Shown here: positions 1 to 64,000 of the stretch, one piece after another
Numbering within the stretch: the first letter of the stretch is position 1
How the letters are laid out: each line of letters starts with the position of its first letter
Source of the DNA: Candidatus Omnitrophota bacterium
Lineage (GTDB): Bacteria; Omnitrophota; Gorgyraeia; Gygaellales; Profunditerraquicolaceae
Assembly (NCBI GenBank): GCA_041650835.1
Contig: JBAZKL010000001.1
Span: forward strand, 701,617 to 765,616
DNA: 64,000 nt
Direction: 5' to 3'
Program-made: the position numbers and the translations under genes
The notes under the pieces: generated by a model
Told to the model about the DNA's origin: nothing
Databases searched by the model: none
What the model saw: only the letters and a program-made list of their open reading frames with translations

Positions 1-3000
1 AGAAAAAACAGCACAGAGAAAAGAAAAGTCTTTACCATGGTTAAAACGTTCCCGGGTACGGGAAATCCGGGAAATAACATGGGGATGCTGCAACAAAGCG
101 TCATATACCCGGCGCTCGGACGTTCCCGGACGCAGGGCCCTGTCTCCGGAAGGATCAAGTGCCCGCAGCGTTCTAATGAATAATCGCTCTTTCCGCAATT
201 TATTTTCAGCGTCTTTATCGATACGAAGGCGCAGATGCACGCTCGGCAGCATGGGAAAATCGCTGACAATTTCTTCGGCTGCCTGCGGGGTTAAACTCGG
301 CAGCAGGCTTTTCAGATAAAAACTCCTATAATAATATTTTTCAACCATAGGCCAGCGGGACGGGCTGTCCCATTGTAAAAATGTTTCAAAAGCATCCTTT
401 ATCGCGGGTATCCGGCCAAACTGAAAAAGCGCATGTATTACGCGGCGGCTCTGTTTATCATGGCCTTTTAAAACCTGCCAATTACCGCGCGCCAGCTCTC
501 TCAAGGCCTCCTGATGTTCCATCACTAACTCATCGACGCTATTCAAGCCGTCTTCACAAAGCGCAGGATACAGCATGATCAACCGCTCCAGGGACCCGGG
601 ATCAGACCGATGCGCCATATATACTATCCATGATAAGCCGGCTGCGTCATCTATATTCTGATACAAATGCTGCCGTTGCTCCCTGATACGTTTACGCATG
701 GGGACGGTCCATTTATAGTAGCCCTGGAACACCGGGTCATGCTGTATAAAATTGACCACCGCGTGGCTGCGTTCAATCACCGCGTTATAACAAACCTGCA
801 GTTCGTCAGGCAGCTGAGTGACCGAAAAAGGCGCCTTCGCCCAAAGGCGGGAAAATATTTGTAATTCCGTATTGCGGGCATCCCTAATACGCTCTTTCCC
901 CCAGCCGCGTTTGTTATTAAGGATACAGTATTCGACGCGCGCGCGAAGCCCCGCAAAAACATCAGGCTCAACCGCCCTGATATACCTGAGAAGCCAGCGG
1001 GTGATAAAGAAAGCCGATTTATCGTCCCAAACCGCCCCTACCCCCTGAAAATCCTGCATAGGGCTTAAACGCTGGTGACGCAGGGTTTCTAAATAAGGCC
1101 GGTATACCCGCGGCTTATTTTGAGCCGGAGAGGATGAGCTGCCGATATCGCGATAAATATTCTCTACCTGGCGCCGGAGAAAAGAGCGCATATAGTCATA
1201 CGCGAACCATTCATAGCCGCGGCTATCCGTCGAGGTAAGTGAGCGCACCTTCTGCCGCAGCGCGCCGTCTCCCTGTTCGTCGAAAGCCATAACCCTGATC
1301 CCGTTCACCCCCATTTCTGAAATATGTTGTATCGCGTGAAAACGCAGGCGCTGCAATGCCCGGGAGGCGTCCCCCAGGATCGCCGGGATCGATAAGAACT
1401 CAACTGAAGCGTATCCGCGCAGAGGGCATCCGACAGCATGACGCATCAGTAAAGCGATGAATTCAGGCGCCTGCCAGAACACTTCCTTGAAATATTTCGG
1501 CGAGATATCCTGTTTTCCGATAGTAAGGCAATAATGCACCGGAAGTTTTCGCTCGATCCGGCCTCCCATGATATGCTGAAATTTCCGCGCTATATACAAA
1601 AGTTGAGGTTCATCCTCATCATCATCTACCGCCACGATCAAATTCAAATCGCTCCTGTTTTTCCGGGCCAGCCCCACATACCCCAAACTCCCCATAATAT
1701 ATACCTCATAATCCCGCGTAACCTTTCCAAACGTCTCCTTGCGCAGAAGAAATTCCCGTAAATCCGCCGCCAAGGCATCTTTTTCCCGTCGGGTAAATAC
1801 CGCGGAAAGATCCATTCCCGGGCACTCTTTCAGCAAAGGGATATCCGCGATATCGCTTTTTACCCTCTCAAAGAGGAACTTTTCCATTTGCGCGAAACGC
1901 TCAAGCGGATCTTCAAAGCTGCCCAATCTATCTTCAACCGCGACCCGCGATCCTCCTTTATCGGAAACGCCCTGCCCGCGGTCTTTTTTGTAATACGGCT
2001 CGCCCAAAGAAACGTTCTTTTTTTCTTCCCGCTGCCGGCTGAATTTACCCCTCAGAAAATACTTTCTTACCCCCGATAAAACATAGTCCTCCAGATCGGC
2101 CTCGGAATCAGGCTCATAACCATTGGCGTGAATAATTTCCACTAAAGACAACCTGGCGTCTCCCAGTTCATCTCCCAGGAAGAATTCATCTTCATAGGTC
2201 AACTTCCTCGGCAGAGCGCTTTCGCAGGTGGGAGACCTCACCACCGCAAGGACTTTAGGAAGAAAATACTGAATAAGCTCGTCCCTGGAATGAAGGTCGC
2301 CTCGCGCTGAAGAATTCCAAAGTTCTAAGATAGTATCGGCGTTGCTTTCAGCGTTATTCCCATGAACAGCCTTGGTAAATTGAGCATAAGCGAACCCGCC
2401 TTCCTCCCGTTCTTTTCCGGCGGATTGAGCGTTAATCTTACCCGCGCTCAATGCCAGATCGTACGCCGCCTGGCTGGCATATAAGGCGATCGAACCGCAA
2501 TTCTTAATGAGCGGGGCCGGAAGCAGATGGCCGCACCCATAGACATCGTTTAAGGCGTGGAAAAGCTGCGTGTGCCTGCGAAGGACCGTCTTACGGTTTA
2601 TCTTTTCTTCTTGCGGGAGAGCCGTGTACGCGCTTACCGCTGACTCAAGCGTCGGGAACATCCTGCTGAATTTTTGCGCGCGCGGGACCGCTATCCCGTA
2701 TTCCAAACACGCTCTCACTAAAAATGGCTCGCTTTTAATTAGCTCCGAGAGGATACGCTTCTCCGCGGGAACAGCGCGCAATGAATCATAAGCCCTGCGG
2801 GAATCCGGGAAATAATGCACATAGCCATCATAATCCCCGGAGGCAAGGATATCTTCACAGGACAGATCGAGTGAGCGGGCGGCCGCTCTTCTTGCTTCAT
2901 GTACCGCCGCCATATCAGGACGATGGGCCAATAACGCGTTAACAGAAGCAGTACTGTCTTTAAAGACCGCGTGAAAAAGTTCCTGGCGATTGTCACGCAA

Positions 3001-6000
3001 TAAAGCCAGGTACTGCCCTATCCCTAATCCGTGACGCAAAACGCTCCTTTGCAGCAAAAGACACTGTCCGCCGGACGATAAACAAGCAGCTTGCCCGGCC
3101 ATATCCCGATAAAAACAATAGATTCTCTGCGCTGCTTTCAGCGGATCAAAATACTCAAAGAACTCATAAACACCAAAGGAATCGACCGAATCCAGGAGCG
3201 AAGCTTGCGCCGGGCTCAGATATTGGTTTTTCTTTAAATTAGAAAGCCGGGCAACTCTTTCCGCCGGATCAACAGAAGTATCAAACCAATAATCAACAAC
3301 CTCCCGGGCAACCGGCTCTTCAAAACCTGCCCCCGCGAATGCCTTAATGAGCGCTTCCTTCTTTCTTGCAGGGCCTGACAGGACAAGCTTTTGCCGGGCG
3401 GCAAAATTTTCCCGGTCCCGCTTTATAACATCTACCGCCATGCCTAAACTTATATCGTGGCTATCCGCGACGGAAATAAGCGCCTGACGGCTGAATCCAC
3501 GAGCGATGATCCTGGCAAGGGATGCTTTCTCTATATCAAGCGATTCTAACTGGGATATTTTTTGCTTTATTCTCTCGACATCTTGCTGGCTTAACCTTAA
3601 GCCTTGCACATTAAAATTGCGCGCCGCCTGAACCGTATCGGAAGATAAAATTCCGTTTTCCTGGAGCCGGTCGAGACATAAAATCCAGTACCATTTCATA
3701 TCTTTACCGGAAACGACTTTTGCCAGGGCCTCAATTAACTCAACGCCCAGAGTGACTTTATACCGGGATAATTGCTGCCGGAGGGTTTCGCGCATCCGCT
3801 CACGCAGGAACGCGATCTCCCGTGCCATCATCCGGTTAAAAACCTGCGGATACACCCGCAAAAGCAGTCTTACCCCCGTCAGATCAACCCCCCGCGGATC
3901 GCTCCTTACTTGCCGCACCGTAGGAACATGACAGCCTAATTCTTTAACCCGCCGATTGGCATGGATCAGTTGAAACGGACTCACCAGGGTGCGCGCGGCT
4001 CGATGCGCGATATCTTCATTCAGGCCGCTTTCAATCAACCGGTGGCGCAATATATCCAAAGCGACAGGGTCATAATACGTAAGCCCGCGGCATTCTTGAG
4101 CCGGCGTAACGGCAGTCACTGCTTCTATCGCCGAAGAAGCAGTGCCGCTTTTCATAACTATATGCCGGGAAATAATGCTTTTCTCAGAAACAACTACCCG
4201 GATATTAACGGGCTGTATTAATTTTGTGCCGCCCGGACGAACGAGGGACACGCCTGCGGAGACCTGCGCTATAGGTTTATTATTGAGAAAAACGTATTCC
4301 GGGGAAAATATACTTTTAATTATTTTCAAGAGGCGTATATCGCCGGCGCGGTCCACGCGCAGCTCAAAATAATCTTCGTAAAGCTGCCCTAAATACAAAA
4401 GATACGCCGCGAGGAAAACAAAAACAGTCTCACCGATCCCTCTGCCTCTCATCTCTTGCCCATCATATATCTTTTTGACCGCTATTTCATTTATCAACAA
4501 ATACTTCTCATGCTCTGCGTACGCATTCGCCAGATACCACTTGATATCGCCGATCTTTACAAACGGCTCTTTTAAAAATACCGTTAAACTCGAATCAATA
4601 ACAATTGCCGGGCCGCCTTTCACATTAGCCAGAGCAGTACTTCCTTTTTCTAAAAATGACTCTATTTCTTTAGTCCCGAGCGCTGAAGCGGCGGCTTTTT
4701 GTTTTAAGAATATCTGAGCCCGCTTATAGGGGCCGGCTTCGCCTGGTAAATAAACGATACCGTCATGGCTTATATCATTGCGCTCCCGTTTAAATCCGAC
4801 ACCGATAACCTGTTTTCGAAATTCCCGCTGGTATAATCTGTAATAGAATTCTCCGGCAGGACTATTCTCATCAACATGAAGCGTTATCTGATTAATGCCG
4901 CTCCCTTGCAGGGTGCCGATAAATTCCCGCAACAGGCCGGTTTCCAGGCTCCCCCGGGGATATAACGGCATAGCTGCCATATAATAAAGGTAACCGGGAT
5001 AATCCGCGAATGGCCCTGAAACAAGATACCCGGCAATTTCGTTTTCCAGGATACTCAGATAGATAGTATTGGCAGGATCGGTCGCCACCCGCCAAATAAG
5101 ACCGTTATCTTTCGGGAAAACCGTATAATAAGACGGATTCCTTACTTCCCGGTCAATGCGGGCTATCCCCGCAAGGCTTGCCTCATCAATAGTACCGCCA
5201 TTGATCGCCCTATAAAGAGGCGAACTGCTGGTGCGGGTCGCAACAAAGCAACCTACCGCTTGGTGAGACGAACCTCGAGCCTGCGCCCGGCCGCTGCGCA
5301 TCAATCCGGAATGAGCCACGCATTCGGCATTAAAACGCTCCATCGCGGAATTCAACCAATGTAAACTGCCGCTATCCCTATCGGTAAACTCCTCCGCCAT
5401 GTATTCAAGGCCGCGATTAATATGGCGGTAATAGATATTCTTAACTTCAGACGGGCCGATACCCCTCTCTGAGGCGATCTTTTTTAATTGAAAGGCGTGC
5501 GCCCATTCATGCTTTATTATCCTCACCAGGAGAAACCGTTCCATTACCGCCACAAACAACCACGCGGCTCCGTAGATGATCGCGGCACAATTTGCGGCAT
5601 GGGCCAAGAGAGGCGCATTTACGAAGAAGTAAGAGGCGCAGATACCGCAGGCAAAGAAGAACGCCGCAGCCGGAAGCGTCAACGACCACCCGCCATAACT
5701 AATTGTTATTGAGTTCAGGCGGCCTTCTAAAAAATCAGGGACACAACTGGGGATCCTCACCTGGAGCAATAAAACAAACACACTCAAGATCCGCAGAGAA
5801 AAAGGCATAGACTCCCAACCATCCATAATAAACCGTTTAAACACTTTAAACTGGGACAACGGGGTATATTTTGATTCAAAAACTTCGATATCATTTGGGC
5901 GTATCCCGCGCACATATTTTTTTAGATCGAGGATCATTTGAGCTTCTTGTTTTTTAAGCGGCGAAGAAGCACGAATTTCGCGTTTATTTATCCGTTCGGT

Positions 6001-9000
6001 TAATTTTGACAGTTCCCTTCCGACACTCCCTCCCCGGGGGCGGCTAAAATCGTAAGGCTCACCGAGAGCTGATAAAACAATATTCCAGAGCATCTCATCG
6101 CGTAATCCTCTTACTCCGCCGGATATTTTATAAATAAAGAGCTGTCCTATATCAACAACAGCCCATAATGAAAAACCCCACTGGACAATCCCGCTTAACC
6201 GCAGCCAAAGGGGAAGCGCGGCTCCGGCGATATTTAAGCCGATAAGCAATAATAAAGCGGCACCGAAGAATATGTTAAGAATACGCAGATGAATGAATAT
6301 CCTGACAAAGTTTTCTTTTGCCTGCCAGGACAAATCCCTATAACGGAATATCCTGATAAGCCAGAATAAAGAGGCAGTTGCGCCATAACTGATAATGGCT
6401 ACTGCCGCAGGGAGCAGGGCTGTTTGCCCGGTGAGAGAATACGGCAGCAAAGCTAACCCCGCCAATGCCCAAACAAAAGGGGTCAGAAGCGCGAATACAG
6501 CCCTATTAGATAATATATTCGGCATGCTCCTTTTGAGCATGCTCTTGGAGCCGCCCCTGTTTAACCGAGTTAAAGATACGCCGTATCGGCTCAAAGCCAG
6601 CGGCGAAGAAGATAAAACGCGCCTGCCGATAACCCCCTGCCAGCACTGAAGCTCTTTACCGGGCGCTACGCATTCCGCGCCGAAATATTCTTTTGCCCAA
6701 CGTTCCATCACGGCGTTTCCTTTGGCTATGGAAAACCTGATTTTGTTATTCAGGCGACTGCTTTCAAGGAAAACTACTATTTTCTTGAACGTCTTTGACA
6801 TTAAATATTTTCCTCTCAATCGCGCGGTCACCTCCGGCGTGCGGCCTAAAGAAAGATAGTCAAAATTAACATACCGTTCGAAAACCGCCGCTGAAAAGAC
6901 AAATTCAAAATCATAATTACTTATGCTTCCTTTATTAATTTTATCTAATCGTGATCTTATATAGCGCGCCTTGTCAATTATCACCGCGTATTCAATATTA
7001 TGAGGAAACTCCAGTTTGAGTTCAATAAGGACCAAGGTATCGCCGCAGCCATTCAAATATTCTTCGAGCTTGCCAGCTGACTCGGAAGGTTTTGCGCTTA
7101 ATTTAAATATCCTTAGTTTTTTACCGCCATTAAAACTTTTAAAGGCGGATAACAGGTCGTCTGCCACGAATTCGCTCGATGGCCTTTTTAATAAAGAGGC
7201 AAGTGTAGTAAAGGCTTTTTTGACTGAGCGCGCGGTAAATGCATAGTGCCGGCACGGCATTTCTGTCAGCGGCGAGGCGGCAGTAAAAACACAAGTCATC
7301 TTTGACTCATACGGCTTAAAGCCGTTTTTCTTTTCTAACGGAGAGGACGCTTTTTGCTTCCAGGAGCGATAATCCGCTTTTAATTGCGCGAGGGTTTCCT
7401 CGAAGATATTGATCAGGGCGAGGGTTTCCCCTTTATCCGCCTTCGGCAATGAATTGTATTTTTGTTTAACGCTGACGAGCATTTCTTCAAAGATAGCTAT
7501 CGCGGAGCCATACGCGAACTCTTCGGCAGCACAAACATGCTCTCGGGACTCAAAAGCCCCGGCGATATCATGATCGTATTTCCCCGGATCAGCTTCAAAA
7601 TCATAGACGTGCCCGAAAAGCTCATGCGCCAGCACAGCCGGGAACATATTCTGTTTTTCCTCAAACAAGTCGGTTTGAAAAACAATAAGGTACGTATACG
7701 GTTTGCCGGCCCCAGGGCGCAGCGCGATCGTGATCGAAGGGACGGCTCCCTCGAAATAATACCCGAGAGAAGAAGCCAGCCGCGCCACATTATCAGCCTT
7801 GAAGAAAAGAAGCCTCTCTCCTGAAGCGTACAGAGGCTTCAAAAGCTCTTTACGCTTCTGCGCGGTTTCGCTGAGAGTAAGAAAGCCTAACGTATAGCTT
7901 AAGTACTCATCTTCCATATCGGAAAGGGCCTTAAGCTCTCTCTGGAGCATGCTGCCTCTATCCGGGCTTTTGATAAGATCCTGCGCGAAGAGCTTTCTTA
8001 TATCGCTTAAGAACAGGCTTCCCGCTAAAATCGTTATAAACTGCCTGCGGGTAAACATCGCGGAAGATGCATAGCGGCCGATGGCCCATAGCCTATAATA
8101 GTCCATAGCCTGATCTCTTGAAACCGCTAATAATCCCTTATATTTTCCAACAGGGCTGCTGGACTTTGACCCTCGGGCTTCAAGGCACTCGAAATAGAGC
8201 TGATCGAGGATCAAAGCTTTTCTCTCTCCAAAACGCCCGAGAAAATCCTCATAATCAAAGAATACATATAATTTTACCAGGAATTGATGATCGTCCTTGC
8301 CGATATTCAATAAATAAGAAAGCAGGTAATAAACCTGCTCGAATTCTCCTGTTTTAATAATGCCGCGCAGCAAATCTATTTCCCCCTTATCGGAAACAGG
8401 CTCTATTGCCGTATGCAAAGCGCTCACTATGGAAATCTCTCCTATTCCCAGGTCGATCAAAGTTTCCCGGCTGACCCTATTTCCCAAATAATATCCATAC
8501 GGATACTTGAAATATTCATATAAGGACCCGCTCGGACGGACCGTATCTTTATTCTGGAATTCCACCTGATATATTTCCTGGTGGGGGATCCCCCTATACG
8601 TTATCTTTCCTAAATGCAAACCTATTCTGGTGGCATTCAAGCTAAAGGCATCCTTTAAACTAAGCTTAACGACATAGCTGAGCCTGTAGCGATTCCGTAG
8701 CCCCCCCAGCCGGGACCGCAGCCACTGCTTATATATCGGATCATGCGCCATAGGTAAAGCTATCACGATCTTCTCCTCAAGATTACCTGCCGCGTCAAAC
8801 TGTTCAATGTCCTGGCTGAGCACGATAGCTTTAAACAAATGCCTTATATCTTTACCTATATACCGCACTATCTTCTGCTGTTTAACCTCCCAATATCTTC
8901 CATGCCCATTTGTCAGCTGGTAGCCGAACCGGTAGATCCCCTTATGCTGTTTTAAGAACATAAGCGGCAATATTCCAAACTTCTCTTCTTCTACACCCAA

Positions 9001-12000
9001 AATATTTACCTCTTGAAAAGTAATCGGTGAAGCTGAAGCTAACAGTTTTCTGCTTTCAAGCAGCTTCTCCAGCTCAAGCGAACGCTTTTCATACATCCCC
9101 GTATCTTGATATACTCCCGTCTCAATAATAAAAGCGTTCACGGCAGCGGGAACAAGCCTCCCGACAGATGATCCGTCGCGGACCATCCGACGGATCTTAG
9201 ATGAAGACAGATCAGCGTCTTGTGGATCGGGAATAAATTGCAGAGTAAGGATCTTATCTTTTTCTCTAACTAATCCTTGATATTCAAGCGTATCTTCGAT
9301 CCGGGCCCCCTGCCTGTCCATGACCACAAAATCGTTTTCTTCCAATAATCGCCCGAAATCGCCCGCGAGCGTTGATTGCATTGAATCCTTGCCGACAATA
9401 AAGTAAATTTTGATTTCCCGGGAATACTGCTGCCGGTAATACGCTTTTAAAGCTACAGACATTTCCTGATACCAGCCGGTGTTGACTAAAAACAATTTAT
9501 CGATCCCCGGCTTACCTTCTGCCTTATATTCATCAAAAACTGCCTTTACCGTGAGGATCCTATCCTCAAGCGACATGCCGGAGACCTCTTTTTCAAAGTG
9601 CCTGGTCCCGATTAAGAGTATTGTTTCATCCAAGCTTCCTCCTCCCGGCAAGCGTATATCTTTGGCTACTTCACTCAAGAACTCGTGAGCGTTATGCAGG
9701 CAGTTGGCGGTCGGGACAATAACGCCTATTTTAACCGGAAGGGCTTTTTGCGTTGTTTCCCGGTATTGCGTTACCAGGACAGCCGCAGGCGTCTGCCGTG
9801 AATTTACCTCAATGATCTTCTTCCGAGTGAGCTCATATTCTTCCAGGCAGTTCCGGGGAGACCATCTTCCCACCGACTCTATATCTGCGAAGAACTCCTG
9901 CCAATCCTGATCATCCAACACTTTGGCAGCCATTATCAAATTCTCAAAAAAGCGCCTTTCTCTTTCATCCTGTTCAAGGCGTTCAATGGTATTCCACCGC
10001 ACCAGCCAGGTAAATTGCTGAATGAACTTTAACCGCAGCATCTGCGGGATAGCCCGGATCTCCTGCCTGTTTAAAGGATACCCTAACTTCTCCGCTGCTT
10101 TCTGATACAAGATCACCCAATTCTTTAGTTCATCCATATTAAATTCAGCGCCTGCCTTTTGCAGGTCGTAGAAAAGGCTGCGGATCAAATCGTAAACCCT
10201 TGCTTCCGGCCTGGCAATTTCCCAGTCAAGCACCTTACTGATACGCGCACCCAGCATGGTCACGTTTTCCGCGCGGAAATCACCATGGATCACTGCGCGC
10301 GGCAGGCGGGCATATACCCCGGCCAAATGGCGTATCGCAAGGGCTATCTGCTCTTTGAAGAAAGGCTGATGCTCTATAAAAAGCCGCTCCCCGAAGCTCC
10401 TCCCGGCAGGATCTTTCGCGGTAAGGCGCTCGTACGCTTCGTCTAATTTCAACAGACGGTCATCGATTCCCGCGAATTTGATCACGGGATCGGTGATCCT
10501 TTCCCCGCGTAAATGCACCACGCGCGCATCCATGGTAGAGGCATGCAGCCAGGCAAGAAATCCTGCCAGGTCTTTAAGCATTTCAGCGGTCAATTCTTCA
10601 TACGCGTAAATCCTTCCCAAAGAGTCAAACCGATAGACGGTAAAAATGGCGTCGGCTTCAACATAGGCGGCATTGCCTTCTTCCGTATATATAATCTCAG
10701 GGAATCGGGCGTCTCTTAAATTATTAAAAAGTTCCGGCTCCCACAAAGTGCCTTTTAAGTCCCAAACTGATTTTTTAATAACCACCCTGCCTTTATTACG
10801 CGTATCCAGGATCGCGACTTTATTATTCAATCCCTGGAAATCAAGCGAATCGCTTTCGATTTCCAGCCCATAGGCCGCGGCGATCCGCCTGAGCTCATGC
10901 GCGGTGATCTGTACGGATTTATCGCGATGCACAAAAGATTCACGCTGCTCCCAGAGGCTATCGAGAGCGAAAGAGAGCTGCTCTATCACGTGGGTAGGAA
11001 GAAGCCCTCTTTTTCTTTTTTGTTCTCTTACTACCATATCCGCCGCCAACCCATGGACATACACCCCCAATACCGCCGCTTCACGGGGAGTGAGGCCTTG
11101 AGCGATAAGTCCGGCAATAACGCCGGTAAGGACGTCCCCCATCCCGGCTTTTGCCATATATTTATTTCCGGTAGAATTACTATAGACGCTTCCATTCGGA
11201 CAGGCGATAAGAGTACGTTCGTTCTCATCCCCCTTGAGCACGACCACCGTTCCATACGCGGAAGCAAATTCCCTGGAGATATCCGCGCGGCGGGATTGTA
11301 TTTCTTCAAGAGGGATACCGCTTACGCGTGCCATTTCAACAATATGCGGAGTAATGACCGTCCTGCCCCAGGCATTACGCAGGATTGAAGCCTTACCCGC
11401 CAAAGCATTAAGTGCGCCGGCATCCAGGACTAAAGGAATCCGTGTATTTCTTAATAACCGATACATGACCTCATGCGCCTGATCTTGTTTTACGATAAGC
11501 CCGGGGCCTATTGCTAAAGCGCCTATTTTATTCTGAGAGATCTCCCGCAAGAGCCCTTCTGCCGACAGCAGGTCAAACGAATGATCTTTTTGGTGCGGCA
11601 ACGCGCAGGCCATAACCTCATCCGCCGACTTAGCGTAAAACATGCTGTAGAGATATTTCAAGACACCTGCATATACCATACCAGTGCCGCTCTGCAACGC
11701 TGCTTTTGACGCCAACTGCAGCGCGCCCAAATATTTCCCTATCGAACCTCCGGCAATCAATACTCTCCCTCGGCTGCCTTTATGGTCATTGGATCTTACT
11801 TCCGGCACCAAAAATGCCGCGTCCTGTTCATCAATGGCCTGGATTTTGCGGTTTTTATCTAAGCTTGCCTCAATAAACAATACTATTCTCGGAAAATCGA
11901 CATTTTCCGAAACAATCTCAATATCTTCTGACCATAACTTTAACTGCCTCTCCGGAGTAAAATTATCCACACTCACCGTAAATCCAAGCCCAGAAAGCAC

Positions 12001-15000
12001 AGACACATATTCTTCGACTGAAAAATACTGCCAACTCTCTTCTTTTTCTATATCCCACCGCTGGTCTCCAACATATTGATATTCGCAGACAAAATGCATA
12101 AAATCTTTCTTGGATATCCTGACCATATACTCATCGCCTTCGACCAGATCAAACGGCACGTCTTTAGGCAGGAATTCACGGGCAAAAACATAAAAAGCAT
12201 CTTTAATATTTTTACTTTTAAATTTCATCACAACCTGATCATTTTGTTCGTCTTGCGCAGTATCCGCGCCGTCATAAATATACAAATGCCCTGCTGGCTT
12301 AAGCATCTGAGTAATATTGCCTAATGCAGTGCGCACAAACTTGAGGCCAAGCTCATGATTAATCCTTTCCTCGACACGGCGGGTAGGCCTGCCATAATAT
12401 GAATAGACTTCATGGAGAGTATTGGTAACCATGACCACATCAAAACGCCGCTTTAAATCGCTCGTATCCTGTTCAATGATATCGCGCACGATAAAATGCA
12501 TATCTGCGGCGACGAGTTGCGCTTCATCAACAATGTCAGGGTTGATATCAATACCTAAATATTCAATATACGGGTTATCCGGGAATGCCTCTTTCAGGAC
12601 AGCCAGATCGATCGCCTGTCCGCAGCCGATAGACAATATAGAAACCTTGCCCCCCTGTTTTAAACGCTCCCTGATAAACTCCTTCACCCGCTCCATGACC
12701 TTGCCTTTACCGTCGATCCTCTTACAGGAGGCCATCATGGTTAAAAGATATTCCTTAAATGTCTGCCCGCTTAAGGCGACCCTGCCCTGCGCGTATTCGG
12801 CAAAACCTTGATAAAGGCCATGCTCCCGGATATACCGGCAGATCTCATCCGGCACAAGGCCCTGGATAGGAGCTTTTTCCTTAACGAATACCCTCACTTC
12901 CGCGGAGCTGTGTTTTTGATACTCTTCGTCAATGAGTAACGGCTGTAAGTTACCGGCATACGTATGGCAAAACAAAGATCGCTCTTTAAAATCCGCGAAG
13001 CGCAAATCCTTCTCATCCGCGATGAGAAAATGACGCCCCTCAAAAAGCGCGGGTAAAACTTCCTGATCGCCGCCATAATCCCAGGAAAGGATACGCTCGA
13101 AAGAACGCATGCCCAGGATCACATACAGATCATCATGATGGAGCTGTTTTTTAAGCGCTTCAAGGATATCAACATATAAGCTTTTATAGATCACCTGACA
13201 GGAATACCGGGGGTTCCTTTGGACGAACAACTGAAGCATTTCTTTTCTCTGTCCGAGGGTTGTCCCGTAGGCTTTTGTGTGCAGGGGGTTGGCAGTAAGC
13301 ATAAGGATCATCTTATCCAGGCCGTATTGCATGCGCGCTTCTTCCATCATTACCTTCATCGCGGTGGTAAGGGGATTGAAAGCGCTGATAAAAATACCCG
13401 TTTTAGAGCGGCCGTGCATTGCTTTGATCATGGGGCTGGAGGAAGACGCCTGCGGAGGGGCGCGGGAACGCATAAGCGTTGCCAACGCGGATGAAGACGC
13501 GGGGCGGACGGGTAAATCATGCAAAGTAAGGATACTCACTCCCGGACAGCGCAGCGGCCTGAGGATCAAAGCATCACCCATAAACCCGAAACGGCCTGCT
13601 TCCAAACCCGAAGGCATTGCATTATTTACTTTCCGTAAGTGATCCTGCGCGTTATGAGTTAAATATATATTTCCCGGCTTTTTAAGAAACTCATCATTCC
13701 GGCCCATCATCGCCGGCCGCTCCAATATCTTAGAATTCAGAAGGACCGCGATCTTACTCTTACGAGAGAGATACGACTCATAAACGCAGCTTGGCAAAGG
13801 AGATTTTTCTTTCTGAGCGCCCTGAGAAGGATACTCCCGGCAAACAACCGGCCGTTTTCCATATATTGAACACCTGCCGAGCCAGGACAACCCTTCAGGA
13901 AGATCAAAATCTACCAGGACCTTTAAGAACCAGCAAGGCTTCAGGATAAAGAGCTTCTGCTTATCAGGATCGTAAAATAGCAGCTCCAGGGCATTATCAT
14001 AGAGAGGGCCCCACTGCTTACGCATACCAAATCCCGCGACGCCGATATCATACCAGGCGCTGCTCCCGGGAGAAAGAAAACAACAAAAACCATCCTGGCA
14101 GATATTTTGCTTAATATTAAACGGCTGCGACGCAAGCTCCAGGCTGAAATAATCTCTCTTACTCATACCAAAGACCGAATACTTGTCCTCACCACAGGTG
14201 GATACACAAGCCAAGGGGTTTGACGCGGTATTTTTATTACGCTCATTATAAATACCTTCTAAAACTACAAAAATGATACGGATATCTTCATCCGCTAAAG
14301 AAAACTCATCCTTTATCTCGTCTTGTTTTTGCTTAATAAAATTTGTTAAAACCGACAGGTCATGCGGGGTTTTTTCTATAATAACCTTACCTCCCCGGGT
14401 CAGGTATAATTCAGGGTCCCGGCGTTCCCAAGACATATAAGCAAGATGGGTCAAAGCGTCAGCTCGAGGATCATCCCATTTATAATGAGGATCTTTTATT
14501 TTTGTCGCCCTGTCTTCTGCGGAAAATCCGTGTTTAAAGAACTTGTATTTACGCGGTTCTTCCCGGCAGGTCTGTACCCACATTTGATAGATCCGCTCCA
14601 AATCAAGGTCGGCGCAAAGCAAATCAGCGTCATAGAGTACTTGCGCCTCGATCTTTGCTTGCGCTGTTTTAACCTGTAAAGCGTCCGCAGTCTTAACTTT
14701 TTTGTGCCCCACGATAGCGCTTACAATATCCTCAATCACTGTTTCATCAAAATATCCTGATTCTTCCAATAACAGCCTCGCCCAAAGAGCTGAATAACGA
14801 TGATGGTTCTTCTTATAAAAGAGATATGAGAGATCATGTAACAAAACAGCGAAAACAAGAACAGAGAAATTAAAACCTCCCGGAGCATTATGTTCATGAT
14901 CCCCCGCTTTAACTATTTCAATACTCTGCCGTAAGACCTGCAACACATGAATAAAACCATGTTTAGCCTCTACAGTCAGATCGGCGCAAAAACGCGAAAA

Positions 15001-18000
15001 GAGACAACGAGGCAAATAACGGTACAACATATCCAAACATCTCTTAATATCACCAATGACATTTTTTCCGGACGATGTTACAAAACCCCCTTTTAAAACT
15101 GTCTCTATTGATCCCGTATGACGGGCAATTTCTTCACTAAAATCTTCCGGAAAAAGACATTCCTGGAGGATATTCTCGCCTGATGCCTCTTGGGGAGAAC
15201 AGATTAAACGGGCGAAGAATGATTCAGCATTCTCCGCAATCACCTTATCCAGAAATCCCTGTATCTCTAAAAGCCCGGTATCATCAAGGTTATCTTCTTT
15301 CAGAAGGCGGACCAGTTTTTCTTCTTGAATAGCTGAACTGGAGCGGGGCTTCACCTTGAGATCCCGCTGTGTTGCCGGGAATAACACACAAGGCAAACCG
15401 ATCTGAGTTAAACGGTAAGAACGGCAAACCACAAACGGCGATGAGCTATGATTTCCGTCATTTTTAAGCTGAAGAAGGCTTTCCAGGCATTGCATTTCTT
15501 TTATTATTTCGTCTTTAAGCTCTACGGCATTATCTCCCAGCAAATTATTAATATTTCCCAATCTCTCAGCTAATGTCAAGCGACTTAAGAATTGCGGGCC
15601 CAGCCTTTCTTCAAAGCTCATTTTTCCAATAACTGCGAATAAAATAGTATCATGTTGGCTCTTATTCTTAATTGTAAACCCTTGGATACGCTCTTCTTTC
15701 TCGTTATTTATGATAATAAGGTCACCGCCTAAGAACATATTTCTTACCCCTAACGCCCTCCCCTTTTCATCATACAACTCCACTTCCCCCCTCAAATCAT
15801 GGATAGCCGCATCCATGTTCCAATAAGAATTAATTATCTTTGGCCATGGGAATATTCGTACCGTTTGGAATCCAGGATAGATCGGATTCACATCGAAGAT
15901 GCCACTTACCATCCCCTGATTTAATGACACGATCCTGACCTTCACATAGACAACACCCGTTGATATGGGCAAATGCTCTTCACTAAAGGCCATTTGATGG
16001 TTTCTATCTATTCGTAAACCATGGATTAACCCCGGATAATAATGCGTGAGAACCTCTCCTCTGGCTCTGCTCAATTGCATTCTCTCCGGGGGTATAATTT
16101 CGATGTGCTCCCGGCCAGCCTCTTCGGGATACGTAAAACCCTTTTGCAATTGTACAAGCGGGTCTTTAATAGTAAAATCAGCCGACGCGAATTCATGCGG
16201 GTTAGTTATTCGATGCAATGTCTTTGCAGGGACCTTGATCATTGCTCCCGCGGGGACATGCCAAGTAGACACCGCACCTTTTGAGTCTGCCTCTTCTGCC
16301 AAAATATCCCCTGTTAAAGAAATAGTTAATTCCTGGTCGTCATGATAATGGTTGTTTTGAACATGCCGCGGGGGGTTTTGCACTTCACTGATAGCTATAC
16401 CATCCGACAAATACATCAAAGGATGCAGCGCGAAATGGTGATGCCGGGGCTTAGCGTCGCTCTCCCCGAACCTGCTGAGCTGGAAGAAAGGCACAACAAA
16501 CACAGGAGCCTCTTGCGTTAAATATAAGAACGATTCTTTTGACAATCTTTTCGCGCTTAATACCGCCTCTCCAAGAGCATCTTGCAACGCGGGCGTTTTG
16601 CTCACCTCATACTTTAGTTTTTTCAATCTCTCATGGATCTCAAATGCGGCGTATAGCCTGCTTTTCCTGGCTTCATAGCTGATCGTATCGATTTGAACGC
16701 TCTGCCGTTCATTGAACACCCTGACGGCTTGCGCGTGTATCAAGCTGAGTTTAGAAAGCTCCTGGGCGATCACTGCTGATTCAAGCGGTCTTACAAAAGA
16801 CCGGGCATCATATACCAACTCCTTTGAATATTTCAAAACACCAAAGTAAGTTTTTACTTTTGATAAATTCTTAGGGTCATATTCGTTTTTTTTATACAAA
16901 AGGATCTTCGATTTATTATTCTGGTAATAGTGGACAGCTTTCTCAATTTGACTTACGATTTCCTGAGTAAAACCATACGGCCGCACTTCAAAGCTAAAAA
17001 ACTTTTCATTTCCCTGGAGGAACTCAAATAAAGAACCGCTCAAGTGCCTCCAAAATCGCAGCGCGTCGTTGACATCGACATTTTGTTTACTAAAAGTATG
17101 GATTTTAAAGGCTGCCCTGCGGTATTCATACTCGCTGTAATCACTGGCATTGAAGAAATAAGCGAGCCCTTCCTCGACAAGATACGGGGCGATACTGATC
17201 TGCCCTTTTGTCGCGCTGCCTCCAACCTCTTCATCAACCACATACACGTCAGTATCCAAAAGATACCCCCCTATAAATCCAAGCAAGTGCATTTGCCTGA
17301 CAAAATGTATATCATCCCCCAGATTGCCCAACAATGACAGGAACGGGTTTATTTGGATAATATCTCTTCGTGTCGCAGTCACCATTCCCAATACAGAGTT
17401 CGTAACTACTAAATTATTACTTAAGAAGTGTTTTAGCAGGAATCTCGGTTTATAAAACTCCATATTCTGATTATAGGCGGGGACGCTCACCATTGCGAAT
17501 TCCGGATTACTTCCCAGCACTCCGATTAATTTCTCAATAACAGGGCCGACCAACTTAATATCATCATCGACAAAAACCTGATAATCCCCGGCAGACAAAG
17601 AGACCGCCAAGTTTCTATTTGTCGGTATTGTATTCTTCTTTGAACAGACAATTTTTACGGGGAACGGCACTGATCTTATTTTCTCTTCAACAATATCACG
17701 TTTTTCGCGAGTAAAATTCTCAGGATCTGCTATTGTAATAACAAGTTCTAATTCTATTTCACCTGATGCCCTGGAGAGCTCTTCCAGTCTTCTTAACAAT
17801 GACGCGTGTCGTTTTCCAAATACCGATGCTATTGCGACGCTGACCTTGACCTTTTTTGCGGTTAAATGCTGATTATAGCTATACACCTGTCCCCGGCACT
17901 GGGGTAATTGAGTATCCCAATAATTCCTGCTCAATTGTTTAAGTTCGCCAACCTTTTGAGAGAACTGCTGTCTTGCTTGGAACATTTTCTGCACCGCGTC

Positions 18001-21000
18001 ATCATCGATCTGAACATCGACTGAAAAACCCTGCTTTTCAAAAGTCCCGTTATGAAAGATGCCCGCTTCCCGTGCGATCAAATAAACCTGTCTTTTTTCC
18101 TTATCGCTCAAGCCTTCTAAATGATTATTAATACGCGCGGTGACCTCATTAACATAATGCTCAGAGAATATGTCTTTTACTCTTTCCCGGACTACTTGGG
18201 TTATTGTAAAATCATGTATGGTTTCAACTCGTTTCAACAACCAGTTAATCGCTCCGTGGCCTGTGAGTTTTCCTCCGCTGACAGCGTCAATAGAGCTACT
18301 AGACGTTTCTCTCTGGCGTAACGCCGCAGGAGTAAGATTAAAACCGCGTAAATTCCCGATACCAGTGACCATTGATAAGCGGATCACTGATAAATCAGCC
18401 AGAGCAGAGGAACACGGGGACGGTTGCTCAAGATGCAGATCCACTAATTCACCGCTTTTATAATTTTCCCGGAAAAATCTCTCTCCGAATTCCCCGAACT
18501 CCACCTGATGCGGGCCCCGCTGGGCGGAGAGCCCGGCACGGGAGGGAATAATTATGGATATCGCCCGTTTAAACGGTTCAACAACACCGCACTTCTTCCC
18601 TGCCTGATCATCACTTGAGCTATCCGGTAAAACATTCGTTGCCGTGGGGAAATAAGTATTATACTTTCCGGCTGAAGGCGCCAAGTAATAAATAACCGTT
18701 ACATTAATATTATTTTCTCGAGACAGCCTGACCCATACCCGCTCTAAGAGACGGGAGAATATTCGATGAGTTTCATTATCATCCCTGGGATGAGGGATGA
18801 ACAGAACTACCGCGGGATTCCCCCTTGCCGATATACTTTTATTAATAAATCCCTTTTCGAGGGAATAGAGATGTTCTTCTACCCCTTCGGGATCGCGGGA
18901 GCAGGCCAAGTCATAATCCAAGTGAATGTTCTTTATCCGGCCGGCAGATAAAATACCCGCGGCATTACTCAATTCCTGCCTGCGGATATCCGCCCCTGTT
19001 AAACCTTTTTCCTGCTGCGCTTGAGTCAAAACCACGCCGCGCGCACCGCTGCTATAAACCACATTCGTAATATCAATACCTTTTTGAGCCAACCGCACGC
19101 CTAATCCACCCGCCGCAATTTCGATATCATCGGGATGCGGGGAATAAAATCTGAAACAAACATTCCTGTTTATTCTGACAGGAACAAACCCTGCGGGCGT
19201 TCGTTCTTTCTCAAACGCCAACACATACCTCTTTGAAAGCTCTACCGGTAAAATCTCCCCCCTTTTTATACGCGTCACCGTAAAGGCGTGAGCGTACGCA
19301 TTTTTATCGTGCGTGAAACCATAGTAACCGGCTAAAGCGCCCGCATAGCGCATGGCATGCCGGGTAAAACTTTTGTAATCACGGCGCTCCTGCTGTGACT
19401 TATGCGCACCGACAGCTTCTATTACTTTTCCCGCGGTTTCTTCACCAAAAGAAAAAACGAGATTAAACTCAGGAGGCAATTCCAGGGAAGCATAATAAAA
19501 CGCAAGCAACTCACGCTGCCTCAGCGATGAATACAGGAGTATCAAATCTTTGGCATGCGGGCAATACGGGGCCAGGATAATTTCAGGGTCATAATCCCCT
19601 AATACCCGCTCTAAAGGAAGATCCTTCCAGGTAAATACCTTGACCTCATTTTCCTCCCGAAGGGCGTTGACAAGATTTCCCGCGAAAGCTAAATGATCGC
19701 CTTCTGTTATCTCAAAAACAGCGATCTTTTTTCCGTAAGGCACAGGATAATTCTTCATGCTGTCCGTGATTTGAGCCTTAGTAAGAAGGATATTCCCTTC
19801 TAAAGGATAAGCCGCATTGTTAACAAGCCGCTTCTTATGTTCATCATAGGTTACCGGGATGATCCTTAAGAAATCGTCAAAAAGACCTTCGAGAACTTCA
19901 CCAAAGGGATCGCCGGACTCATGCAATGCGCCGCGAGCAGGAAGCCCCGGGTATCTCTTGAGGTATTTACCCGGATACCCCACCAGCAAACCAAGCAGCT
20001 CGATCAGGCAATTAAAATTATACATATATTGCTGCCGCAATACTTCCGGGATATTTTTAATCGCTTCTGAATCCGCATTTTGTTCCAAATATACCCTTAC
20101 AATACCCGCTACAGTAATATGGATCCTATTACTATGCCCGGGAGGGACGGAAAATAGCGGGGTAAAGTGTTCCACAAATCTCCAATGCAGGCCGTTCTCC
20201 ATAGTTACCGGAAAGGTTCCTGAAAGCGGGAAATTCTGACTCAATAGATCCTGAAAAACCTCTCCATTAACCCTGACCTGCAATTCCCGGTATTTTGGAA
20301 AGAATTTAACTGCCAGAGACGGTTCATCCCTATGCTGATAACGCTGCTGGCGTTCCTGCCTATCTCTTTCCCAGAAAAATAACGGGATTTGAGGGCCGTA
20401 TAAGATCAAAGTCTCTTTTTTGGCTTTATCGATCAGTAACGTAAAACGCAATGTCAAAGGATCCTCGAAAAGCTTAAGCACAAACAATTGTTCCGTAGCG
20501 TAAATAGAGATACATCCTGCGTCCCAATAATACTGCCCTATTCTGTCTTTGCCCCATTCAAAAGTCAAATTTTCGTTATTCGTTTCCCCAAGCGCGCTTG
20601 AACTGGATTTTTTCTTAGGATCTGCCTGCTTTTGTCTTTTTTTTCGGCCCTTTGTCGCTGCTCCTTTTTTCTCCTGAGGAGCGTTGCCTTTCTTTTCTTT
20701 GCGCGCCTGTTTTTCCTCCCCGCGTAAAAAGGCCTCTCTGACAGCGAGGCGGGGGAATAAAACCAGGCTCCCCAGCAGCATCGCGATAGTAGCATAAAAA
20801 GGCATTTGGCCGATAAACCCGAACAAAACAGCCGCTTCGGTAATTATATTACTGACGGCATGGAGCATAATAATGGCCCATAACGAACTTGTCCTGGCAT
20901 ACACTGACGCGTAGACTACCCCGGACAGGAATTGCTTGATAGGTATGAACTTGATGCCGGCAAAAAACGGCAGGATCAAATGATAGGCGGCGAAAAGAGC

Positions 21001-24000
21001 CGCGCTTATAAAAATGCTTTTGCCGGTGCCTACCTTATAACGCTCGACCAATAAACCTTTAAATATGACCCTCCTGAATAAGATCTCCTCAGCGACAGGA
21101 GCCATAATGATATTAGATGCCAGCGATACCATATAAACAGTAAAGCCGCTTGCGAAGAAAGCGGCAACTACTATTGCAGCGGCATTAACCGCAGTAAGCA
21201 GGACAGCGGCAATAAACAGCGTGGATGTTTTCAGAGAAGCTATTTCTTGTTTAAGCGCGGATGAGGCGCGCGGATGAGGCGATTTTGAAGAAACGATAAC
21301 GCGTGTTCTTACCCGGTGCAGGGTGAGCGCCAAGCCTCCGCGCTTTGCCAGGGCAATAAATTCCCCTTTTTGTTCAGGCATAAGCTGCGCGGCTTTAAAC
21401 CAATCTAAGAGCGCACAAGAAAAACCAATTTCCAAAACATGCTCCAATTCAATCCTTCTATTCTTAAGATACCCTTGAACCAAGGGTATTATCGCCTCGA
21501 TTTTTTCCGCTTGGATACCCTGCGCAAGCAACGCCTTTCTGATCAGCGCCAAGCGGCCATTTTCACAAAGATAATCATTTACCTTACCCAAAGCCTGCTC
21601 GACCGGTGAAAAGTTTATCCTCACCCCCTGGCCGCGCTCAAGAAAAACGCCCATCGCCCGGTATTCTTCATAACTCCTTTGCGGAGCTTCCGCGGCGCAT
21701 AAAGAAAGAGGCAAAGCGAGAAACAGCACTTTTGCTATCGCAGCCCTGATAAAAAAGAGCGCTTCGGTTAAATCAACTGACTCATATCCGTCTTCTATCA
21801 AGATCCTGTTTAAATGCCTGCTTCGTTCACCTAAAGGTGAGATCCCATCGTTTAAAGTAAAATACCATTGCGTCAACTCCTTGCCCTGCTTCTTGATCTT
21901 TTGGGATTGCTGCTGCTTCGGCTTGATAAAAGGCGGGCGGGCTAAATTGATGAAAATATTTGTTTGTTTGAGGTGACTTTTTACCTGTTGAGACATCTCT
22001 TTGGCAGTAGCGGCCTGGATAAGCCGGACACCTTCGGGAGGCCGCGCGTGGGTCGGGCCGCTTATAAGGATAACGCGAGCCCCGCTTAAGTGAGCTATTG
22101 CCGCGATCGCGTAAGGCAACTCCGGGCTTACCTGGCGGCTAATGATCCTGACCCCATCAATGGATTCTTCGCTTGAGCCGGATGAGATCAAGATTGTCTT
22201 TCCCGCGACGCCCGCGAACGGCGGATACCGTTGCGCCTGCTCCAACCGCGCTGTTTCACCTTGTTCCCGAAGCTTTCCTTCCAGCTTCACAGACCGGTAA
22301 ACCGGCCTGAGCGAACGCTTACCGCGGACATCTAAAACTATATCCAGGATCTTATCGGCAACAACTGATTTAGATGCTTCCAAGCAAAGATCATCGTCTT
22401 TATTTTCCCTGATGATCACTACTTTATTGTTTTCACCGCGGAAGCCGCTTCCTTCCTGCCCTACCCTATTGGCGCAAATAAAATCCATATTCTTAGCGAT
22501 GAATTTCCTGCGCGCTTCTTCCACCATCGCTCCCGGCTCAACAGTCTCCGCGGCGAAACCAACGACCACTAAGGATGAAAATTCGAGTTTTTCTTTCTTA
22601 AGGCTGCCGACCCATTTTAAAATATCGGGATTATTATGGAGCGTCACGACAAAATCGCGGCGGCCTTCTCTCTCGATCTTTACCGGACGGTAATCAGCTA
22701 CTGCCGCCGCTGAAATATAGACATCGGCAAAGCGCAAATTCTTAGCCACCGCTGCTTTCATTTCCAGGGCAGTGGACACATCGACCCTCATCACGTTATC
22801 AGGAGTTTCTAAAGATGCGGGCCCGGCGACAAGGATAACGCGCGCTCCCCTCTTTTGTGCCGCGGCGGCGATGGCAAACCCCTGCTTTCCTGACGAGAAA
22901 TTCGTGATATATTCAGGCCTGCCCGGGATAGGTTCCCGGTTCGGCCCTGCGGTAACCAGTATAGTCAGGCCTTTAAGATCATCCGCCAAAGAAGAAGAAC
23001 TTTTTATATATTCGCTGTAAACTTTCGACTCGGGGCTCATTTTCTGGGCCACGTGTTCACCAAAGGGATCATCCGTTAAACGATACAGGCTGACCTCGAT
23101 CTCAGGTGCAACGCGCGACGGTGAATATCGGGTAACACAAAACCCTCCCGGGGCAAGCATCTTCCTTAAAATATCCTGCTCCAGCGCCAAATGGGCTTCA
23201 TACGAAAAACTATCGATCATTTTATTGACCAGAATAAAATCAAAAGCTCCCAACTGCGTGCGGATTTGCGCTTCCAAGAAGTTTGCCGAAAGGAAACCGA
23301 CCATTGTTCTTAATCGGGCGTTCACTAAATACGCTCCTGTTTCATCGTCGAAGGTAAAATATTTATTTACTGTTTCCCCGGAAAGGCTGTCAATACTGCT
23401 TTTCCTAAAACGCCCCGTTCGCGCGGCTTCAAGGGCAAAGCGGTTAATTCCAACCTCAGCGATCTCAACAGGACGCGCTTTTGTATCCCAACCGCTTTCT
23501 AATAATTCAACAGCCAGCATGTACGCGTCAGCGCCTTCTCCGTAGCCCAAACAGAGTATGCGTAACGGTTCACCCTGCGGGCGCAAACGCTCCAGTTCGG
23601 GAAGAATGACCCGGCACATGAATTGATGCACCGGGCTGATCTCAAAAGAAGCCCCCCCGGTGATCATCACCGCGTTCAGATAAACCTGCGCGCAATCGCT
23701 TTTGTCCCACATATCTCTTGCTAACCGCTCAAAATCAGCGGTACTTTTGAGTTTAAATAACGCCGCCAGAGATTCATCATATAAAACAAAACAACTGCCG
23801 TAGATGGGAAAATGTATTTTGAATATATTCTCAATGAGTTTTGTATAATATCTCATTTGCGCCTGTTCGCTTAAATTACTATTCACGAAGGCGTATTTTA
23901 TCAGCTCCGATGGATACAAGCCAAACCGCTGCGCGATATCCAAAAGATGGCCGGGGAAACACCACGACCCTTTACCTTGCTCGATCAACCTCTCCATATC

Positions 24001-27000
24001 TTCCCGAACGTACCTGATATAATCATCTTTCCCGACGCCCAATTCCAAAGGCGCAAGCCCCGGTAAAAGAGGATATACGCTTTGAATTGCCTCTCTCAAG
24101 AGCAGGGATTCTTCCTCCGTAACATCCCAGGTAACCCGGCTTTGCCGGAGCGCGATCTTGACATGAGCATCTTTATCAAGCTGTCCATAAAGCCTTCCCC
24201 GGTGATCCTTGACCAAAACAACTCTCTCTTGCCCATGAATGATTTCGTTTACCTCGACTGCTTCATGAGTTTTAAACGCGAAGTAGTAAAACAGCTTATC
24301 CTGCAGCAAGAAAACAGCTTTGCCTTGCTCCTGAAGGCTGTATAACGCGATCATGTCATCCGTATCCCGGATATGCTCATCAACGCGGGACGTAATAAAA
24401 GTGGCTTGCGCGTAAGTGAGCTTACCCATAAATGTATAGAGCAGAAAATAATATTCGAGGTTTGTGCGCGTAAAGATCCGGTCCTTAATTACATATTCCC
24501 ACTCAATACGGTCTAAAACATAATCGATGGTGCAGGAGCTCAAATAAAGACGGATCATGGTCTGCGGATCAGTTAAGCAGAATTTCACCAGTTCATCCGA
24601 ACCGTCTTTATGGACCTGCTCTATTTTCCAGGGGGCCAAGCTTCCACGGCAATATTTCTCAAAGAACCATCCCCACCAGTCGATCCGCTGCCTGCCTGCC
24701 AGTCCATCGGGCGTCCGGGCGTCAAACGCGGGGCTCACCAGCAGATATTGCATCAATTTAACCGTCTCTTCACCCGCATCAACGACCCGGTTATTGACAA
24801 CCAACTCCCGGCGCTCTTTACCATTGATCGCCCACACATTTAAACCCCTGGTTTCTTGCCGCGATTCAAACCTGACAGAACGTAATGCCGGGTCTACATG
24901 ATCGTCTTTGCGCATTAATACCGATACCTGCCTGCCGATAGGCTTTTCTCTGCGGCTATCCCTGATAATGGTACAGTAAAAACCAAAGTTATAAAATGAA
25001 AGGATAGAATCGACGAACCTTCCTTGCCCGCTGATCTGCGCGTCCTCTGCCCTGTGTTTAACATAATCGGGAGTTTCCCCTAAGGCCAGGTCAAATACGG
25101 ATAATTCCGGCGCGTTAAGATCGAACAGGAAAAAGACAGGCAGAGAAAGCTCAAAATGGTTACCATGCACCAAGGCATTATGTAAAAGGTCCCGCAAAGC
25201 GAAATGTATTTCCCCGTAGTTAAACCCATCTCCGCAGCAGGACATATTCCTGGACCGGCCGGTAGGCGTAAAATTCAATTGCCGCGCGAACTCCGCGTCG
25301 ATCAATTGAGCGAATGTATCAAATTCACTCGCCCTGTTGCAGATAAGCTCAAGAGCATGCCCCTGCTTTATGGCGGGAATGACTTTATTGACCGCCTCCA
25401 GGGCATCGCAAAAGGAATCCGGTGAGCCGGTAAGATCTAATTTGATTATTTCTTTGCCTGTTTTATTTCTGATGCGGTCACGAAGAAAGCCTATCTTATC
25501 AGTATCGAACAGCGGAGAAGGTATTTCTTGCCGCTTACAAACAGGCGGCAGCTCTTTCTCTCCCCAATCATCCAGGTCAGGCGGGTCGCGGACCTCATCC
25601 CAACGCGCGTAAAGCTCCTCAAGAGAGATGCCCACATCCGCTGTCGCGGCTAAACCTTCACCGATGATCTTGTCCGCGTCAAAGTCCTCATCATCAACGC
25701 ATCCGGCATAATAATCGTCTAACTCCGCCTGGGTAAGGAGATTTGAATATCTGCGCTGCTTTCTGGCGACCTGGTCTTTAGTAAGCACGCAGAGGCCATT
25801 GCCGCTTGGAGCGCCTAATGCTCTGGTATAGCTGAGCTTTGCTTCATTTGATTCACGACGGGATCTAAGGGGCGAAGAGCCCTCCTGCGAATGCCTTCCT
25901 TGAACCGGAGAACCGGATGACGGCTTAATATTCAACAGGCTTGCGATCTGCGAGCGGATATTATCAACCAGCAACTTAATGCTTCCGGCATCCTGCCGTA
26001 ACCGCGCAATAACAGGCAGCGCGTAATCTCCCGCTAAAACCATAATACGCTTTTGATTCTCCTCTTGTTCCAAACAAAAATACGCCGCATGGGCCTGATA
26101 AGCATCTCCAAGCCCCTGAAGATAGCATTCATAATGCTTACGGAAAACCTGCGGCGCCGGATGAGCAAGCGCGGAATAAACATGCGCGGCTTCATAATGG
26201 TCCTCGGAAGGCTCCCTCTTAAGATACCCGGGATGGAGCATGCTTTCCCTGTCGATATTGATCACCGGCCTTTTTTCGAGAATGATCAGTTCTTCTATCG
26301 GGTATTTACGCAATTTCTCCACATTTATCACTAAATTGTGCCGGCGGTCATTCATGCCTAAAATATGGGCCTCTGCCATAGCCATGCCCAGGCCATAAAA
26401 GAACCGCCGCTGTATTTCTTCACCCAGACGCGACAGGTCCCAGATAAATTCCAGGATATCGATCCCGACGATCTCGCGGATATAGACATATTCCGGGCCT
26501 TCCTTCATCCAGACACTGGGAGCTTGAATTGCCTCAAGCAGCAAATTCCCGACAATACCCGGGATAGTATGTTCTTCGATACTGTTCAAACGCGATTTTA
26601 TCACCACGCGGGAAATTAACCCGTTCGGCTTGATTATCACCGCGAAATACGGCTGTGTGCGCGCTTCAGTGATCTCCCAGATAAGCGGACGGTCTTCGAC
26701 CCTCAAGATGCGGGCGCCGCCCAGGTCAGCCCGGAGAGATTTCTCTATCAAGAACACCTTTTGGCTTCCCGGATGAATAAAACGCATACAATCGGTATGA
26801 CGGGGCAAGCGGATAAACTCATCATCGATAAGAATCCGCCGCTGCAAACGCCCAAAGATCACGTTGACAACCTCATAATCGCGTATATTGCTTAATTGCC
26901 AACGCTCCTCCCGCGTTAACACGCCTCCTTCTATAAGACGGTCCATCGTTAAGATGAACTGAATATCGCACGGGCCGGCTCCCGCGCCATTCTTTAACCG

Positions 27001-30000
27001 CAGCAGCAATGCTCTGACCAGATGAACAACAGCCGCGACTTCGCGCATGGCGCAATCGGCAAACGTCTCATTAAAAAGATTTTCAATATCCTCCCGCTTA
27101 TAAAACTCGCGCTCCATGATCAAGCGCAGACTTTCACTGAATCGGCGGACCATATGATAAAACACAGATACCGGATGCCCGGCAGGAACAGGAGAGCTTG
27201 CCGGCAGGCTCTCGCCCGGCAAAGAGGCTTTCCGGATATTTTCTAAACAGGTAACAACCTTTTGGGCGATATCCAACGTTGTTTCTCCGCGGATCATGAC
27301 TACAGCATTCCTGCGTGAAGGCGCTGCCTGTTCAACAAGCTCAACATCAACGGCTTCCTGCCGCTGCCCGGGCCGCATGCTGATTATTAACGCCGCGTTA
27401 TAGCCGTCTTCCTCAGGGCTTATTTTACCGGCTTCTTCCCAAACAGCGTCGCGCACGGCTTTTTTAACCGAAGCAAAATCAGCGATCAGGCAAAAAACAT
27501 CCCTTGATTGAGCTATCCTGTTCTTTATAATACTGATTAACGGGACCTCCTGGCCTATCTTCTCATCGATACGCTTGCCCTGTATATATATATGCCCTCT
27601 CTTCTGGGAGACGGCCTGCGTGATAATAGCCATACGGATGAAATCTCCGACGCTTGCTTCATCGAAGAATTCCCCTTTAAATTCAGCGCTTTCCTTTGCC
27701 AGGAACAGGTAATAAACCAACGCTTGAATGAACATCACCTCATCGATACAGCGTAACCCTTCATGCCCTGAAACAACTCCGGCGACCGCGCGTAATCTTG
27801 CCACCTGCCGCGCCTGCTTTGTATGTAATACTACCGGGGGTAACGCTTGCTCGCGGATCCCTAATAACCGGGGATGCGCTATTAAGGGAAGGTTTACCGT
27901 GATCGTAGTCCCCTCGCCGGGGATTGAAACCACGCTGATACTTCCTCCGGCTTCACGGATCAGCTCGCGCAGCGTATAAAGGCCATGGCCGGCCCCTAAC
28001 CTGCCTTCATCCACCGCGTCGAATTTCGGCACAAAGATACGCATCACTTCTTCCTCGGGGATATGCATACCGTCGTTATTAAATTCAATGCTCAAGAAAT
28101 TCTTATTTAGATACGCATTGATCGTGATCGTTAATGCTTCATGCGGCAGGCGCGCGTGCTTGTCCGCGTTAGTCACGAACTCAACCAGGATCATACGCAG
28201 TAAACTCACATGAAAGCCGACATCCTTAAGTTCGCGCACCCCCGCCCCCGGATTAAAAGTTATTTTCGTAGCGGGCGCTTTATATTTCACCCCTATTTGA
28301 GCGAGGGTCTGATCAATTTGTTCAACAATATTGCATTGCGTCATCGCCATACCCGACCACCAGAAAATATCATTACAGTATTCCAATACCGTTTTAATAT
28401 ATTCCAGGATAGTGTCGATATAAAGCTCATGGCCGAGTAATAATCCGGTACCCCGCGCTTTTCTGATGCGCTCCTGCCTATCCTTAAGGATGATCGCCGC
28501 AGACTCAATATACGAGAGAAGCTTACCCACCGGCACCTCTCTTTTGACGCATTGAATAAACATTTTAGGGATCGTATCCAGGATCTCCCTGCACGCTTCC
28601 AAAGAGCAAAACACGCACAGGTCATCTTTATCGGATACCTGCGCGGTCATGTTCTTAAACAGCCGGACAATAATACCCGGTATCATCACGCAGGTATTCT
28701 TAAGATCATGGACCAACCCCAATAAATGCACGTTTTCCGGGACAGTCGGCAATTCTATAGTGAACTCCAAACCTCTCCTGATATCTTTATATCCGCCCCA
28801 GCCGTTTTTAAGGCTCGCGTACACGTGATGCATAAAATGATTACTTAAGCTGATCTGTCCCCTTATCAAGCCGAGCATTTTGGCGATACGATAGAGATTA
28901 AGGGAGCCTTCGGGGACCCTCCTGCGGTAGAACGGCTCAAACATGAACGCCAGATCTTCAAGCGGAGATCCCTCTCCGTTATCGCACACATGAAGGAACA
29001 GCCTCCTGTTCCTCTGTTCAAAAGTAATATGTATGGAGCGCGCTTTCGCGTAACAGGCGTTCTTGAAAAGATGCGCCAGGATATCAAACAATTCCTTACT
29101 TACGATAACATTCGCCGGCTCATCCAAATAACTAAAGCTGAACCGGGGAGCGGACGCCCCCAGTACCGATTTCAGGTCCTCGATAGCCGCTTTAATTTCT
29201 TGAGCGAGATCCTGGGCAGTCATGGTCAACGGCTCAATGACGCCCACCCCTGAAAGGGCTTCAGTGACCTGCGTGGTAAGCGAAGCTATATTCTCTATTT
29301 GCACCTGGACGCCGGTTAAACAGTTCTTGCATGATTGCGTTTTGCCCGCGTCAAAACCGGCGCAACCGCCGCATTGCATGGGCCGGCTTAATATCTCGAC
29401 ATGGCCCCTGACCGCTTTTACCGCGACGCCGACTTCAGAAAACACCTCCTGTAGTATTTTCTCGACATCCGCGTCCTTATTAGCCACTTTATTCTCCGCT
29501 TTCTTGATAACGCTATCCATGCGCGCCTCAAGTGCGGTGATCTCATCCGCGATACCGATGAATTCTTCACTGCGTTCCCACGCGGGATGGCATTGTTGGC
29601 GCATATACTCTAAAGAATCTCCCAATGAACCGACATAGCCGGACAGCGCTCGAGTAAAATAAATCGCGTTATATTCATTCTTTAATATTGAAAGGGTTTC
29701 CCGGGCTTTTGCCTGCACAACCGGATCATTATCTAAAAGCATCCCCTGCATAAGCACAGGCGCGATAGTCTGGGAGCCGGCTTCCCGCATATCTTGCGCG
29801 AGCTGGACCTTTTGCGCGCTGGAACCTTCGCGGGATATCCTGATAAACCAATCCCTGATGCATCCGGTTTGTTCAAAGCTGGCATACCACCAGAGTAACA
29901 CAAAACTTTTTTCTCTCTCTTGAGCCGAAGCTTCCGGGGAAAGATACACATCCATAGCCTCCTTAAGCTGCCCCTTAAACCCGTCCCGCAAGGGAAGGTG

Positions 30001-33000
30001 AACGGTCATTTTCCCGTTCTGCTTATAGACCGTAGCGTATTTAAGGCTTTCATCGTCAGCGGGAGTAGCGGTGAAATACAATGAGAACTCGAATTCTCCG
30101 GGGACTACGGGGCGCACCGGGACGCGCACTCTAAAAATATTATGCGCTTTTTCATCACGGCCGGGATCTCCAAAATGCCAAAGCTTATTATCCTCCTCGA
30201 GTGAGCTTGCCTTATAGTTATCACGTATAATATCCGAGACTTCCACTTCATCCAAGCTTACCTTCATTGAGCCTCGCGGCCAGAAGCCCAGGGAGATCTT
30301 CCCGGATTTCAGGTAATCGATTAATTCTCCCGCCGTGACCTTCTCATTAAGCTCAACGCTCGCGTAAGCCCAAAATCTTTCTCCGAAGACTATGGAATCC
30401 TGGATATTTCTTTCCTCTGTACGCTGGTCGATATGCCAGGCATCCAGGACTTTCAACGCGAGAGGTATCCCCGGCAGAGTGATTGCGGCATCCCGCTCTC
30501 CCGATAACGGTGATCCGCTCTGCCAAGCTATCCCCTGGTCATTGAATTCCCTTAATACTTTTTTTACCTGTTTGGCAAAGAAAGACATTTGGTATTCATG
30601 GACGAAATAAGCATATTCCCTGGCATCGCGGGAGATTTCAGGAAAGATCTTCTTAACTATTTCAGTACTGTAGCCCGCGGAAGACTCCATAACGCCTAAA
30701 GCATTGATGCCGAGCTGATAGAGATTCTCCGCGACATGCAGATACGAACGTTGTAATGAACGCTTGAGCGGCTGGTGAAAACCATTAACTTCCACGAAAT
30801 CGACCGTAAGGTATCCCCGCTGTTCACTGCCCAGGCGGGAGCGCTGCATAAAATTAACAAACCCGGGAGCGTCATAAACTAAACTTTTGAAATCACCGTT
30901 TTTTCCGATAACTAACGTCACATCAGAACCTTCACGGGCCTCAACAGCTCCGCCGAGTGCCTGCCGCATATAGTGAGCGGCCTTGTAGATCCTCTCCCCG
31001 GATGCCTCGGTCAATATCAAAAGATTAACATCGCTTATCTCTTTACGCGCCAGCCCAAGGTAACCCATGCTTCCCACCATCCAGACTGAAAACGGCTCAA
31101 GAGAAGTAAGCAGTAGTTTTTCCCGTATTATAAATTCCCGCAGCGCGTCCCGGAAAGACTCCTTCTCCTGTTTACTGAACAAAATTTCCAATAATTCATC
31201 GCGCTCCCAGGATTCAGGCACCGGATAATCGCGTTCAAGGACCGCGTCAAGGAATGCTTTCATGCGCGTAAAACGCTCCGCCGGGTCAGGAACGCTGTTT
31301 TCAGAAAGACTGTCTTCCAACTGATTGTAACGCCGCGCGGAGGCGTTCTTGCCGCTCACATCCCCGGTATCGCGCTTATTATTATGAGGAGCGGAAAAAG
31401 AAATAGTCACATGCGTATTCGTTAACGGATGGTTCCTTTCCCTGCGCACGGCGATAAGCATCTCTTGCTCGACATAATCCTCCAAATTAACGCATAGATC
31501 AGGGCTCCACCTCTTGAGCGTTTCCAAGACCGTATTAATCGCCGTCCCCATAAGATCATCGCTGTAAAAAGACCGTTCAGCCGAAACAATCCGGTTCAGC
31601 GGGTCCACGCCGCTAAACTGCTTCATCAATCTGAACGCGGCCGGCAAAAATAACTGAAGAAGTTTTTCCTGGGCCGCTTCATCACCGTCTTCAACCATCA
31701 TATACCAGAGTTCGGACTTACTGACGTCATACGCGTCAATTCCCGGAACAACTTGCTCATTTTCCTGTGAGTAGTCCCACAGCTTAAGCATGAACTTCTG
31801 ATGCCCGGTCAATTCGATCGGCTCTTTCTCCTTACGGGGCTGACTCTCAAGAATTCCGTACCTGCGGGCCGCATCATATAGGCACCAATCTCCTCCCTCA
31901 GCGATCTTACGTTTAAGCGCCTCAGGGGTACGGTCTTCAGGAGCGCGGCTATAATATGCTCTTTGCGTAGATTCTAAATCAGGATATTTACGCCGCTTCC
32001 CCCAAGAATTGATCCGCGCTGCCTGCCTCTGTTGATACAAGGCGACCTCCGGGTAAGTTACTTTATCCATAGTATCTACCATATCCGTAAGCTCTGATAT
32101 ACCGCGCGCCCCGGTGATCCTTACTTTTAATTGCTTCAGATAAAGTTCGCGCTTTTTAGCCGCGATAAGATCGACTATTTTACCTCGCCGCGGCTCTCCT
32201 ATTGAGCCGTCAACGTTGAGCTCTTCCAGCGCGGGAAGCGTATGGGCCCGGCGAAGCTCTTCCCGCAAGTGCCGGACAAGCTGCTGCTCCCGAGCCTGTG
32301 CTAATTTCTTTCGTTTAATATCCTTAACGCGTAATATTCTTGCCGACGTCGGATCATCAAAATCAGTAACCGCGATCTTTTCCAGCTCTTCTAAAGACGC
32401 CGCATGAAGGATCTCCTGGCAAATAACTCTTATTCGATTGCGACGGACTGCCTCTTTCCGGAGCAGATCCCTCTGAATCCGGTACAAATACCGCAAGCAA
32501 TCCCCTGAGGAGGCGCGGCCGCCGTCCAAGAAGAACAACAGTACATTTCTAAAATCTTCTTCGTGTGTTTTTGCTGTTTCCGGGCTCATGCGGCCTATGC
32601 CCTGGCGCAACGAATTAACCTCTACTATCAAGGAACGGATACGATCAGCCCGGCGGGCAACGGTCTTCTCTCCGAAAACACGGATTTTCTCCGTCTCAAG
32701 CCTGCTCTTCAAAGCATGAAGGAAATGAAGCGCGCGGGGATAATCATCCTGTCTTACCAGGGCAACTGCCTGGCGGTACCTGCCGGCTAAACGCCGCATA
32801 TGGAAGGACTGATATATTTGAGATCTTTCCCCAAGCTGCTTTCTGAGACTGCCTCCCTGTAAATCTATCTCTACAAAAGGCCTGCCGTCAGTACCATAAA
32901 CAGGCTCACCGCATTTATCACGCAGGTAACGGATACGCGCTATCCGGTTAGCGCAGGCAAGAATAGCGACTGCTGTTTCGGTAAGATGCTCCGCGGTAAG

Positions 33001-36000
33001 GTCGAAGTCGCGGAACCAAAAACGGCCGTTAACATCTGTTGTAATCCCCTGAACGATAAAATTACCGTTGAGGGCGCCTGCAGCCTGCGCCTCCAGATTT
33101 TCACTCCAGCGTTCAAAAACCTCAACTAATTCTCCCGCCGCGAAATCATCTGGACTAAAGCGATTATCAAGGGCATAAAGTTTATGCAATTTCTTACGCG
33201 CCACTGACCCGTCTTTTTTATTCGCGTAAGCGCTCACCAGGAAAGCTTTCTTATGAGAAGGATTCAGAATGCCATCCACACAGGCGAGTTCATAGCCGCA
33301 CTCGGCGCTAAAATCCATTCTTACCCGGTTAGCGATGATCAAAAGCCCCCGCTTCGTAAGGCGTTTCTGATGGATCTCATGCCAGGGATGTAATCGGTTC
33401 AAATGCTCCTCAAGAAAACGGCCCCAGACGCAGGAAATGAATTTATCCAGGCGCTTATCCTTGATCAAGATAAACGGCTCATCAAGGCGGGATTCCAGCG
33501 AAGAACACCAGGATACCAATCCATCCCTGACCAGAAGCTTCACTTTTTGATAATTGTATTCCTCGCCGAAGGATGCCCAGCTCCAATTCCCCTTTTTACG
33601 GTCGCCCAGGATATTCGGCCGCCTGCCGCCGATACGCAGTTGCCCCTTAAGCCCCAGAAAAGTAAAGGTTGTAATATCGTTGTAACGCATGAATTTATCT
33701 GAAACGATCGTACCCCGGTGTACATCGATCACTTCCCCGGTCTGATTATCTATAATAGGGAAGAATTCAAACCGCGTGTGGTCTTTAAAGAAAAATACCT
33801 GCTTTAAAACGCCTTTATCCACTTCAAGCTCATAGGCGGAATTTTCATATCCCCGGAAACCAAAATTATATTCACCGATACGCAGCTTAAAACTATCTTC
33901 CAAAGCTCCTCGGATCACCACATGCCCGAGCGCACAAAGCATTTTACGGTTAACTGAGCGCGGCAGGTCATGCCGGTCAAGATACCGCACAAGCGCGTCA
34001 TCGCCGAAAGATCGGGACAAAAGCTTTCTCCATATAAAGAAACGCGATTCGCGGTCATCCTGCGGCAAAACAAAATCCTTATGCAGCTCCTCCTCCTTCC
34101 AGAGCATGCGCTGTAAATCGATGATACTTGCGCCGGGAGCGAGCAAAACGGGAGAACTCGAGGCAAGCTTATCCTGCTCCTCTTTAACTTTCAGCACCTG
34201 GCTGATAAAGAACCTGATCAGATATTCATGCATAAAATAAACATAATCCAGGGACGGCTCAGAGGTGACGCCGATAAGTTTATCGGCCATGTGCCTGCTT
34301 ACCCCCGGCGTTGACTCCATCACCAGGATGCCGTTTGAACCTAACTGATATACGTTCTCCAGGATCTGGACGCGCGCCCGGTACATGCCGCGCATCTTCA
34401 ATTGCGCGCAATCACTGACGCTGAACAGCTCCAGCGATAAATACCCTTTCTCCCGGTTGCCCACATTATGGCGGGCGAGAAGCTCGGCGAAATCAGGAGA
34501 GTAGCTCTGCGTGTCCTTAAGATCATCAGCCTTGCCGACGGTCAGGGAAATCCCGTTCCCGCTATTTTCAGAAACATATCCGGTGAGTTTTTCGCGCATG
34601 TAATGCGCCGCCTCCACCAGCTTTTCTCTTTCCGTTTCCGCCAAAAGCATAAGATTAAGGTCGCTTACCCCTTTTCTGGCTAAACCGATATTGCCTAAGC
34701 TTCCCATGATCCAGAGGGCGAACGTATCAAGCCACGGCGGGACCAACTGCCGGCTGACCATAAATCCTTTCAGATCGGCGCAGAGCGCGTTCTTTTCCTC
34801 GCGGCTGAATAAACGCTCTTGCGGCACTTCAAACGCCCCCAACTCCGGCAGACAAGGGTATGCCCCGGAGTTTAAAGCGCGCAAAGATTCCTGCATCCTT
34901 ATCAAACGTTCGGGAATGCCCGTAGCGTGGGGATCGGACAAGGAATCATTAACTAAAAATCTTTTGTCTCCCCAGTCGGATGTGCGCGCGACACTCTGGC
35001 CGCGTCCCCGCGAATCATCGGTGGAAACGAGCATGAACTTACGATCGAGAAGATCAGCGCTTCCTTTCTCTTTACATATAGCCGCAAGGATCCTTTCCCA
35101 AACGAATTCCTCTAAATCGCTTTCTTCCTGAAGGCTCCAGGCATCTATTGCTTCAATGAGCGCTAAAATAGCTTCCCCGCTTTTATCGTCTTTAAAATAA
35201 TCCGCGGACGCTTCTTTTCTTCTCAGGAACATGGAAAAATCATGCTTTCCGTCTATTTCGCGGTATATCCGGGGAAGAAAATACCCGACGATCGTATCCC
35301 TGGCGGACTGATCGCCGCTTTCTTTCATCAAGTTCCAGAGCTGCCTTAAATCGGCAGCGCTCACCTCATGCTCAGAGGCATTCCCGTTCCCCTTATTGAA
35401 TTCAAGCATTTTTCCCTTAAAGCTCTGATAACCGCTTACCGCCGGCTCTCCTGCCGACGGAGATAATTGCTTCTTCGCCGACTTATAGAGACTGTTTAAC
35501 CTGCGGCGCGATAATTCTTCCAGCTTCTCAATGTATTCAATTGATAATTCGGGTATCGCGATATTTTCAAGTTCCTGATTACTCTCGGCAAGCCTGATCT
35601 GTTTCTTTATTTCTTTAAATAACTCCCTCTCGAAAATATTTCTTAAATACGAGGTCCTCTTGCCTAAGAGGATCTTCATTTCTTCTTGAACCCCCGGAAG
35701 CAGGCCATCGAAAGTGACCGTTTCCAGCAGAGCAACATCCTTTATGGAACGGATCATTTTCCTGATCCGGCATTGGGCCTCCCGCGAAATGCGTTGGATT
35801 ATTTCTTTACGCTTTGCCTTGCGTAATAATTCGATTTCTTCCCGGTCAGCGCTTTTTAGATTATCCCAGGACAAAGCGTGCAGCGCTTCAACGGTAACTG
35901 CCTGACGGATAAGATTCTTTGCCTGACGATAACAGAAATCAGCCATCTCCATATCATTCCACATATCCATGACCACGCGCTCGATTTCGCGCAAACGGCC

Positions 36001-39000
36001 CTCGGCTGCCGGATCAAAATAATGAAATTCAAGAACATCCAATGATCCCATCAAAGCAGGGACACCAGCTCCTTCAAAAGAAGAAAGTTTCCGGCGCAAA
36101 CTCCCGATAGTGCGCAACCAACGCAATATTGCTTTTGCCTGATGAGCAAGCTCACCTTCCCCGTTTATCGCGATCCTTCGCTGCCTGAAGAACTTCCCTA
36201 TCTTAACGAAAGCCTCCCTTGCATTTTTTATATCAGCATTTTCATAATAAGCTAAAGCTTGAACGAAACACGAACGCACTAAAGACAGCCTTTTAACCTG
36301 ATAAGCACGGGCTTTTTCAAAACACTGGGCCTTAATGCCTAAAGAAAGGTCTATCACAAGCGGTAAGTCATCATTATCAAATACCGGCAGGCCGCGATTA
36401 TCGCTTATGAACCTTACCAGTTTCTTTTCCCCTGCGATCACCAGCACCTCAACCTCGGCTGAAGCGAAGAAATCATCTGAAAAAGAGGCAAGAAAACCCT
36501 GTAATTCCAGGACTCCGTCGGCGGTTAACGTCCTGGGGGAAATAATGTAATCTTGCGCGGTCAGCTTAGACATCTTTTTGTCGCTCCATTTCTCAAAGAC
36601 AGCCAATAATTCCCCCTTTACGAAATCCTGCGGACGGCTTCCCGCCTTAATCGCGTAAACACCAGAGAGTATTTTCTGGGCCTTAATGCCGTTATCCCAG
36701 ACCCTGGCGCCGCAGATAAAGGCTTTTTTACCGCTGGGATTACGGATATCAAAGATATCTGCCTGACGATAAGAATAATCCGCTCCGAAATTCATCCATT
36801 CTTCACCTCCTAAAGCCAAAGAACCGTCCTTGCTTAAACGCAACGCGTGGATCTGATGGTAACCGGCCAAAGCGTTCAACTTTTGACGGGTTATGGTAGA
36901 CCAAAAACAATCAATATACGTATCATTACGCGCGTCCCAAATGAGGGAAAATGTTTCATTCAGCCCTGATTCCCATGAACAGCAGCGCCTCACCAATCCG
37001 GCCTTAACATAAACATTTACTTTTTCATAGGCAAACCTGCCGCCGAACTTTGCCCAGCGCCTGCCCGCCAGATCCAATATTCCATCCATGCCCAAATATG
37101 CCTCGATCACCGCATCTTGATATCCGGTGAAACGCTCTTGAGGGATCTTTCCGCAATGCAGATCAATGACTTCGCCTGTATACTTATCAGTTACCTGAAG
37201 AAATTCTTCCAGGCAATGGTCCTTAAAAAAGAATACGCGCTTAAGGATGCCGCCTTCTATTTCCAACTCATAAGCTGACCCGCCATACTTCGTGAACTTA
37301 AAGACATACCCGCCCATAGAAAGAGAGCCGCCCTGAGGCATTGTTCCGGATATCACCGCATGCCCCAGCTCTCGCAGCAGCTGCCGGGTTATGGTAAAAG
37401 GCAGAGAACCCCGTTCATGCCTCTTAATAAATCCTTCATTCCTGAAAGATATTTGGAGAAGTTTATCCCAGATCAATTGACGAAGCATCGGATCAGGTTC
37501 TTCAAAGCCGCGCCCCTTCTGCCGCCACAGCTTCTTCTGCAATAGATACACACCTTCTTCCCTCAATCCGGGCCTTTCCAATAACCGTTGCCCTTCAGGG
37601 GATATCTCCGGCATCTTAAGAAGCTGCTCCCCGGATTGCCCCTGGCGGTAATACGCCGCCGCGTGCGGGACTAAATGGAGCGCGTCATCCGCGTACATCT
37701 TAGCATCACACCTTACCGCCGATGAAGACCGGGAAGCTGCCCTCGGTTTCTCAAAAACCCTTAAATGCCCGTCAAGCAGTTGTTTGAAACCAGCGCTTAA
37801 AACTAATGATGAGCCCTGACGGACCTGCCAATAAATACTTTCATCAGCGCCATAAATTATCAGCTTACTTCCCGGCCCTAATTCTCTCTGCGCCTTGGCG
37901 ATCACCGCGGTATTTGTCGAACCTGCCCAGAAATAATACACAAAGTCAAAACCGCTCAACTGGCTTTTTAAGAAATCTCCCCTGACAAAATAAACCTTGC
38001 CTAAATCAAGGATCTCGCCTAATTGAGCGCTCACCCGCGGATGGACACTTATGTTATACAAACCAAAATCATACTCTATTCCTTTTGCCTGCGCGCCTAA
38101 AAGCGCGGATAGATATACAACCCTGCCGTCTCCACTTCCTAAATCAAGCAGGCTTTTTCCCGGTCCGACCCCAACCGACCTTAAAGCACCCGCCAAATCA
38201 TCCAGCCCATGCAAAGACGGTAAAAACGCGCCCCGGCCCCCCGCCACATGGCCTTTTGATAAAGGATCTAATGTCCCCTGAAGGACCATCTCGAATTTCT
38301 TCAAAGTCTCCTGCGTAACATTACAGGAAGATGAAGAACCCAAAAGTTCAAGACAGGCGCGCGTATGAAAATAACGCACTTTTTCTTTTAATGAATGCCT
38401 CCCGTCATCCTCACCGGAAAAGCCGGCCCTTAAAGCTATCGCGGAAGCGCTGGGGCCGGGAATGATCTTCTTATACCATGCCTGGAGCAAGACGGCCGTT
38501 TCTATAATGCTCTGGGGATACAACGAAACAGGGACGTATCCCAGATTACGCGCGGCTTCATCATAAATTATCCGGGCTGCGTGTTCAGGGATATTGGGCC
38601 ATTTATCTTTTTGATGAGCGGCGGGAGTTACAAAAATATCCGGTATCTTATTTTCTAAAGCATAATTCTCTAACATCGCCAGCGCCTGTTCAGGCCATGC
38701 CTTGAAAAGTTTCTTCCAGCTATTCCTTAAGTGTGTTGCCAGGTCACTCTGTATCTCTGTCACTATTAAACTCTCTGCCTGCTTCTGGAATCTCAGATAG
38801 TAAATGGCACGGGGGATATGCTGCCTTAAAGCGCCGGTATTGTTCCATAACGGAGGTTCTTCCTCCGAGAAGAAAGCAAACACCTGACTGCCCTCATCGG
38901 CAAACGGCAAGGCGGGGATCACGACAACTATGCCCGGGACGGGAGCGACAACTGTCTTCATATATTCGGGGTTCAAGAGTGCCTCAGGGAACCGCAAAGC

Positions 39001-42000
39001 CATCTGCGCCACAAAATAGACATCTTTGAGCCGGAAAGGAATAACACCCTTGCCCTGTTGTATCTGCGTAAGCGCGCGGGCAATCCCTTTTAACGACTGG
39101 CCCTGGCCGCTGTGCTGCCTCATCAATTTAACAAACGCATCCTTGAGAAAAATGATGTCCCGGTCTTGAATATCGAATTGATACAGCAAAAACCTCAATG
39201 CTTCCGGCAGTGAGCCGATATCAGCGGGACTGACCAATGCTGAGGAAGCCCTGGACGATAAAACAATTCTTTTGAGTAATGCGGCATATGCAGCGCCTAC
39301 CACAAGATTATTTCTCCTGGCAGCCTCCAGATAAAAACGCGCCTGCTGCGGGTTGAAGCTGAAATAGGCGACAGATGCCCTGAGCGCATCCTGAAGGCTA
39401 CGGCCGCCGGCATAATTGAGCACATACCGGGAAATATCTTGTTGAATAAAAGGATCGAGATTAAAGAAACATGGATGGATGTATATAAGGGGAACCCTCC
39501 TTTGGCTATAAATCGCGGCCACAGGAGCAAACCTTGTATTGGGGGAACACTGAAGATCAAACCTCTTCTCAGTGACTGCCACGGTGAATTTCTCCGGAGG
39601 AGCGTTTTGCAGGTATGACCTGATGGAGATAAGATAATCGTTAAAAAGTCCCGCTAAGGCCGCCCGGGAAAGCTCATCTAAACAACCCCGCAGCATATAT
39701 TTATTGCTTTCTAAACTGATACGTACCCCCCGGTTAAGGTTATAAGAATACCTGGAACCATCCGGATGAGGCACAAATAACGGATACGTATGAACAGGAT
39801 CTTGAGCCAATGGACAGGTATCAAGAAAATCCTGAAGTTTGAGCAAGTTGTTCTGCCGATTTGCTGCAAAGCCTGAAGAAACAGGCAAAACAGGCGAAGC
39901 AGAGGTATGTGCGCGTAAAACAATTACTTTAGTACTCTGATAAAAAGATTCAATAGACCCCGGCATCCACCACCCTTTAAGCTGAGGACGAAGTATGAGC
40001 TCAGGACGATGGAAGATAATAACACCGGGGTTCAAATGATACCCCTCTGACATAAGCCCTCTGACTTCTATGAATCTGTCCCCCTGGAAACTTTTCCCCA
40101 GCCTCATGAGCGCCCTGCGGATGGCGATATCCTGGAAATGGTGGCTGGAAGTTTCCTGATGTTCATAATCTGTACCGCTTTCGATATTAGTCACATTATT
40201 ATCGTATACATCCCGGGCAACACCTACCAGCCATTCCAGGACATCAACATTATTCCTGAAGAATTCAACATAGGCATCCTCATATAATGCTAAAGCCTCG
40301 CGCACAGAGACAAATTTACCGTTAATATGATGCAGGATCTCCCAACCGCCTTCCCCAAACCATTCATTGAGCCTGCCATAAACTGCCTGCCGTTCAAATC
40401 CGAAGAACCCGCAACGGAAATATTCTTTTTTGCGGTAGCTCCTCAAAAATTCCGATCTGCTGACCTTCAAAACCCGGTTACTGCCCCTGATATGCGTTAT
40501 CCTTTTCTTGCGCGGGGCGACCGTAAGGGCCTTTTGCGCCGTCTCAAGGATAGCCAATCCTTCTTTTTCCCGGTAATAGTGCACCGCCTCATTGTATAAC
40601 CGCAGGCTGTGATATATATGCAGGGCCATTAAATAACGGGAACGCATCGGATAAAAAGTGATCGCCCCGCTTTCCAGATCACGTTCTTCCATGTAAAACG
40701 GCCACTCAATATCACAAAATCCTGTCTTTACCTTGGGGAAGCGATGGCTGATCTTTGGTAAGCCGACCCTCTCTCCCCTGCCATAACCTACAAAACCGTC
40801 GACTGACTCAAACGGTAACTCATCTTTTCCGGCGAAATACTCAAGCGCCGTTTTAATATAATAGATAGTCCTGCCGGTGGCATGAAGGTCTATTATCCTG
40901 ATCTTTTTATAGTTAAGCGCTCCTATATCCTTACATTGTTTATAAATGAATTCCGCTTCCTGCATGATAAGATCATCTGACTCGATCACGGATATCAGTT
41001 TTTCTTTGAAAATACGGGAAAATTCCCTATAAAGTTCCCGGTCAAAGTTGGCTTCATCAACCCCCCCGTAATATTCTCTCTGCTGAGGAACATTTAATTC
41101 TGCTTTTGTTTCATAAAAGATCCTCCCCGTTGTTTCTAATAAATGGCTCAAGCTTTCGGTCGAGCGATAACAACTATAATTAAAATGCGCAGGCAGGCCG
41201 GGCTGGTAGACTATACCACTTCTTTTCCTGCCTTTAAAACTATCAAGGTAATGCAAGAATTCAAATCCACTGATCGCGTCCCGCGCTAAAAATATCACAA
41301 ACTCATCCTCCTCGAGCGACAAGGCGTCAAAAAGCCAGCGATGGTCCTCGATCCGCCCCTCCAAACATAGTCTCGTACCGATGCCTCCATTCCTATCCAT
41401 GGCCCCAAAATCATCCATCATATACCGCTCCATCGAGTCATTCGGACAAAAACCTTTCTCAAGCAGCGATTCATTGGCTAAAGAGATAATCATGAACATC
41501 TCATCTTTATGCAGGAGGCGCGCCGCTCCATCTTCAGCCAAGATCCGCAATTCCTGCGGAATGGCCCAAAATAAGTTATTCAGGTCAGCTCCTGAAACCC
41601 CTCCGGGCCGGATTATTTTATCGATGCTGTCACGATAATGTTCAACTAAAGACAATAACTGCTCATGGGCAGGATATACAATATTACCTCGGTCATGCGG
41701 ATATACCTCCATAACCAAAAGCTGCTGATCAACGAAGAAAAACCGTAGCGCCGTATTGTTATAGCCGATGAAAGATATCATCTCTCGATCATCCGTAATA
41801 TACGAATAGGGGACAAGATACCTTCCTTCTGCATCTTTTATCGCTCCTCTGATCCCGTAATACCAAAACTGCTTATCTTTATCGATGAAATAAGATACGG
41901 CGACCTCACAGGCCTGCCGCGACAAATCTTTTGAGCAGGACAAAATGTCTGCCACTCTTTCAATAGTATCCAGGGGAATGAATTTATTCTTTTTCGCTCT

Positions 42001-45000
42001 CTTAGCGAGGGGCGAAGTGCAAACAGGAGCAGATGGATCTTTGGCGGGAGGAAAAATAATGATCATGACAGAAGATACAGGGGTAATAGACTTCAGCGCC
42101 GTATCGAATGCTACTTCAACGTAATCGGTGTTTTCATTCTTGACCTTAATGCGTTTGTGATGATCGGCGAAATAAGCTCTCACCAGCTTATAGATCCTGT
42201 CCGCGCATCCGGCATCAGAAATTACCAGTGGCCGTGAGACCTGAAGGCAGGATTCGAAAAACCCAAGTAATACAGATTTCGCGATACCCTTACGCTGCTG
42301 ATTCTCATAAATATCGATATTATCAATAATCAATTCCTTATCAGTAAAATGCGCGTAAAAAGTTCCCGCGGAACGGCCGTCTTTAAAGATACGGTAGCGC
42401 CTTCCATAATCCAGCTTAAATGTCAGGATGAAATTATTATGCTTGATTTCAAGGCCGGGGATATCGATGAACATCCGGGGAGCAGCCGCCAGGCCGCCGT
42501 CTGTAACCGCAGAAGAAGCAGTGTTTCTCACCCAAAAGAGATTTGAAGAATAGCCGTTTATAGCTATAGTATCGCTATCTGTTAAACAATATCCCAAGTC
42601 ACAAGGCAATTTTGTATACAACGCGTGGAGGATATGCGGAGGCGTTCTATAGCCCCGGGACGTCCACTTCTTTACCTGGTATTCTACCGGAGTGATATAA
42701 ATACGCTGCCATCCCTGACAGGCGGCATATTTCTGGAACGCGCGCAGAAGCTGTTTCGGCCAATCAGAGAATTGCTGTTTCATCTCCACAGGAAGCAATT
42801 TATACATATCGCTCTGTATCGAGGAAATTACTTTCCCGGCGGCATTCTTCTCAACCAAAAGGTAGGCAAACGCGCTATAGGTATGCTCCCAAAACATCTT
42901 ATTCTCCCTCATGCCGCGCACTGCTTCTTTCATCCTGCCGCTTTTAGGCAAAAGTATGAACCTGATCTGTCTTTTTTCTCTTCCCGGGACAACCCGCGCC
43001 TCTAATTCTCCCGCGTATATCTCTTCTGAATAATCATGCCTTTCTTGATGCGTGATCCTTAATAGCTCTTCAAGCGGCACATACCTGGCCAGCAAAGAAA
43101 GGAAAACCGGTTGCAAAATACCGCTTTTTCTGACACTGCCTAAAAAGGCGATAATTTCATTGATTGAACGCTGCTTATCTCCTTGATCATGCATATTAAG
43201 ATCTTTAACTGCGGACTCCAAGCCCAAGGCCTTACAATAACTAAGAATAACCGCCAGATCAGCCAAATCTATCCTGGACTGCAACAAAGTATCGATCACG
43301 CCCTCATCAGAGCCGGATCGTAATTGTTCATATATAATCCTCAAATCAACGGGTTTAAAATTATATACCGGATTATGGGCTTTCATAATACGGCAAAAAG
43401 CGCCAGAAGCTTGCGTATCCTCCTGGTTGTTTGATATTATTTCAGCTAAAATGCCGGCGCTCTGCCAGGGAAGACCATGTTTTTCTCTGAACATTATTGC
43501 TTTTCTTAAAAAAACTTTATCCACAGAGGCGTCCCTCAGCAATGCTTCCGCGAAATACCCTTTTTCCGTATTATGTAAAAGCTGGTATCTATCCCGCAAC
43601 CCGCAATGGTCATTACCCGTAAAATAATCACCTGCCATAACACAATCAGCTAAATAAATACCCGGGATGCCCTCTCTAAGCAGGGGCTCAACCAACTCTT
43701 TTCTTCCTCCCGCCGCGGCAACAGCTTTTGCAAGAGAAGTAATATCAAAAACACCCAATATACCTTTCTTCTTTTGATCGTTGAGATAATCAACCGTAGA
43801 GAGCACGAGAGGATCGTCGTGCTTAAGAAGCAAATAAGCTTCCACAAACGAATGGATATAGCTCTTAGGAAAGCCACTCGCCTGAAAAGAAGGCAATGCG
43901 CATTGCAGGGCGCTTATTCCAAAAGCTTCCGCCGCGACTTTAAGGCTGGTTAATTCTTCATTCGAATCAGGCCTGATCTCTCCGATCAAATCGATCAGCG
44001 CGAAGGTACGCTCATCCAATCCGATCTGCGATATCACCCTGTCCAAACGCGCCTCCTGATACAACGGCCTATTCCGGTAGTTCTTAAGCTCTCTTAACGC
44101 GGTTTTTACGTCGTTCAAAGAAAGCTTCCCTGCCCCTGATTGCGTTTGGCCGCTCATGATCGGGGATGAACCCAAGTTCCGGGCAAATACGGCATGATAG
44201 GGAGTAGGATACCCCTGCCAATCATAGATCATTTTTTCATTAATGCCCTGTTCAAAACCGGCATTAACGAAGTAACTCTTTACTAATGCAATTCTTTCTC
44301 TCTTGTTCGATGCGGCTTGCCAGGGGAGGCTTCTTTCTTGAAGGGCAGACCGATGGTCAAAGACTACGGCAAGACAAGCACCGGGCATAAGCACTCGCTT
44401 GGCTTCCATAAAAAGCTCACGGGCAAGCTTAACGTAAGCGATCCCATTGACCATGAGAATACCCGCTATGCTTCTCTCGGGGAAATGTAATGACGGATCA
44501 GTATTTAAATCCTGAAGAATATAGCCGCCATTTAAACTTTTATTAGCTTTCAGTTCTAATTCATTTAATCCTATCCCGGTAATCTTACCGTTAAGCGTTC
44601 TGGGGAAATAAGTATTGGCTCCGCTCATGAGATCAAGATACACCGGTTCAATAACGCCCGTCCCGCGGGGAAGGATATTAAACAATGCCGCCCTTATCGC
44701 TTCTGACTGATCGGTATTCATATACCCTAAATGATTAGGCGTTTCCCAGGAAGAGATCATCTTTTGCTCATCCCCTGAAACGCTATCACCTGTTCCCTTA
44801 TCCCCATTAATATCTCTGTCTTTGCTGCTAAGAGAAACATCAAAAAGCCTGGTCGCCTGCGGAGATGATGATCGTCCTTTCCCTTTCTTATAATACCCTT
44901 CAAATTTCTCTACAGCAGGGCCTATTCTCCTGAAATAAAGCTCCCAGTCACCGGTATCAACATCCAGAATAAACCTCTCCAAAGATCCCCGATATACAAA

Positions 45001-48000
45001 GCCGTATTTACTAAAGACCTTGCTCAAAACCGGGAGCGCCTTTAAAGCGCACGGGACAACCTCGAAGGCGTTCCTTCCGGAAATAAGCTCGCCCATAAGG
45101 ACATTGATCATAAGATAAATATAATCATTGCCCCGCCAGATTTGATCTAAGTAAACTCTTAACACACGCAATTTAGCTTCCGAGAACAGGTCCTCGAAAT
45201 ACAGGAATCCGGACTGGCTCTTATCAGAAGCGTTGAATAATATAAGCTTATAATAAGTGGAATACGCTCCGGCATTACGCAAGCGTTCGATAACCACATC
45301 GATTTCCGCCTTTTGCGGCAGTATCCTGATAGTACCAAGCTGCCCCTCTACCAAGTCTCCGGCATCAGCAAGGCGTATTTTCCATTCATAATCAGGACCC
45401 AGAAGATCATCGGACAATGCCGATCCAGCCTTATTATCTTTAGCGATCGTGTCGGCAAAATCCCGCAACTTTTGATGCTGCTTTTGCGTAATCTTCTTTT
45501 GTATCTTACTGAGGTCTTCCATGATAAGCCTGACGGGATCCTCGGCAAGCTCAGGGAATACCGCGATAATACGCAACAACAGTTCTTCCCTTTGACGGAT
45601 TGCCGCCGCGCTCAAATCGAGGAAAAGCATATCGCGCCAAATATCATAGGCGCGCAGCCATTCCCCCTCACTTACCGCTGCTTCGAATAATGCAAACCAA
45701 GCCTGCTCAAAGTCTCTAACGGCAAAACCGAGAGCACCCAGGTCTTCATACATTTCAACGGTGAGTCCCTGACAGGCAGCAAGCCTGTCTTCTCCCTCAG
45801 AAGCAAGCAATCCCCGAAAAAGCCTCAACCATGTGTGCAGTTTGCGTATCTTATCCTCCGGAGAAGAAAGTGACGGGAAATATTCAAAGCCTTTTTTACG
45901 CGCCTCATCCCACCTGCCTTCTTCAATAAGCGACTGCCAGTTGCTGAATGCTTCCTCCACCCGCGACTGCGCCAACGAACTGCCGGCAGAAGTAGACGTC
46001 CGCGCGCAGACCAGCGCCCCCAAACCATCTCCCCTTGCATGTAAAGATCTATAAAGCCCTTTTTGACCTGACTTACTGGCGGCAATCGCGGAAGAACTCC
46101 CCAAAGAAACCGCGGCAAAAATATCCGCCTCCACTTGAGCTCTTTCCGCAAAATCGATATTTGCATCTTCATATAAGGTTTCCCCGCTGATCTCATGTAT
46201 ATCCAAGGCGCTAAAACCATACCCCGCTTTCAAAGCATCATTCAAGAACGCGATAATACAAGCCACCTTTTGTTCAAAAAAGACCTCCTGTTCCCCAAGG
46301 GACTTTTGCCGGTCACGGAATTGCTTTATTATTCTGGCTGTTCTGTACTTATAAATAGTTTCCTGTATAATTCCTTCCGGTCCGGGGGCGATCAATGCTT
46401 TTTGCAAAATGATCTTTAATTTCGCTAAGGAATACTCCTGGCTTAAAGACTCAACCAACACTATAATTCCTTCATTATCTAAAATTAGCCCTTCCTCTAT
46501 TAATTTAATCGCCGCATGCAAAGCCAGGGACACTTGATTGTCTTCCCGGGTCTTAGGGTCGATTTCCGGAATGAAAATATGCCCGTAGAGCCGCGGCCAA
46601 AAGCTTACAAAAGGCCTTAATGCGGAAAATTTCTCCGGGAGATCGTTATAAAAGCCCAATACCGTATTGTCCCTTTCGCACCGCCGCGCGTAGGCATTAC
46701 GGCTCAACCAGAATTTGTATTTATTTTGTATCAATTCCAAAGCCTCTCCCATTCTAAGAATATCATACCAGTTTGGTCTCCCGTTTTTAAATGTTCCCGG
46801 TTCTCGAGAAGCTGCTGGAGCCGCACGGATTCTTTCCTTCAGCACCACAGGATTTATATAAGGGACGTAGGCTGCCTGTCTATCCTGTCGCCATATTTGA
46901 AGATCGCCTTCCGGCTCATATCTAATAATGCTATACTCTATTGTTATCTGTTGTTTTTCAATGGCCTCGACCGTCAGATCAAACAGCTGCTCCCTTGAAG
47001 GATCATTCAGCGTGTTTGCTAAAATAAACACACTGCTGATAAATTCTTTCTTACTGATATCCAAGATCACTTCATCCCGGCAAGGAGCCGGCCATGTGGA
47101 AGCATCTTGAGATCCGACTCCGGTATCACGACAAGTCGCCGTAGCCGTATATTCTCCGTACGTAATCTTTGCTTCCCAAATTGTCTCCGCTAACGCCTTG
47201 ACCTGCGAATATTCAACCGGCGAAGATGCGCTGTCAGGGATCAACCGGTAAATTTTTCTATTATCCTTGCCTTTTTCAACAACTATATTTTTATTTTCTC
47301 CGGCTAACTGCTTTAAATCCAAACGCCGCTGGCTTGCATTTACCCAGGGGATCTGAGGGTTCTCCCGCAAAAGCCTCGTATAAAGAAACACAGTAATAAA
47401 CCCGTGTTCTTTTAAATAGGATCTTACTAAAGCAATCCTCTGTTCGGGATAACTTCCCGGACGATAGATCGCTGAAGACGCGCCGGCTAAAGTTCCTTCC
47501 CGTAAAGAATCTTCCAGCGGCGTTTCTTCTCCCCGGGTGTTCACGAACGAAAAACCGTCAGCCGCGTAGAATATTGTCCCTTTTCTCCAGCCTTGATGGT
47601 CCAAAAGCCTCCATATATCAAATAGGACCGACATTATGGAGCGCGCGTGGATAACGGGGACCGCCGGTTCACCCAATAAGCCACCTTGAGGATTACAAGA
47701 AATAATAAGGAGATTGCTTAGTTTTTGCTCCCGCGATAGATCATGGATCAAGCCTTTTAATGACCCGTTTTTGATCGTATGGTTGCCTTCTGCGGTAAAA
47801 CCGTGAATATAATATGCCGGCCCCCGGTATCTGAATAATTTCTTTTGTTTCTTGTCGCACAAGAATATATCCGCTTGAGGATTAAACGGCATCATATATT
47901 TATCGTGTAGCTTCGCCGTCAAACCAGGCAATTTCTTCCAAAAGAAGACGCCCGCCCCGATGGCAAGAAAAGCGGTTAACAAAACCTGGTAATCCTCAAA

Positions 48001-51000
48001 ATATCCTGTAACGGTATAGAAAAACGCTATAAGCACCGCCGCCATATATAGAGACGTGCTTATGCTCCCTCTTTCATGCTTCACAACTGTCAGGAAAGAA
48101 TACGGTATTTCCTCTATTTTCCATGGCCGCAGTGAAGACCCGCTCTGATTACTGTTTACCTGAGGAGTTATCGAGTAAAAGCCATCGTTAGGGGATTCGG
48201 GAACAATCTCCTCTTTATAGAGCGCCACGAAGACTTCCCTCAGCTTTCTCTGGACCGCGATCCTGGAGCGTTCGTCAAAGAATTTACCATCCGCTATGGC
48301 GGCATCCCGGTCCCAAAGGCGCTCCATAAAGATCAAGCTGCCCAACAGGTCTTTGCCGCTTACGCCTTCAGCCACAAAGATCTCATATACCCTGCCGGAT
48401 TGAGAGAAGCCCTGGCGGACCTTGATGAATTGTTTCTCTAAGCGCTCGTCATTCAATCTCAAACCCGCAAAGACATAAAAGCTGTATTGCACACGGATAC
48501 CGAAAGGATTAACGACCGTATAATCAGCGGCATTAACGGCGTTTTCCGCTATTTTTAAACTCTTTTCAACCAAATCCAAGCCCGCGGATCTCCGGCTTTT
48601 TCCGGTACATTCTTCATAGTTATGCACCGCCGCGTAATTCTGGCTGCCGACGTGGCCGTCATCATTCGCCTGCAGGCAAACAACGGCAGCCGCCCCGTCA
48701 ATGCTTGCCAACAACCTGTTATTTTTATACCCTAAGCTTGCTCCTTGAGCGAGAAGATCTACCGGAAGAACAAAATCCGCGTCAAAGGCGATCTCTATGC
48801 TTTTCGAGCTTTTAATTTTCTTCGAAAGCCCTGAAGCCGCGGAAGAAAAAGGGTTATTGCCTTTACCGCAGGCCGCCCGGCTAAACGCAATAGCTGCGGC
48901 GACAGGATCCGCGGACTGGGTGATGGCCGCGTTCACTAAAACGCCATTGCATCCCATTTTCAATATTTGGCGGACATGCCGCGGCTCTCCGATCCCGCAT
49001 TCACCGATCAATTGAATACCCGGACGTATTTTTCTGGCTAAGGCGATAACCGCCTTCACTTTATCTGTTTCTTCAGGGAGCCCCAAACCTCTATGGGAAC
49101 CAGGCCGCGTTAATTCAACGCGTAACGCGATAACCTGGCTGATGTCCAACAATTCCGCCAGCATCTCCGCGAGAATTTCTTTGCCTATAAGGGGAATTAT
49201 CCTGATATTCCTGTTAAGCGCGACCAGCGCCTTGACGGCGTTAAACATTTCCGCGTTATTCGTCATTACATCTCTATTTCTTACCTCCAGCTTTACGTAA
49301 GGGGTTTTTGAGAAATACACCCCGACTCCCGCCAGCATTATTGCGTCTTCCTGCGTCATGGCTTTACTGGTATTGACCACCGCGAGAAATTTCCTTGTCT
49401 GCCGCCGGGCCGAAAGCTTCTGGTGAATCAAATCAACAAAAGGAATACGCAATGCTTTCGGGAGTGCCGTTAAACTTCCTTTTTCACCCAGGGTAACCAA
49501 ACCGCTATTTTCATCAAAGACGATTTCCCGCAACATTCTACGGGCATTGTCCAAAGTAGTGCATTCCTTCAAGAATTCTATGCCCCCCGGCAGAAAGATC
49601 AGGAACTGTGTCCTTGACCTTACGGTCAATTCGCTTGCGACTTCAGGCGAAAGAGAGATAATACACGATTCATCGAAAGAATGCGTAATCGCCGTGGGGG
49701 CGATCAAGGGGAATAATTCCTGGCCGGAAATCACTATTTTCCTTTTTTCTACTAGCGGTGAAGCCGCGCGCGCGGACAAAACTCCTTCAGATATCGTTAA
49801 GCGGAAAATCCTTGGCTGACCGTACATCAAAGGAACAAACCAGATAGGATGCGAATAAACATGGGCCCTATCCATCTTTGACTCGACCATTGCGCCTCCG
49901 AGATATATCCCGCAGTGAGCGACAAATCCCGACGCATGAATATAAGCTACTAAATCATTCTTTTTCGCATCGCGCAAATTGATCTCAGGGAAGATCGCGC
50001 GTAGTTTTTCATATGAGAATAAAGCGTGCAGATCAACCCCTAATTTCCTCGTCGCATAAGCGATACAATCCTCTAATCCATTTTTTGTTCTTTCAACTAT
50101 TTGGTACCCCGGCAAACGCCCGATATCATCATATAAACCAAGGCTAAATAAACGGGAAATTTCTTTACTTACTCGCTTTCTGAATTTATCGCTGCCATGG
50201 AAACAAACACCCGGTTTTAGTAACGGGAACCCGGCAGCTTGCAAAGCTGAAGACGTATTGTCTGCTAATCCAGGCGTGCGCCTTTGCCCTGAGGCCAGCG
50301 GCGAAGCCGCGCGGGGCGCTGCCGCTTTCGCCCGAACCCTTATCTCTGCCTGAGCGGAACCCTCACCTTGACGGCCATTTTCTTTGTCCAGGAACAATAA
50401 AACAGGGTCAACGTATCCGGCTTTCTCCATTACCCTTAAAACAGGGGCTTGTTTTACGTATTTAATGTCATTCGCGTTAATACCGTATTGCCGATTTAAT
50501 ATCCTTATTGCCCTTACCAGGCTGGTAATAAAGCTGTCCCTGATCCTTAACTGGCTGCCGTTACAGCGTATGCTTGGGCCTAGAATAAAGTCCATCGTGC
50601 CAGGGTTAAAAGCATCCCCGGCGGGATCATAGAGGGCGCTGTATTTCAGACAATGCTTGAGTATCTCCTGATGATCACTTATTCCATTATGCAAAACAAC
50701 CATTTTGTGCAGCGCTTCAAGCGTGGCGCGGTTGACAACAGATTCCCCCTCAATATATCCTCCCCCATACGTAAATATAATATCGTTCAACCTGCGCGTC
50801 ACAAAAGAATCGATACCCTTGCCCATCAAAAATCCGCAAGAAGCGTTGATCTCCGTTGTTTTTCCATACGTGCATAGGGGTGTTAATTGGATGGTTTTGG
50901 TATAGACATACGGCGAGGGCATACCCGGCTTGTTATATTCCGACAGTTTCCCATACTTAAGATCATATTCATACCCCCAGATATGGGCCCAATATGCGCG

Positions 51001-54000
51001 GCGTTTTCCGAACGACTGGATATGGCAGGTAAAAGCCATATCAAAGATCCCATCTTCTAAATTAATTCTGTAAATTATATCCTCATTGCCATTTTTACCA
51101 AAATGACTGTTTAAATAACTGTTCAGGGTTTCGTAACTCAACCAGGGATCACGGGAATTACCCGCAGCGTTAATCTTATTCGGCGAAGATGATTGTAAAC
51201 TATTATTTATAACATAATCGAAAGTTACGTCATTCTCTTCATATCTAAACCGCATAAACTCATCAGGGCTTATATTTTTTATACGCTTGTTTCGAGTTGT
51301 ATTCCGACGCCATTCTAGATAAAAAAGCCTTGAATCATTATCCGCAACGACTCTAATTATTACAACATTGTCGTGGAGGCCCCTATAGAGAGAGCAATCT
51401 AACCCGGCAAGGATCACGAAATCGATGCTCCCGGCCTTAAGAGCCTTATTAATGTTTGATTCCAGCTTCATGGCATCTATGCCGACCCCATACCTGCAAT
51501 ACCTGTCTCTTTCTATGCGGCGGATGGAATGCAGCCGGTAAAGATCATAAATCAGTTTTGCGACATAGCTCTTACCAACTCCGGAGTCGCCTTCTATAAT
51601 CAACAACAGTTTTCCTCTTTGTAATGCGGCATCAATAACTTTCTTAACCGCTTCCAGCGCCTTAGCTTGATGCGGTAATTTCTTAAAAGGGGGCAATCTA
51701 TGAATAATCGGCGATGATCCATGATTAACCCCTATCCTGCCTCTCCAGAGCATCGAGTTATCGACTTGACCGGCGCGAAAATATTTCTTGAGCCAGTGAA
51801 ATATCGCCTCGCTGCTGCTGCAGATGGTCCTTGCCTCAAACACCCATCCCGGGTATTCCTTTTCCAGGAAAGAAGCGGCATTCTTAAAGGTAAGCGACAT
51901 TAACCCTTTGCCCCTGAGGCTATCGATCACAAGATCAGACCGGCCGAGTGAAATATCATGCAGGTATATGAGCTTTTTACCGGAAAACGCGCTTACCTCC
52001 AGGACAAATTCATAGTCTTCTATATCAATTTCGCAGCGTAATATTTTGTTGAGCCCGAATTTTATGCGCCACATTCTGTCAATAACAGCGGCGTAATAAA
52101 CCCCGTTTTCCGAGCGTCGTATAAACAGGACAGCTGCAAATTCTTTTAAGCGTCCGGCAAGCATAAGATCTAAGAACCATCTCCAACTGAATATTTGCTT
52201 TGCCTGCTTACGCACGTCTTTATCTGTGCCCTGAAAAACGAAAGTAAGTACCGGCTTATCATCTATCTCCCGGAACGCGCTTAATAGATCCTTCGCCAGG
52301 AAAACTTGCGCGCGCACCAACTCATTTTCCCCCTCTCCCCTCTCGCTCTTGGAGAGCGCCAGCGGCGAGGCGGCTGGTAAAGATGAAGATACTCTCACGC
52401 TTCCCCGGGAAAACCCCGTCACGGCGGCAGCGCGCACAAAATCGGCGAACGATCCTTCCGCATGGGCCGGTATTTTTATTTCCTGTTTAAGGAAGAAATC
52501 GTGGTACGCTCCCGCCAGCGTGCGGATATGATGATTTGCCTCATCCAAGGCAAGCGCGCGCGCGAAATACCGCAAGAACTCCTCCTCCTGCATACGCATA
52601 AGATACAGCTCAGCCAGGGCGATGTGCCATACGGGATTGAATGGCTGATACTGCAAGGTATCCTCGATAAACCACTCTTTCATCTCCCCTATTTCCACAT
52701 TCGCCGATTCCATCGAACCTATGACGGAAAGAAGCAGGTGCCTTTGCGCAATATTCGCGGGGTCATCTCTTAAATCCTGCAAGACGATTTGACTGAACTG
52801 CCGTAATTCCAAAGCGTCCATCTCTGAAATTTTCCCTTGCTGTTTAAGGATATGCTCCCACTGCATCCCGGCAGAAAGACGATGTTCCTTGAGGTATCCC
52901 CGGTAGTCGATAAAACTATAGAATCCAAGTTGATACATCTCTTCGCGTATTGCGACCACCGACTGCAAAGCGTCCCGCCCACCCGTAACCACAAGATCAT
53001 CAATGAGCGCGATACAACAACCCATCTCCGAGCCACACGCGTGCCCATACCTTTGCCTCAATGAGTCGATGACACGGTAAAGATACGTTGAGATCAGCTC
53101 ATCAGCCAGTATTTCAAGGACATCTTCTCTATAGATGCCTTTTTGCCGGATATCCATATCATTCAACCGATGCACAAACTTTTCCACTTCAGTATCCGCT
53201 ATCGGCAAAAGTTGACGCACTCCGTCGTAGGCAAGCATAGACCCATAACGCTGATCGACGCGCGCCCGATCAGCGACTCTATATCCGAATTCGTTTATTT
53301 CTTTTGTTGATATATCCTTCAAGAAAAGGCCGCGATCATTGGCAAAGGCATAATTGGTATAGCGGCTGCCGGGAGAAATGAACACTCCCGGTGTACGGTT
53401 CGACGAATAATTAAAAGGCAGAAGGTAAAAAAGGAGCAGCGATTCCACGAACTTAGGCATAAGCGAATCGGGAGTGGATAAAATAATATTATAGGATGGA
53501 TAGAGCCCTTCATTCATCAAGACGCGGTGCTTCTTCAAGATACCGTCTATATCCTTGTAGCCTTTATCCATAAGGAACGGTTGGCTATTCTCGTCAAGGC
53601 CAAAGCCTATGTGATAGAACCCGTTTTTCACCACTCTCCCTGTAAAATCCTTTAAGGCCGCGGGATCATCGGGCAGAGTATTTAAATGTGTCTGTTCAAT
53701 GGCGAAACTAAAGTACCTGCCGAGATCGTACTGTTCGATGAATGAGATGACCGCTTCGGCGTGCGCCCGGGAAAGAAGAAAATTTTCGTCCCAGAATCTT
53801 ACGGTGATCCTGCGCGCTTTAAGTGCCTCCAGTTGAGGCGATTCTCTCCTTGACCGCAAAGATTCGGCCAATGATGCTAACGAAATCAGAGGGGGGCCCA
53901 CAGGAAGATGATTACGAAGCATACCAAGAATGCGTTCTTGTAAATGGCTTACTTCGCAAAGCGTGACGCTCCTGCTCCCCCCAAACATCAGGGACGCGTT

Positions 54001-57000
54001 GCATATCTTGCATGCACGGTTGCACCCGTAAGACGTTACGATATTGTAATTACGCGCGCTTTGCTCATTGGCAGGAGCGGTCTCTACCGGAGGAATAAGA
54101 ACCTTGCGGTACTCAGCGGGAGTAACAAAATCATTGCATATGAGGCGATCGTGCAGGCGCAGTAAACTCGCTTCAGGGAATTTCCCGTGCGTTCCCCGCA
54201 AGAAACTGATCAAACAGGGCAAAGTTTCCACCCCCGCGCCGGAAAGCAACGCTAAACGCGGATACTCGTTGATAAAAGGCAGCAGCTTTAAAAGCCCCCT
54301 GGTGACCGTAGGGCCTCCTAATACAATAACAGAAGAGATACCCAGCGTTTTAATTTCCCGTATAAGAGCATTCAATTCTTCTAAGTTATAATCATGGAAA
54401 GAACATCCTACGACATCGTAACCGTGTTCTGCGATATTCTCAGCAACCGCGCGCATACTCTCAGAGGAATTCATCCGCGCCTCCGAGGCAAATCCGTGCT
54501 CACGGAGGCTTTCTTTCAGTATCCTGCAGGCGTAATATGCGGGTTTATTGAAAGCATATAAAAGAATTCCCGGTTCACTAGGCAACATTTCTGATGAAGG
54601 CATGCGCAGCTGCCTATCCGGCATAAGCCCGCTTTCCATGATCAAAGCAAGAGCCGCATTATCAACCGACATGCCGCTCAATCGAAATACCCTGTTCTGA
54701 TGGTCGAAAACTTGCCCGGAGGATATCGATGCGCCTAAAGAATATTCTTCTCCGGCCTTTGCGCGCCCCAGCTTTTGGACGAGATCGATCTTTTCCTGCA
54801 AACGGCTGATTTCAAGACGGAAATCATGTTTTGAAGCTTTCAGCAGCGAGAGAGCTTTTTTAAAACTGAACAAACGCTCGTATATTTCCACCAGTGAAGC
54901 TATCGTATGGTAATCTTCAGGGTCTTGAGCCAGAATGATCTCCAGGCTGGCAAGAGACCTATCCAAAGTATCTACCGGCGAACCTGCCACGTTATTACGC
55001 TCCAATGCCTTCAGCACGTTTTCATTAAGCCTCCACTTCACATAAAAACGGAATGGATCCTTACCGGAAAGTACCTGCTCGACTGTATCGACGAACAAAC
55101 AATAGCTTCTGCGCAAGCCATCTTTTCTTGCCCCGGCAAGAAATTCTTTCGGGTCAATCGTTTTTAAGTTATGGGAACCTTTCGAAATCGGCGAGGCGAG
55201 GGAATTTTTAACAGCTCCGAACGCAAATGAAAAAAGCCAAACCTGGTATCCATGAATATCAATTCCTGAAACATAGATAAAGTCCGCCTCACTGCAACCG
55301 CTAAAATTGGCCTTCCCGGCCAAATTCAATAGTTTCGCCTGACTTCTTACATGCGCCAATTCATAACCGCCAAATATAAGCAAACGGCATTTCGGCCAAT
55401 TCCCGGCCGCACCGATGACCCACTCATGCAAGGCTCCGTAAGTCGGGCCGATATTGCCGGCTACAGCGTCAATCGTGGCAGTGATTTCCTGCGGCAGCCC
55501 CAGGGTCTGTTTATCGTCGCGCCCTATTTCACGCTGAATGAATTCCACTTTTCCCTGCCAGGAATAACCGTTAACGCTCAAAATTTCTTTTGCCCTCTCA
55601 AGCGCGTTATATGACCTTTCTACCGCATAAACAAACTTCGCTCCCAACCGAAGCGCGACAAGGCTTAAAATGCCATATCCCGCTCCGATATCGGCTACAA
55701 CTTTGTCAGTCCAGTCATGCCCAAGCATGAGCGCGATAATCGGAACGGTAAAACCATTGATAAACGGATTGCTTTTTGTTCCTTTCCTGATTGGGATCGC
55801 GGATTGCCCGGCTTGGCCCCACTGCGGGTCATTCTCGGGGTAAAAAATAATTCCCTCTCCCCCTTCCTGCAATAATTCTTCCCCTAATAAATCTTTCAAC
55901 CGTTGCAGATGCTTAAGCGAGCGATATTTTAAGAAAGTCAACGCCCCTAACTGAACAAAGGTGCCCTCCCTATCCCATTCGATAGACACATGCGCGCTCT
56001 CCGCATTCGACGGGATCACCAATAAGGCATGCAATTCATCGTTTCCGGCAAATTTTAAGAATACAAACGGAGCAAGCTGTACAGATTTTTCTCCCGCGCC
56101 CAACACCGGTTTATTGATTTCCGCGCGGGTATCCACAATCGATACTATCCCCGCGCTTATTTCTTTAATACCGAGCCTCTCCTTAACAGCTTTCCCGGTC
56201 GCCCGCGGTTCTTGAGATTCAACGGAAACGGTTTTATTTTCCGGTCCAAGAGGAGAGGCACTTTCTTTCTCTCGGGATTTCGCGGCAGCAGCAAGAGCCT
56301 CTTCCGCTTTCCCCCGTATTTGTTCATGACAAAATTCATTCTGCCTGGCCCTTTCTAAAAGGAGAAGAGCATTTTGGCTTTTCCGTTGGGTGGCGGAAAT
56401 AACCGCGCATGCTAACATCTTCCAATACTTTATCGCGGCCTGTTTTATTTTATGAGAAAGCCCGGGGACAACCAGTATTTGCTCTTCCACGTACTTCATT
56501 ACAAAAGGGTCTCCGCCAGCGGCCCGGGCCGCAAGCTTCTGCATCGTATATTCCCTCTCTGAAGTATCATGCCAGTAATAATCCTCTTTCCCATCAAAAT
56601 ACGCCAGGAAATGCGGAGTGATCTGAAGCTGATTTTTCTCTGATATAATGGCGGCCAGCGCCAGATACGCGGTTGCCACCCGGAATTCTCGTTTACCTTC
56701 TCCGGTCACTCTATCTATGAAAGCCTTGAGCCTCTTCTCTAACGCCGCGAGCGACGCAGTATTACCGTATCCGGCCGCATATATCAACAAGCTGATACTC
56801 TTATCTAACGTTGAATCGTATACAAAATACTTCCGGGGCGATTCGTCGTCTATAAACCGCTCAAGCATTTCCACTATTCTTTGATCACCCAGGCTCAATA
56901 AAACATACAGCGCGCTCCTGGCGCTATCTCCTAAACACAGTTTATCCTCAACAGATAATGAAAAGAGTTCAGGGATAAGACGGCTCAGAGTGCCTACGGC

Positions 57001-60000
57001 AACCTGATCGCCCTTATTGGCTAACTTAGTTATTTTTTCTATTACCCTGGTTTTCCGGTCAGAGGATAAAGGGCTCATGCGGTTATGAATGATCTTCTCG
57101 GTAACCGCACAGAAATAATCAATGAATAATCCTTCCAATTGCTCCGTAATAACCGGGTATCCCTCTTTGATCTCCTGCCAGGTCATCCGCTGAGCATCCG
57201 CCCAGGATTTATGGTCGCGGCAATTATAAAGCAACTGCCTGTATTCATTGAACACTATTACTCCTAATGCCTGGGCAAGATTATCCCGGAATCTATCCGC
57301 CAGCGCATCCGCTAATTCGCGGGAGGAAAATACAATAACCAGGGTGTTTCCTTCGAACATGGAAGAGAAAACAAACGCAGGGACTGCTTTTTCAGGCAGG
57401 GAATGCGGCACTATAAAATGCACACCGCATCCTTCGTACACAGGCAGAAGTTGATCAAAAACATCAAGAGAAGCAAACTTTTCCTCTTTAACCTGTTTAA
57501 TTATTCCCGAGCATTCATCTAACGTTAAACCCCCGTATATTCCAATAGAATAATATCCCGGCCTTATGAAAGATAACTCTTCGGCCGGCCGTTCTAAGGA
57601 TCCCCGGGTTTTCCCCGGAATTACTTCTGTTTGCGGGCTTATATCTATTGTCGGGGCTAAACGGACTTCATACGTTATCCCATCTATTTCCGAAAGAGCC
57701 TTATGTATATCGGCCTCATATTCCCGGGGACTTTCCCGTAAACAGGAAGGCTGGAGGATAAATTCATACGACAAAAACCCAGGATCCTTCTGCGGCGGAG
57801 CCAGCCTGAACATACTGATACCCAGGTCAGACAGTGCCGCAATTGTCAGGGTTATAAGCCCCGGATCATCTTCGGCTAATATTGAAAGCTCAAAATTCGG
57901 CGCGGGGGAAGCAATAACGGATTCTAATTGGTAATACCTGAAATGTTCTTTGCTTAAAAATAATCCCGCGATCAACTTAACCAGCTCTTCGGGAGAATTA
58001 AGCTGGATCAGGATCTGCGTGAACAAAGCCCCTTCTCTATCTCGTGCCGGAGGTTGCTCATAGATCTGCCATTTCAGAAGCGCTTTGACGACTACGCGCG
58101 CGGAATCCGAGGCAACCATCATTCTTTTACCAAAAGTCTTAAGCCGGTAGAAATTACGATAATCGATCATAGACCGGGGATCCCAGCTTGAGATGATCCA
58201 AGACATCCCTTCCCTGGCGGCAGCAGAACCCGGGAAAAGAACACGCGCGTCTTTATGATCCATATCCGGTAATAAGGCAAGCGCCAATTTATATTTACCC
58301 ATCTCAATACTTTCATAGATCCGGGGCAGTTCAGTGGATCTTTCTTCATTATTACGGCAGGAGAGCTTTAACTCTTTTAAAACACCCGCGATCACTTGAA
58401 CAACCCAGTCTCTCGGGGGGACATATTCCTGCAGGAACGAAGCAAACTTTTGCTTTTCTCCTTCGGTTAATTCGCCGAGTTTTTTCGGCACATATATATC
58501 GCGGGACCTTGTTGCGGCTCCCCCATCTTCCAATGCCTGCTCTTTTTTCTTAATGCCGGTTTTCGCTAAATATATGCCTTCGATTAAACGGCCCGGCAAA
58601 TCCTTGAGAAATCCGGATATTTCCCCGGCAATCTCCTGACGCCGCCTGTCAAACATGTCGCCTAAGTGAGGGATATCCGAATAACGGGCTATCTCGTCGG
58701 GGACATTGATCGTAGAGATCCTTGTGTAAAGACGCTTCATAATTTCAAGATCGGCGTTCGTGAGGTCGCGCCAATAACCGCTCGTAGTATCTAAAGAGTG
58801 CCCTTCCGCGGGGTTTCGGCCCGGGACAGGGACTATTTCGCTTAACTGCGGATTATTATAGATAAACCATTGGTTCGCCCGCGCCCTATTCCTGTTATGC
58901 TTGCCGAGAGGGACTAATTCACTGCACTCAAAAGCTTCCTGCACATCATCTAACGTGAATACGGACACGCTCCCTACAGTTTTGACCTTAAAATAGATCC
59001 TATCGGAATTCTTCTCTACTTTTTCAAGAGTAATTTCTATACCTGTTTTTTCTCTGACATTGTCGATAGTAACGATCAAAGAATCGTTTTCTTTCATCCT
59101 GAAATTACCGCGGGAAAGATTTCCGCGTTGATGTTTAAGCTTTGCGTTTATGCCGTAAGGGCTTTTTATAAAAGAACAATTTACTTCATCCGTTGGCTGA
59201 ATAAACCAGGAACTTAAAATATTGAATATTTCCCGGCCGCTCCTGTCAATAACCGCCTGCTCTTTTGTGCCGAAATAAAGGATTACCTGCTCAGAGCTGC
59301 CGATACCTATTGTTTTTTCTCCGCTGACTACCGCGTACTCCTCTAAGTTACGCAGCCGGGCTGATGAACGTTCCCGGTATATTTTAGGGCGTAAGAAATC
59401 ATATGCCCCCTCCAGCGCAGACGAACTTACCCGGTTGTTCCCGCACTCCAGCGGGGAGGAAGTATTACTCAAATACGTCAATAACTTTTCCCATCTGCAA
59501 ATTACCTCCCGCGCCTGCACGCCCTGATCTTCATCCTCATAGAGAGCGCCGCATACGCACGTGCCTCGCCATGCGCCTTTTGCCACTTTAACGCTTTGGA
59601 GTATGCGCATACCGGTATCAGCGGCTTGCCGTCTTTCAGGACTGATAATTGCGGCCGCCTTTGGGGTGATGATCAAAGCTTTATCCGCCTGGGTCAATGC
59701 AAGCGGCAACCCTCTGCCCGCGTGACCGCCTTTCCCGAAACTAAAACGCTCACCGGATCTTATCGCTTCGCTTATAGGCACCGTCTGTTGGTTATCTCCC
59801 TTCACAAACCCTCTCCCATTATCAGAAAGGCTGATCATTACGCATCTGCCGCCTTCGAACGCCGCTTCATACCTCAGGGCCAATCCTATCCCTTCCGGGA
59901 CGTGCTGAATAATATTACCTATGCAATAACGCAGGAATCCTTTTTCTCTCGCGCTTTTTGTTATTGCGTCGTTCTTTTCCCATAATAATGACATCGCCTG

Positions 60001-63000
60001 AGGGACGTAACCTATAGACTCATAAAGCGCCTCACAAGAATCATAGTTTAAATCCGGCCCGCTTATGACGTGAGCAGAAATACCTTCCTCTATACTTAAC
60101 GCCTTAAAGGCTTTCACAAAATCTCTCCAGTCAGCATTATCACTGCCATAGTAAGGCATTACCTTCTTTAAATGTATTTCACTCATCAATTGAATAAAAG
60201 CCCCTACAGGGGAGGCAGCGCTGAGATCATCCGTTGCGCGCCGGCCAAAGAAACTCATTTGATCGTTTCGCGGAGGGGAAAAAGAATTGTAAATATTAAA
60301 GTTACTGAGCACTTGCTTCAATAAAGATGAGTTATTACCTGGCCCAAAGACTAAATACGCCAGAGGTGATGTAGCGCGTTTTCGTATGGAAATATCTTTC
60401 AAAGGTATATTCCTTAAATCATAGACAAAATCGTCAAAAGGCGCATTGAACGGTTCAAAACCATCTGCCAGATAAAAACCCTCTCCGGCCTTGCCTTCTA
60501 TAACATAAAGACTATCCTTGCCCAAAACATCCCGCGCAAATACTTTTGCCAGCGATGACAACGCTTTACCTATCCCCCTATATTCGTAGCGCAACCGGTT
60601 TTTAAATGCATGGATAGCAAAGTCAGCCTGTACCAAAGGTATCGTGCGTTCATCAAAAGAAAGGTCTCTCCAACGGTTATATGCCTGGACGTAGATATGC
60701 CCGAAATAAGCGCTCCTATCGGCGTGCCTGAACATAAAACCGAACTGCGCGGATGCTCCATCTTCAGCATTAATTTTTCTTACCCCCTGAGGATAGATCA
60801 GGCTGAATATCAACCTTTCTGCCTCTTCAGTAACCAGGACAACTTCACCGCTTTTCTGTTTCAGCGCAGCTGCTAAAACAGCTTGGGGGCGAGCAGGAGA
60901 AGCAAAATGGCTTACTCCTCGTATTCGATCAGCTACCGGTGAGGCCGAACGCAATGATCCCCCTGAAACAGCCGCAAACGCTTCATTCCATCCCGCGTGG
61001 CTCCGGAGCCAGGAATATTCTTCACCGGGCACGCCTGCTTCTCGCATCGCCTCAAGGATGCCGACCTTAGAACCGAACATGAGCGATCTCACTATATCGA
61101 TCCTGCGGTATCGTTTTACCGGGCGGACTTCTGCTATGTCCCGCGGATTGCCGTTGACAACTTCCATCTTCTCTCCCGCGCTGACCATTAACATAGGCAG
61201 CTTCTCGATATCGAAGAAAAGTATTACGGGCTTGGGATTCCTGATCGCGCCTATAAGCTTCTTATATACTTCAAATTCAGGGGCGGAAAAAATCGCGTCA
61301 TTGTTCTCACAGGCGACATCGCTCCAATAATAGTTTTCAGTGGTCTCAACAAGCGTAAACAAGACGCGGTCGCGCCGGCGCGGGTTGAACAACTGCCCCT
61401 TATTACAACGCAGCGCGTAATCAATAAGGCTGGTTGTCGTGCCCCGGCACAATCCGTATTCAAATATTTCATTGAGAAAATCCCCGAAGCACAACTGTCC
61501 TTGAGAAATGATATTCTTACGGACCCACACAACCTGATCGAGCAGGCAGACCTCAAAGGCCTCGTGTATCCTGTCGATGTTCGCTAAGAGGAACGCCAGG
61601 CACTTCATTTTTCCCTGATGATGCAGACGCTTTGCCTGGTCAACGATCAGGCTCAGGTCGCGATCAGGGATATCAGTCATCTTGTCGACCGGCAATTGCT
61701 TTTCTATACGGGAAAGGTGGCCCTTGATAAAGCTGCCGTATGTTTGTTTTTCCGGCCCCACATCGAGTACGCAAGGATATATTTTATCCCGTAAACCACG
61801 CGGTATTTGACACAGGCATCTTTCTAATTCGCGGACAAGGCCCCTTCTATTAATTGGTGAGTTGCCACGCGGTTTACGGGCGACCCAGGCGGCGCAATTA
61901 TAAAAATTAACTTCCCGCTCGACATGAAAACCATATTTTTGCTCAATAAGGTCCATATGAGCGCACATAGCCCTGTATTTATCCTCCTCATCGGTCTTAT
62001 ATCCGGAGGCGATGAACAGGCGCGCCTCAGGGAAATAGGGAATAAGCTTCATGCTGTCGGCATTCGTTACCGAATACATCCCCCAGGAACCTATATTTGA
62101 AACAAGGGCGGTTTCCCGGTCCATTTGACGGGGCGAAAGAGACCTTGCGATCCCCTCGGGATCTTTCAAGTCGCCGTTAAGTAAACGGTAAGCGATACCC
62201 TCCTTAAAATCATTGATCTTCATTTGCAGCCGCGCGACTTCCAGCAAAGTACTATCGATCTCAATTGCATCAACGCTGCAATTTAAGCGAAGGGCCGTTA
62301 AGGACAATTCCGCGCGGCCGGCCCCGCAATCAATTACATGCATATCTCTAACGCTATGGAGCATGGCAAAAAGCGCCAGAGACGTATATGTGGGAAAATA
62401 ATAAAACATCTTATGAGCGCTGATATTTACCAATCGCATGGAATTAGTTTTCAACAAAACCCTCAGATCAGAGCCCAGGAATCCAGAATAAATACGCTCG
62501 TCAATGAATATCAAATTATCAAACCTGATAAATCCTGAATAATAATCCGTGCCGCCTGTTTCCTTGACCATTACCCATTCTCTTTCATAAGCATATGGCC
62601 CGAATTGAAAAGTTTTAAGGGTCCGATAGATATCAAAACCCAGTCTTTCAAGCTTCAGATTGATCTCACCGGCAAGCTCCTTACTATAATCCCGGGATAA
62701 TCTGAACGGCGAGGCCGACATTTGAGGCAACCGCCATTCCTTCTTATCAAATATGACTTTGATCGGTTTTGCCATGCCGTTTTCCAACTCATGAATTGCA
62801 GACTCATAGATAGCCGCCATTAACTTAATACCGATACTATGGTCGCTTACCGGCGATATCGACCTTTCATTGATAGGCCTTACATCAGAAGATCCCGGGG
62901 TTGTTAAAATCCTCAGGAATTCTCTCATCGGCGCGCCGTCATCTTCATCACTGACCGGAATATTTTCAACCGGAGAAAATTCTTGCAGCATCCCTTTATT

Positions 63001-64000: not shown

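Follow-up and report, generated by a model that had tools for sequence, protein, structure and literature searches.

The window analyzed here, a stretch of 64,000 nucleotides, is occupied by the interior of one open reading frame (ORF). A six-frame stop scan found no TAA, TAG, or TGA among the 21,333 codons of the minus-strand frame at positions 1 to 63999 (codons at plus-strand positions 3k+1 to 3k+3), and the two window ends share this frame. Stops numbered 746, 766, 1,182, 1,667, and 1,200 in the remaining five frames, none of which was open for more than 615 nt. At the mean of these five frames, ∼5.2% stops per codon, the probability of an open frame of 21,333 codons is below 10^-400. The composition by codon position was coding-like (33.7% G at position 1; GC of 0.54/0.38/0.50 at the three positions), and the translation showed an ordinary, globular amino acid composition. 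The ORF listing of the window contained 18 ORFs of at least 100 amino acids (aa), the longest of 163 aa. None of them is in the giant frame, since the tool omits ORFs that are open at both ends. The original prediction had proposed a single ORF open at both edges and had attributed the lack of a long listed ORF to run-off at these edges. Both points were borne out, the first by the stop scan, the codon periodicity, the substitution pattern, and the relatives described below.

The same prediction had set the gene apart from repetitive adhesin- or Ig-type giants, in agreement with our results. Self-BLAST of the giant ORF detected one ∼1,190-aa module as the sole repeat (2.5 copies, 28 to 36% identity), and we found no Ig, cadherin, TSP3, dockerin, or similar tandem repeats in the window by Pfam, self-BLAST, or TRF. 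At the DNA level, TRF reported no tandem repeats in the window except one 27-nt item, and no RNA family was matched in an Rfam scan of the window.

Homologous ORFs extended without a stop through the full 28,376 nt of L001 (Omnitrophota MAG, 75% identity) and the full 20,434 nt of L002 ("Planctomycetales" bin, 87% identity). Compared to these two relatives, dN/dS ranged from 0.08 to 0.24 over 12 blocks, including blocks that are dark to Pfam. The homologous ORF of L003 (JGI contig, 71% identity) was interrupted only by two in-frame TAG codons and was divided into three genes by the gene caller. This last case could speak for the giant frame being an artifact, either of chimeric assembly or of a series of ordinary genes with recoded stops or internal initiation. 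However, the L003 TAG stands for a conserved GAG within a conserved stretch, suggesting a point variant or an error. Moreover, TAA, TAG, and TGA are all missing from the giant frame, so recoding is unnecessary, and all three are plentiful in the other frames. The same open frame is present in four independent assemblies, and related giants terminate at normal stops that are followed by normal genes. We also rejected internal initiation, as the first Met after the junctions between units (see below) was not enriched and none of the 9 in-frame ATGs preceded by an SD-like sequence lay within 15 aa of a junction. An artifact or a set of many genes is thus extremely unlikely and already largely refuted.

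Other searches yielded no relatives. Neither the N-terminal 1,200 aa nor the CPBP unit found a match in a homologous-protein search of a word-indexed database, which apparently does not hold such giants, and metagenome contigs scanned with a degenerate profile of the repeated module or with aa 15,001 to 20,000 gave none either.

Enzymes and other units of the polypeptide

The polypeptide consists of at least ∼35 autonomous units with a median length of ∼290 aa, some of them multidomain and up to ∼2,300 aa long (Table 1). About 15 distinct Pfam families are present in 1 or 2 copies each, methyltransferase folds reach ∼5 copies, and no family dominates. The original prediction described a chain of recognizable enzyme and regulatory domains; such domains do exist, but only ∼11% of the residues fall in recognizable Pfam, PDB, or NCBIfam domains. 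For residues 5,001 to 10,000, for example, PDB and NCBIfam gave no match, and the sole Pfam match was the terminal part of the ThiG domain, in the first ∼40 residues.

Table 1. Features of the giant ORF in the window (aa, residue numbers of the translated frame; all positions are those of the window)
Feature	Residues (aa)	Positions	Strand	Basis
Giant ORF interior, 21,333 codons, no start or stop inside the window		1..63999	-	Stop scan, periodicity, dN/dS
SAM methyltransferase, PrmA/CpaM-like	524-605	62185..62430	-	NCBIfam NF011529 4.6e-10; weak Pfam PrmA match
Separator SASPL; L001 homology stops here in both genomes	2580	56248..56262	-	
SAM methyltransferase, PrmA/PRMT-like	2751-2864	55408..55749	-	Pfam PrmA 8e-11; PDB protein arginine methyltransferases 6e-6
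B12-binding-like domain	3159-3233	54301..54525	-	PF02310 3e-6, 27 bits, under the Pfam cut-off of 32
219-aa unit with separators AASPL (aa 3876) and GSSPI (aa 4094) as its exact ends		51706..52374	-	
ThiG-like thiazole synthase domain	4860-5043	48871..49422	-	PF05690 2.3e-15
Dark module, copy 1, between SSSAV and SSSPV	8758-9946	34162..37728	-	Self-BLAST
Dark module, copy 2, separator variant SGSPL at its end	9947-11165	30505..34161	-	32-36% identity with copy 1
Two histidine-kinase-type regions with HATPase_c	11485-12039	27883..29547	-	PF02518 3e-26, two stretches
CheR-type methyltransferase	13438-13622	23134..23688	-	PF01739 6e-14; PDB 1af7
CoaB, phosphopantothenate-cysteine ligase, SSSSL before it	13653-13889	22333..23043	-	PF04127 3.5e-77
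Degenerate second CoaB copy	13933-14040	21880..22203	-	
CPBP/Rce1-type intramembrane protease unit, between ASSAL and SSSAL	14245-14469	20593..21267	-	PF02517 7e-15
Weak PIG-L match	14953-14995	19015..19143	-	PF02585 6.5e-4
GT2 glycosyltransferase domain	15430-15520	17440..17712	-	PF00535 3e-5
Separator SSSPM	16853-16857	13429..13443	-	Translation checked
Five-domain NAD unit, between separators SSSPM and SASPI	16853-18326	9022..13443	-	
NAD unit domain 1, NadD	16862-17064			
NAD unit domain 2, methyltransferase	17107-17255			
NAD unit domain 3, NAD(P)HX dehydratase (Nnr)	17383-17676			
NAD unit domain 4, APH/homoserine-kinase-like	17758-18001			
NAD unit domain 5, second NadD-like nucleotidyltransferase	18126-18271			
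Cluster of ∼5 hydrophobic TM-like segments	19167-19486	5542..6501	-	Kyte-Doolittle
Separator AASAL; start of the 71%-identical block with P0003/L003 in both proteins	19770	4678..4692	-	
Dark module, partial copy 3, SSSSPA at its end	20518-20960	1120..2448	-	Self-BLAST

Enzymes related to cofactors comprise the ThiG-like domain, CoaB, two NadD-type adenylyltransferases, and the NAD(P)HX dehydratase. CoaB covers positions 163 to 391 of the 392-position TIGR00521 profile, matches E. coli CoaB (1u7u) at 2e-45, and retains its hallmark motifs, as does Nnr. The unit containing the ThiG-like domain begins at a separator (AASPL, aa 4745), and this block is kept in L001 and L002 at 78 to 84% identity. 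SAM methyltransferases include CheR-like and PrmA/PRMT-like forms, and the further units with a recognizable function are two histidine-kinase-type ATPases (whose regions also match NCBIfam histidine-kinase models and PDB SrrB and WalK), the GT2 domain, the PIG-L-like domain, the APH-like kinase, and one CPBP intramembrane protease. The latter has several hydrophobic helices and retains the EExxxR, FxxxH, and HxxxN catalytic motifs.

The repeated module is family specific. It was found in 102 of 1.84 billion representative proteins, and a permissive Pfam scan of its copies gave no match; we call it the "dark" module. An AF2 model of its second half (pLDDT 72) showed weak fold matches to Pol-beta-type nucleotidyltransferases, and a Foldseek search with this model returned nothing at an E value of 0.001 or better, so that a nucleotidyltransferase fold is proposed tentatively. 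The polypeptide contains further large family-specific units that have no recognized function. An AF2 model of the 219-aa unit, built from 2 sequences, had a pLDDT of 47 and was judged unusable.

A hydropathy scan found about 10 TM-like segments (Kyte-Doolittle mean of at least 1.8 over 19 residues) in the whole window, in two clusters, and ∼14,000 consecutive residues contained at most one. ATP-, CTP-, SAM-, and NAD(P)-dependent enzymes carry out cytoplasmic chemistry. Since nearly all the recognizable enzymes need ATP, CTP, SAM, or NAD and the hydrophobic helices are few and clustered, we infer from these cofactor needs and from a crude hydropathy scan that the stretch is probably cytoplasmic and tethered to the membrane. 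Omnitrophota giants have been proposed to act at the surface, as Archaeovorins that attack prey by adhesion and cell wall digestion, and many of them have a signal peptide as well as TM helices. The GT2 domain, the PIG-L-like deacetylase, and the membrane protease of the window could suit such a function. However, we found no adhesin, lectin, dockerin, glycoside hydrolase, or beta-helix repeat in the window, and both the cofactor dependence of the recognizable enzymes and the long stretch nearly devoid of TM-like segments argue against an extracellular location, making it improbable that the window is a segment of such a protein.

Separator pentapeptides and unit boundaries

A directional pentapeptide with the consensus [S/A][S/A]-S-[P/A]-[L/V/I/M], hereafter called the separator, recurs along the polypeptide. 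The strict form [AS][AS]S[PA][LIVMF] occurs at 34 sites in the window versus ∼1.2 expected, in addition to 5 relaxed sites, and it is likewise in excess in L001 (17 versus 0.45 expected) and L002 (15 versus 0.36 expected). Replacing the central Ser by A, T, or G abolished the enrichment, with 0 such sites with Pro in the window, and the reversed motif was found there 0 times with Pro and 2 times with Ala (0.9 expected). Pooled over 102 proteins, the control with A or T gave 19 sites versus 21 expected. In a logo of 111 nonredundant sites, the Ser was invariant and the flanks carried no information. We therefore rejected the idea that the separators are a by-product of Ser/Ala-rich linkers, as neither the reversed nor the centrally substituted motifs were enriched and the flanks were not of low complexity. 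We also rejected a fossil start codon after the P/A position, as the codons found there were mostly GTT, CTG, and CTT, with ATG or TTG in 4 of 34 cases and GTG in none.

The separators coincide with the places where related genomes part. Homology blocks ended within 16 aa of a separator in 12 of 24 cases, versus 1.4 expected (P<1e-4); the other 12 block ends were not near any separator. At such junctions, the motif is present in both genomes, the sequence past it is unrelated, and P and A variants swap between orthologous positions. At aa 2580, for example, the window reads ...SREKE[SASPL]|GPENK and L001 reads ...FQERK[SSSPV]|SLKEP, with unrelated sequences beyond. An independent replicate was provided by P0003, where the block end lies at distance 0 from a separator. 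The 219-aa unit is 80% identical in L002 but flanked there by other neighbors, and its paralogue at aa 18907 to 19134 is likewise bounded by separators. None of the 39 separators falls inside a recognized domain (∼4.4 expected), the native N terminus of NadD lies ∼3 aa past the separator Pro, and a separator stands at the end of all three dark-module copies, the motif being kept between paralogues that are ∼30% identical. In the AF2 model of the dark-module half, a low-confidence tail runs into a separator. The motif is missing from some domain boundaries and indel breakpoints; it does not, for instance, stand between the five fused domains of the NAD unit. Together, these comparisons of sequences show the separators as points at which related genomes gain, lose, duplicate, or exchange units. 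We estimate a probability of about 0.8 that the window covers 64 kb from the interior of a genuine multi-enzyme giant gene, which has at least 21,333 codons and both its ends outside the window and whose units are joined by separators.

Separators also occur in other large proteins. P0007, which ends at its own stop codon, contains 22 SSSP strings and 19 strict sites, and P0033, a complete gene of 6,528 aa, contains 18 SSSP strings. In two other complete multi-enzyme genes, which also contain the dark module, the separators are different motifs with unrelated flanks: SGARLA occurs 20 times in P0044, and RSELR[A/S] occurs 16 times in P0083, with scrambled synonymous codons. A PALP enzyme occupies one SGARLA-to-SGARLA segment, and HAD motif I begins 6 aa past another separator site. 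Four further candidates, DGG[ND] (P0004), GLAN (P0015), GKVV (P0025), and EEGI (P0014), were discarded because they lie inside repeated domains with similar flanks.

Alternatively, the separators might act mainly at the DNA level, as scars or targets of in-frame cassette insertion or recombination that play no part in the protein. The breakpoints of unit gain and loss do sit at the motif, a 13-nt direct repeat overlaps one separator, and most SGARLA sites are encoded by the same codons (TCC GGC GCG CGG CTG GCG). In three genomes, separator codons are biased to TCG-CCG/GCG, with TCG encoding 32 of 80 Ser (∼9.7 expected), AGY Ser nearly missing, and Pro/Ala encoded by CCG/GCG. Codons nevertheless differ among the separator sites: synonymous codons vary at most of them, and those of RSELR show complete scrambling, down to switches between CGN and AGR and between TCN and AGY. 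In addition, the P/A and L/V/I substitutions preserve the peptide class, and the motif is kept between the distant paralogues mentioned above. The combination of varying codons, kept peptide class, and conservation between paralogues argues for selection on the peptide, which we take to be the main level of selection, so that a mainly DNA-level nature of the separators is quite unlikely. A DNA- or mRNA-level component, or junctions of shared ancestry, may still lie behind the codon bias. Recombination would be compatible with processing of the protein, since short conserved junctions would also favor in-frame exchange.

Candidate roles of the separators and known giant proteins

Our tentative proposal is that the separators are polyprotein processing sites and that the gene acts as a bacterial polyprotein. 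They would be the recognition sites of an endoprotease that cuts the giant product into proteins of ordinary size, and the alternation of P and A followed by a hydrophobic residue would fit cleavage after Pro/Ala. Extending this proposal to other genes calls for still more caution: a subset of bacterial giant and large multi-enzyme genes, from at least 6.5 to more than 21 kAA, might be cellular polyproteins, each ORF specifying dozens of ordinary enzymes set apart by a lineage-specific cleavage code of 5 to 6 residues. Here the code would read [S/A][S/A]S[P/A][L/V/I], and other lineages would use SGARLA or RSELR[A/S]. A coevolving protease would cut the product, and genes would exchange units at the separator sites. 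If true, this would amount to an operon-like gene organization at the protein level, not described in bacteria, and would answer directly whether and where the giant proteins of Omnitrophota are processed.

Co-occurrence does not favor the CPBP unit as a dedicated protease acting in cis: no CPBP homologue was found in P0033, a complete gene of the SSSP type, or in P0007. S9, S8, and C39 domains were not found within the window either.

It is somewhat less probable that the product remains a single uncleaved giant scaffold, a membrane-tethered "metabolon" in which the separators would serve as hinge, docking, or modification sites, for example, for Ser-Pro phosphorylation or O-glycosylation. 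The invariant Ser of the separator is modifiable, the same ORF encodes an APH-like kinase, a GT2 domain, and several protein-type methyltransferases, and no protease can be linked to the motif. Peptides of the V. archaeovorus giant ORF have been seen by proteomics, and processing was not reported. However, related proteins use SGARLA and RSELR, which lack Ser-Pro. As different separators occupy the same place in related proteins, they point to a generic separator role with lineage-specific recognition, like viral protease sites. The native-like N termini of NadD and HAD directly past separators also speak against a scaffold, and a plain hinge needs no strict directional sequence of five residues.

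Processing at the separators would have a precedent in viruses. The polyproteins of picorna-, poty-, flavi-, and nidoviruses carry short conserved cleavage sites that are recognized by a cognate protease. Like the gene of the window, they combine one ORF, many units, and a short lineage-specific motif with unrelated flanks, and their motifs differ between lineages. In contrast, the gene described here is cellular and 10 to 100 times longer, its units are metabolic and regulatory enzymes, and its cleavage is putative. NRPS/PKS megasynthases and the eukaryotic fusions AROM, CAD, and FAS are also very long polypeptides that combine several enzymes, but the enzymes of the window come from unrelated pathways, and its length is greater by an order of magnitude. 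Unlike NRPS/PKS, it shows no condensation, adenylation, carrier, KS, or AT domains and no assembly-line repetition.

Giant ORFs of more than 20 kb are common in Omnitrophota (PMC10066038). West-Roberts et al. (2023) defined an "Archaeovorin" class with glycosyltransferases, methyltransferases, peptidases, and NUDIX domains, for which cleavage into smaller polypeptides was hypothesized; a Velamenicoccus archaeovorus protein of 39,678 aa serves as its type sequence (West-Roberts et al. 2023; Kizina et al. 2022, cited therein). As in this class, the window lies in a giant ORF whose product is probably tied to the membrane, and it encodes a glycosyltransferase (GT2), several methyltransferases, and a peptidase (CPBP). 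It differs by the absence of SecA-DEAD, C39/S8 peptidase, glycoside hydrolase, and NUDIX domains from its 21,333 residues, although the gene ends outside the window might carry such domains. Furthermore, a role in extracellular prey digestion does not fit its cytoplasmic-type enzymes.

The original prediction held that giants built mainly from metabolic-enzyme domains were not known. This is contradicted by the "multi-enzyme metabolic cluster" class of Nielsen & Lui (2026; bioRxiv 10.64898/2026.06.07.730766), which reaches 147,155 aa and is built around methyltransferase and HATPase_c modules. The window resembles this class in its length of more than 10 kAA, in its many distinct Pfam families with none dominating, in its methyltransferase, HATPase_c, kinase, and nucleotidyltransferase domains, in its low TM density, and in its mostly Pfam-dark, poorly conserved sequence. 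Its closest genome-resolved relative is an Omnitrophota MAG, and the published class occurs mostly in Gorgyraeia; the window itself contains no marker gene. The CoaB, NadD, Nnr, and ThiG enzymes of the window, in contrast, are not among the families listed in that paper. The gene thus belongs to a class already documented between 2022 and 2026, and its size and enzyme content are no discovery in themselves.

The new element appears to be the separator motif that joins the enzyme units. The survey by Nielsen & Lui (2026) does not mention cleavage, linkers, motifs, or unit-wise mosaic evolution, and in published work on Omnitrophota giants it is unknown whether the product is one chain or is cut, the lack of cleavage points having blocked unit-wise analysis. 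Separators provide a rule for dividing giant ORFs into units for the prediction of structure and function, precise peptides to seek in proteomics, and a handle on the responsible enzyme through co-occurrence.

The presence in the ORF of CoaB, NadD, Nnr, and ThiG, enzymes of cofactor salvage and repair, bears both on the way in which metabolically reduced Omnitrophota encode their housekeeping functions and on the reason for the "contamination" calls made by genome-quality tools in such genomes. As for the source of the relatives, the closest one, at 87% identity, is labeled uncultured Planctomycetales, and the closest genome-resolved one is the Omnitrophota MAG at 75%.

A giant open frame under selection

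A six-frame scan found no TAA, TAG, or TGA in 21,333 codons of the minus strand (window:1-63999:-, codons at + positions 3k+1..3k+3), bearing out the original prediction that the whole window is the stop-free interior of one ORF. The remaining five frames contained 746 to 1,667 stops each, with a longest open run of at most 615 nt, and the chance of such an open frame, calculated from their stop densities, is <10^-400. Elsewhere in the window, the ORF listing contained 18 ORFs of at least 100 aa, the longest of 163 aa; Rfam had no match within the window, which also contains essentially no tandem DNA repeats. The frame bears a coding signature (33.7% G at codon position 1; GC of 0.54/0.38/0.50 by codon position) and encodes a protein of ordinary amino acid composition. 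GC is 0.425 to 0.436 at window 14001-18000 versus ~0.50 elsewhere.

Scanning one genome per GTDB species for relatives yielded two. The first, L001, lies on the 543-kb contig JBAZTA010000002.1 of a Candidatus Omnitrophota MAG and shares blocks of 48 to 78% amino acid identity with the window; the second, L002, is the 20.4-kb contig CAZPNW010000152.1 from a bin labeled uncultured Planctomycetales, with blocks of 80 to 87%. A single uninterrupted frame runs over all 28,376 nt examined of L001 and over the entire L002. Comparing the window with L001 or L002, we obtained dN/dS values (Nei-Gojobori) of 0.08 to 0.24 in 11 of 12 aligned blocks, dS being saturated in the twelfth; values were also low in blocks without a recognizable domain. 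The open relatives and dN/dS exclude for practical purposes an assembly chimera, noncoding DNA, or a decayed pseudogene and, with the coding periodicity, confirm the earlier statement that the frame is not noncoding. Together, these results establish that the window is one giant ORF under selection.

A third relative, protein P0003 (DNA L003) from JGI metagenome 3300009081 (Ga0105098_10001660), is 71% identical to window aa 19,770-21,333. Its 7,971-nt frame, divided into three genes by the gene caller, has no TAA or TGA and is open apart from two in-frame TAGs, one at nt 130-132, 5 aa past a separator (see below), and one at nt 7252-7254, in place of a conserved GAG (window Glu-21157) amid a highly conserved stretch. 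Possible explanations are a nonsense variant, an error in sequencing, and read-through of TAG. The Planctomycetales label of L002, the closest relative, as opposed to the Omnitrophota label of L001, may reflect mis-binning of the L002 contig, which consists of the giant ORF only, without marker genes. Two ORF pieces (the N-terminal 1,200 aa and the CPBP protease unit) had no match in a word-indexed collection of 5.8 billion proteins; relatives do exist in GTDB genomes and in a 50%-identity representative library, and giant-ORF fragments seem underrepresented in the word-indexed collection.

Unit boundaries carry a conserved separator peptide

On reading the translation, we spotted a recurring SSP string. 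Defined as the directional pentapeptide [AS][AS]-S-[PA]-[LIVMF], the motif has 34 sites in the window (20 Pro and 14 Ala forms) versus ~1.2 in shuffles, 17 in L001 (0.45 expected), and 15 in L002 (0.36 expected). Replacing the central Ser of the Pro form by A, T, or G left no site in the window, the reversed motif gave 0 to 2 sites, and SP[LIVMF] without preceding small residues was not enriched (12 versus 12.6 expected). In a logo pooled from 111 non-redundant sites of nine proteins, information was confined to the five motif positions (S/A, S/A, S, P 82 or A 29, then L 46, V 38, I 20, M 5, or F 2), and the flanks are not of low complexity. Five sites that begin with G or T bring the 34 strict ones to a total of 39 separators (see the table); a site starting at aa s has its first base at 63,988-3s.

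The window, L001, and L002 genes are mosaics in which well-conserved blocks alternate with stretches unrelated to or absent from the other genome. Twelve of 24 block ends lie at most 16 aa from an [AS]SP site, where 1.4 were expected and none of 10,000 randomizations reached 12; most ends away from such sites show look-alike variants. At the junctions, the motif is present in both genomes and the far side is unrelated, as in window ...SREKE[SASPL]/GPENK... versus L001 ...FQERK[SSSPV]/SLKEP... and window ...VNH[GSSPI]/IHRLPP... versus L002 ...NNN[GSSPL]/AIEAKT..., and Pro and Ala variants interchange at orthologous junctions (SASAI/SSSPL, SSSAL/SSSPL, ASSAV/GSSPL). P0003 is an independent replicate: in both proteins, the motif is the exact start of the 71% block. 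Recognized domains contain none of the 39 sites (~4.4 expected), and the median segment length is ~290 aa. Separators also form the exact ends of a 219-aa unit (aa 3876-4094) and of its paralogue (aa 18907-19134), and the native N terminus of NadD directly follows a separator (SSSSP/MIKAM, with NCBIfam profile position 3 at aa 16862). Some domain junctions lack a separator: the NAD unit, bounded by SSSPM and SASPI, has none between its five domains, so units can be multidomain. Altogether, our results demonstrate an ORF built of autonomous units whose boundaries are marked by a conserved separator peptide, at which units are gained, lost, and duplicated. Among the units that separators delimit, GC3 varies between 0.41 and 0.57, in keeping with differences in their age or origin.

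Codons differ between sites, which indicates selection on the peptide. In the window, L001, and L002, the central Ser is nevertheless TCG in 32 of 80 sites (~9.7 expected) with AGY nearly absent, and Pro/Ala codons are mostly CCG/GCG, a bias that recurs in three genomes of different GC content. This suggests common ancestry of the junctions or an additional effect at the nucleic acid level, e.g., mRNA pausing. A mainly DNA-level role in recombination would be compatible with other readings; with the codon bias on one side and the selection on the peptide on the other, we consider it improbable. A perfect 13-nt direct repeat, GCCTCATCCGCGC, occurs twice at window 21255-21281 (-), overlapping separator ASSAL at aa 14245. 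Read in another phase, its first copy gives SPHPR; such a duplication, whose length is no multiple of three, is odd right at a junction.

The dark module, a family-specific region of ~1,190 aa, occurs in 102 proteins, and it is mainly some of these that carry the SSSP-type motif. Strict sites number 19 in P0007 (7,051 aa, with FBPase and a metallophosphatase), 17 in P0033 (a complete gene of 6,528 aa with ordinary genes behind it), and 3 to 4 each in P0001, P0002, P0003, and P0031. Other dark-module proteins carry different short motifs with unrelated flanks and protein-sized spacing: [S/T/A]GARL[A/S] 20 times in P0044 (L006; complete, 4,971 aa), RSELR[A/S/T] 16 times in P0083 (L007; complete, 6,247 aa), (S)RFAE 5 times in P0050, and SSSS[L/I/A] 5 times in P0002. 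Synonymous choice in the RSELR codons is fully scrambled, including CGN/AGR and TCN/AGY switches. Among the P0044 enzymes (PALP, glucosamine-6-P isomerase-like, and HAD), PALP (1592-1925) takes up a whole segment between two SGARLA sites (1555-1933), and HAD motif I (IILFDLDNVL) starts 6 aa past another SGARLA-type site. These data suggest that separator codes are lineage specific. Recurrent strings in P0004, P0014, P0015, and P0025 are located inside repeated domains and were not counted.

Enzymes, dark module, and place among giant genes

Pfam, NCBIfam, and PDB sequence searches recognized ~11% of the ORF residues. Residues 5,001-10,000 had no PDB or NCBIfam match, and the only Pfam match was the end of ThiG in the first ~40 residues. 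The NAD unit directly fuses NadD, a methyltransferase, NAD(P)HX dehydratase (HKGxxGxVLI, TPHxxEMAR, and AKxGxGDVLTG kept), an APH/homoserine-kinase-like domain, and a NadD-like domain. CoaB keeps the TAGPxREP...SSGKxG region and the first Lys of KxKK, and has Asn where the N210D crystal-structure mutant has Asp; the CoaC half is absent, the NCBIfam CoaBC profile being matched at positions 163-391 only. The CPBP unit keeps EExxxR, FxxxH, and HxxxN. Housekeeping cofactor enzymes (CoaB, two NadD copies, Nnr, and ThiG) thus sit inside a giant ORF and may inflate "contamination" estimates based on single-copy markers.

Features of the window ORF (aa counted from its 5' end within the window)
Feature	Position (aa)	Remark
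Separators 1-13	428, 1018, 1261, 1513, 1525, 2580, 3876, 4094, 4564, 4582, 4745, 5507, 5591
Separators 14-26	5968, 6610, 7161, 8033, 8251, 8517, 8758, 9947, 12267, 12707, 14245, 14466, 16185
Separators 27-39	16220, 16835, 16853, 18322, 18613, 18644, 18884, 18907, 19130, 19344, 19591, 19770, 19954
Further separator variants	712, 11161, 13667, 20954	GNSPI, SGSPL, SSSSL, SSSSPA
Dark module copies	8758-9946, 9947-11165, 20518-20960 (partial)	28-36% identity, self-BLAST
GFO/IDH/MocA Rossmann piece	58-92	weak
SAM methyltransferase	524-605
SAM methyltransferase	2751-2864	PrmA/PRMT-like
B12-binding-like piece	3159-3233
ThiG	4860-5043
Two histidine-kinase-type regions	11485-12039	with HATPase_c
CheR	13438-13622
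CoaB	13653-13889	E=3.5e-77; degenerate second copy behind (region 13653-14040)
CPBP/Rce1-type intramembrane protease	14290-14386
PIG-L-like piece	14953-14995
GT2	15430-15520
NadD	16862-17064	first of NAD unit
SAM methyltransferase	17107-17255	NAD unit
NAD(P)HX dehydratase	17383-17676	NAD unit
APH/homoserine-kinase-like	17758-18001	NAD unit
Second NadD-like nucleotidyltransferase	18126-18271	NAD unit

By self-BLAST, the ORF is non-repetitive except for the dark module, whose 102 carriers, many of 2,000 to 7,000 aa, came from an exhaustive HMM search of 1.84 billion representatives. An AF2 model of the module's second half (pLDDT 72 overall, >90 in the core) matched known folds only weakly (best E ~0.01), chiefly those of Pol-beta-superfamily nucleotidyltransferases; with a GSxG...SDxN signature, these matches are suggestive of a nucleotidyltransferase. 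A separator terminates all three copies despite only ~30% identity among them, and in the AF2 model, the final ~45 residues leading up to a separator have low confidence. The second half of copy 1 is missing in L001 (window aa 9417-9955 versus L001 aa ~9095-9105), which looks like in-frame recombination between tandem paralogous copies; the L001-side breakpoint lies away from a separator, so not every indel is separator bounded.

A hydropathy scan found only ~10 TM-like segments in two clusters, one near the CPBP unit (aa ~14,080-14,350) and the other at aa 19,167-19,486, and nearly every recognizable enzyme uses ATP, CTP, SAM, or NAD(P). We infer from both that this stretch faces the cytoplasm, matching the "TM-only, membrane-anchored cytoplasmic-domain" architecture reported in 46% of Omnitrophota long proteins.

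Most Omnitrophota genomes contain giant ORFs of >20 kb (PMC10066038). ORFs of up to 85,804 aa have been described, with an "Archaeovorin" class containing glycosyltransferases, methyltransferases, peptidases, and NUDIX domains (West-Roberts et al. 2023), and 916 proteins of at least 10 kAA, the longest of 147,155 aa, have been catalogued, class 1 being "multi-enzyme metabolic clusters" with methyltransferase, HATPase_c, GNAT, and HAD modules (Nielsen & Lui 2026). The gene belongs among these known Omnitrophota-type giant multi-enzyme ORFs. The initial statement that the giant genes described so far are not known to consist mainly of metabolic-enzyme domains is thus superseded; of the initial interpretation, the real, non-repetitive, enzyme-bearing ORF stands and the claim of novelty falls. 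Neither West-Roberts et al. (2023) nor the 2026 survey mentions a separator-type motif, and the literature searched held no paper joining Omnitrophota with polyprotein. Both the separator code and the unit-by-unit mosaic evolution appear to be previously undescribed.

Possible roles of the separators

The separators may be recognition sites at which the translation product would be processed into unit-sized proteins, a tentative reading to which we assign a probability of about 0.4. It draws on their being short, strict, directional, independent of context, and located at unit ends, on the native-like N termini after them, and on their lineage-specific sequence, as in viral polyproteins. EC 3.4.21.26 is described as cutting after Pro and, to a lesser extent, Ala. 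The alternation of P and A before an aliphatic residue matches this post-proline-cleaving specificity, so that the cut would fall after the P/A. Alternatively, the separators could be hinge or modification sites of an uncleaved scaffold, a reading that we hold somewhat less probable and against which the native-like N termini speak. Together with the mosaic evolution, the separator code makes the question of whether and where giant proteins are cut directly testable. No homologue of the in-cis CPBP unit occurs in P0033, the SSSP-type protein of a complete gene. Directly downstream of P0044, a 688-aa gene (L006 nt 20013-22079) with a weak match to Reprolysin_3, a zinc metalloprotease family, is a candidate processing protease for the P0044 lineage.

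Follow-up and report, generated by a model that had tools for sequence, protein, structure and literature searches.

A short recurrent peptide at the cassette seams of a giant Omnitrophota gene, a candidate proteolytic processing site

Gene-sized cassettes joined in frame appear to make up a giant gene of Omnitrophota, and a short peptide recurs at their seams. This peptide would be a recognition motif, most likely for proteolytic processing, a reading in which cleavage is inferred and which we hold at about an even chance. The window (the whole stretch of DNA analysed, 64,000 bases) is free of stops in frame 1 of the minus strand over its entire length, and encodes many unrelated enzyme domains. 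Giant ORFs from MAGs of Omnitrophota are its nearest kin, at 77-80% amino acid identity, and the best explanation is that it lies inside a giant 'multi-enzyme' gene of this phylum. Giant proteins of this phylum have been called 'archaeovorins' (West-Roberts et al. 2023, bioRxiv 10.1101/2023.11.21.568195), and include a 'multi-enzyme metabolic cluster' class (Nielsen & Lui 2026, bioRxiv 10.64898/2026.06.07.730766). Like them, the window features a very long ORF with nearest relatives in the same phylum, tiled by unrelated enzyme Pfams (methyltransferases, HATPase_c, HD, GT), scattered TM segments, and poor sequence conservation between relatives. No motif, linker, junction or cleavage site is mentioned in either paper, and no description of the seam motif was found among the papers searched. 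To these accounts the present analysis adds the motif at the seams, the shuffling of whole cassettes and the existence of stand-alone orthologues. The ORF, the junction-motif sites and one cassette are listed below in window coordinates.

1-64000, minus: single ORF, at least 21,333 aa, 0 stops in frame 1, open at both window ends
62704-62718, minus: degenerate junction SASPF, aa 428; start of a cassette with 60% identity to its counterpart in L016, the latter starting at SASPL
60934-60948, minus: SASPV, aa 1018; motif match
60205-60219, minus: AASPV, aa 1261; start of a cassette located elsewhere in L006
59413-59427, minus: SSSAL, aa 1525; tandem pair with TSSPL, aa 1513 (59449-59463); L006 homology block ends there
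56248-56262, minus: SASPL, aa 2580; motif match
52360-52374, minus: AASPL, aa 3876; start of a cassette paralogous to aa 18907-19130, 68% identical to an L016 cassette
51706-51720, minus: degenerate junction GSSPI, aa 4094; end of the cassette starting at aa 3876
51178-51192, minus: SSSPN, aa 4270; from the list of the sequence-only reading, candidate junction
50296-50310, minus: AASPL, aa 4564; motif match
49753-49767, minus: AASPL, aa 4745; upstream of ThiG-like cassette
47467-47481, minus: ASSAI, aa 5507; end of a cassette common to window and L018
47215-47229, minus: ASSPV, aa 5591; motif match
46084-46098, minus: SSSAI, aa 5968; motif match
44857-44871, minus: SSSPQ, aa 6377; from the same list, candidate junction
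42505-42519, minus: ASSAV, aa 7161; motif match
39889-39903, minus: SASPV, aa 8033; motif match
39235-39249, minus: ASSAL, aa 8251; motif match
38437-38451, minus: SASAI, aa 8517; motif match
37714-37728, minus: SSSAV, aa 8758; start of ~1,190-aa paralogous cassette, copy A
34147-34161, minus: SSSPV, aa 9947; exactly between paralogous cassette copies A and B
30505-30519, minus: degenerate junction SGSPL, aa 11161; end of paralogous cassette copy B
27187-27201, minus: ASSPV, aa 12267; after histidine-kinase cassette
25867-25881, minus: degenerate junction GSSPL, aa 12707; exact start of L006 homology
22987-23001, minus: degenerate junction SSSSL, aa 13667; between CheR and CoaB cassettes, SSSPL in the L006 orthologue
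21253-21267, minus: ASSAL, aa 14245; start of Rce1/CPBP membrane cassette
20590-20604, minus: SSSAL, aa 14466; end of the 221-aa Rce1/CPBP cassette
15328-15342, minus: SSSAI, aa 16220; tandem pair with SSSPF, aa 16185 (15433-15447)
13483-13497, minus: SSSAL, aa 16835; first of a tandem pair, spacing 18 aa
13429-13443, minus: SSSPM, aa 16853; directly before NadD-MT-NnrD-APH-NadD cassette
9037-13428, minus: NadD-MT-NnrD-APH-NadD cassette, aa 16858-18321; orthologous to stand-alone Omnitrophota proteins
9022-9036, minus: SASPI, aa 18322; end of NadD-MT-NnrD-APH-NadD cassette
8149-8163, minus: SSSPV, aa 18613; start of a 26-aa mini-unit missing from L006
8056-8070, minus: ASSAM, aa 18644; followed by Tat-signal-like MFTRRQFITILAGSLFLS (window 7990-8058)
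7336-7350, minus: ASSPL, aa 18884; exact end of L006 homology
7267-7281, minus: AASPL, aa 18907; start of next L006 homology block
6598-6612, minus: SSSPL, aa 19130; start of 3-TM cassette common to window and L018
5956-5970, minus: ASSPL, aa 19344; exact end of an L006 homology block
5215-5229, minus: SSSPL, aa 19591; L006 homology block resumes ~10 aa upstream
4678-4692, minus: AASAL, aa 19770; motif match
4126-4140, minus: ASSAI, aa 19954; upstream of paralogous cassette copy C
1123-1137, minus: degenerate junction SSSPA, aa 20955; directly after paralogous cassette copy C

SSSP is the most over-represented 4-mer of the window protein (Poisson P ~1e-11). The sequence-only reading had counted about ten exact copies, where fewer than one was expected; 9 were found where 0.27 are expected, 300 shuffles giving 3 at most, and all the peptides which it listed are present, in place or within about 30 nt. 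The regular expression suggested there for comparison with shuffled controls, [AS]S{1,3}P[LVI], has 31 matches, 2.1 being expected. Recurrence was thereby borne out, but the form and range first described, SSSP[L/V]-type peptides at 5150-52400, were too narrow. Sites run from 1123 to 62718; position 4 is Pro or Ala (Ala in half of the sites), position 5 may be any of [LVIM], Val and Ile making up 47% of it, and S-S-[SA]-A-[LVIM] forms are also part of the motif. For the wider motif [AS][AS]S[PA][LVIM], 1.09 matches are expected and 32 are found, with no more than 6 in any of 200 shuffles. Ser is strictly required at position 3, and no enrichment is observed when it is replaced by A, T or G. 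Basic residues are enriched upstream (0.183 vs 0.129, P=0.0002), and the extended seam consensus reads ([KR]-x)-[AS]-[AS]-S-[PA]-[LVIM]; residue 1 of the downstream unit would correspond roughly to position 5. SSS itself is over-represented (28 vs 6.7 expected), as a chance or low-complexity effect of Ser-rich composition would predict, but such an artefact is refuted by the 30-fold position-specific enrichment, the occurrence in independent assemblies, and the homology-block ends described below.

None of the 32 strict sites lies within a Pfam or NCBIfam match, and the placement at junctions proposed earlier is confirmed. The seams, rather than separating individual domains as had been thought, are shown to bound cassettes of the size of genes, about 180-1,750 aa. 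The motif flanks internal paralogous units of the window, and brackets exactly the Rce1/CPBP cassette (aa 14245 and aa 14466). The NadD-MT-NnrD-APH-NadD cassette (1,469 aa, five domains) has the motif on both sides in the window as in L006, L016 and L011, the giants in which both ends were checked, and at the N-terminal boundary in L008, L015/L019 and L018; no internal motif was found in any giant version compared. Position 1 of the NadD profile corresponds to aa 16869, 12 aa past SSSPM, and the AlphaFold model places the start of the fold 8 aa past SSSPM. Stand-alone orthologues of this cassette, 1,350-1,599 aa long, occur in Omnitrophica; those of 1,445-1,599 aa match aa 16853-18322 with 44-49% identity and 96-99% coverage. 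They lack the motif, and carry an extra conserved N-terminal leader with L[SA]P and a C-terminal EQAI tail. Stand-alone orthologues were found for this cassette only, two other homology searches giving no matches, which counts against the reading favoured here. In PKS/NRPS assembly lines, modules are fused, or split into proteins with N- and C-terminal docking elements. Similarly, one unit occurs here fused in a megaprotein or as a separate gene, and the separate forms bear conserved terminal extensions; unlike PKS/NRPS modules, the window cassettes are unrelated, with no single tethered intermediate and no carrier domains. A docking role for the L[SA]P leader and EQAI tail, suggested by this analogy, is pure conjecture.

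Rearrangements coincide with the motif. Comparing the window with other giants, 24/33 homology-block ends, which represent ~13 distinct junctions, fall within 15 aa of a motif, against 5.3% of random positions (P ~6e-24). One cassette occupies a different place in L006, and in one indel the joint falls between the third and fourth codons of the motif. Insertion, deletion and translocation of cassettes are shown to occur exactly at the motif. The motif is enriched 30-50-fold in the giant ORFs L006, L008, L016, L018 and L019, and is enriched also in the shorter loci L005 and L015 and in two partial proteins, P0006 and P0141, the latter with a complete GlgB between motif sites. Other Omnitrophota lineages feature the consensus variants SASPLA, GSSPLG, VSSPA and VSDT.

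Breakpoints inside the motif may also denote a seam at the DNA level, i.e. a recombination site or microhomology for in-frame shuffling of cassettes, the peptide being merely tolerated. Codon usage at the window sites is biased towards NCG codons, an effect real but modest: TCG is used at 10/32 sites vs 12% background, position-4 Ala is GCG in 12/14 vs 37%, and the same-codon fraction is 0.274 vs 0.221 expected (P=0.0025). L018 and L019 use strongly homogeneous codons, AGC AGC CCG CTG GGG being repeated at ~10 sites in the latter; so does L014, where GTG TCA GAC ACC forms the palindrome GTGTCAGACAC. A nucleotide-level component is hinted at by the NCG bias and by the strong homogeneity of L019 and L014, which count against the processing reading. 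The near-identical 12-mers reported to encode the motif largely failed to hold up: codons vary, serine being specified by TCN and AGY codons, and a plus-strand search for CGGMGARGAWGA gave just 3 matches, at 1126, 6601 and 51181. Against a DNA seam, both codon families specify the invariant Ser, one VSDT site encodes the same peptide by wholly different codons, L006 features no codon homogeneity, and no recombinase is visible, because the entire window is ORF. Between window and L006 orthologues, motif residues are identical in 57/65 cases (88%) and flanks in 208/360 (58%), whereas codons at identical residues are the same in 36/56 cases in the motif (64%) and 1524/2363 elsewhere (64.5%). Synonymous sites of the motif are thus not conserved beyond the others in this comparison, while the peptide is retained; purifying selection is shown to target the peptide rather than the DNA. 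A DNA seam is an unlikely reading.

The motif may instead be an uncleaved structural seam, a short conserved turn or insulator which would let each cassette fold alone in a permanently intact membrane-tethered giant. Motif flanks are short and only mildly hydrophilic or disorder-prone (0.58 vs 0.53), the AlphaFold model leaves the motif just outside the fold, and published surveys of topology treat each giant as one polypeptide anchored in the membrane (10.64898/2026.06.07.730766). Within the 64-kb window no protease domain was found except the Rce1/CPBP-like cassette, the gene N-terminus being beyond it; this counts against processing as well. Passive linkers, however, are not normally held to a strict 5-residue consensus conserved above the flanks, nor switched to another strict consensus (VSDT) in another lineage. 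Domain boundaries within cassettes lack the motif, and N-terminal signals follow some junctions: a Tat-like TRRQFI directly after one in both window and L006, Sec-like or leader-like segments in L019 and L008. A structural seam is possible though not probable, and the passive flexible hinge proposed earlier seems the least compatible role, given the strict lineage-specific consensus.

The invariant Ser, followed by Pro or Ala, may alternatively be a site of proline-directed phosphorylation or O-glycosylation, regulating or protecting the linkers. Ser or Thr is present in every lineage variant, the upstream enrichment of basic residues is compatible with this, and kinase-like (APH) and glycosyltransferase domains are encoded in the window protein. 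None of these enzymes is tied to the motif, however, Ala replaces Pro in half of the sites, and modification by itself leaves unexplained the pattern of one site per gene-sized boundary. Modification is deemed very unlikely.

In the favoured reading, proteolytic processing, a dedicated protease would recognise the motif and cut the giant translation product into cassette proteins; the short shared sequence would provide, as a by-product, in-frame joints where cassettes recombine. A lineage-specific consensus is the expected product of a site co-evolving with its enzyme. Classical substrates of subtilisin and elastase are Ala-Ala-Pro-Phe/Leu/Val, and the seam motif similarly combines small residues, Pro/Ala and an aliphatic residue; a serine protease accepting Pro/Ala at P2 and an aliphatic P1 would suit the pattern. 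Val and Ile are, however, poor P1 residues for classical subtilisins, which counts against this reading, and a cut after Ser would put Pro at P1', where many proteases are blocked by it. C39 peptidases cleave double-glycine leaders, whereas the seam motif lacks Gly-Gly, and is internal and repeated rather than an N-terminal leader. Internal signal-like segments, too, can act as start-transfer sequences without cleavage. Candidate enzymes would be the C39 or S8 peptidase domains reported from the N-termini of such giants; they have been proposed as cleavers, the cleavage points being stated as unknown (10.1101/2023.11.21.568195). The seam motif offers the first concrete candidates for where Omnitrophota giants might be cut.

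The polyprotein suggested by the sequence-only reading fits the anatomy of the gene, a single ORF which carries many enzyme units and has one short consensus per seam. Viral polyproteins feature a short consensus at every unit boundary. In dinoflagellate LHC polyproteins, each unit has SPLR at its end, the cut falling after Arg (PMC3480386). As in both, the window ORF holds several complete functional units and a short conserved boundary peptide, whose consensus varies by lineage; unlike in these, the ORF is bacterial, and its dozens of units are enzymes and membrane proteins unrelated to one another. Some sites even read SSPLR, a resemblance to the LHC sites which is probably coincidental.

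The minus strand of the window carries a single giant frame (frame 1), which shows 0 stops across 64,000 bases (21,333 codons) and is open at both ends; the remaining frames hold 746–1,667 stops each. An alternative genetic code or read-through is excluded, as the frame lacks TAA, TAG and TGA codons altogether. The encoded protein has an ordinary amino-acid composition. Pfam and NCBIfam models cover only about 13% of it, and the recognised domains form a string of unrelated enzymes from about 20 families, none of which dominates.

Domains recognised in the window protein (minus strand; Pfam/NCBIfam)
PrmA-like and other methyltransferases; B12-binding domain; ThiG
Two histidine-kinase ATPase regions (HATPase_c); CheR
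CoaB half of CoaBC (241 bits), plus a degenerate second copy
Rce1/CPBP intramembrane protease; PIG-L; GT2; HD domains
Full-length NadD (profile 1-194/194); NnrD; APH-type kinase; second NadD

The size of the product (at least 21,333 aa) exceeds the 10,000 aa that mark the giant multi-enzyme proteins of Omnitrophota. The closest loci, L006 and L005 (77–85% aa identity), are found in a MAG of Candidatus Omnitrophota and in a binned MAG, and all other relatives reside in Omnitrophota or Omnitrophica. A synthetic or model-generated origin of the window sequence is rejected in view of these natural loci. The gene falls into a class already described among Omnitrophota giant proteins, the 'multi-enzyme metabolic cluster'.

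The SSSP-type peptides listed in the sequence-only reading are all present in the protein, and their excess is confirmed, SSSP being the most over-represented tetrapeptide (9 occurrences, 0.27 expected). Among pentapeptides AASPL ranks first; SSSAL, SSAL and ASSA are enriched too. The motif is therefore more fully defined as [AS][AS]-S-[PA]-[LVIM], for which the window has 32 strict sites against 1.09 expected. Serine is obligatory in third position, as A, T or G at this place yield no excess. The 15 residues upstream of the motif are richer in basic residues (0.183 vs 0.129, P=0.0002). Tandem pairs, 11–37 aa apart, are frequent; the short 'mini-units' enclosed may be remnants of deleted cassettes, the units found between motifs, or spacer peptides.

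Tandem motif pairs in the window protein (minus strand; aa of the two motifs)
aa 1019/1033
aa 1513/1525
aa 12696/12708
aa 15196/15233
aa 16185/16220
aa 16835/16853
aa 18613/18644
aa 18884/18907

The motif had been placed at domain junctions. It does sit at junctions, but these separate gene-sized cassettes (about 180–1,750 aa), not domains. None of the 32 strict sites falls inside a recognised domain (P about 0.01 when this check is taken alone, domain coverage being low). ASSAL (aa 14245) and SSSAL (aa 14466) exactly bracket an Rce1/CPBP membrane unit of 221 aa, with all its hydrophobic segments inside, and position 1 of the NadD profile is found 12 residues after SSSPM (aa 16853). An AlphaFold model of this seam and of the NadD/methyltransferase (MT) region (7-sequence alignment, mean pLDDT 73) places the start of the first NadD strand 8 residues past the motif; its low confidence upstream of the seam carries no information, as the alignment does not extend there. 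Self-comparison of the window revealed old internal duplications, each bracketed by the motif.

Motif-bracketed internal duplications in the window protein (minus strand)
aa 8820-9941, 9962-11151 and 20540-21004, set 1
aa 3900-4090 and 18944-19125, set 2
aa 16866-17076 and 18090-18310, set 3

The cassette encoding NadD, MT, NnrD, APH and the second NadD (aa 16858-18321) was used as query against genome and metagenome collections, and 15 loci were found. A single open frame spans the entire ~24-kb locus in L006, L008, L016, L018 and L019; L015 (12.5 kb) and L011 (5.9 kb) are open end to end, L014/L017 feature a 4,412-aa ORF, and L005 is open save for one frame change. At the latter (L005:8522-8636) the giant frame switches to another frame within about 100 nt, due either to a frameshift or to an assembly error. 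The motif is enriched 30–50-fold in the ~24-kb giants having an SSP-type motif, in each of which the top 4-mer is ASPL, SSSP, SSPL or SPLG.

Motif occurrences in related giant frames (found vs expected)
L006, 14 vs 0.33
L008, 10 vs 0.28
L016, 14 vs 0.28
L018, 8 vs 0.25
L019, 11 vs 0.27

Two partial Omnitrophota proteins from a protein library behave similarly: P0141 features 5–6 sites (about 0.1 expected), which bracket a complete GlgB, and P0006 features 11 (0.27 expected). In the giants in which both ends were checked, the query cassette has the motif at either side (aa 3334/4797 in L016, aa 113/1575 in L011) and never inside, which denotes seams at the level of genes, not of domains. The motif is lineage-specific. 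The consensus changes to SASPLA in L018, [GS]SSPLG in L019/L015 and VSSPA in L011; in L014/L017 the seam peptide is a quite different one, VSDT, repeated 6 times (P about 5e-12) at aa 392-2995 of the 4,412-aa ORF.

The motif is also the point at which cassettes are exchanged. L006, the closest relative, is 77–80% identical to the window where the two can be aligned, and collinear only in blocks, separated by unrelated stretches.

Homology blocks between L006 and the window protein
L006 aa 167-2654, window aa 12709-15214
L006 aa 3334-5346, window aa 16845-18888
L006 aa 5353-5618, window aa 1259-1524, cassette sitting elsewhere
L006 aa 7088-7539, window aa 18899-19351
L006 aa 8158-8222, window aa 19582-19646

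Most of the nine L006 block ends coincide with the motif itself, the rest being found within about 10 residues of it or beside a degenerate copy. Taking together 33 block ends from L006, L008, L011, L015, L016, L018 and L019 (some junctions are repeated, about 13 being distinct), 24 map at most 15 aa from a window motif, against 5.3% of random positions (median distance 9 vs 207 aa, P about 6e-24). L006 lacks a 26-aa mini-unit which in the window (aa 18618-18643) separates SSSPV from ASSAM; the L006 joint reads K-SSS|AM, i.e. falls between motif codons 3 and 4.

The motif is under selection at the peptide level. The sequence-only reading held that it is encoded by near-identical 12-mers; this part is weak, as the 12-mer matched at three sites only. 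The observation is real, had been understated in scope, and overstated only for the DNA. Serine codons of the window motifs are of both the TCN and AGY types, and the codon bias is modest, with TCG, CCG and GCG over-used (same-codon fraction 0.274 vs 0.221 expected, P=0.0025). Serine in third position is TCG in 10 of the 32 sites (background 12%), alanine in fourth position is GCG in 12 of 14 (background 37%), and alanine in second position is GCY in 11 of 11. Nucleotide conservation among orthologues does not account for this over-use of NCG codons. At 13 orthologous seams compared between the window and L006, 57 of 65 motif residues (88%) are identical, against 208 of 360 (58%) in the flanks (±15 aa) and 77% overall. 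Identical residues are encoded by identical codons in 36 of 56 cases within the motif, and in 1524 of 2363 elsewhere. Motif residues are kept while synonymous codons change as elsewhere, and hence constraint acts on the peptide, not on the nucleotides. That serine is written with both codon families supports the same conclusion, as does one VSDT site which reads GTA AGC GAC ACA, not GTG TCA GAC ACC.

These data bear on the view that seams are integron-like sites. A DNA site kept at the nucleotide level was not found, synonymous positions of the motif being no better conserved. The VSDT seam in L014/L017 is mostly GTG TCA GAC ACC, a perfect palindrome (GTGTCAGACAC); a palindrome at seams was seen in this lineage only. 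Seam DNA is strikingly uniform within some genomes, as in L019 (same-codon fraction 0.52 vs 0.22 expected), and seams may have descended from one another, or have a secondary role as recombination microhomology. Two other candidates were discarded. The residue in fifth position is not a fossil start codon (GTG, TTG, CTG, ATT), because valine is encoded there by GTT or GTA, never by GTG, and leucine mostly by CTT or CTG. Internal initiation via a Shine-Dalgarno sequence at the seam is excluded, the 18 nt upstream lacking a conserved purine-rich element.

Cassettes may also occur as ordinary genes. The stretch from SSSPM (aa 16853) to SASPI (aa 18322) matches proteins of 1,445–1,599 aa (44–49% identity, 96–99% coverage) encoded by Candidatus Omnitrophica MAGs, in which the gene has its own start and stop; in L001 it is found within a row of five large same-strand genes. 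Homology with the stand-alone proteins begins near their residue 72, past an N-terminal leader, and stops 20–40 residues before their C-terminus; motif sites are absent from these proteins. Stand-alone and embedded forms are interleaved in a neighbour-joining tree of the cassette, drawn without support values, which suggests that fusion or fission took place more than once. Giant genes are shown to evolve by the shuffling of whole cassettes at defined joints, and to interconvert with ordinary genes.

Stand-alone orthologues have been demonstrated for this cassette only. Homology searches found no match for aa 18880-19600 (three small cassettes), nor for aa 12708-14470 (CheR, CoaB and Rce1 cassettes), the latter despite strong Pfam matches, the word-index candidate list being probably saturated. 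Few long proteins were retrieved with the MT region from a representative library, in which most giants are not included. No further cassettes common to the window and to the genes neighbouring the L001 stand-alone gene were found by phmmer and blast.

Stand-alone large proteins in L001:1656-18447, L009, L010 and L013 feature a basic and hydrophobic N-terminal leader (e.g. MKMRRTRQTNTFFRITALALIWA), a '[CT]-L-[SA]-P-x-h-x-I' motif at about residue 35–60, and a C-terminal end of the type '[IV]-[EG]-[QR]-[AS]-I' (IEQAI, VGQAI, IERSI, IARAI). No Pfam or NCBIfam model corresponds to either leader or tail, which could be an undescribed pair of sorting or docking signals, replacing the seam motif in cassettes encoded by separate genes. 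Past the stand-alone cluster of L001 reside, at 20483-21680, a PA2779-family gene and a gene for a PA2778-family C39 cysteine peptidase with a lipoprotein-like signal.

The motif is, in all probability, a marker of seams. A passive linker of the PT- or GS-rich type is at odds with a fixed 5-residue consensus, absent from domain boundaries inside cassettes, and a short strict consensus better conserved than its flanks denotes a recognition motif rather than a spacer. An enzyme would recognise it, the most plausible one being a protease that releases the cassettes. Lineages differ in their strict consensus, as do polyprotein systems in which site and protease co-evolve, and this argues for such an enzyme. 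Cleavage at the motif is the leading hypothesis, to which we give an even chance. In its favour, some cassettes start, right past the seam, with signals normally N-terminal: in the window and L006 TRRQFI together with a hydrophobic segment, in L019 a Sec-like peptide with VFA|D as its end, and in L008 a leader resembling that of the stand-alone proteins. The sequence MFTRRQFITILAGSLFLS, located directly past an ASSA|M seam (window 7990-8058, aa 18648-18670), resembles a Tat signal, and its conserved L006 counterpart is MLTRRQFITVLAGSVLF.

Classical serine-protease substrates are of the type Ala-Ala-Pro-Leu/Val/Phe, which [AS]-S-[PA]-[LVIM] resembles. A protease is in line also with reports of N-terminal C39 and S8 peptidase domains in Omnitrophota giants, which these domains have been proposed to cut (10.1101/2023.11.21.568195). 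Apart from the Rce1/CPBP-like cassette, no protease was found within the window, outside which lie both the N- and the C-terminus of the gene product. In C39 substrates of the double-glycine type, an N-terminal leader ends in Gly-Gly (or GA/GS) at -2/-1; in contrast, the window motif is internal and repeated, and glycine is not enriched at its positions.

In functional terms, the closest counterparts are polyproteins having a consensus at every boundary, such as the LHC polyproteins of dinoflagellates, whose units terminate in SPLR, with cleavage after Arg (PMC3480386). The window likewise features a short conserved consensus at unit boundaries, and complete functional units within one ORF (full-length NadD, NnrD, the CoaB half, the CPBP protease). 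Omnitrophota giant genes may tentatively be viewed as 'polyprotein operons', a proposal which we hold to be somewhat less probable than cleavage itself. Dozens of otherwise independent genes, for cytosolic enzymes as for membrane and exported proteins, would be joined into one translation product, to be cut at the lineage-specific seam peptide by a co-evolving protease; seams would double as joints that preserve the frame, allowing whole genes to be swapped, duplicated or lost. Such an arrangement would be a cellular analogue of the polyprotein organisation of viral genomes, interconvertible with ordinary stand-alone genes equipped with leader and tail signals of their own.

Omnitrophota giant proteins, which reach about 147,000 aa, may act as single molecules or as cut pieces; for want of information on cleavage points, West-Roberts et al. 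(10.1101/2023.11.21.568195) did not split them for structure prediction. In neither this paper nor that of Nielsen & Lui (10.64898/2026.06.07.730766) are the terms motif, linker, junction, polyprotein or cleavage site used with such a meaning, and literature searches on Omnitrophota with polyproteins or cleavage sites gave nothing relevant. The seam motif provides a simple sequence-based rule to segment giants into natural units, and precise residues to be sought by N-terminomics or in existing metaproteomes. As its variants can be tracked across lineages, it is also a handle toward the responsible enzyme.

Minor features of the window were also noted. CoaB (phosphopantothenate-cysteine ligase) is followed by a second degenerate copy without the SSGK-type motif (window 21800-23000, aa 13670-14060), and no CoaC half is found in this region. 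The one other ORF of at least 150 aa (10897-11388, plus strand, 163 aa) is antisense inside the NnrD/APH region and probably spurious. A cassette of about 1,190 aa, which matches no Pfam or NCBIfam model, resides in the window in three diverged copies (28–41% identity), the third partial, and has a relative in L016.

Copies of the cassette of about 1,190 aa (minus strand)
34162-37713, aa 8763-9946, first copy
30520-34146, aa 9952-11160, second copy
~1138-2380, aa 20540-20954, third copy, partial

Follow-up and report, generated by a model that had tools for sequence, protein, structure and literature searches.

A recurrent junction peptide at the cassette borders of an Omnitrophota giant gene is a candidate processing signal

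Introduction

Does the giant open reading frame (ORF) that fills this window, i.e. the whole 64-kb stretch of DNA that was analysed, encode a polyprotein that is cut into separate units and, if so, where and by what? The sequence-only reading of the locus had proposed that two membrane-embedded modules, a CPBP protease and an M48/M56-like HExxH protease, cut a membrane-tethered polyprotein in cis at recurrent SSSP linkers. Self-processing as such is not a new idea: it has been proposed for Omnitrophota giant proteins on the basis of C39 and S8 peptidase domains, in a paper which also states that no cleavage points are known for these proteins (West-Roberts et al. 2023, bioRxiv 10.1101/2023.11.21.568195). 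Linkers, SSSP and CPBP are not mentioned in that paper or in a second account of giant proteins (Nielsen & Lui 2026, bioRxiv 10.64898/2026.06.07.730766).

Results

The window lies within one giant ORF

The ORF proposed for this region is real. One minus-strand frame runs for 21,333 codons with no stops across the 64-kb window, compared with 746-1667 stops in each of the other frames, and it overruns the window at both ends, so that the product is at least 21,333 aa long. Codon i (counted from 0) corresponds to window positions 63999-3i..63997-3i.

1..63999, minus strand: Omnitrophota-type 'multi-enzyme' giant gene ORF (stop-free frame, Pfam mosaic, collinearity with L001)

The nearest relative is a fully open frame, L001, on contig JBAZTA010000002.1 of a Candidatus Omnitrophota MAG, which is collinear with the window at 70-80% amino acid identity; as the closest relative is itself a giant ORF from this group, the window ORF belongs to a known kind of object. 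It resembles the 'Archaeovorins' (West-Roberts et al. 2023) and the 'multi-enzyme metabolic cluster' giant proteins (Nielsen & Lui 2026, bioRxiv 10.64898/2026.06.07.730766) in being a single ORF of tens of kb, in its Omnitrophota affinity, in its sparse mosaic of mutually unrelated Pfam enzyme domains (including the methyltransferase, HATPase_c and HD domains of the published 'module 1' signature), in the scattering of transmembrane (TM) helices along the ORF, and in its poor conservation between genomes, with most of the sequence lacking a family assignment. It differs from the published examples in that SecA_DEAD, C39, S8 and dockerin domains are absent from the window's 21,333 aa, and in having a conserved junction peptide, cassette-wise indels and reordering, and a CPBP/CAAX domain, which feature in neither paper. 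The TM anchoring that had been postulated is supported by hydropathy, which gave a few clusters of hydrophobic helices (aa 5313-5357, ~14080, 14253-14420, i.e. the CPBP region, and 19167-19495).

A short peptide recurs at cassette borders

No 4-mer of the giant ORF is more over-represented than SSSP (9 occurrences versus 0.26 expected, Poisson P ~1e-11), and the strict motif S-[SA]-S-[PA]-[LVIFM] occurs 18 times where 0.6 would be expected. We compared three giant ORFs (the window, L001 and L015), two of which are close relatives. The density of the strict motif was 8.4-11.6 per 10,000 aa in the giant ORFs and ~60-fold lower, at 0.15, in ordinary ORFs (67,878 aa), while a broad form of the motif gave counts of 33, 11 and 8 for the giant ORFs and of 1.7, 0.3 and 0.3 for their shuffles. 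The junction consensus is [R/K]-x(0-2)-S-[S/A]-S-[P/A]-[L/V/I], with core positions that look more invariant than they are because the junction set was chosen by regular expression.

The motif coincides with the points at which homology between the giant ORFs breaks down: 53% of 43 breakpoints lay within 20 aa of a motif, compared with 5.9% of random positions (maximum 21% in 2000 trials), and the median distance was 14 aa rather than 230 aa. Cassettes have been inserted, deleted, replaced or reordered between the three giant ORFs exactly at the motif, so the suspicion that the SSSP linkers are meaningful was well founded. Two places illustrate this.

27187..30519, minus strand: cassette of ~1,100 aa (aa 11161-12271) between SGSPL and ASSPV, containing two HATPase_c domains (Pfam, L001 comparison)
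25867..25917, minus strand: 'empty slot' in which SGSPV and GSSPL lie 12 aa apart (aa 12695-12711; L001 comparison)

The HATPase_c cassette is missing from L001, which has a lone ASSPV at that place; conversely, L001 has a 565-aa cassette at the empty slot. A further case is a 31-aa mini-insert between two motifs. In L015 similarity stops at the motif and the cassette order differs, and a paralogous cassette present in three copies has S[SG]SP at the end of each. It is very probable that the polypeptide is a chain of protein-sized cassettes (~170-1,700 aa) with a short conserved peptide at each junction. Other punctuation of the gene was sought: the window held no Rfam family and no tRNA, and Shine-Dalgarno sequences with start codons were not enriched after junctions.

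Such a motif could be a by-product of cassette movement at the DNA level (a recombination site or a target-site duplication) with no role as a peptide. Insertions do carry two flanking copies and deletions leave one or two, cassette order varies between genomes, and TCG is favoured for the Ser that precedes Pro/Ala (11 of 31 sites, compared with 12% of Ser codons overall). However, the motif codons vary freely, with Ser drawn from both the TCN and AGY families, including switches between them that require two substitutions; conservation is confined to the 5-6 motif residues, with nothing kept outside; and orthologous motifs keep the peptide while exchanging S, A and G at the variable positions. 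The variation in Ser codons indicates selection at the level of the peptide. We consider the DNA-level explanation very improbable, and are confident that the motif is under selection as a peptide signal where cassettes meet.

Cassette contents and the possibility of an intact chain

Several further cassettes and junctions bear on what the peptide might do.

15448..20589, minus strand: PIG-L deacetylase-like and GT2 block, aa 14471-16184 (Pfam, L001 comparison)
13498..15327, minus strand: HD-domain cassette, aa 16225-16834, between SSSAI and SSSAL (Pfam, motif scan)
9037..13428, minus strand: conserved multi-enzyme cassette, aa 16858-18321, between SSSPM and SASPI (Pfam, three-way alignment A1)
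6598..6612, minus strand: junction motif SSSPL, aa 19130-19134 (motif scan)
5974..6597, minus strand: cassette with 3-4 TM helices and no assigned function, aa 19135-19342 (homology to L015 and P0001)
5956..5970, minus strand: junction motif (R)ASSPL, aa 19344-19348 (motif scan, L015 comparison)

The distal part of the PIG-L/GT2 block (from ~aa 15215) is swapped for a different cassette in L001. The multi-enzyme cassette contains a SAM methyltransferase, an NAD(P)HX dehydratase (Carb_kinase), an APH-type kinase and a cytidylyltransferase, and the three-way alignment shows no variation in its junction residues; as these four domains have no motif between them, the motif does not separate every enzyme. 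The SSSPL at aa 19130-19134 has a counterpart in the GSSPI that ends a paralogous cassette at aa 4094. The cassette that follows it shares 62-65% identity with L015 as far as the junction motif, where similarity ends, and its sole remote homologue, P0001, is a complete stand-alone gene of 253 aa which ends '...LLISS*' at the position aligned with that motif.

These observations cut both ways for the idea that the signal is never cleaved, i.e. that the motif acts as a hinge or caps a helix, is recognised at its Ser-Pro by a prolyl isomerase or chaperone, or is phosphorylated or glycosylated, all within an intact membrane-tethered multi-enzyme scaffold. The motif is conserved as a peptide between folded units, its polar and basic flanks are typical of linkers, several enzymes can share one inter-motif block, and a Rotamase_2 prolyl isomerase gene is conserved near giant genes (West-Roberts et al., bioRxiv 10.1101/2023.11.21.568195). 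By crude counts the TM clusters could also all be even-numbered, which would fit an intact chain with all of its enzymes on the cytoplasmic side. On the other hand, a passive linker would not need a conserved five-residue sequence, Ala replaces Pro at 13 of 52 junction sites (about a quarter), a point against prolyl isomerisation being its essential function, P0001 ends exactly at the motif position, and there seems no obvious reason to keep enzymes of unrelated pathways (CoaB-like, NnrD, ThiG, kinases) on one chain. We regard an uncleaved scaffold as rather unlikely.

The CPBP cassette is a complete Rce1-like protease

20608..21252, minus strand: CPBP cassette, aa 14250-14464 (PF02517 profile, hydropathy, motif conservation, dN/dS)
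21253..21270, minus strand: junction motif RASSAL, aa 14244-14249, directly upstream of the cassette (CASSAL in L001)
21070..21090, minus strand: CPBP motif 1, EEILFRR (EExxxR), aa 14304 (direct translation, conservation in L001 and stand-alone proteins)
20980..20994, minus strand: CPBP motif 2, FAAYH (FxxxH), aa 14336 (same evidence)
20848..20865, minus strand: CPBP motif 3, LHAVSN (HxxxN), aa 14379 (same evidence)
20590..20604, minus strand: junction motif (S)SSSAL, aa 14466-14470, directly downstream of the cassette (motif scan)

The complete CPBP signature that had been reported here stands: all three motifs are in frame and conserved in L001. PF02517 (Rce1-like) matches aa 14290-14386 with E 7e-15 when a 5-kaa piece is the query, and scores the cassette alone at 61.3 bits (E 1.1e-16) against a cut-off of 22.4. 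The cassette consists of ~6 hydrophobic helices and, after them, a Lys-rich tail. EExxFR, FxxxH, HxxxN and RTxSL are kept in 13 stand-alone CPBPs as well as in the window and L001, and the dN/dS of ~0.22 places the cassette under purifying selection. The downstream junction sequence, KKSSSSALGETNN, is identical in L001. The cassette is like the CPBP/Rce1-like proteases (Rce1, MroQ, the myxosortase-type MrtC/MrtJ/MrtS and the Abi immunity proteins) in its profile score, in having all three motifs within hydrophobic helices, and in being as large as a small stand-alone CPBP. Whereas a stand-alone CPBP has its own gene, this one is embedded well inside a giant polypeptide, with a CoaB-like/CheR block on one side and the PIG-L/GT2 block on the other, and it has only ~2 helices before motif 1, where its stand-alone relatives have ~160-200 residues. 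Against the named NCBIfam subfamilies it scored under every cut-off, the best sub-threshold models being those of C-terminal sorting-signal proteases (MrtJ, MrtS, myxosortase). Its identity as a CPBP is very probable, and with its catalytic motifs intact it is predicted to be a complete, catalytically competent glutamic-type intramembrane protease.

The HEWAH cassette is an orphan

5230..5955, minus strand: orphan 'HEWAH' cassette, aa 19349-19590 (hydropathy; without homologue or family)
5497..5511, minus strand: HEWAH, aa 19497-19501, directly after the helix at aa 19468-19492
5215..5229, minus strand: junction motif SSSPL, aa 19591-19595, closing the cassette (motif scan)

This cassette comprises two clear hydrophobic helices and a third, weak one, followed by a soluble tail of ~95 aa. 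HEWAH is in frame as claimed; it adjoins the end of a helix, however, rather than lying inside one. The acidic block said to follow it is also present (EYMAEEFTDRD, 35-45 aa downstream), and an HExxH adjoining a TM helix with a Glu ~35 aa further on does recall M48 (HtpX/Ste24) and M56 (BlaR1/MecR1). The proposed M48/M56-like protease itself gained no support from profile searches: the cassette matched no Pfam profile, including M48 and M56, even at E <= 10, and had no match in NCBIfam or the PDB. No homologue in which conservation could be followed was found among 5.8 billion proteins or 1.84 billion representatives, and the cassette was not found in L015. The 21,333 aa contain no HExxH other than HEWAH; 0.66 would be expected, and 43% of shuffles contain at least one. 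A zincin of this type is therefore not supported; the cassette is best described as an orphan membrane unit, with one HExxH at a level no different from chance.

Discussion

The original proposal, that the CPBP and HEWAH modules cut the chain in cis, gains something from these results. The CPBP cassette is real and looks competent, junction motifs exist, and HEWAH, with an acidic block beyond it, abuts a TM helix, a position in which only ~0.02 HExxH would be expected (a post hoc estimate from 0.66 for the whole ORF and the few percent of residues that flank TM helices). The substrates of known CPBP enzymes are membrane-proximal termini or sorting signals; most junctions, in contrast, are remote from TM helices, in stretches that are soluble, basic and polar. 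No CPBP or zincin is known to cut at a small-small-small-Pro-aliphatic motif, and the HEWAH module has neither family nor homologue. We found no link between either module and the motif. Both modules have a junction motif on either side, as all the other cassettes do, and so resemble cargo more than the machinery of processing; the CPBP cassette more probably acts on membrane-proximal substrates. Self-cutting in cis by this pair is improbable, and either module as the processing enzyme in any form is unlikely. The notion of a self-processing polyprotein thus acquires a candidate cleavage site, the motif at cassette borders.

Our best overall explanation, to which we give a probability of about 0.5, is a giant gene built of cassettes and punctuated by junctions, with the junction peptide as a processing signal. 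The peptide would be a recognition signal, most likely a site of proteolysis, and the giant translation product would be cut at the junctions into operon-like sets of separate proteins; cleavage at the motif, as a mechanism suggested by the sequence, we hold only tentatively, at slightly less than even odds. Subtilisin- and elastase-type serine proteases prefer P4-P1 residues as in Ala-Ala-Pro-Phe/Leu/Val substrates, and the motif, with its small residues, Pro/Ala and aliphatic residue, resembles this preference. Given that resemblance and the S8 and C39 domains reported elsewhere in such genes, the CPBP cassette is a weaker candidate than a soluble protease would be. S8 and C39 domains were absent from the window's 21,333 aa and from the 14,000 aa scanned of L001 and L015, and the one soluble protease domain found there was an M23 peptidase, within a cassette specific to L001.

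Autoprocessed multi-effector proteins and polyproteins are known in the MARTX toxins, with their cysteine protease domain, and in viruses. The giant ORF is like them in combining one long product, exchangeable units and short linkers with a recurrent site, and in a repertoire of units that varies between strains. It is at least 4-20 times larger, its units are mostly cytoplasmic-type metabolic and regulatory enzymes and membrane modules rather than toxins, and its cleavage is putative. The junction peptide provides a concrete and testable candidate for where the giant proteins might be cut.

The window is filled by one giant open reading frame

Minus-strand frame 2 runs open across all 64,000 bases of the window (21,333 codons, 0 stops), while each of the other five frames contains 746-1667 stops. 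The frame is open at both window ends and the giant ORF must therefore encode at least 21,333 aa; the ordinary gene set is absent from the window. Residues are numbered here in this frame, with residue n at window position 63999-3(n-1) downwards (counted from the 3' end of the plus strand). All of the peptides picked out in an earlier sequence-only reading, which named no strand, lie on the minus strand.

We used aa 14041-14460 to query a set of prokaryotic genomes, one for each species. The best match, at 75% identity, was on contig JBAZTA010000002.1 of a second Candidatus Omnitrophota MAG (locus L001), and the other matches were ordinary stand-alone CPBP genes with 29-43% identity. L001, too, is a single open frame over the whole of its 21 kb, and it runs collinear to the window ORF with 70-80% amino acid identity. 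A third giant ORF (L015; Ga0268280_1000297) came from a metagenome scan, and its 20.7 kb are likewise open throughout. Stop-codon reassignment and assembly artefact were ruled out as explanations of the giant ORF, because the five other frames are stop-rich, the frame is kept in a second genome and dN/dS is about 0.2. A 5.8-billion-protein index gave zero matches for the HEWAH region, the paralogous cassette and the CPBP cassette (the last at E ≤ 1e-5, perhaps too strict a threshold). The window ORF, L001 and L015 are all unrepresented in this index, so the index seems to lack giant ORFs or their fragments, which limits homology-based analysis.

Pfam describes the window ORF as a sparse mosaic of about 15 distinct families, none of them dominating: PrmA-like methyltransferase, B12-binding, ThiG, two HATPase_c, CheR, DFP/CoaB (E 5e-77), Rce1-like, PIG-L, GT2, HD, SAM methyltransferase, NAD(P)HX dehydratase (E 4e-44), APH kinase and cytidylyltransferase. 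Hydropathy places clusters of transmembrane helices at scattered points along the ORF. The ORF is well beyond the 10,000 aa at which an Omnitrophota gene counts as giant, and its many Pfam families, none dominant, together with transmembrane helices are those of the multi-enzyme class. It matches the giant genes described by Seymour et al. 2023 (PMC10066038) and West-Roberts et al. 2023 (bioRxiv 10.1101/2023.11.21.568195) and the 'multi-enzyme metabolic cluster' class of Nielsen & Lui 2026 (bioRxiv 10.64898/2026.06.07.730766); Omnitrophota giant genes of up to 147,155 aa appear in the literature. The giant gene is thus a known kind of object, and the idea that its product is processed has already been published.

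Three smaller features of the window were also recorded. GC skew is negative in all 2-kb plus-strand bins over the whole window, i.e. G exceeds C on the coding strand. The one plus-strand ORF that reaches 150 aa (10897-11388) runs antisense to the giant ORF and is probably not a real gene. A short internal repeat with 40% identity (aa 13708-13765 and 13963-14020; window 21800-22900) lies in or beside the DFP/CoaB-like domain, and Pfam reports DFP as two stretches.

The giant ORF is built of protein-sized units (cassettes) set off by an SSSP-type junction motif with the core S-[SA]-S-[PA]-[LVIFM].

Cassettes of the giant ORF
20608..21252 (-), CPBP cassette
5230..5955 (-), aa 19349-19590, HEWAH cassette
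5974..6597 (-), 4-TM cassette
about 30540-37540 (-), aa 8820-9941 and 9962-11153, tandem copies of the paralogous cassette
about 1140-2380 (-), aa 20540-20953, third, partial copy of the paralogous cassette
51193-51705 (-), aa 4099-4269, P-loop cassette

One cassette is an intact predicted CPBP protein

The sequence-only reading had placed a complete CPBP intramembrane metalloprotease signature in the giant ORF, and this was borne out with its coordinates. EEILFRR (aa 14304), FAAYH (aa 14336) and LHAVSN (aa 14379) all lie in the giant-ORF frame, and the order of the CPBP motifs is kept (motif 1 EEILFR, motif 2 FAAYH, motif 3 HAVSN). On its own the cassette reaches 61.3 bits with PF02517, where the cut-off is 22.4 (E 1.1e-16), and the match spans profile positions 5-93 of 93; it is found within a 5-kaa piece as well (E 7e-15). 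Aligned with L001 and 13 stand-alone CPBPs, the EExxFR, FxxxH and HxxxN residues and an RTxSL motif are the same. The expected transmembrane helices were also found by crude hydropathy scales, about six of them at aa 14253-14420 followed by a Lys-rich tail, and the helical segments of a single-sequence AF2 model agree with them (pLDDT 56.1, no alignment behind the model). Foldseek with this model against the PDB gave no meaningful match, and a PDB sequence search with the cassette gave nothing relevant. Between the window and L001 the cassette has dN 0.148 and dS 0.659, a ratio of 0.22, and the neighbouring cassettes have ratios of 0.18-0.22. It falls below the cut-off of every named NCBIfam subfamily (best MrtJ, 36.1 bits vs 75); the sub-threshold models that come closest (MrtJ, MrtS, myxosortase and pepcterm_CAAX) describe sorting-signal proteases, and MroQ is likewise below. 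Junction motifs edge the cassette on both sides (RASSAL ... SSSSAL). Judged by motifs, profile and predicted topology, the CPBP module is real.

The HEWAH cassette is not supported as a protease

The second protease-like module of the sequence-only reading fared differently. HEWAH is present at aa 19497-19501 (window 5511-5497), although hydropathy places it after the last helix and not, as had been claimed, within one; the cassette has solid helices at aa 19442-62 and 19468-92 and a third, weak one. Its reading as M48/M56-like found no backing: no Pfam family matched at E ≤ 10 (PF01435, PF05569 or any zincin), nor did any NCBIfam peptidase or relevant PDB sequence. A single HExxH occurs in the giant ORF where 0.66 would be expected, and 43% of shuffles contain at least one. 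No homologue of the cassette was found in the 5.8-billion-protein index, among 1.84 billion representatives read exhaustively, in JGI metagenomes or in viral contigs. An exhaustive phmmer search with aa 19135-19595 returned one match, limited to the 4-TM part. In L015 the cassette directly upstream of the HEWAH cassette is shared at 62-65% identity and the HEWAH cassette itself is missing. The single-sequence AF2 model (pLDDT 45.7) was uninformative in Foldseek against the PDB. The cassette edges are again junction motifs (RASSPL ... SSSPL). These sequence comparisons lend the module no support as a protease. A novel minimal zincin is improbable here; we retain a small chance of one because HEWAH sits at the membrane interface with a Glu 35 aa downstream.

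A junction peptide recurs along the giant ORFs

The recurrence of SSSP linkers, also claimed in the sequence-only reading, is strong: SSSP is the top over-represented 4-mer of the giant ORF (9 observed vs 0.26 expected), and S-[SA]-S-[PA]-[LIVFM] occurs 18 times where 0.6 would be expected. A broader pattern has 33 sites in the window, 11 in L001 and 8 in L015, compared with 1.7, 0.3 and 0.3 in shuffles. These three ORFs, two of which are close relatives, have the strict motif at 8.4-11.6 per 10,000 aa, compared with 0.15 for ordinary ORFs (67,878 aa from unrelated loci). The motif reads R/K/S at -4, then S, S/A, S, P (39/52) or A (13/52), then L/V/I; at nearly all sites in L015 it is SASPL. 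There are no conserved residues outside this core, and the flanks show a mild excess of K, S, R and P. The Ser codon directly before Pro/Ala is TCG at 11/31 sites, compared with 12% of all Ser codons, and is never AGT, a mild bias limited to one position; at the first Ser all six codons are in even use.

The motif could in principle be a by-product of cassettes moving at the DNA level. However, its codons vary and both Ser codon families are used, which indicates that selection acts on the peptide and makes the DNA-level reading a disfavoured one. Two further candidates were rejected. For internal translation starts after junctions, a Shine-Dalgarno sequence with a start codon was found at 1/33 junctions (4.1 at random positions). 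RNA-level punctuation was rejected on finding no Rfam family and no tRNA at the window.

The junction peptide marks the borders of cassettes

We compared the positions at which homology between the three ORFs breaks off with those of the motif. Of 43 breakpoints, 53% have a motif no more than 20 aa away, compared with 5.9% for random positions (maximum 21% in 2000 trials), and the median distance to the motif is 14 aa compared with 230 aa. Individual borders show the same thing. The window sequence KPS-SGSPV-QGRHSQEG-SSPL-RSR corresponds to KPG-SSSPI-QGA...565 aa...EM-SGSPV-RSR in L001; conversely, SGSPL...1,100 aa with two HATPase_c...ASSPV-PAGHP in the window corresponds to a single ASSPV-SAEHP in L001, and SSSPV-31 aa-ASSAM to one SSSAM. 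Motifs 12-35 aa apart form 'empty slots' at several points.

Close motif pairs in the giant ORF (-)
25867-25917, aa 12695-12711, occupied in L001 by the 565-aa cassette
aa 1513/1525
aa 16185/16220
aa 16835/16853
aa 18613/about 18650, the 31-aa insert, a single motif in L001

These slots may be either deletion scars or landing pads.

Whole cassettes are duplicated, exchanged and reordered. The paralogous cassette (about 1,150 aa, no Pfam match) has tandem copies with 23-34% identity and a partial copy 9,400 aa downstream, and S[SG]SP closes all three. Window aa 15215-16844 is exchanged in L001 (about 13352-15751; L001 aa 4450-5250) for a different cassette of about 680 aa, which carries Peptidase_M23 and a poly(A) polymerase head domain. 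L015 shares the window cassettes at aa 16627-18313, 19124-19376, 5285-5504, 6002-6201 and 424-540 in a different order (the last three, far upstream in the window, lie downstream in L015), which points to shuffling of cassettes between giant genes. The similarity of L015 to the window in the 4-TM cassette breaks off at the motif. The only remote homologue of this cassette is P0001, a complete stand-alone gene of 253 aa with a signal-like N-terminus of its own, on a Logan contig (ERR10503159; 1,055 nt, 30% GC) from a low-GC organism (source L016); it ends ...LLISS (stop) opposite the point in the window at which ...EIRASS is followed by PL. Pfam gave only weak matches for ten short cassettes (P-loop right after the junction; small methyltransferases). 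One of 171 aa, between GSSPI and SSSPN, has a P-loop NTPase signature at its start, with weak AAA/Sigma54-type matches that run from profile positions 2-5 about 10 residues past the junction, and is consistent with cassettes beginning at domain starts. A scan of viral contigs gave no match to an alignment of three sequences of the multi-enzyme cassette. At the level of sequence comparison, these results show a modular architecture in which the junction peptide is selected as a peptide and cassettes are gained, lost and shuffled at the junction.

Possible functions of the junction

A recurrent candidate site at unit boundaries is what a polyprotein should have, although its presence shows a candidate site only. 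We suggest that the junction would be a recognition site, most likely for proteolysis. This reading is favoured because it would explain the conservation of five residues, the stand-alone homologue ending at the motif and the presence of unrelated enzymes in one string. Alternatively, the motif may stay uncut as a hinge, or be the place at which an isomerase acts or a modification is added.

Subtilisin/elastase-type proteases have a P4-P1 preference as in Ala-Ala-Pro-Phe/Leu/Val substrates, and the junction pattern of small residues, then Pro/Ala, then an aliphatic residue resembles it. S8 and C39 domains have been described in Omnitrophota giant genes (West-Roberts et al. 2023, bioRxiv 10.1101/2023.11.21.568195); Pfam found neither in the window ORF or in the scanned sequence of its relatives. 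The proposal of the sequence-only reading, that the CPBP and HEWAH modules themselves do the cutting, is the least supported: the HEWAH module could not be shown to be a protease, most junctions are remote from membranes and both modules look like cargo. Signal peptidase I was also considered and rejected. The small residues at -3/-1 fit, but Pro at +1, which blocks this enzyme, and the probably cytoplasmic location of most junctions do not.

We tentatively propose, with a probability of roughly one in three, that Omnitrophota giant genes are 'punctuated' by the junction, i.e. that these genes would be operon-equivalent bacterial polyproteins, in which one chain is cut at a common peptide and the cassettes are exchangeable genes that carry their own junction.

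Implications for giant genes

Whether a giant-gene product works as one chain or is cut is an acknowledged puzzle, and one of the two relevant giant-gene papers states that the cleavage points are unknown. Neither bioRxiv 10.1101/2023.11.21.568195 nor 10.64898/2026.06.07.730766 mentions CAAX/CPBP, the junction peptide or the association of this peptide with cassette borders. The CPBP cassette is a new detail for giant genes and would add an intramembrane protease to the list of their activities. The junction peptide offers a rule for the in silico segmentation of giant proteins, a precise hypothesis for proteomics (neo-termini at the motif) and an evolutionary picture of cassette gain, loss and shuffling. 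We regard the finding as a lead that makes an open question testable, rather than as a demonstrated mechanism. If the polyprotein reading is true, it would give the field the cleavage points it has described as missing and would explain why cytoplasmic enzymes share one frame with membrane modules and a CPBP protease. If the motif is only a hinge, it would still define the grammar by which the modules of the largest bacterial proteins known are put together.

Follow-up and report, generated by a model that had tools for sequence, protein, structure and literature searches.

Cofactor-enzyme-type cassettes and a putative junction motif in a candidate giant multi-enzyme gene of Omnitrophota

The window (the whole 64,000-nt stretch of DNA analysed) was occupied by a single ORF of 21,333 codons (1..63999, minus strand), which contained no stop and was open at both window ends; since the frame left the window at both sides, the gene is a giant one of more than 64 kb, of which the window covers an inner portion. 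The initial annotation had placed in this frame five cofactor-type folds from four different cofactor pathways; the folds were found where it had located them by profile matches and conservation in orthologues, and the pathways were borne out by the family assignments. The E-values together with the conservation in orthologues excluded a chance origin of the five folds. The profile searches that it had proposed (ThiG, CTP_transf_like, DFP, and Carb_kinase) all gave matches, while about 85% of the ORF had no recognisable domain in profile and PDB sequence searches. The nearest relatives were Omnitrophota MAGs (77–85% protein identity). The cofactor-type domains were under purifying selection, with per-domain dN/dS of 0.07–0.19 versus the 85%-identical orthologue L005, an Omnitrophota contig of 543 kb in which the 24.5-kb locus examined was one open frame.

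The NAD-type cassette was bordered by junction motifs SSSP-M at its N-terminal side (aa 16854–16857, 13429..13440) and SASP-I at its C-terminal side (aa 18323–18326, 9022..9033); these and all features below lay on the minus strand. It was composed of (i) NadD-like 1 (aa 16862–17065, 12805..13416; dN/dS 0.10); (ii) a class I SAM methyltransferase (aa 17107–17255, 12235..12681; dN/dS 0.084) with SAM motif LSIGCGQAIDL; (iii) a YjeF_C/NAD(P)HX-dehydratase domain (aa 17390–17676, 10972..11832; dN/dS 0.125) with HKGSRG and GMGDVLTG; (iv) an APH/choline-kinase-fold kinase (aa 17758–17995, 10015..10728; Pfam APH 38.9 bits; dN/dS 0.094) with intact catalytic loop HGDFRAEN; and (v) NadD-like 2 (aa 18090–18300, 9100..9732; dN/dS 0.19) with LHNAH and SSSKIR.

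The two NadD/NMNAT-like domains of the initial annotation were recovered by Pfam CTP_transf_like (45 bits, two stretches at window 12.8–13.4 kb and 9.1–9.7 kb), and their top NCBIfam and PDB matches were all NadD, with scores (67 and 48 bits) under the NadD equivalog cut-off of 112. Both copies aligned full length to NadD (B. subtilis 1kam) and kept SSxxxR. NadD-like 1 lacked both histidines, as annotated: its FNPLTTAM (13357–13380) aligned to FDPPHNGH of B. subtilis NadD, giving T-T-A-M in place of HxGH, with SSAEVR kept, and the form FNP-x-T-x-x-M was present in all homologues found. Eukaryotic NMNATs have T-x-x-H as first motif; unlike NadD/NMNAT, NadD-like 1 had T-x-x-M and so lacked the second His, a residue of catalytic importance in NMNATs. 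The HNAH annotated in NadD-like 2 was likewise confirmed, HxxH and SSxxIR both being kept, and the homologue P0002 had canonical HNGH. The YjeF_C-like domain annotated at 11.0–11.8 kb was verified by Pfam Carb_kinase (151 bits, window 10.97–11.83 kb) and TIGR00196 (170.9 versus cut-off 129.85); it kept HKG...G and GxGDVLTG, and it was 40–45% identical to ordinary Nnr enzymes, aligning full length with T. maritima TM0922 (2ax3) and B. subtilis YxkO (3rph). Unlike the bifunctional Nnr (YjeF_N-YjeF_C), it had no YjeF_N epimerase, and profile searches found no YjeF_N partner in the ORF; also unlike Nnr, it had a methyltransferase on one side and an APH-fold kinase on the other, with a NadD-like domain beyond each of them, and the standalone versions of its cassette had signal-peptide-like leaders.

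The second cassette contained one CoaB domain and the remnant of another, with a CPBP protease after them. CoaB-1 (aa 13672–13889, 22333..22986; dN/dS 0.073), directly preceded by a CheR-type SAM methyltransferase (aa 13460–13620, 23140..23622; Pfam CheR 52 bits; PDB 1af7/1bc5), was a complete phosphopantothenate-cysteine ligase domain with ITNFSSGK, AAVADYR, and VKIERE (Lys289 equivalent). The CoaB region was matched by Pfam DFP (259 bits, two stretches, window 21.9–23.0 kb), NCBIfam coaBC_dfp (249.8 versus cut-off 219.7), and E. coli CoaB 1u7u (E 1e-44). Like CoaBC (Dfp), CoaB-1 scored above the coaBC_dfp cut-off and retained every residue invariant among 31 CoaBC proteins, the counterparts of Asn210 and Lys289 among them, at 36–50% identity to canonical enzymes, while the Asp of the E-x-I-D-P-V-R loop was not conserved. 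Of the two tandem CoaB domains proposed initially, only this one was complete; CoaB-2 (aa about 13931–14040, 21880..22209; dN/dS 0.16) was a degenerate N-terminal fragment, with ISRQVSPE where ITNFSSGK was expected and a KIKK-like motif kept, and it led into a TM helix. Unlike CoaBC, CoaB-1 was accompanied by no CoaC (PF02441), for which profile searches found no partner anywhere in the ORF, and was followed instead by the remnant and then by a TM cluster of hydrophobic segments with a CPBP/Rce1-type intramembrane protease (aa 14080–14415, 20755..21762; Rce1-like 55.5 bits), whose motifs EEILFR, FAAYH, and HAVSN were intact.

The third cassette contained a ThiG/BexX-type (beta/alpha)8 barrel (aa 4748–5047, 48859..49758), with junction motif AASP-L (aa 4746–4749, 49753..49764) directly upstream. 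The ThiG-like barrel annotated at 48.8–49.6 kb was supported concordantly by Pfam PF05690 (59 bits versus cut-off 23; aa 4860–5043, window about 48.87–49.42 kb), PDB sequence matches (best ThiG 2htm, E 3e-10, and BexX 4n6e), an AlphaFold model with core pLDDT >90, and Foldseek (BexX and ThiG on top, TM about 0.75–0.78); the NCBIfam ThiG models had no match in the translated ORF. In common with ThiG and BexX (4n6e/4n6f), it had the Schiff-base Lys and following Glu within K-L-E-V (YVKLEV, 49282–49299) and a VLVNxAI phosphate-binding end. Unlike ThiG, it displayed ECGIG (48988–49002) in place of DAGxG, a feature shared with BexX, and unlike both it carried about 100 additional N-terminal residues. 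Its standalone homologues (308–381 aa) aligned from directly after AASP-L; no thiS/thiF or other thiamine genes adjoined them in their gene neighbourhoods, and one had B12-radical-SAM, PRK-like, LOG, and ABC1 genes as neighbours.

The giant protein fell into a class that was known before, the giant multi-enzyme proteins of Omnitrophota, reported as 'Archaeovorin-type' (West-Roberts et al. 2023, bioRxiv 10.1101/2023.11.21.568195) and as class 1 'multi-enzyme metabolic clusters' (Nielsen & Lui 2026, bioRxiv 10.64898/2026.06.07.730766). Like these, the ORF exceeded 10 kaa and had many Pfam families with none dominant; it shared with the published giants scattered TM helices, a content of methyltransferase, HATPase_c, GNAT, HD, and glycosyltransferase domains, scant sequence conservation across lineages, and Omnitrophota MAGs as closest relatives. 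The main texts of the two reports mention neither DFP/CoaB, Carb_kinase/YjeF_C, CTP_transf_like/NadD, nor ThiG, and contain no description of a junction motif, of borders between cassettes, or of their shuffling. We favoured the reading, at a probability of roughly 0.7, that the window comes from the interior of a giant gene of at least 21,333 codons, which belongs to this class and carries separable cassettes in series. The initial statement that these folds were not known to be co-fused called for qualification: giant multi-enzyme Omnitrophota proteins were already known, and the arrangement was one of concatenated separable cassettes and no integrated new architecture.

Separability was seen in the standalone relatives. 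The 1,572-aa protein P0001 shared only aa 16860–18314 with the window ORF, and an exhaustive HMMER search of 1.84 billion representatives recovered the multi-domain NAD-type architecture from only some six clusters; the matches ranking next were ordinary Nnr proteins (40–45% identical in the YjeF_C part). The NAD-type cassette was a discrete, rare, and new unit that also existed free-standing with a signal peptide; elsewhere in Omnitrophota, standalone homologues of the NAD-type and of the ThiG-like cassette both bore signal-peptide-like N-terminal leaders. Insertions interrupted the collinearity of L005 with the window, and one block had moved (window aa 1259–1524 matching L005 aa 5353–5618). 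Between orthologous giant genes, cassettes had been inserted, lost, or moved, and the breakpoints fell at the junction motif.

This motif, [SA]-S-P-[LVIM], occurred 23 times in the window against 2.1 ± 1.4 expected, 12 times in L005 (0.8 expected), 5 times in P0005 (0.5 expected), 13, 7, and 16 times in three further giant ORFs, and not at all in the single-cassette proteins P0001–P0003; its density per 1,000 aa was 0.9–2.1 in giants versus 0.05–0.08 in ordinary proteins. The window/L005 block borders had the motif or a close variant, and the S-P core was identical at 16/16 aligned positions in flanks of 60% identity. It lay at cassette borders in L012 and L015, while close variants were found there in L014 and L013, the latter having no canonical motif. 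Across several divergent giant ORFs, the motif marked the borders of cassettes and the points of rearrangement, and as such it is new.

A stop-free operon, translated as a polyprotein and cut at [SA]-S-P-[LVIM] to release the cassettes as separate enzymes, was considered a tentative alternative of limited likelihood. It would account for the motif being placed at cassette borders, invariant within poorly conserved linkers and absent from single-cassette standalone proteins, and for the same cassettes existing elsewhere as independent genes; the intact CPBP/Rce1-type enzyme embedded in the ORF, or a C39/S8 peptidase encoded elsewhere, could be the protease. Cleavage of giant proteins was proposed earlier, with no known sites (West-Roberts et al. 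2023, bioRxiv 10.1101/2023.11.21.568195). However, the motif might just as well act as a structural linker or helix cap, carry glycosylation or another modification, or simply be a spot tolerating in-frame recombination; CPBP, C39, and S8 peptidases have no known specificity tied to it, and L013 lacks it. By general analogy, viral polyproteins and megasynthases (NRPS/PKS) would likewise have many catalytic units on one chain, short recognisable inter-unit sequences, and modules swapped between relatives. Unlike NRPS/PKS, the units here were unrelated enzymes and not iterations of one chemistry, with no carrier, condensation, or KS domains or repetitive module logic found in the ORF by profile and repeat searches; in comparison with viral polyproteins, cleavage of the window protein is a proposal only.

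The initial annotation had also suggested that the folds were converted into nucleotide- or cofactor-binding sensor modules, which would feed signalling by the giant protein. Such a role was plausible for NadD-like 1 only: because this domain was strongly constrained (dN/dS 0.10) despite histidine loss in all homologues, a ligand-binding or pseudo-enzyme role may plausibly be assigned to it, and it persisted even in cassette versions without NadD-like 2 (P0004, P0005, and L013). SSGK and AAVADYR were lost from CoaB-2, and signalling-type domains (two HATPase_c and CheR) were located in the same ORF. As a general conversion, the sensor proposal was unlikely: most cofactor-type domains kept catalytic residues under purifying selection. 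Scoring of these residues left only NadD-like 1 and CoaB-2 as degenerate, and both shared cassettes with intact enzyme domains; CoaB-1, YjeF_C, NadD-like 2, the ThiG-like barrel, the methyltransferase, and the kinase kept their catalytic motifs, also in homologues 33–50% identical, and the dN/dS of CoaB-1 was the lowest among all regions measured. The cofactor domains were real and, judged from sequence, mostly intact enzyme cassettes and no purpose-built cofactor sensor.

A relocation of the housekeeping CoaB, NadD, Nnr, and ThiG of the cell into the giant gene, for ordinary cytoplasmic cofactor biosynthesis/repair, was improbable. In its favour, CoaB-1 and YjeF_C were close to canonical enzymes and above curated cut-offs, and the main text of Nielsen & Lui 2026 (bioRxiv 10.64898/2026.06.07.730766) presents Omnitrophota cofactor pathways as reduced and partial. 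Against this stood the leaders on the standalone cassettes, the absence of CoaC and YjeF_N partners, the NadD-like scores under equivalog cut-offs, the affinity of the ThiG-like domain to BexX with its homologues outside thiamine gene context, and the rarity of the NAD-type cassette, which fits poorly with an essential function; moreover, Seymour et al. 2023 (PMC10066038) reported that >75% of the species representatives of Omnitrophota have complete NAD, CoA, and thiamine pathways.

That the long frame was a mis-assembly, a pseudogene, or a chance open frame was practically untenable and was refuted by the stop counts in a six-frame scan of the whole window (0 in this minus-strand frame versus 746–1,667 in the other five), by purifying selection throughout (dN/dS 0.19 over 5,216 codons against L005), and by frames open over the whole 22.8–24.5 kb examined in four independent relatives (L005, L012, L014, and L015), more than 20 significant domain matches falling in the same frame, and the sole contrary hint was a frame switch in the relative L004, typical of short-read MAG errors.

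Under the favoured reading of cassettes in series, the cofactor-type domains most likely work as enzymes, and the NAD-type cassette would most likely act on a pyridine-nucleotide-like substrate, possibly by adenylyl transfer, phosphorylation, methylation, and ATP/ADP-dependent dehydration; its His-less NadD-like domain would most likely bind nucleotide as a non-catalytic partner. A difficulty for this reading is that ATP-, SAM-, and CTP-dependent enzymes carrying signal peptides do not fit easily with a site outside the cytoplasm. The giant chain would most likely serve either as a series of independent enzymes tethered to the membrane or as their precursor; whether giant proteins undergo cleavage is a question for which the junction motif supplies candidate processing sites.

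A single minus-strand reading frame of 21,333 codons without any stop crossed the entire window, and the remaining five frames of the six-frame translation contained 746 to 1,667 stops each. The frame was cut off at both window ends and exceeded the length of at least 10,000 aa that is taken as the threshold for a giant single ORF; because it was open over the entire window, the region from 9.1 to 49.6 kb lay inside a gene that extends over more than 64 kb. The GC skew of the window was uniformly negative on the plus strand, and the amino-acid composition of the ORF was that of an ordinary globular protein. The ORF was not a repeat protein, because self-BLAST gave only ten distant internal similarities. 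Pfam scans disclosed about 20 different families with one or two copies each and none dominating, including methyltransferase, HATPase_c (twice), HD, GT2, PIG-L, and CheR, together with a weak GNAT match; transmembrane (TM) clusters were scattered along the chain (aa ~5313 to 5357, 14080 to 14415, and 19162 to 19485 in a simple Kyte-Doolittle scan), and PDB sequence searches with three segments of 5,000 aa each added no further domains. The internal paralogues (26 to 40% identity, without Pfam or PDB sequence match) were a unit of ~300 aa present three times (aa 9601 to 9899, 10811 to 11109, and 20606 to 20904) and two pairs (aa 8820 to 9300 versus 9962 to 10463, and aa 3901 to 4090 versus 18945 to 19125). 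The two HATPase_c stretches, of the histidine-kinase-type ATPase family (aa ~11889 to 12046, window ~27860 to 28330; 92 Pfam bits in total), had sensor kinases SrrB and YycG as their best PDB matches, and neither a HisKA nor a receiver domain was seen near them.

The window ORF fitted an already known kind of giant Omnitrophota protein. Giant ORFs in Omnitrophota have been documented (Seymour et al. 2023, PMC10066038). West-Roberts et al. 2023 (10.1101/2023.11.21.568195) have defined an 'Archaeovorin-type' whose members contain glycosyltransferase, methyltransferase, peptidase, and NUDIX domains, and Nielsen & Lui 2026 (10.64898/2026.06.07.730766) have defined 'multi-enzyme metabolic clusters', which reach 147 kaa and in which methyltransferase, HATPase_c, GNAT, HAD, and HD domains co-occur as a module. 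The window ORF shared with this class methyltransferase, HATPase_c, HD, weak GNAT, and TM clusters. Full-length giant Omnitrophota proteins are reported to carry a C39/S8 peptidase and a SecA-DEAD-like domain at the N-terminus; Pfam scans of the 21,333 aa found neither, the gene N-terminus lying outside the window. The nearest relatives came from Ca. Omnitrophota MAGs: (i) the orthologous giant ORF L005 with 85% identity in the best segment and 73 to 79% across aligned blocks and (ii) loci L006 and L007 with 46 to 49% identity. A further locus, L004 (CAZPNW010000031.1), carried an 82%-identical cassette copy inside a giant frame on a contig labeled 'uncultured Planctomycetales', and it probably represents Omnitrophota sequence that was wrongly binned or classified; a frame switch near nt 8522 to 8636 of L004 resembled a short-read frameshift.

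Pfam scans of the whole translation found, each where the initial annotation had placed it, all the cofactor-biosynthesis folds proposed for this ORF, all on the minus strand: ThiG (PF05690; aa 4860 to 5043, 59 bits with the segment unsplit), DFP/CoaB (259 bits, aa 13675 to 13863 and a further stretch), Carb_kinase/YjeF_C (151 bits, aa 17414 to 17674), and NadD-like CTP_transf_like (45 bits over two stretches, cut-off 21). The window was real coding sequence in one frame under purifying selection. The dN/dS values were calculated by the Nei-Gojobori method against L005 (24.5 kb fetched as one open frame from a 543-kb Ca. Omnitrophota MAG contig, JBAZTA010000002.1), and the overall value was 0.19 over 5,216 aligned codons; the single domains gave 0.07 for the first CoaB domain (CoaB-1), 0.08 for methyltransferase, 0.09 for kinase, 0.10 for NadD-like 1, 0.125 for YjeF_C, 0.16 for the second CoaB-like stretch (CoaB-2), and 0.19 for NadD-like 2. 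Catalytic motifs were mostly intact: the scored residues were kept in CoaB-1, YjeF_C, the ThiG-like barrel (Lys and Glu), and NadD-like 2 (both His), as was SSxxxR of the nucleotidyltransferases, and degeneration was confined to NadD-like 1 and CoaB-2. The initial annotation had read the folds as catalysts converted into nucleotide- or cofactor-binding sensors; as a general claim this was unsupported, because catalytic residues were kept in CoaB-1, YjeF_C, the ThiG-like barrel, methyltransferase, and kinase and dN/dS was low (0.07 to 0.19). Its observations were confirmed and its interpretation partly supported, a sensor or binding conversion being plausible for NadD-like 1 alone. We infer that the domains most likely act as enzymes.

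CoaB-1 scored 249.8 bits against NCBIfam coaBC_dfp, above the cut-off of 219.7 (family models PF04127 and the C-terminal half of TIGR00521). The catalytic features of CoaB are Asn210 and Lys289 (E. coli numbering) plus the AAVADYR motif. Alignment of CoaB-1 to 1u7u showed ITNFSSGK, AAVADYR, and VKIERE, and all columns invariant among 31 CoaBC proteins were kept, including the Asn210 and Lys289 equivalents; CoaB-1 is a predicted CTP-dependent ligase. Bacterial CoaBC has CoaC as a fused or partnered domain, whereas Pfam scans gave no match to CoaC domain PF02441 anywhere in the window ORF; PF02441 was present in 66/66 CoaB homologues found. The proposal of two tandem CoaB-like domains held for CoaB-1, which was complete, but CoaB-2 was a truncated, degenerate N-terminal fragment with its catalytic motifs replaced (ISRQVSPE in place of ITNFSSGK and LARPPFIK in place of AAVADYR), and structure prediction modeled it only as a low-confidence beta-alpha-beta remnant. 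An intramolecular pseudo-dimer of CoaB-1 and CoaB-2 was considered, with copy 2 present in the model as this remnant. Directly after the CoaB cassette lay a CPBP/Rce1-type intramembrane protease (aa 14080 to 14415, window 20755 to 21762) whose three hallmark motifs (EEILFR, FAAYH, and HAVSN) were intact; this embedded protease is a candidate self-processing enzyme, although nothing connects it with the junction motif described below.

The ThiG-like segment was modeled by AlphaFold (four homologues in the input) with core pLDDT above 90, and structure prediction agreed here with the proposed fold: the top 15 Foldseek matches were all BexX or ThiG (E 2e-14 to 2.5e-09), led by thiosugar synthase BexX (E 2e-14, TM 0.77) and followed by ThiG from four species. 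The YVKLEV stretch of the barrel, invariant in four homologues, aligned to WVKLEV of 2htm, and Schiff-base Lys96 and Glu98 (B. subtilis/T. thermophilus numbering, position 96 being counted from the alignment) were kept. ThiG has Asp182 within D-A-G-x-G, whereas the window barrel had E-C-G-I-G, invariant in its subfamily; BexX likewise contains E-G-G-I-G instead of D-A-G-x-G. The NCBIfam ThiG model did not match the segment, Pfam scans found no ThiS-like domain in the window ORF, and no thiamine genes (thiS, thiF, thiH/thiO context) occurred among the neighbours of the standalone homologues P0153 and P0155. The free-standing ThiG-like homologues (308 to 381 aa, 40 to 50% identity) included none in a thiamine operon; alongside P0155 on the same strand (locus L011) stood genes for a PRK-like kinase, for a LOG/Lysine_decarbox protein, and for two enzymes each of the B12-binding radical-SAM and ABC1-kinase types, and Radical_SAM and Lysine_decarbox are among the frequent domains of giant Omnitrophota proteins. 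A weak B12-binding match was seen at aa 3159 to 3233 of the window ORF.

The remaining folds were grouped in one NAD-type cassette of the order NadD-like 1–methyltransferase–YjeF_C–kinase–NadD-like 2. YjeF_C scored 170.9 bits against TIGR00196 (cut-off 129.85), covering model positions 5 to 272 of 277, with PF01256 as the second family model; GMGDVLTG and HKGSRG aligned to 2ax3 and 3rph and were conserved across the homologous proteins P0001 to P0004. It displayed 40 to 45% identity to ordinary ~515-aa Nnr enzymes and kept HKG...G and G-x-GDVLTG. Bifunctional Nnr has a YjeF_N epimerase partner, whereas no YjeF_N match was obtained in the window ORF by Pfam scans. The methyltransferase kept its SAM motif, and the APH-fold kinase kept HGDFRxEN. 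With TIGR00482 and the PF01467 superfamily as family models, NadD-like 1 and NadD-like 2 had NCBIfam matches exclusively to NadD models, all sub-equivalog (67.4 and 48.1 bits, respectively, both below the equivalog cut-off of 112.45). A Kennedy-type CDP-choline/CDP-ethanolamine module, which would likewise unite APH kinase, CTP_transf_like, and methyltransferase, was rejected, both nucleotidyltransferases matching only NadD/NMNAT significantly in NCBIfam and PDB.

The two NadD-like copies differed at their active sites as the initial annotation had noticed, and alignment to solved structures confirmed this. NadD-like 1 had lost both His, because its GIFISAFNPLTTAMKVM aligned with GIFGGTFDPPHNGHLLM of B. 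subtilis NadD: T-T-A-M stood at the (H/T)xGH position, and both His were missing in all homologues. NadD-like 2 contained LHNAH, H-N-A-H keeping both His with Gly replaced by Ala, and P0002 had canonical HNGH in this domain. The C-terminal motif of the ISSTxxR type read SSAEVR in NadD-like 1 and SSSKIR in NadD-like 2, and homologues conserved each of them. FNP-x-T-x-x-M of NadD-like 1 was conserved in all family members at 33 to 49% identity, and NadD-like 1 was kept even without NadD-like 2 (homologous proteins P0004 and P0005 and locus L013). This conserved His-less domain is a candidate pseudo-enzyme that merits biochemical study. The NAD-type cassette would act on a pyridine-nucleotide-like substrate, with His-less NadD-like 1 as a putative non-catalytic binding partner. 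No YjeF/NadD fusion was found in a literature search, and DFP, Carb_kinase, CTP_transf_like, and ThiG were unmentioned in the main texts of West-Roberts 2023 and Nielsen & Lui 2026.

The cofactor enzymes sat in discrete cassettes, which also existed free-standing with predicted signal peptides. The NAD-type cassette (aa 16860 to 18314) shared 49% identity with the free-standing protein P0001 (1,572 aa, from a Ca. Omnitrophica MAG), none of whose gene neighbours resembled any part of the window. An exhaustive HMMER search of 1.84 billion representative proteins recovered the full domain combination from about six clusters only, in one of which the cassette was embedded in a 4,250-aa protein (P0005), and all later matches were ordinary Nnr. 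Genome and metagenome scans located free-standing cassettes at L006 (on the same contig as L001, encoding P0001) and L007, and a metagenome scan with patterns from a richer alignment found four loci. Embedded cassettes occurred in L005, L012, L014, and L015 (giant ORFs open across the whole fetched locus), in L004 (two long open frames split by the frame switch), and in L013 (a 4,412-codon open frame). P0005, a distant multi-cassette relative, contained a ~90-aa element (FYQQLFQNPQYYQNIKAQYQLGLKIMEENL...) three times between cassettes, around aa 1560, 3290, and 4150, which may be a lineage-specific inter-cassette spacer.

The cassettes were mobile. The window and L005 were partially collinear, their 73 to 79% identical blocks being broken by lineage-specific segments, and one block of 266 aa (70% identical) had moved, lying at aa 1259 to 1524 (window 59428 to 60222) in the window ORF and at aa 5353 to 5618 in L005, where it was inserted exactly at a junction reading KQKASSP in both genes. 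The free-standing versions began with signal-peptide-like leaders (all five large genes of the L001 row, both large L007 genes, P0003, P0153, and P0154), which argues against a plain cytoplasmic housekeeping role. Their stereotyped leader combined a basic N-region with a hydrophobic core and an A-x-A-like site (L001 genes at 1656, 5113, 6994, 10001, and 14782; L007 genes at 6511 and 8077; P0003; P0154), and L-[SA]-P-[QSH]-x-x-I-x-x-x-x-F was conserved ~10 to 25 aa after the leader in those large free-standing Omnitrophota proteins; this 'L[SA]P-x-x-x-I...F' motif did not recur inside the window ORF (one match versus 0.66 expected).

Comparison of cassette borders disclosed a five-residue string, (A/S)-S-S-P-(V/I/L/M), as the junction motif, defined at the protein level. 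[SA]SP[VILM] was observed 23 times in the window ORF (aa 1019 to 19592) versus 2.1 ± 1.4 in composition-matched shuffles, and scrambled orders of the same residues occurred about once each. The observed and expected counts were 12 and 0.8 in L005, 5 and 0.5 in P0005, and 3 and 0.09 in P0012; L012, L014, and L015 contained 13, 7, and 16 sites per ~7,600 aa, L013 contained none, and the single-cassette proteins P0001 to P0003 contained none. The motif density was 0.05 to 0.08 per 1,000 aa in ordinary proteins and in ordinary ORFs of Omnitrophota contigs versus 0.9 to 2.1 in the giants, the enrichment in giant ORFs being 10- to 40-fold. The sites (all on the minus strand) marked cassette borders: (i) aa 16854 (window 13429 to 13440) and aa 18323 (window 9022 to 9033) bracketed the NAD-type cassette N- and C-terminally; (ii) aa 4746 (window 49753 to 49764) preceded the ThiG-like cassette; and (iii) aa 1262 and 1514 bracketed the moved block. 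At those ends of the window/L005 blocks that were checked stood either the motif itself or a near match to it (GSPV, ASPR, ASSPF, or SSAL); the NAD-type cassette was bracketed by the motif at equivalent positions in L012 and L015 and by close variants in L014, and L013 had a variant at the downstream cassette border only. The S-P core was identical at 16/16 positions between the window and L005, while the flanks, which were linker-like, with Ser abundant and Asp, Ile, and Tyr scarce, were only 60% identical. No linker or junction motif was described in the main texts of West-Roberts 2023 or Nielsen & Lui 2026, and the NAD-type cassette and junction motif appear undescribed, as judged from these main texts.

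The invariant Ser of the motif was encoded by TCG in 11/23 window sites, whereas TCG accounted for 12% of all Ser codons (P = 3e-5), with a weaker trend in L005 (4/12 sites, P = 0.04); this excess possibly reflected translational pausing on a rare codon at domain borders, or else a signal in the nucleotide sequence. A DNA-level repeat at the junctions was rejected, the codons varying and the TCG excess being the only nucleotide-level signal. Internal translation starts at the junctions, considered since L, V, I, and M have start-like codons in common, were likewise rejected: the codons at that position were mostly GTT, CTT, CTG, and ATT, with no purine-rich stretch before them.

The giant chain would be a membrane-tethered string of independent enzymes, or a precursor of them. 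A tentative proposal, given roughly one chance in four, was that giant Omnitrophota genes are bacterial polyproteins, equivalent to stop-less operons, which are assembled from mobile cassettes and cut at [SA]-S-P-[LVIM] junctions to release enzymes. The junctions of such polyproteins would double as processing sites and recombination-tolerant joints; the freed set would comprise a genuine CoaB, an NAD(P)HX dehydratase, a NadD-type adenylyltransferase, and a ThiG/BexX-type sulfur-transfer barrel, and the place where these enzymes are used might be the membrane, the cell exterior, or a host cell.

The giant ORF holds recognisable, selectively maintained cofactor-metabolism enzymes besides adhesion or glycan-degrading parts. 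The motif offers a rational basis for choosing which units of giant proteins to express or to submit to structure prediction. Giant genes make up a large share of small Omnitrophota genomes, and whether their products work as one chain or as cut pieces is a question posed in the literature, cleavage having been raised by West-Roberts et al. 2023 (10.1101/2023.11.21.568195); the motif makes it testable with existing proteomics data whether, and where, giant proteins are processed. If giant Omnitrophota genes do encode polyproteins, the motif would be the first map of cleavage points in giant proteins.

Follow-up and report, generated by a model that had tools for sequence, protein, structure and literature searches.

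The stretch between positions 13780 and 19200 of the window analysed here (the whole 64,000 nucleotides of Candidatus Omnitrophota DNA) is very likely an arbitrary slice of a giant multi-enzyme gene of at least 64 kb, resembling the Archaeovorins and carrying four independently conserved enzyme units. Giant genes have already been described in the tiny bacteria of the Omnitrophota, among them the Archaeovorin type, which is rich in glycosyltransferases and methyltransferases (West-Roberts 2023), and a class termed ‘multi-enzyme metabolic clusters’, whose co-occurrence module includes PF08241, PF02518 and HD domains (Nielsen & Lui 2026). The reading frame studied here fits either published class and is like the latter in that PF08241, PF02518 and HD domains are all found in the window. 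The original prediction did not place it among the giant genes of the literature.

The open reading frame (ORF) is not limited to the roughly 5.5 kb first described; it fills the entire window on the minus strand (1..63999) as 21,333 uninterrupted codons. Both termini lie beyond the window, and its length is thus a lower bound of at least 21,333 residues and 64 kb. It contains no stop codon, against 746–1,667 (3.5–7.8% of codons) in each of the other five frames. Codon p of this ORF occupies window positions 63997-3(p-1) to 63999-3(p-1), and residues numbered r count from the codon at 19198–19200, also on the minus strand; in this numbering 13780–19200 comprises 1,807 stop-free codons. The only other ORF of at least 150 residues in the window encodes 163 residues on the plus strand, no RNA family or tRNA was found within the 64 kb, and tandem repeats are absent from it besides one 27-nt array (21255–21281). 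Further domains encoded by the same ORF include CoaB, CheR, HATPase_c, Rce1, NAD(P)HX dehydratase, APH, cytidylyltransferase and methyltransferase. Modules differ in GC3 (0.37–0.52), which hints at separate histories.

Five folds had been predicted in this slice, and all five lie in the single frame in the predicted order; every quoted string is present and Pfam hmmscan places each family. Homology falls into four blocks (r-494..250, r301..1283, r1294..1660 and r1700..1890) that correspond to four units, none of which has a paralogue elsewhere in the ORF.

Unit 1 (r-466 to r264; 18409..20601, minus strand) is bordered by SSSAL (ORF residue 14466) and CSSAL (r264). It consists of about 490 residues without a family match followed by a PIG-L/LmbE-like domain, whose core (r20–153; 18742..19143, minus strand) passes the PF02585 cut-off (41 bits versus 28.2). 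The unit is collinear with residues 880–1619 of P0002 at 38% identity (39% in the PIG-L part). Motif 1 is a canonical PHPDD (r21–25), and motif 2, H137-x2-D140-x4-H145 within HPRDDNETH (r137–145), has non-canonical spacing; H22, D24, D25, H137, D140 and H145 are all kept in P0002, the one homologue in which motif 2 was compared. Among solved structures, diacetylchitobiose deacetylases come closest, and the N-terminal half of the domain aligns with one of them, 8bgn (E 3.5e-5, with a two-sequence profile); the best NCBIfam matches are weak ones to the thiol-pathway deacetylases BshB and Mca. The C-terminal domain of unit 1 is firmly predicted to be an LmbE-type metal-dependent deacetylase.

Unit 2 (r301–1255; 15436..18300, minus strand) combines a helical lead-in, a GT2 (GT-A) glycosyltransferase, a C-terminal extension, a three-helix bundle and a bicupin, and is collinear with P0004 (r310–1194, 47% identity) and P0005 (r301–1283, 42%). 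The GT2 Pfam core (r497–587; 17440..17712, minus strand) passes the PF00535 cut-off (26.8 bits versus 23.3), and the homologous domain of P0004 scores 39 bits. Its DxD motif, FVDDD, lies at r543–547, with the three Asp codons at window positions 17560–17568, and the DDD, TNRNLA and LGDDIH motifs do not vary among the four sequences compared. Across 500 residues the GT2 part is 58% identical to P0001 with no gaps, and over 500 indel-free codons compared with locus L001, pN is 0.24 and pS, which is saturated, 0.75, giving a dN/dS of about 0.05 or lower. Scans of sequence collections found no locus closer than 58% identity. In the bicupin module (r810–1255; 15436..16773, minus strand), the Cupin_2 match (r943–1003) stays below the cut-off (16.2 bits versus 27.2). 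Barrel 1, with HYHDDQE (r951–957) and PAG...H...N (r981–1000), has a 3His-1Glu site formed by H951, H953, E957 and H996 (window 16192–16374); these residues and N1000 are invariant in all 20–28 sequences aligned per position, and among the same homologues barrel 2 lacks any conserved His. OxdC is matched by the family profile (E 0.009), and an AlphaFold model (pLDDT 83.8, pTM 0.82) matches OxdC, vicilins and MncA in Foldseek (E ~1e-13). Invariant metal ligands, together with a confident model that matches bicupins, confirm the sub-threshold cupin call at the level of prediction.

Unit 3 (r1290–1660; 14221..15333, minus strand) is a predicted HD metal-dependent phosphohydrolase of the YedJ/2pq7 type, whose Pfam core (r1416–1530; window 14611–14955) scores just below the PF01966 cut-off (21.2 bits versus 22). 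A match of the family profile to the solved HD hydrolases 2pq7 (E 5.9e-17) and YedJ (3gw7; 8.4e-11) confirms this sequence-based assignment. LLHDLS lies at r1453–1458, and H1414, H1418, H1455-D1456, H1466, H1499, D1524 and D1526 show little or no variation, each being kept in no fewer than 38 of the 39–41 sequences aligned per position.

Unit 4 (r1690–1905; 13486..14133, minus strand) is tentatively a YkgJ-like Cys-rich metal-binding domain. The CxxCxxCC stretch (r1776–1799) reaches 17–18 bits against a PF03692 cut-off of 23, and three of the seven family members show weak matches; P0049 scores 22.2 bits. C1701, D1703, C1706, C1707, C1756, C1777, C1787 and C1805 are invariant in the seven sequences, and the Cys-rich part within 13780–19200 spans r1701–1805. 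The model is poor (pLDDT 61), and a search for a solved relative of this unit found none.

Of the five families proposed, PIG-L and GT2 therefore pass their Pfam cut-offs while HD, Cupin_2 and CxxCxxCC fall under them; as fold assignments, PIG-L, GT2, cupin and HD are firm, whereas the YkgJ-like one stays tentative, being below the Pfam cut-off and lacking structural support. Catalytic and metal-binding positions are conserved: the cupin ligands and the Cys residues of unit 4 do not vary, the HD residues hardly do, the GT2 DxD is invariant in four sequences and the PIG-L motifs are kept in P0002. We take the four units to be working enzymes and not decayed remnants, since their catalytic and metal-binding residues are kept and purifying selection acts on them.

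Elsewhere in the Omnitrophota these units are found as ordinary genes of 0.4–3 thousand residues or at the ends of such genes, which bears out the proposal that normally separate genes have collapsed into one frame. P0004 is a complete gene of 2,148 residues with GT2 and bicupin at its C-terminus, ending 34 residues past the bicupin match, and P0005 is a complete gene of 3,120 residues. The HD unit is a stand-alone gene of 426 residues in P0011, and the PIG-L unit is part of a 1,793-residue gene, P0002, in a row of separate genes. The contig of the best homologue (5.4 kb) is fully open. A word index gave two matches in all, both in metagenome-assembled genomes (MAGs) of Candidatus Omnitrophota/Omnitrophica, and all HMMER matches in the sample that carry a name come from such MAGs too.

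Units are delimited by a short peptide motif, (S/A)(S/A)SP(V/L/I), and its variants. The linker between units 1 and 2 (18286..18411, minus strand) carries the doublet CSSAL (r264) and SSSSI (r300); homology to P0002 stops at r250, and that to P0001, P0004 and P0005 begins at r301–310. Homology blocks likewise stop and begin at the linker between units 2 and 3 (15328..15447, minus strand), which is predicted to be disordered and carries SSSPF (r1252) and SSSAI (r1287); here residues 433–446 of the bicupin model (r1242–1255) have pLDDT <50. A degenerate ASNPL (r1659–1663) follows the HD unit, and unit 4 ends at SSSAL (r1902) and SSSPM (r1920). The motif occurs 20 times against 0.4 expected (~50-fold enrichment), and its codons vary synonymously; it is therefore a peptide-level feature. 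Within 30 residues of it lie 13 of the 31 homology-block boundaries, compared with 2.8 expected, a count reached in none of 5,000 randomisations. The motif thus marks unit boundaries, and in the bicupin and YkgJ-like models it is located in segments with pLDDT <50. Many homologues that carry these units lack it, P0003, P0004, P0005 and P0014 among them, so it is not needed for unit function; a role as a hinge or as a site of processing is conceivable.

Cleavage at or near the motif, as in viral polyproteins, would free the units as enzymes, a reading that is compatible with the giant multi-enzyme gene and that we regard as possible though unlikely. Proteolytic processing has been proposed in the literature, where the cleavage points are stated as not known. 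Besides its enrichment and its place at unit boundaries, the motif sits at the edges of internal duplications (ORF residues 8758 and 9947), it brackets the YkgJ-like unit of P0074 (motifs at 2247 and 2480, unit at 2263–2439), and P0004 has a genuine stop codon where unit 2 ends. However, the only peptidase domain detected in the window is Rce1-like, the motif is missing from those many homologues, and no further conservation flanks its 5-residue core; these data would also be accounted for by a disordered hinge rich in Ser and Pro, or by a site of phosphorylation or glycosylation.

The slice was originally read as a coherent sugar and cell-envelope tailoring block, and the five domains could be one dedicated pathway, fused as such and acting in sequence on a single substrate, a glycan or a small molecule, with steps of deacetylation, glycosyl transfer, isomerisation or oxidation by the cupin, and dephosphorylation. 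All units do share one membrane-free stretch, the best NCBIfam matches of the PIG-L domain, though weak, are to pathway enzymes (BshB and Mca), and relatives of unit 2 adjoin APH, NUDIX, cytidylyltransferase or NDK domains, lending a nucleotide-sugar flavour. GT2 and bicupin probably work together on a substrate derived from a nucleotide-sugar, since among 74 homologues they are the only two of the five folds that travel together. No other adjacency recurs: the PIG-L, HD and YkgJ-like units are in every case found next to other, unrelated neighbours, and the roughly 40 HD homologues each show a different context. The limits of the block are arbitrary, the ORF holds many unrelated enzymes (CoaB, CheR, HATPase_c, NAD(P)HX dehydratase), GC3 varies by module, and the present sample suggests a random order of units across giant ORFs. 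A dedicated pathway is accordingly improbable.

A simple hydropathy window places three transmembrane clusters in the ORF. The upstream one (ORF residues 14080–14420; 20740..21762, minus strand) contains the Rce1-like CAAX-protease domain (PF02517, 55.5 bits) and leads into a tail where 18 of 50 residues are K/R; the downstream one (residues 19167–19486; 5542..6501, minus strand) comes after a segment that has 9 K/R but no D/E. Residues 14421–19166 contain no cluster, only a marginal peak (1.66) in the HD core, and are strongly basic at both juxtamembrane flanks. GT2 enzymes require nucleotide-sugars, the methyltransferase, APH, NAD(P)HX-dehydratase and cytidylyltransferase domains require SAM, ATP or CTP, and Cys-rich metal domains are typically cytoplasmic. 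From the positive-inside rule and these cofactor needs we infer that residues 14421–19166 are cytoplasmic. Domains of this kind are often assigned to the cell exterior by published predictors (West-Roberts 2023), and the published model for Archaeovorins would have the stretch displayed there to modify or degrade the cell-wall polymers of host prey; an LmbE-type deacetylase related to diacetylchitobiose deacetylases could indeed act on GlcNAc-containing wall polymers. The basic flanks and the cofactors argue against such an array, giants with transmembrane segments only are read as membrane-anchored cytoplasmic arrays (Nielsen & Lui 2026), and we consider an extracellular role here decidedly improbable. 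That the ORF stems from mis-assembly or stop-codon reassignment, or is a functionless fusion in decay, is scarcely credible: no identical protein is on record, but none of the three stop codons occurs in 21,333 codons, selection is strongly purifying without an indel in 500 codons, catalytic residues are invariant in three module families and the bicupin is modelled confidently.

As parts of a giant multi-enzyme gene, the units resemble genes that have been joined in frame, and their combination differs from one giant ORF to another. They would share one cytoplasmic array with the methyltransferase, NAD(P)HX dehydratase, APH kinase and cytidylyltransferase domains; between units, short disordered linkers with (S/A)(S/A)SP(V/L/I) may provide hinges or, possibly, sites of processing. 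Such fusion would fix the stoichiometry of cytoplasmic sugar, nucleotide and small-molecule enzymes and co-localise them within a very small cell.

On the minus strand, the entire 64-kb window constitutes a single reading frame that is open at both ends, because frame 2 of that strand contains no stop in 21,333 codons; by direct count over the window, the remaining five frames carry 746 to 1,667 stops each. The region encoding the five putative folds (window positions 13780–19200, minus strand) lies in this frame as 1,807 residues, corresponding to residues 14,934–16,740 of the window's ORF, and every sequence string quoted in the original prediction is found in its translation. Residues of the region are numbered here from r1, the codon at 19198–19200, with negative numbers upstream. 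With a length of at least 63,999 nt, the ORF exceeds both the 20-kb and the 10-kaa thresholds used for giant genes. Searches throughout the window for Rfam families and tRNAs found none, and its sole tandem repeat is one 27-nt array at 21255–21281. The plus-strand ORFs of the region are all shorter than 100 aa, lie in frames full of stops, and were treated as spurious. The frame is selected coding sequence and not an artifact, since its GT2 module is under purifying selection and the 5.4-kb contig that carries the homologous protein P0001 is itself entirely open. The module and P0001 are 58% identical over 500 residues with no gap, and comparison of their DNA gives a pN of 0.24 and a saturated pS of 0.75, corresponding to a dN/dS of ∼0.05 or lower.

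Pfam scans covering the whole 21,333-aa ORF identified about 20 distinct families, none of them present in more than two copies. These include GT2, several SAM methyltransferases, HATPase_c, HD, DFP, Carb_kinase, APH, and CTP_transf_like. The domains matched before the region comprise a PrmA-like methyltransferase, a B12-binding domain, a ThiG fragment, further methyltransferases, two HATPase_c domains, CheR, two DFP/CoaB domains, and an Rce1-like membrane protease, and the five folds are followed by a methyltransferase, an NAD(P)HX dehydratase, an APH kinase, and two cytidylyltransferase-like domains. Enzymes of housekeeping type are strongly matched inside the giant ORF: a DFP/CoaB phosphopantothenoylcysteine-synthetase domain scores 259 bits (window 22411–22977, minus strand; ORF aa 13675–13863), with a second copy just downstream, and the NAD(P)HX dehydratase scores 151 bits (window 10978–11760, minus strand; ORF aa 17414–17674). 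The thiazole synthase (ThiG) match takes in just the final 42 positions of the profile (window 48871–48996, minus strand; about ORF aa 5002–5043). Because this partial match sits at the edge of a scanned segment, the domain probably extends upstream into aa 4820–5001. The ORF also contains a repeat unit of about 1,150 aa without a Pfam match. Two tandem copies (window 34177–37542, ORF aa 8820–9941, and window 30547–34116, ORF aa 9962–11151, both on the minus strand) are ∼31–41% identical, and a third, partial copy with ∼30% identity is found 10,000 residues downstream (window 988–2382, minus strand; ORF aa 20540–21004).

Giant ORFs, considered from 20 kb upwards, are a hallmark of Omnitrophota (Seymour et al., 2023), and genes of more than 90 kb have been catalogued, including an Archaeovorin type with many glycosyltransferases, methyltransferases, and transmembrane helices (West-Roberts et al., 2023, bioRxiv 10.1101/2023.11.21.568195). 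Its type example is a Velamenicoccus archaeovorus LiM protein of 39,678 aa. A later catalogue of 916 proteins of at least 10 kaa defines a class of 'multi-enzyme metabolic clusters' and a co-occurrence module of PF08241, PF02518, and HD (Nielsen and Lui, 2026, bioRxiv 10.64898/2026.06.07.730766). The window fits this Archaeovorin or multi-enzyme metabolic cluster class. It shares with it a single ORF of tens of kilobases with many different enzyme domains and no dominant repeat; a content of glycosyltransferases, methyltransferases, HATPase_c, and HD; clusters of transmembrane helices spaced at intervals; domains that have diverged far from their families; and few, distant homologs, the named ones all from Omnitrophota. 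The Archaeovorin hallmarks, a divergent SecA_DEAD and N-terminal C39 or S8 peptidase domains, have no Pfam match in the 21,333 aa, which are an internal fragment without the gene ends, and HEAT, TPR, GT5/GT1, glycoside-hydrolase, and NUDIX domains likewise give no significant match in the window. PIG-L and cupin domains did not turn up in text searches of either study (West-Roberts et al., 2023; Nielsen and Lui, 2026). Megasynthases and eukaryotic fusions (PKS/NRPS, AROM, CAD) also place many catalytic domains on one polypeptide, but the window lacks carrier, condensation, and ketosynthase domains as well as any iterated module logic. Taken by itself, the window adds one more member to the giant multi-enzyme genes of Omnitrophota, described since 2022–2023 and catalogued by the hundred in 2026.

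Within the region, the original prediction had placed five folds in the order PIG-L/LmbE deacetylase, GT2, cupin, HD, and YkgJ-like, and Pfam matched all five families in that order, the first two above their cut-offs and Cupin_2, HD, and CxxCxxCC below theirs. PIG-L (PF02585) is matched at r20–153 with 41 bits against a cut-off of 28.2, spanning profile positions 4–126 of 129. Its first motif is the canonical SPHPDD (r20–25), which aligns to the PHPDD of the diacetylchitobiose deacetylase Dac (8bgn) and is conserved in P0002, a PIG-L homolog. The domain thereby shares the motif 1 His/Asp zinc ligands and Asp base of the LmbE/PIG-L deacetylases (MshB, BshB, and Dac), and its N-terminal Rossmann-like half aligns to Dac. 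It differs from them in the second motif, where the H-x-D-H that provides their third zinc ligand is replaced by HPRDDNETH (H137–H145). The spacing here is non-canonical, H137, D140, and H145 are conserved in the sole homolog available, and none of the solved structures aligned across this stretch. The domain also differs in being embedded in a 730-aa unit within a giant ORF and in falling far below all curated equivalog cut-offs, as only very weak BshB/Mca-type matches were obtained in NCBIfam. A low-molecular-weight-thiol pathway combining a BshB/Mca-like PIG-L with the upstream CoaB Cys-ligase domain was dropped, as these matches score 12–18 bits against cut-offs of 180–280.

The GT2 domain (Glycos_transf_2, PF00535) is matched at r497–587 with 26.8 bits against a cut-off of 23.3, and the homologous protein P0004 scores 39 bits for the same family. 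Its motifs FVDDD, containing the DxD, TNRNLA, and LGDDIH are invariant in four sequences. Among solved structures, a weak match to GalNAc-T1 was obtained (E 0.11).

The three remaining folds were assessed with homologs from an exhaustive HMMER search of r810–1905 against 1.84 billion representative proteins. The 72 homologs recovered form three separate families, of about 27 (r811–1250), about 40 (r1290–1690), and five members (r1690–1890). When single sequences of the cupin, HD, and YkgJ-like segments were searched against the PDB, matches stayed at chance level, and it was family profiles that the cupin and HD segments needed. Cupin_2 (PF07883) is matched at r943–1003 with 16.2 bits, below its cut-off of 27.2, and the homologs repeatedly match it at 15–26 bits, all below the cut-off. 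The two-motif cupin of the original prediction is nevertheless right, and is in fact a bicupin, because invariant ligands, the family profile, a confident structural model, and structural matches to bicupins all support it. No aligned homolog departs from H951, H953, E957, H996, and N1000, the first four of which make up the canonical 3His-1Glu ligand set of the two cupin motifs. The pattern of barrel 1 is canonical as well, with G-x5-HxH-x3-E-x6-G (HYHDDQE-x6-G) followed by G-x5-P-x-K-x2-H-x3-N. Against solved structures, the best matches of the family profile are cupins, with OxdC at the top (E 0.009). An AlphaFold (AF2) model from a 13-sequence alignment (pLDDT 83.8, pTM 0.82) shows a three-helix bundle leading into two beta barrels, and the best 50 Foldseek matches in the PDB are all bicupins (OxdC, vicilins, MncA, and quercetin dioxygenase; E 1e-13 to ∼6e-11).

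The module has the two jelly-roll barrels of OxdC, MncA, quercetin dioxygenase, and the 7S vicilins (Foldseek E ∼1e-13), yet its TM-scores to these known bicupins are only 0.35–0.41. Unlike them, it carries an extra N-terminal three-helix bundle and a second barrel without metal ligands, in which no conserved His was found among the aligned homologs. The family also has motifs of its own, PSADFTxKDP after barrel 1 and PWP...W...GGD in barrel 2, and is set apart from known bicupins by its fusion downstream of GT2.

The HD fold was likewise borne out by a family profile and conserved ligands. HD (PF01966) is matched at r1416–1530 with 21.2 bits, just below its cut-off of 22, and the family profile matches solved HD hydrolases, among them 2pq7 (E 5.9e-17) and YedJ (3gw7; E 8.4e-11). 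H1414, H1418, H1455-D1456, H1466, H1499, D1524, and D1526 are each present in at least 38 of the 39–41 sequences aligned per position. The unit thus keeps the H...HD...H...H...D ligand set of YedJ/2pq7-type hydrolases, but differs from them in its length of ∼370 aa, which includes conserved extensions at both termini.

The YkgJ-like assignment is tentative. CxxCxxCC (PF03692) is matched at r1776–1799 with 17–18 bits against a cut-off of 23, over the C-terminal third of the profile only, and three of seven family members match it, all below the cut-off (best P0049, 22.2 bits). In favor of the fold, the seven sequences share seven invariant Cys and one invariant Asp, and the C-terminal motif GRCSIYGKRPVVCREYP is present, conserved, and fits the PF03692 pattern C...C-x-I-Y-x2-R-P-x2-C-R-x-(Y/F)-P. 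Against it, the N-terminal cluster reads C-x-D-G-x-C-C and not CxxCxxCC, the invariant Asp presumably occupying the place of the second Cys of the canonical motif, and no solved relative was found: the structural model is poor (pLDDT 61) and a Foldseek search of the PDB gave no match with E below 0.8. At the predicted catalytic or metal-binding positions, the cupin and HD ligands and the Cys/Asp residues are invariant or nearly so, and the DxD is invariant in four sequences.

Relatives of these modules are few and distant. A word-indexed search of 5.8 billion proteins returned two only, both partial proteins from Candidatus Omnitrophota metagenome-assembled genomes, and such searches with the bicupin module and with the PIG-L-containing stretch found nothing. 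Exhaustive HMMER alone, run with r810–1905, then gave relatives. The named members among ten sampled HMMER matches are all from Omnitrophota, and the window itself carries no marker gene. No close relative passed tblastn against genome and metagenome contigs, with either the 1,807-aa region or an alignment of the GT2 module as query. Mapping all 74 homologs onto the ORF resolved the region into four homology blocks. Unit 1 (r-494 to r250) comprises ∼490 unannotated residues and PIG-L, and is 38% identical to P0002. Unit 2 (r301 to r1283) contains GT2 and the bicupin, and is collinear with P0005 (42% identity) and P0004 (47%). Unit 3 (r1294 to r1660) is HD and unit 4 (r1700 to r1890) is YkgJ-like. 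No alignment among those listed spans from PIG-L into GT2 or from the bicupin into HD, and so, of the five folds, GT2 and the bicupin alone appear clearly to travel together. A small number of alignments in the HD family extend toward the YkgJ-like stretch or partly enter its beginning. No paralogs of the five domains were found elsewhere in the ORF.

The same units occur in ordinary genes. P0004 (MFH2146065.1) is a complete gene of 2,148 aa in which the unit 2 match ends 34 residues before the stop and which is preceded by a separate NUDIX gene, and P0005 is a complete gene of 3,120 aa with APH, GT2, cupin, NUDIX, and NDK. In both of these multi-domain Omnitrophota proteins, the GT2-bicupin unit is collinear with that of the window and 42–47% identical over ∼900–980 aa, and keeps the DxD and the cupin metal ligands. 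Unlike the window's unit 2, these genes have their own start and stop, and their units neighbor APH, NUDIX, NDK, or HAD, whereas PIG-L and HD flank the unit in the window. This neighborhood of APH/NUDIX type recurs in relatives and differs from that of the window: in the contigs L006 (1606–10968), L001, and L004 (443–10047), GT2 and the bicupin have an APH kinase upstream and a NUDIX, cytidylyltransferase, or NDK downstream or in an adjacent gene. The HD homolog P0011 is a stand-alone gene of 426 aa. Its locus (L003, 7707–10143) lies directly downstream of a gene for a phage-type integrase and an HTH gene, on a contig otherwise made up of short unannotated ORFs, and these surroundings suggest a mobile element. 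P0002, the unit 1 homolog (1,793 aa, PIG-L and TPR), is one of five same-strand genes, which stand on L002 (85–17271) in a tight row of 2,869, 1,793, 551, 196, and 241 aa with gaps of 11–184 nt. This row looks like a less-fused version of the giant locus.

Codon composition differs between the modules. GC3 is 0.47 in PIG-L, 0.43 in GT2, 0.48 in the bicupin, 0.37 in HD, and 0.52 in the YkgJ-like stretch, compared with ∼0.50 for the ORF, which hints at modules with separate histories. The closest GT2 relative lies on a contig of 40% GC (L001). Together, these values are compatible with the acquisition of units from different donors.

Judged from conservation across homologs, the apparent string of domains is a set of discrete conserved units with predicted active sites intact. 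The view that an operon's worth of genes had collapsed into one frame is thus a fair description, as the units also occur in the ordinary genes of P0004, P0005, P0011, and P0002. The accompanying idea of a bounded, coherent tailoring cluster does not hold; the region consists of four shuffled units inside a much larger gene of an already described kind. Because the conserved units also exist elsewhere as ordinary genes, they are direct evidence for the growth of giant ORFs through enzyme genes being fused in frame and shuffled, and GT2-bicupin is a recurrent fusion of two predicted enzymes.

Hydropathy, a crude predictor of transmembrane segments, gives 19 peaks in the ORF, with the main clusters at ORF aa 5313–5357, 14080–14420, and 19167–19486. 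The region lies inside the 4.7-kaa stretch between the last two clusters, where the sole peak is marginal (1.66) and falls in the HD core. Both membrane flanks of this stretch are basic: 18 K/R fall within the 50 residues that follow the upstream cluster, and nine K/R but no D/E within the 47 residues that precede the downstream one. Enzymes of the types found here use nucleotide-sugar, SAM, ATP, and CTP as cofactors. By the positive-inside rule, the basic flanks predict a cytoplasmic location for the 4.7-kaa array, and the cofactor needs of the domain types agree with it. TM-only giants have been read as membrane-anchored cytoplasmic arrays (Nielsen and Lui, 2026). The argument for a cytoplasmic array bears on the debate between external prey digestion and internal organization of metabolism.

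The edges of the homology blocks coincide with a pentapeptide, (S/A)(S/A)SP(V/L/I). In its strict form ([AS][AS]SP[LVIFM]) it is found 20 times in the ORF, where composition predicts 0.4, a ∼50-fold enrichment, and in a relaxed form ([AS][AS]S[PA][LVIFM]) 34 times against 1.2 expected. In the region and its immediate surroundings, the motif or a close variant falls at block edges at r-467, r264, r300, r1252, r1287, r1659 (ASNPL), r1902, and r1920; examples across the whole ORF, in its numbering, are aa 16185 (window 15445–15447, minus strand), 16220, 9947, and 19130. The SSSPV at aa 9947 exactly separates the two tandem copies of the ∼1,150-aa repeat unit. In total, 13 of 31 boundaries of homology blocks or internal repeats lie within 30 residues of a strict motif, compared with 2.8 expected, and none of 5,000 randomizations reached 13. 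The motif also falls in segments of pLDDT <50 at the ends of the bicupin and YkgJ-like models. No conservation was found in its flanks. Among homologs, P0074 contains 18 copies in 6,888 aa, bracketing its YkgJ-like unit, and P0002 contains four, while the motif is absent from many others, including P0003, P0004, P0005, and P0014.

We read the motif as a lineage-specific linker mark that may act as a hinge or be a site of modification or processing. A stronger reading, in our judgment rather unlikely, is that it forms a lineage-specific punctuation code of some Omnitrophota giants, marking former gene junctions and serving as the cut or hinge site of a precursor. The ORF resembles viral polyproteins in having a short motif that recurs at unit junctions. 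Internal translation starts at unit boundaries were rejected, as a Shine-Dalgarno-like sequence with ATG follows the motifs twice against 2.9 expected. A signal at the nucleotide level was also rejected: the codons of the motif vary synonymously, so it acts at the peptide level.

No cleavage points were known for these proteins in earlier work (West-Roberts et al., 2023), and the motif is a testable candidate for the hinge or cleavage points concerned. A text search of one of the two catalogues (West-Roberts et al., 2023; Nielsen and Lui, 2026) did not turn up a serine-rich motif. Three results go beyond routine annotation: the dissection of the region into units, the grounds for placing the array in the cytoplasm, and the motif at unit boundaries. 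If the punctuation code were true, giant ORFs would be computationally divisible into functional units, and the question of one chain versus a processed polyprotein would be directly testable by proteomics. The boundary motif thereby offers a testable handle on whether the giant proteins of Omnitrophota are processed.
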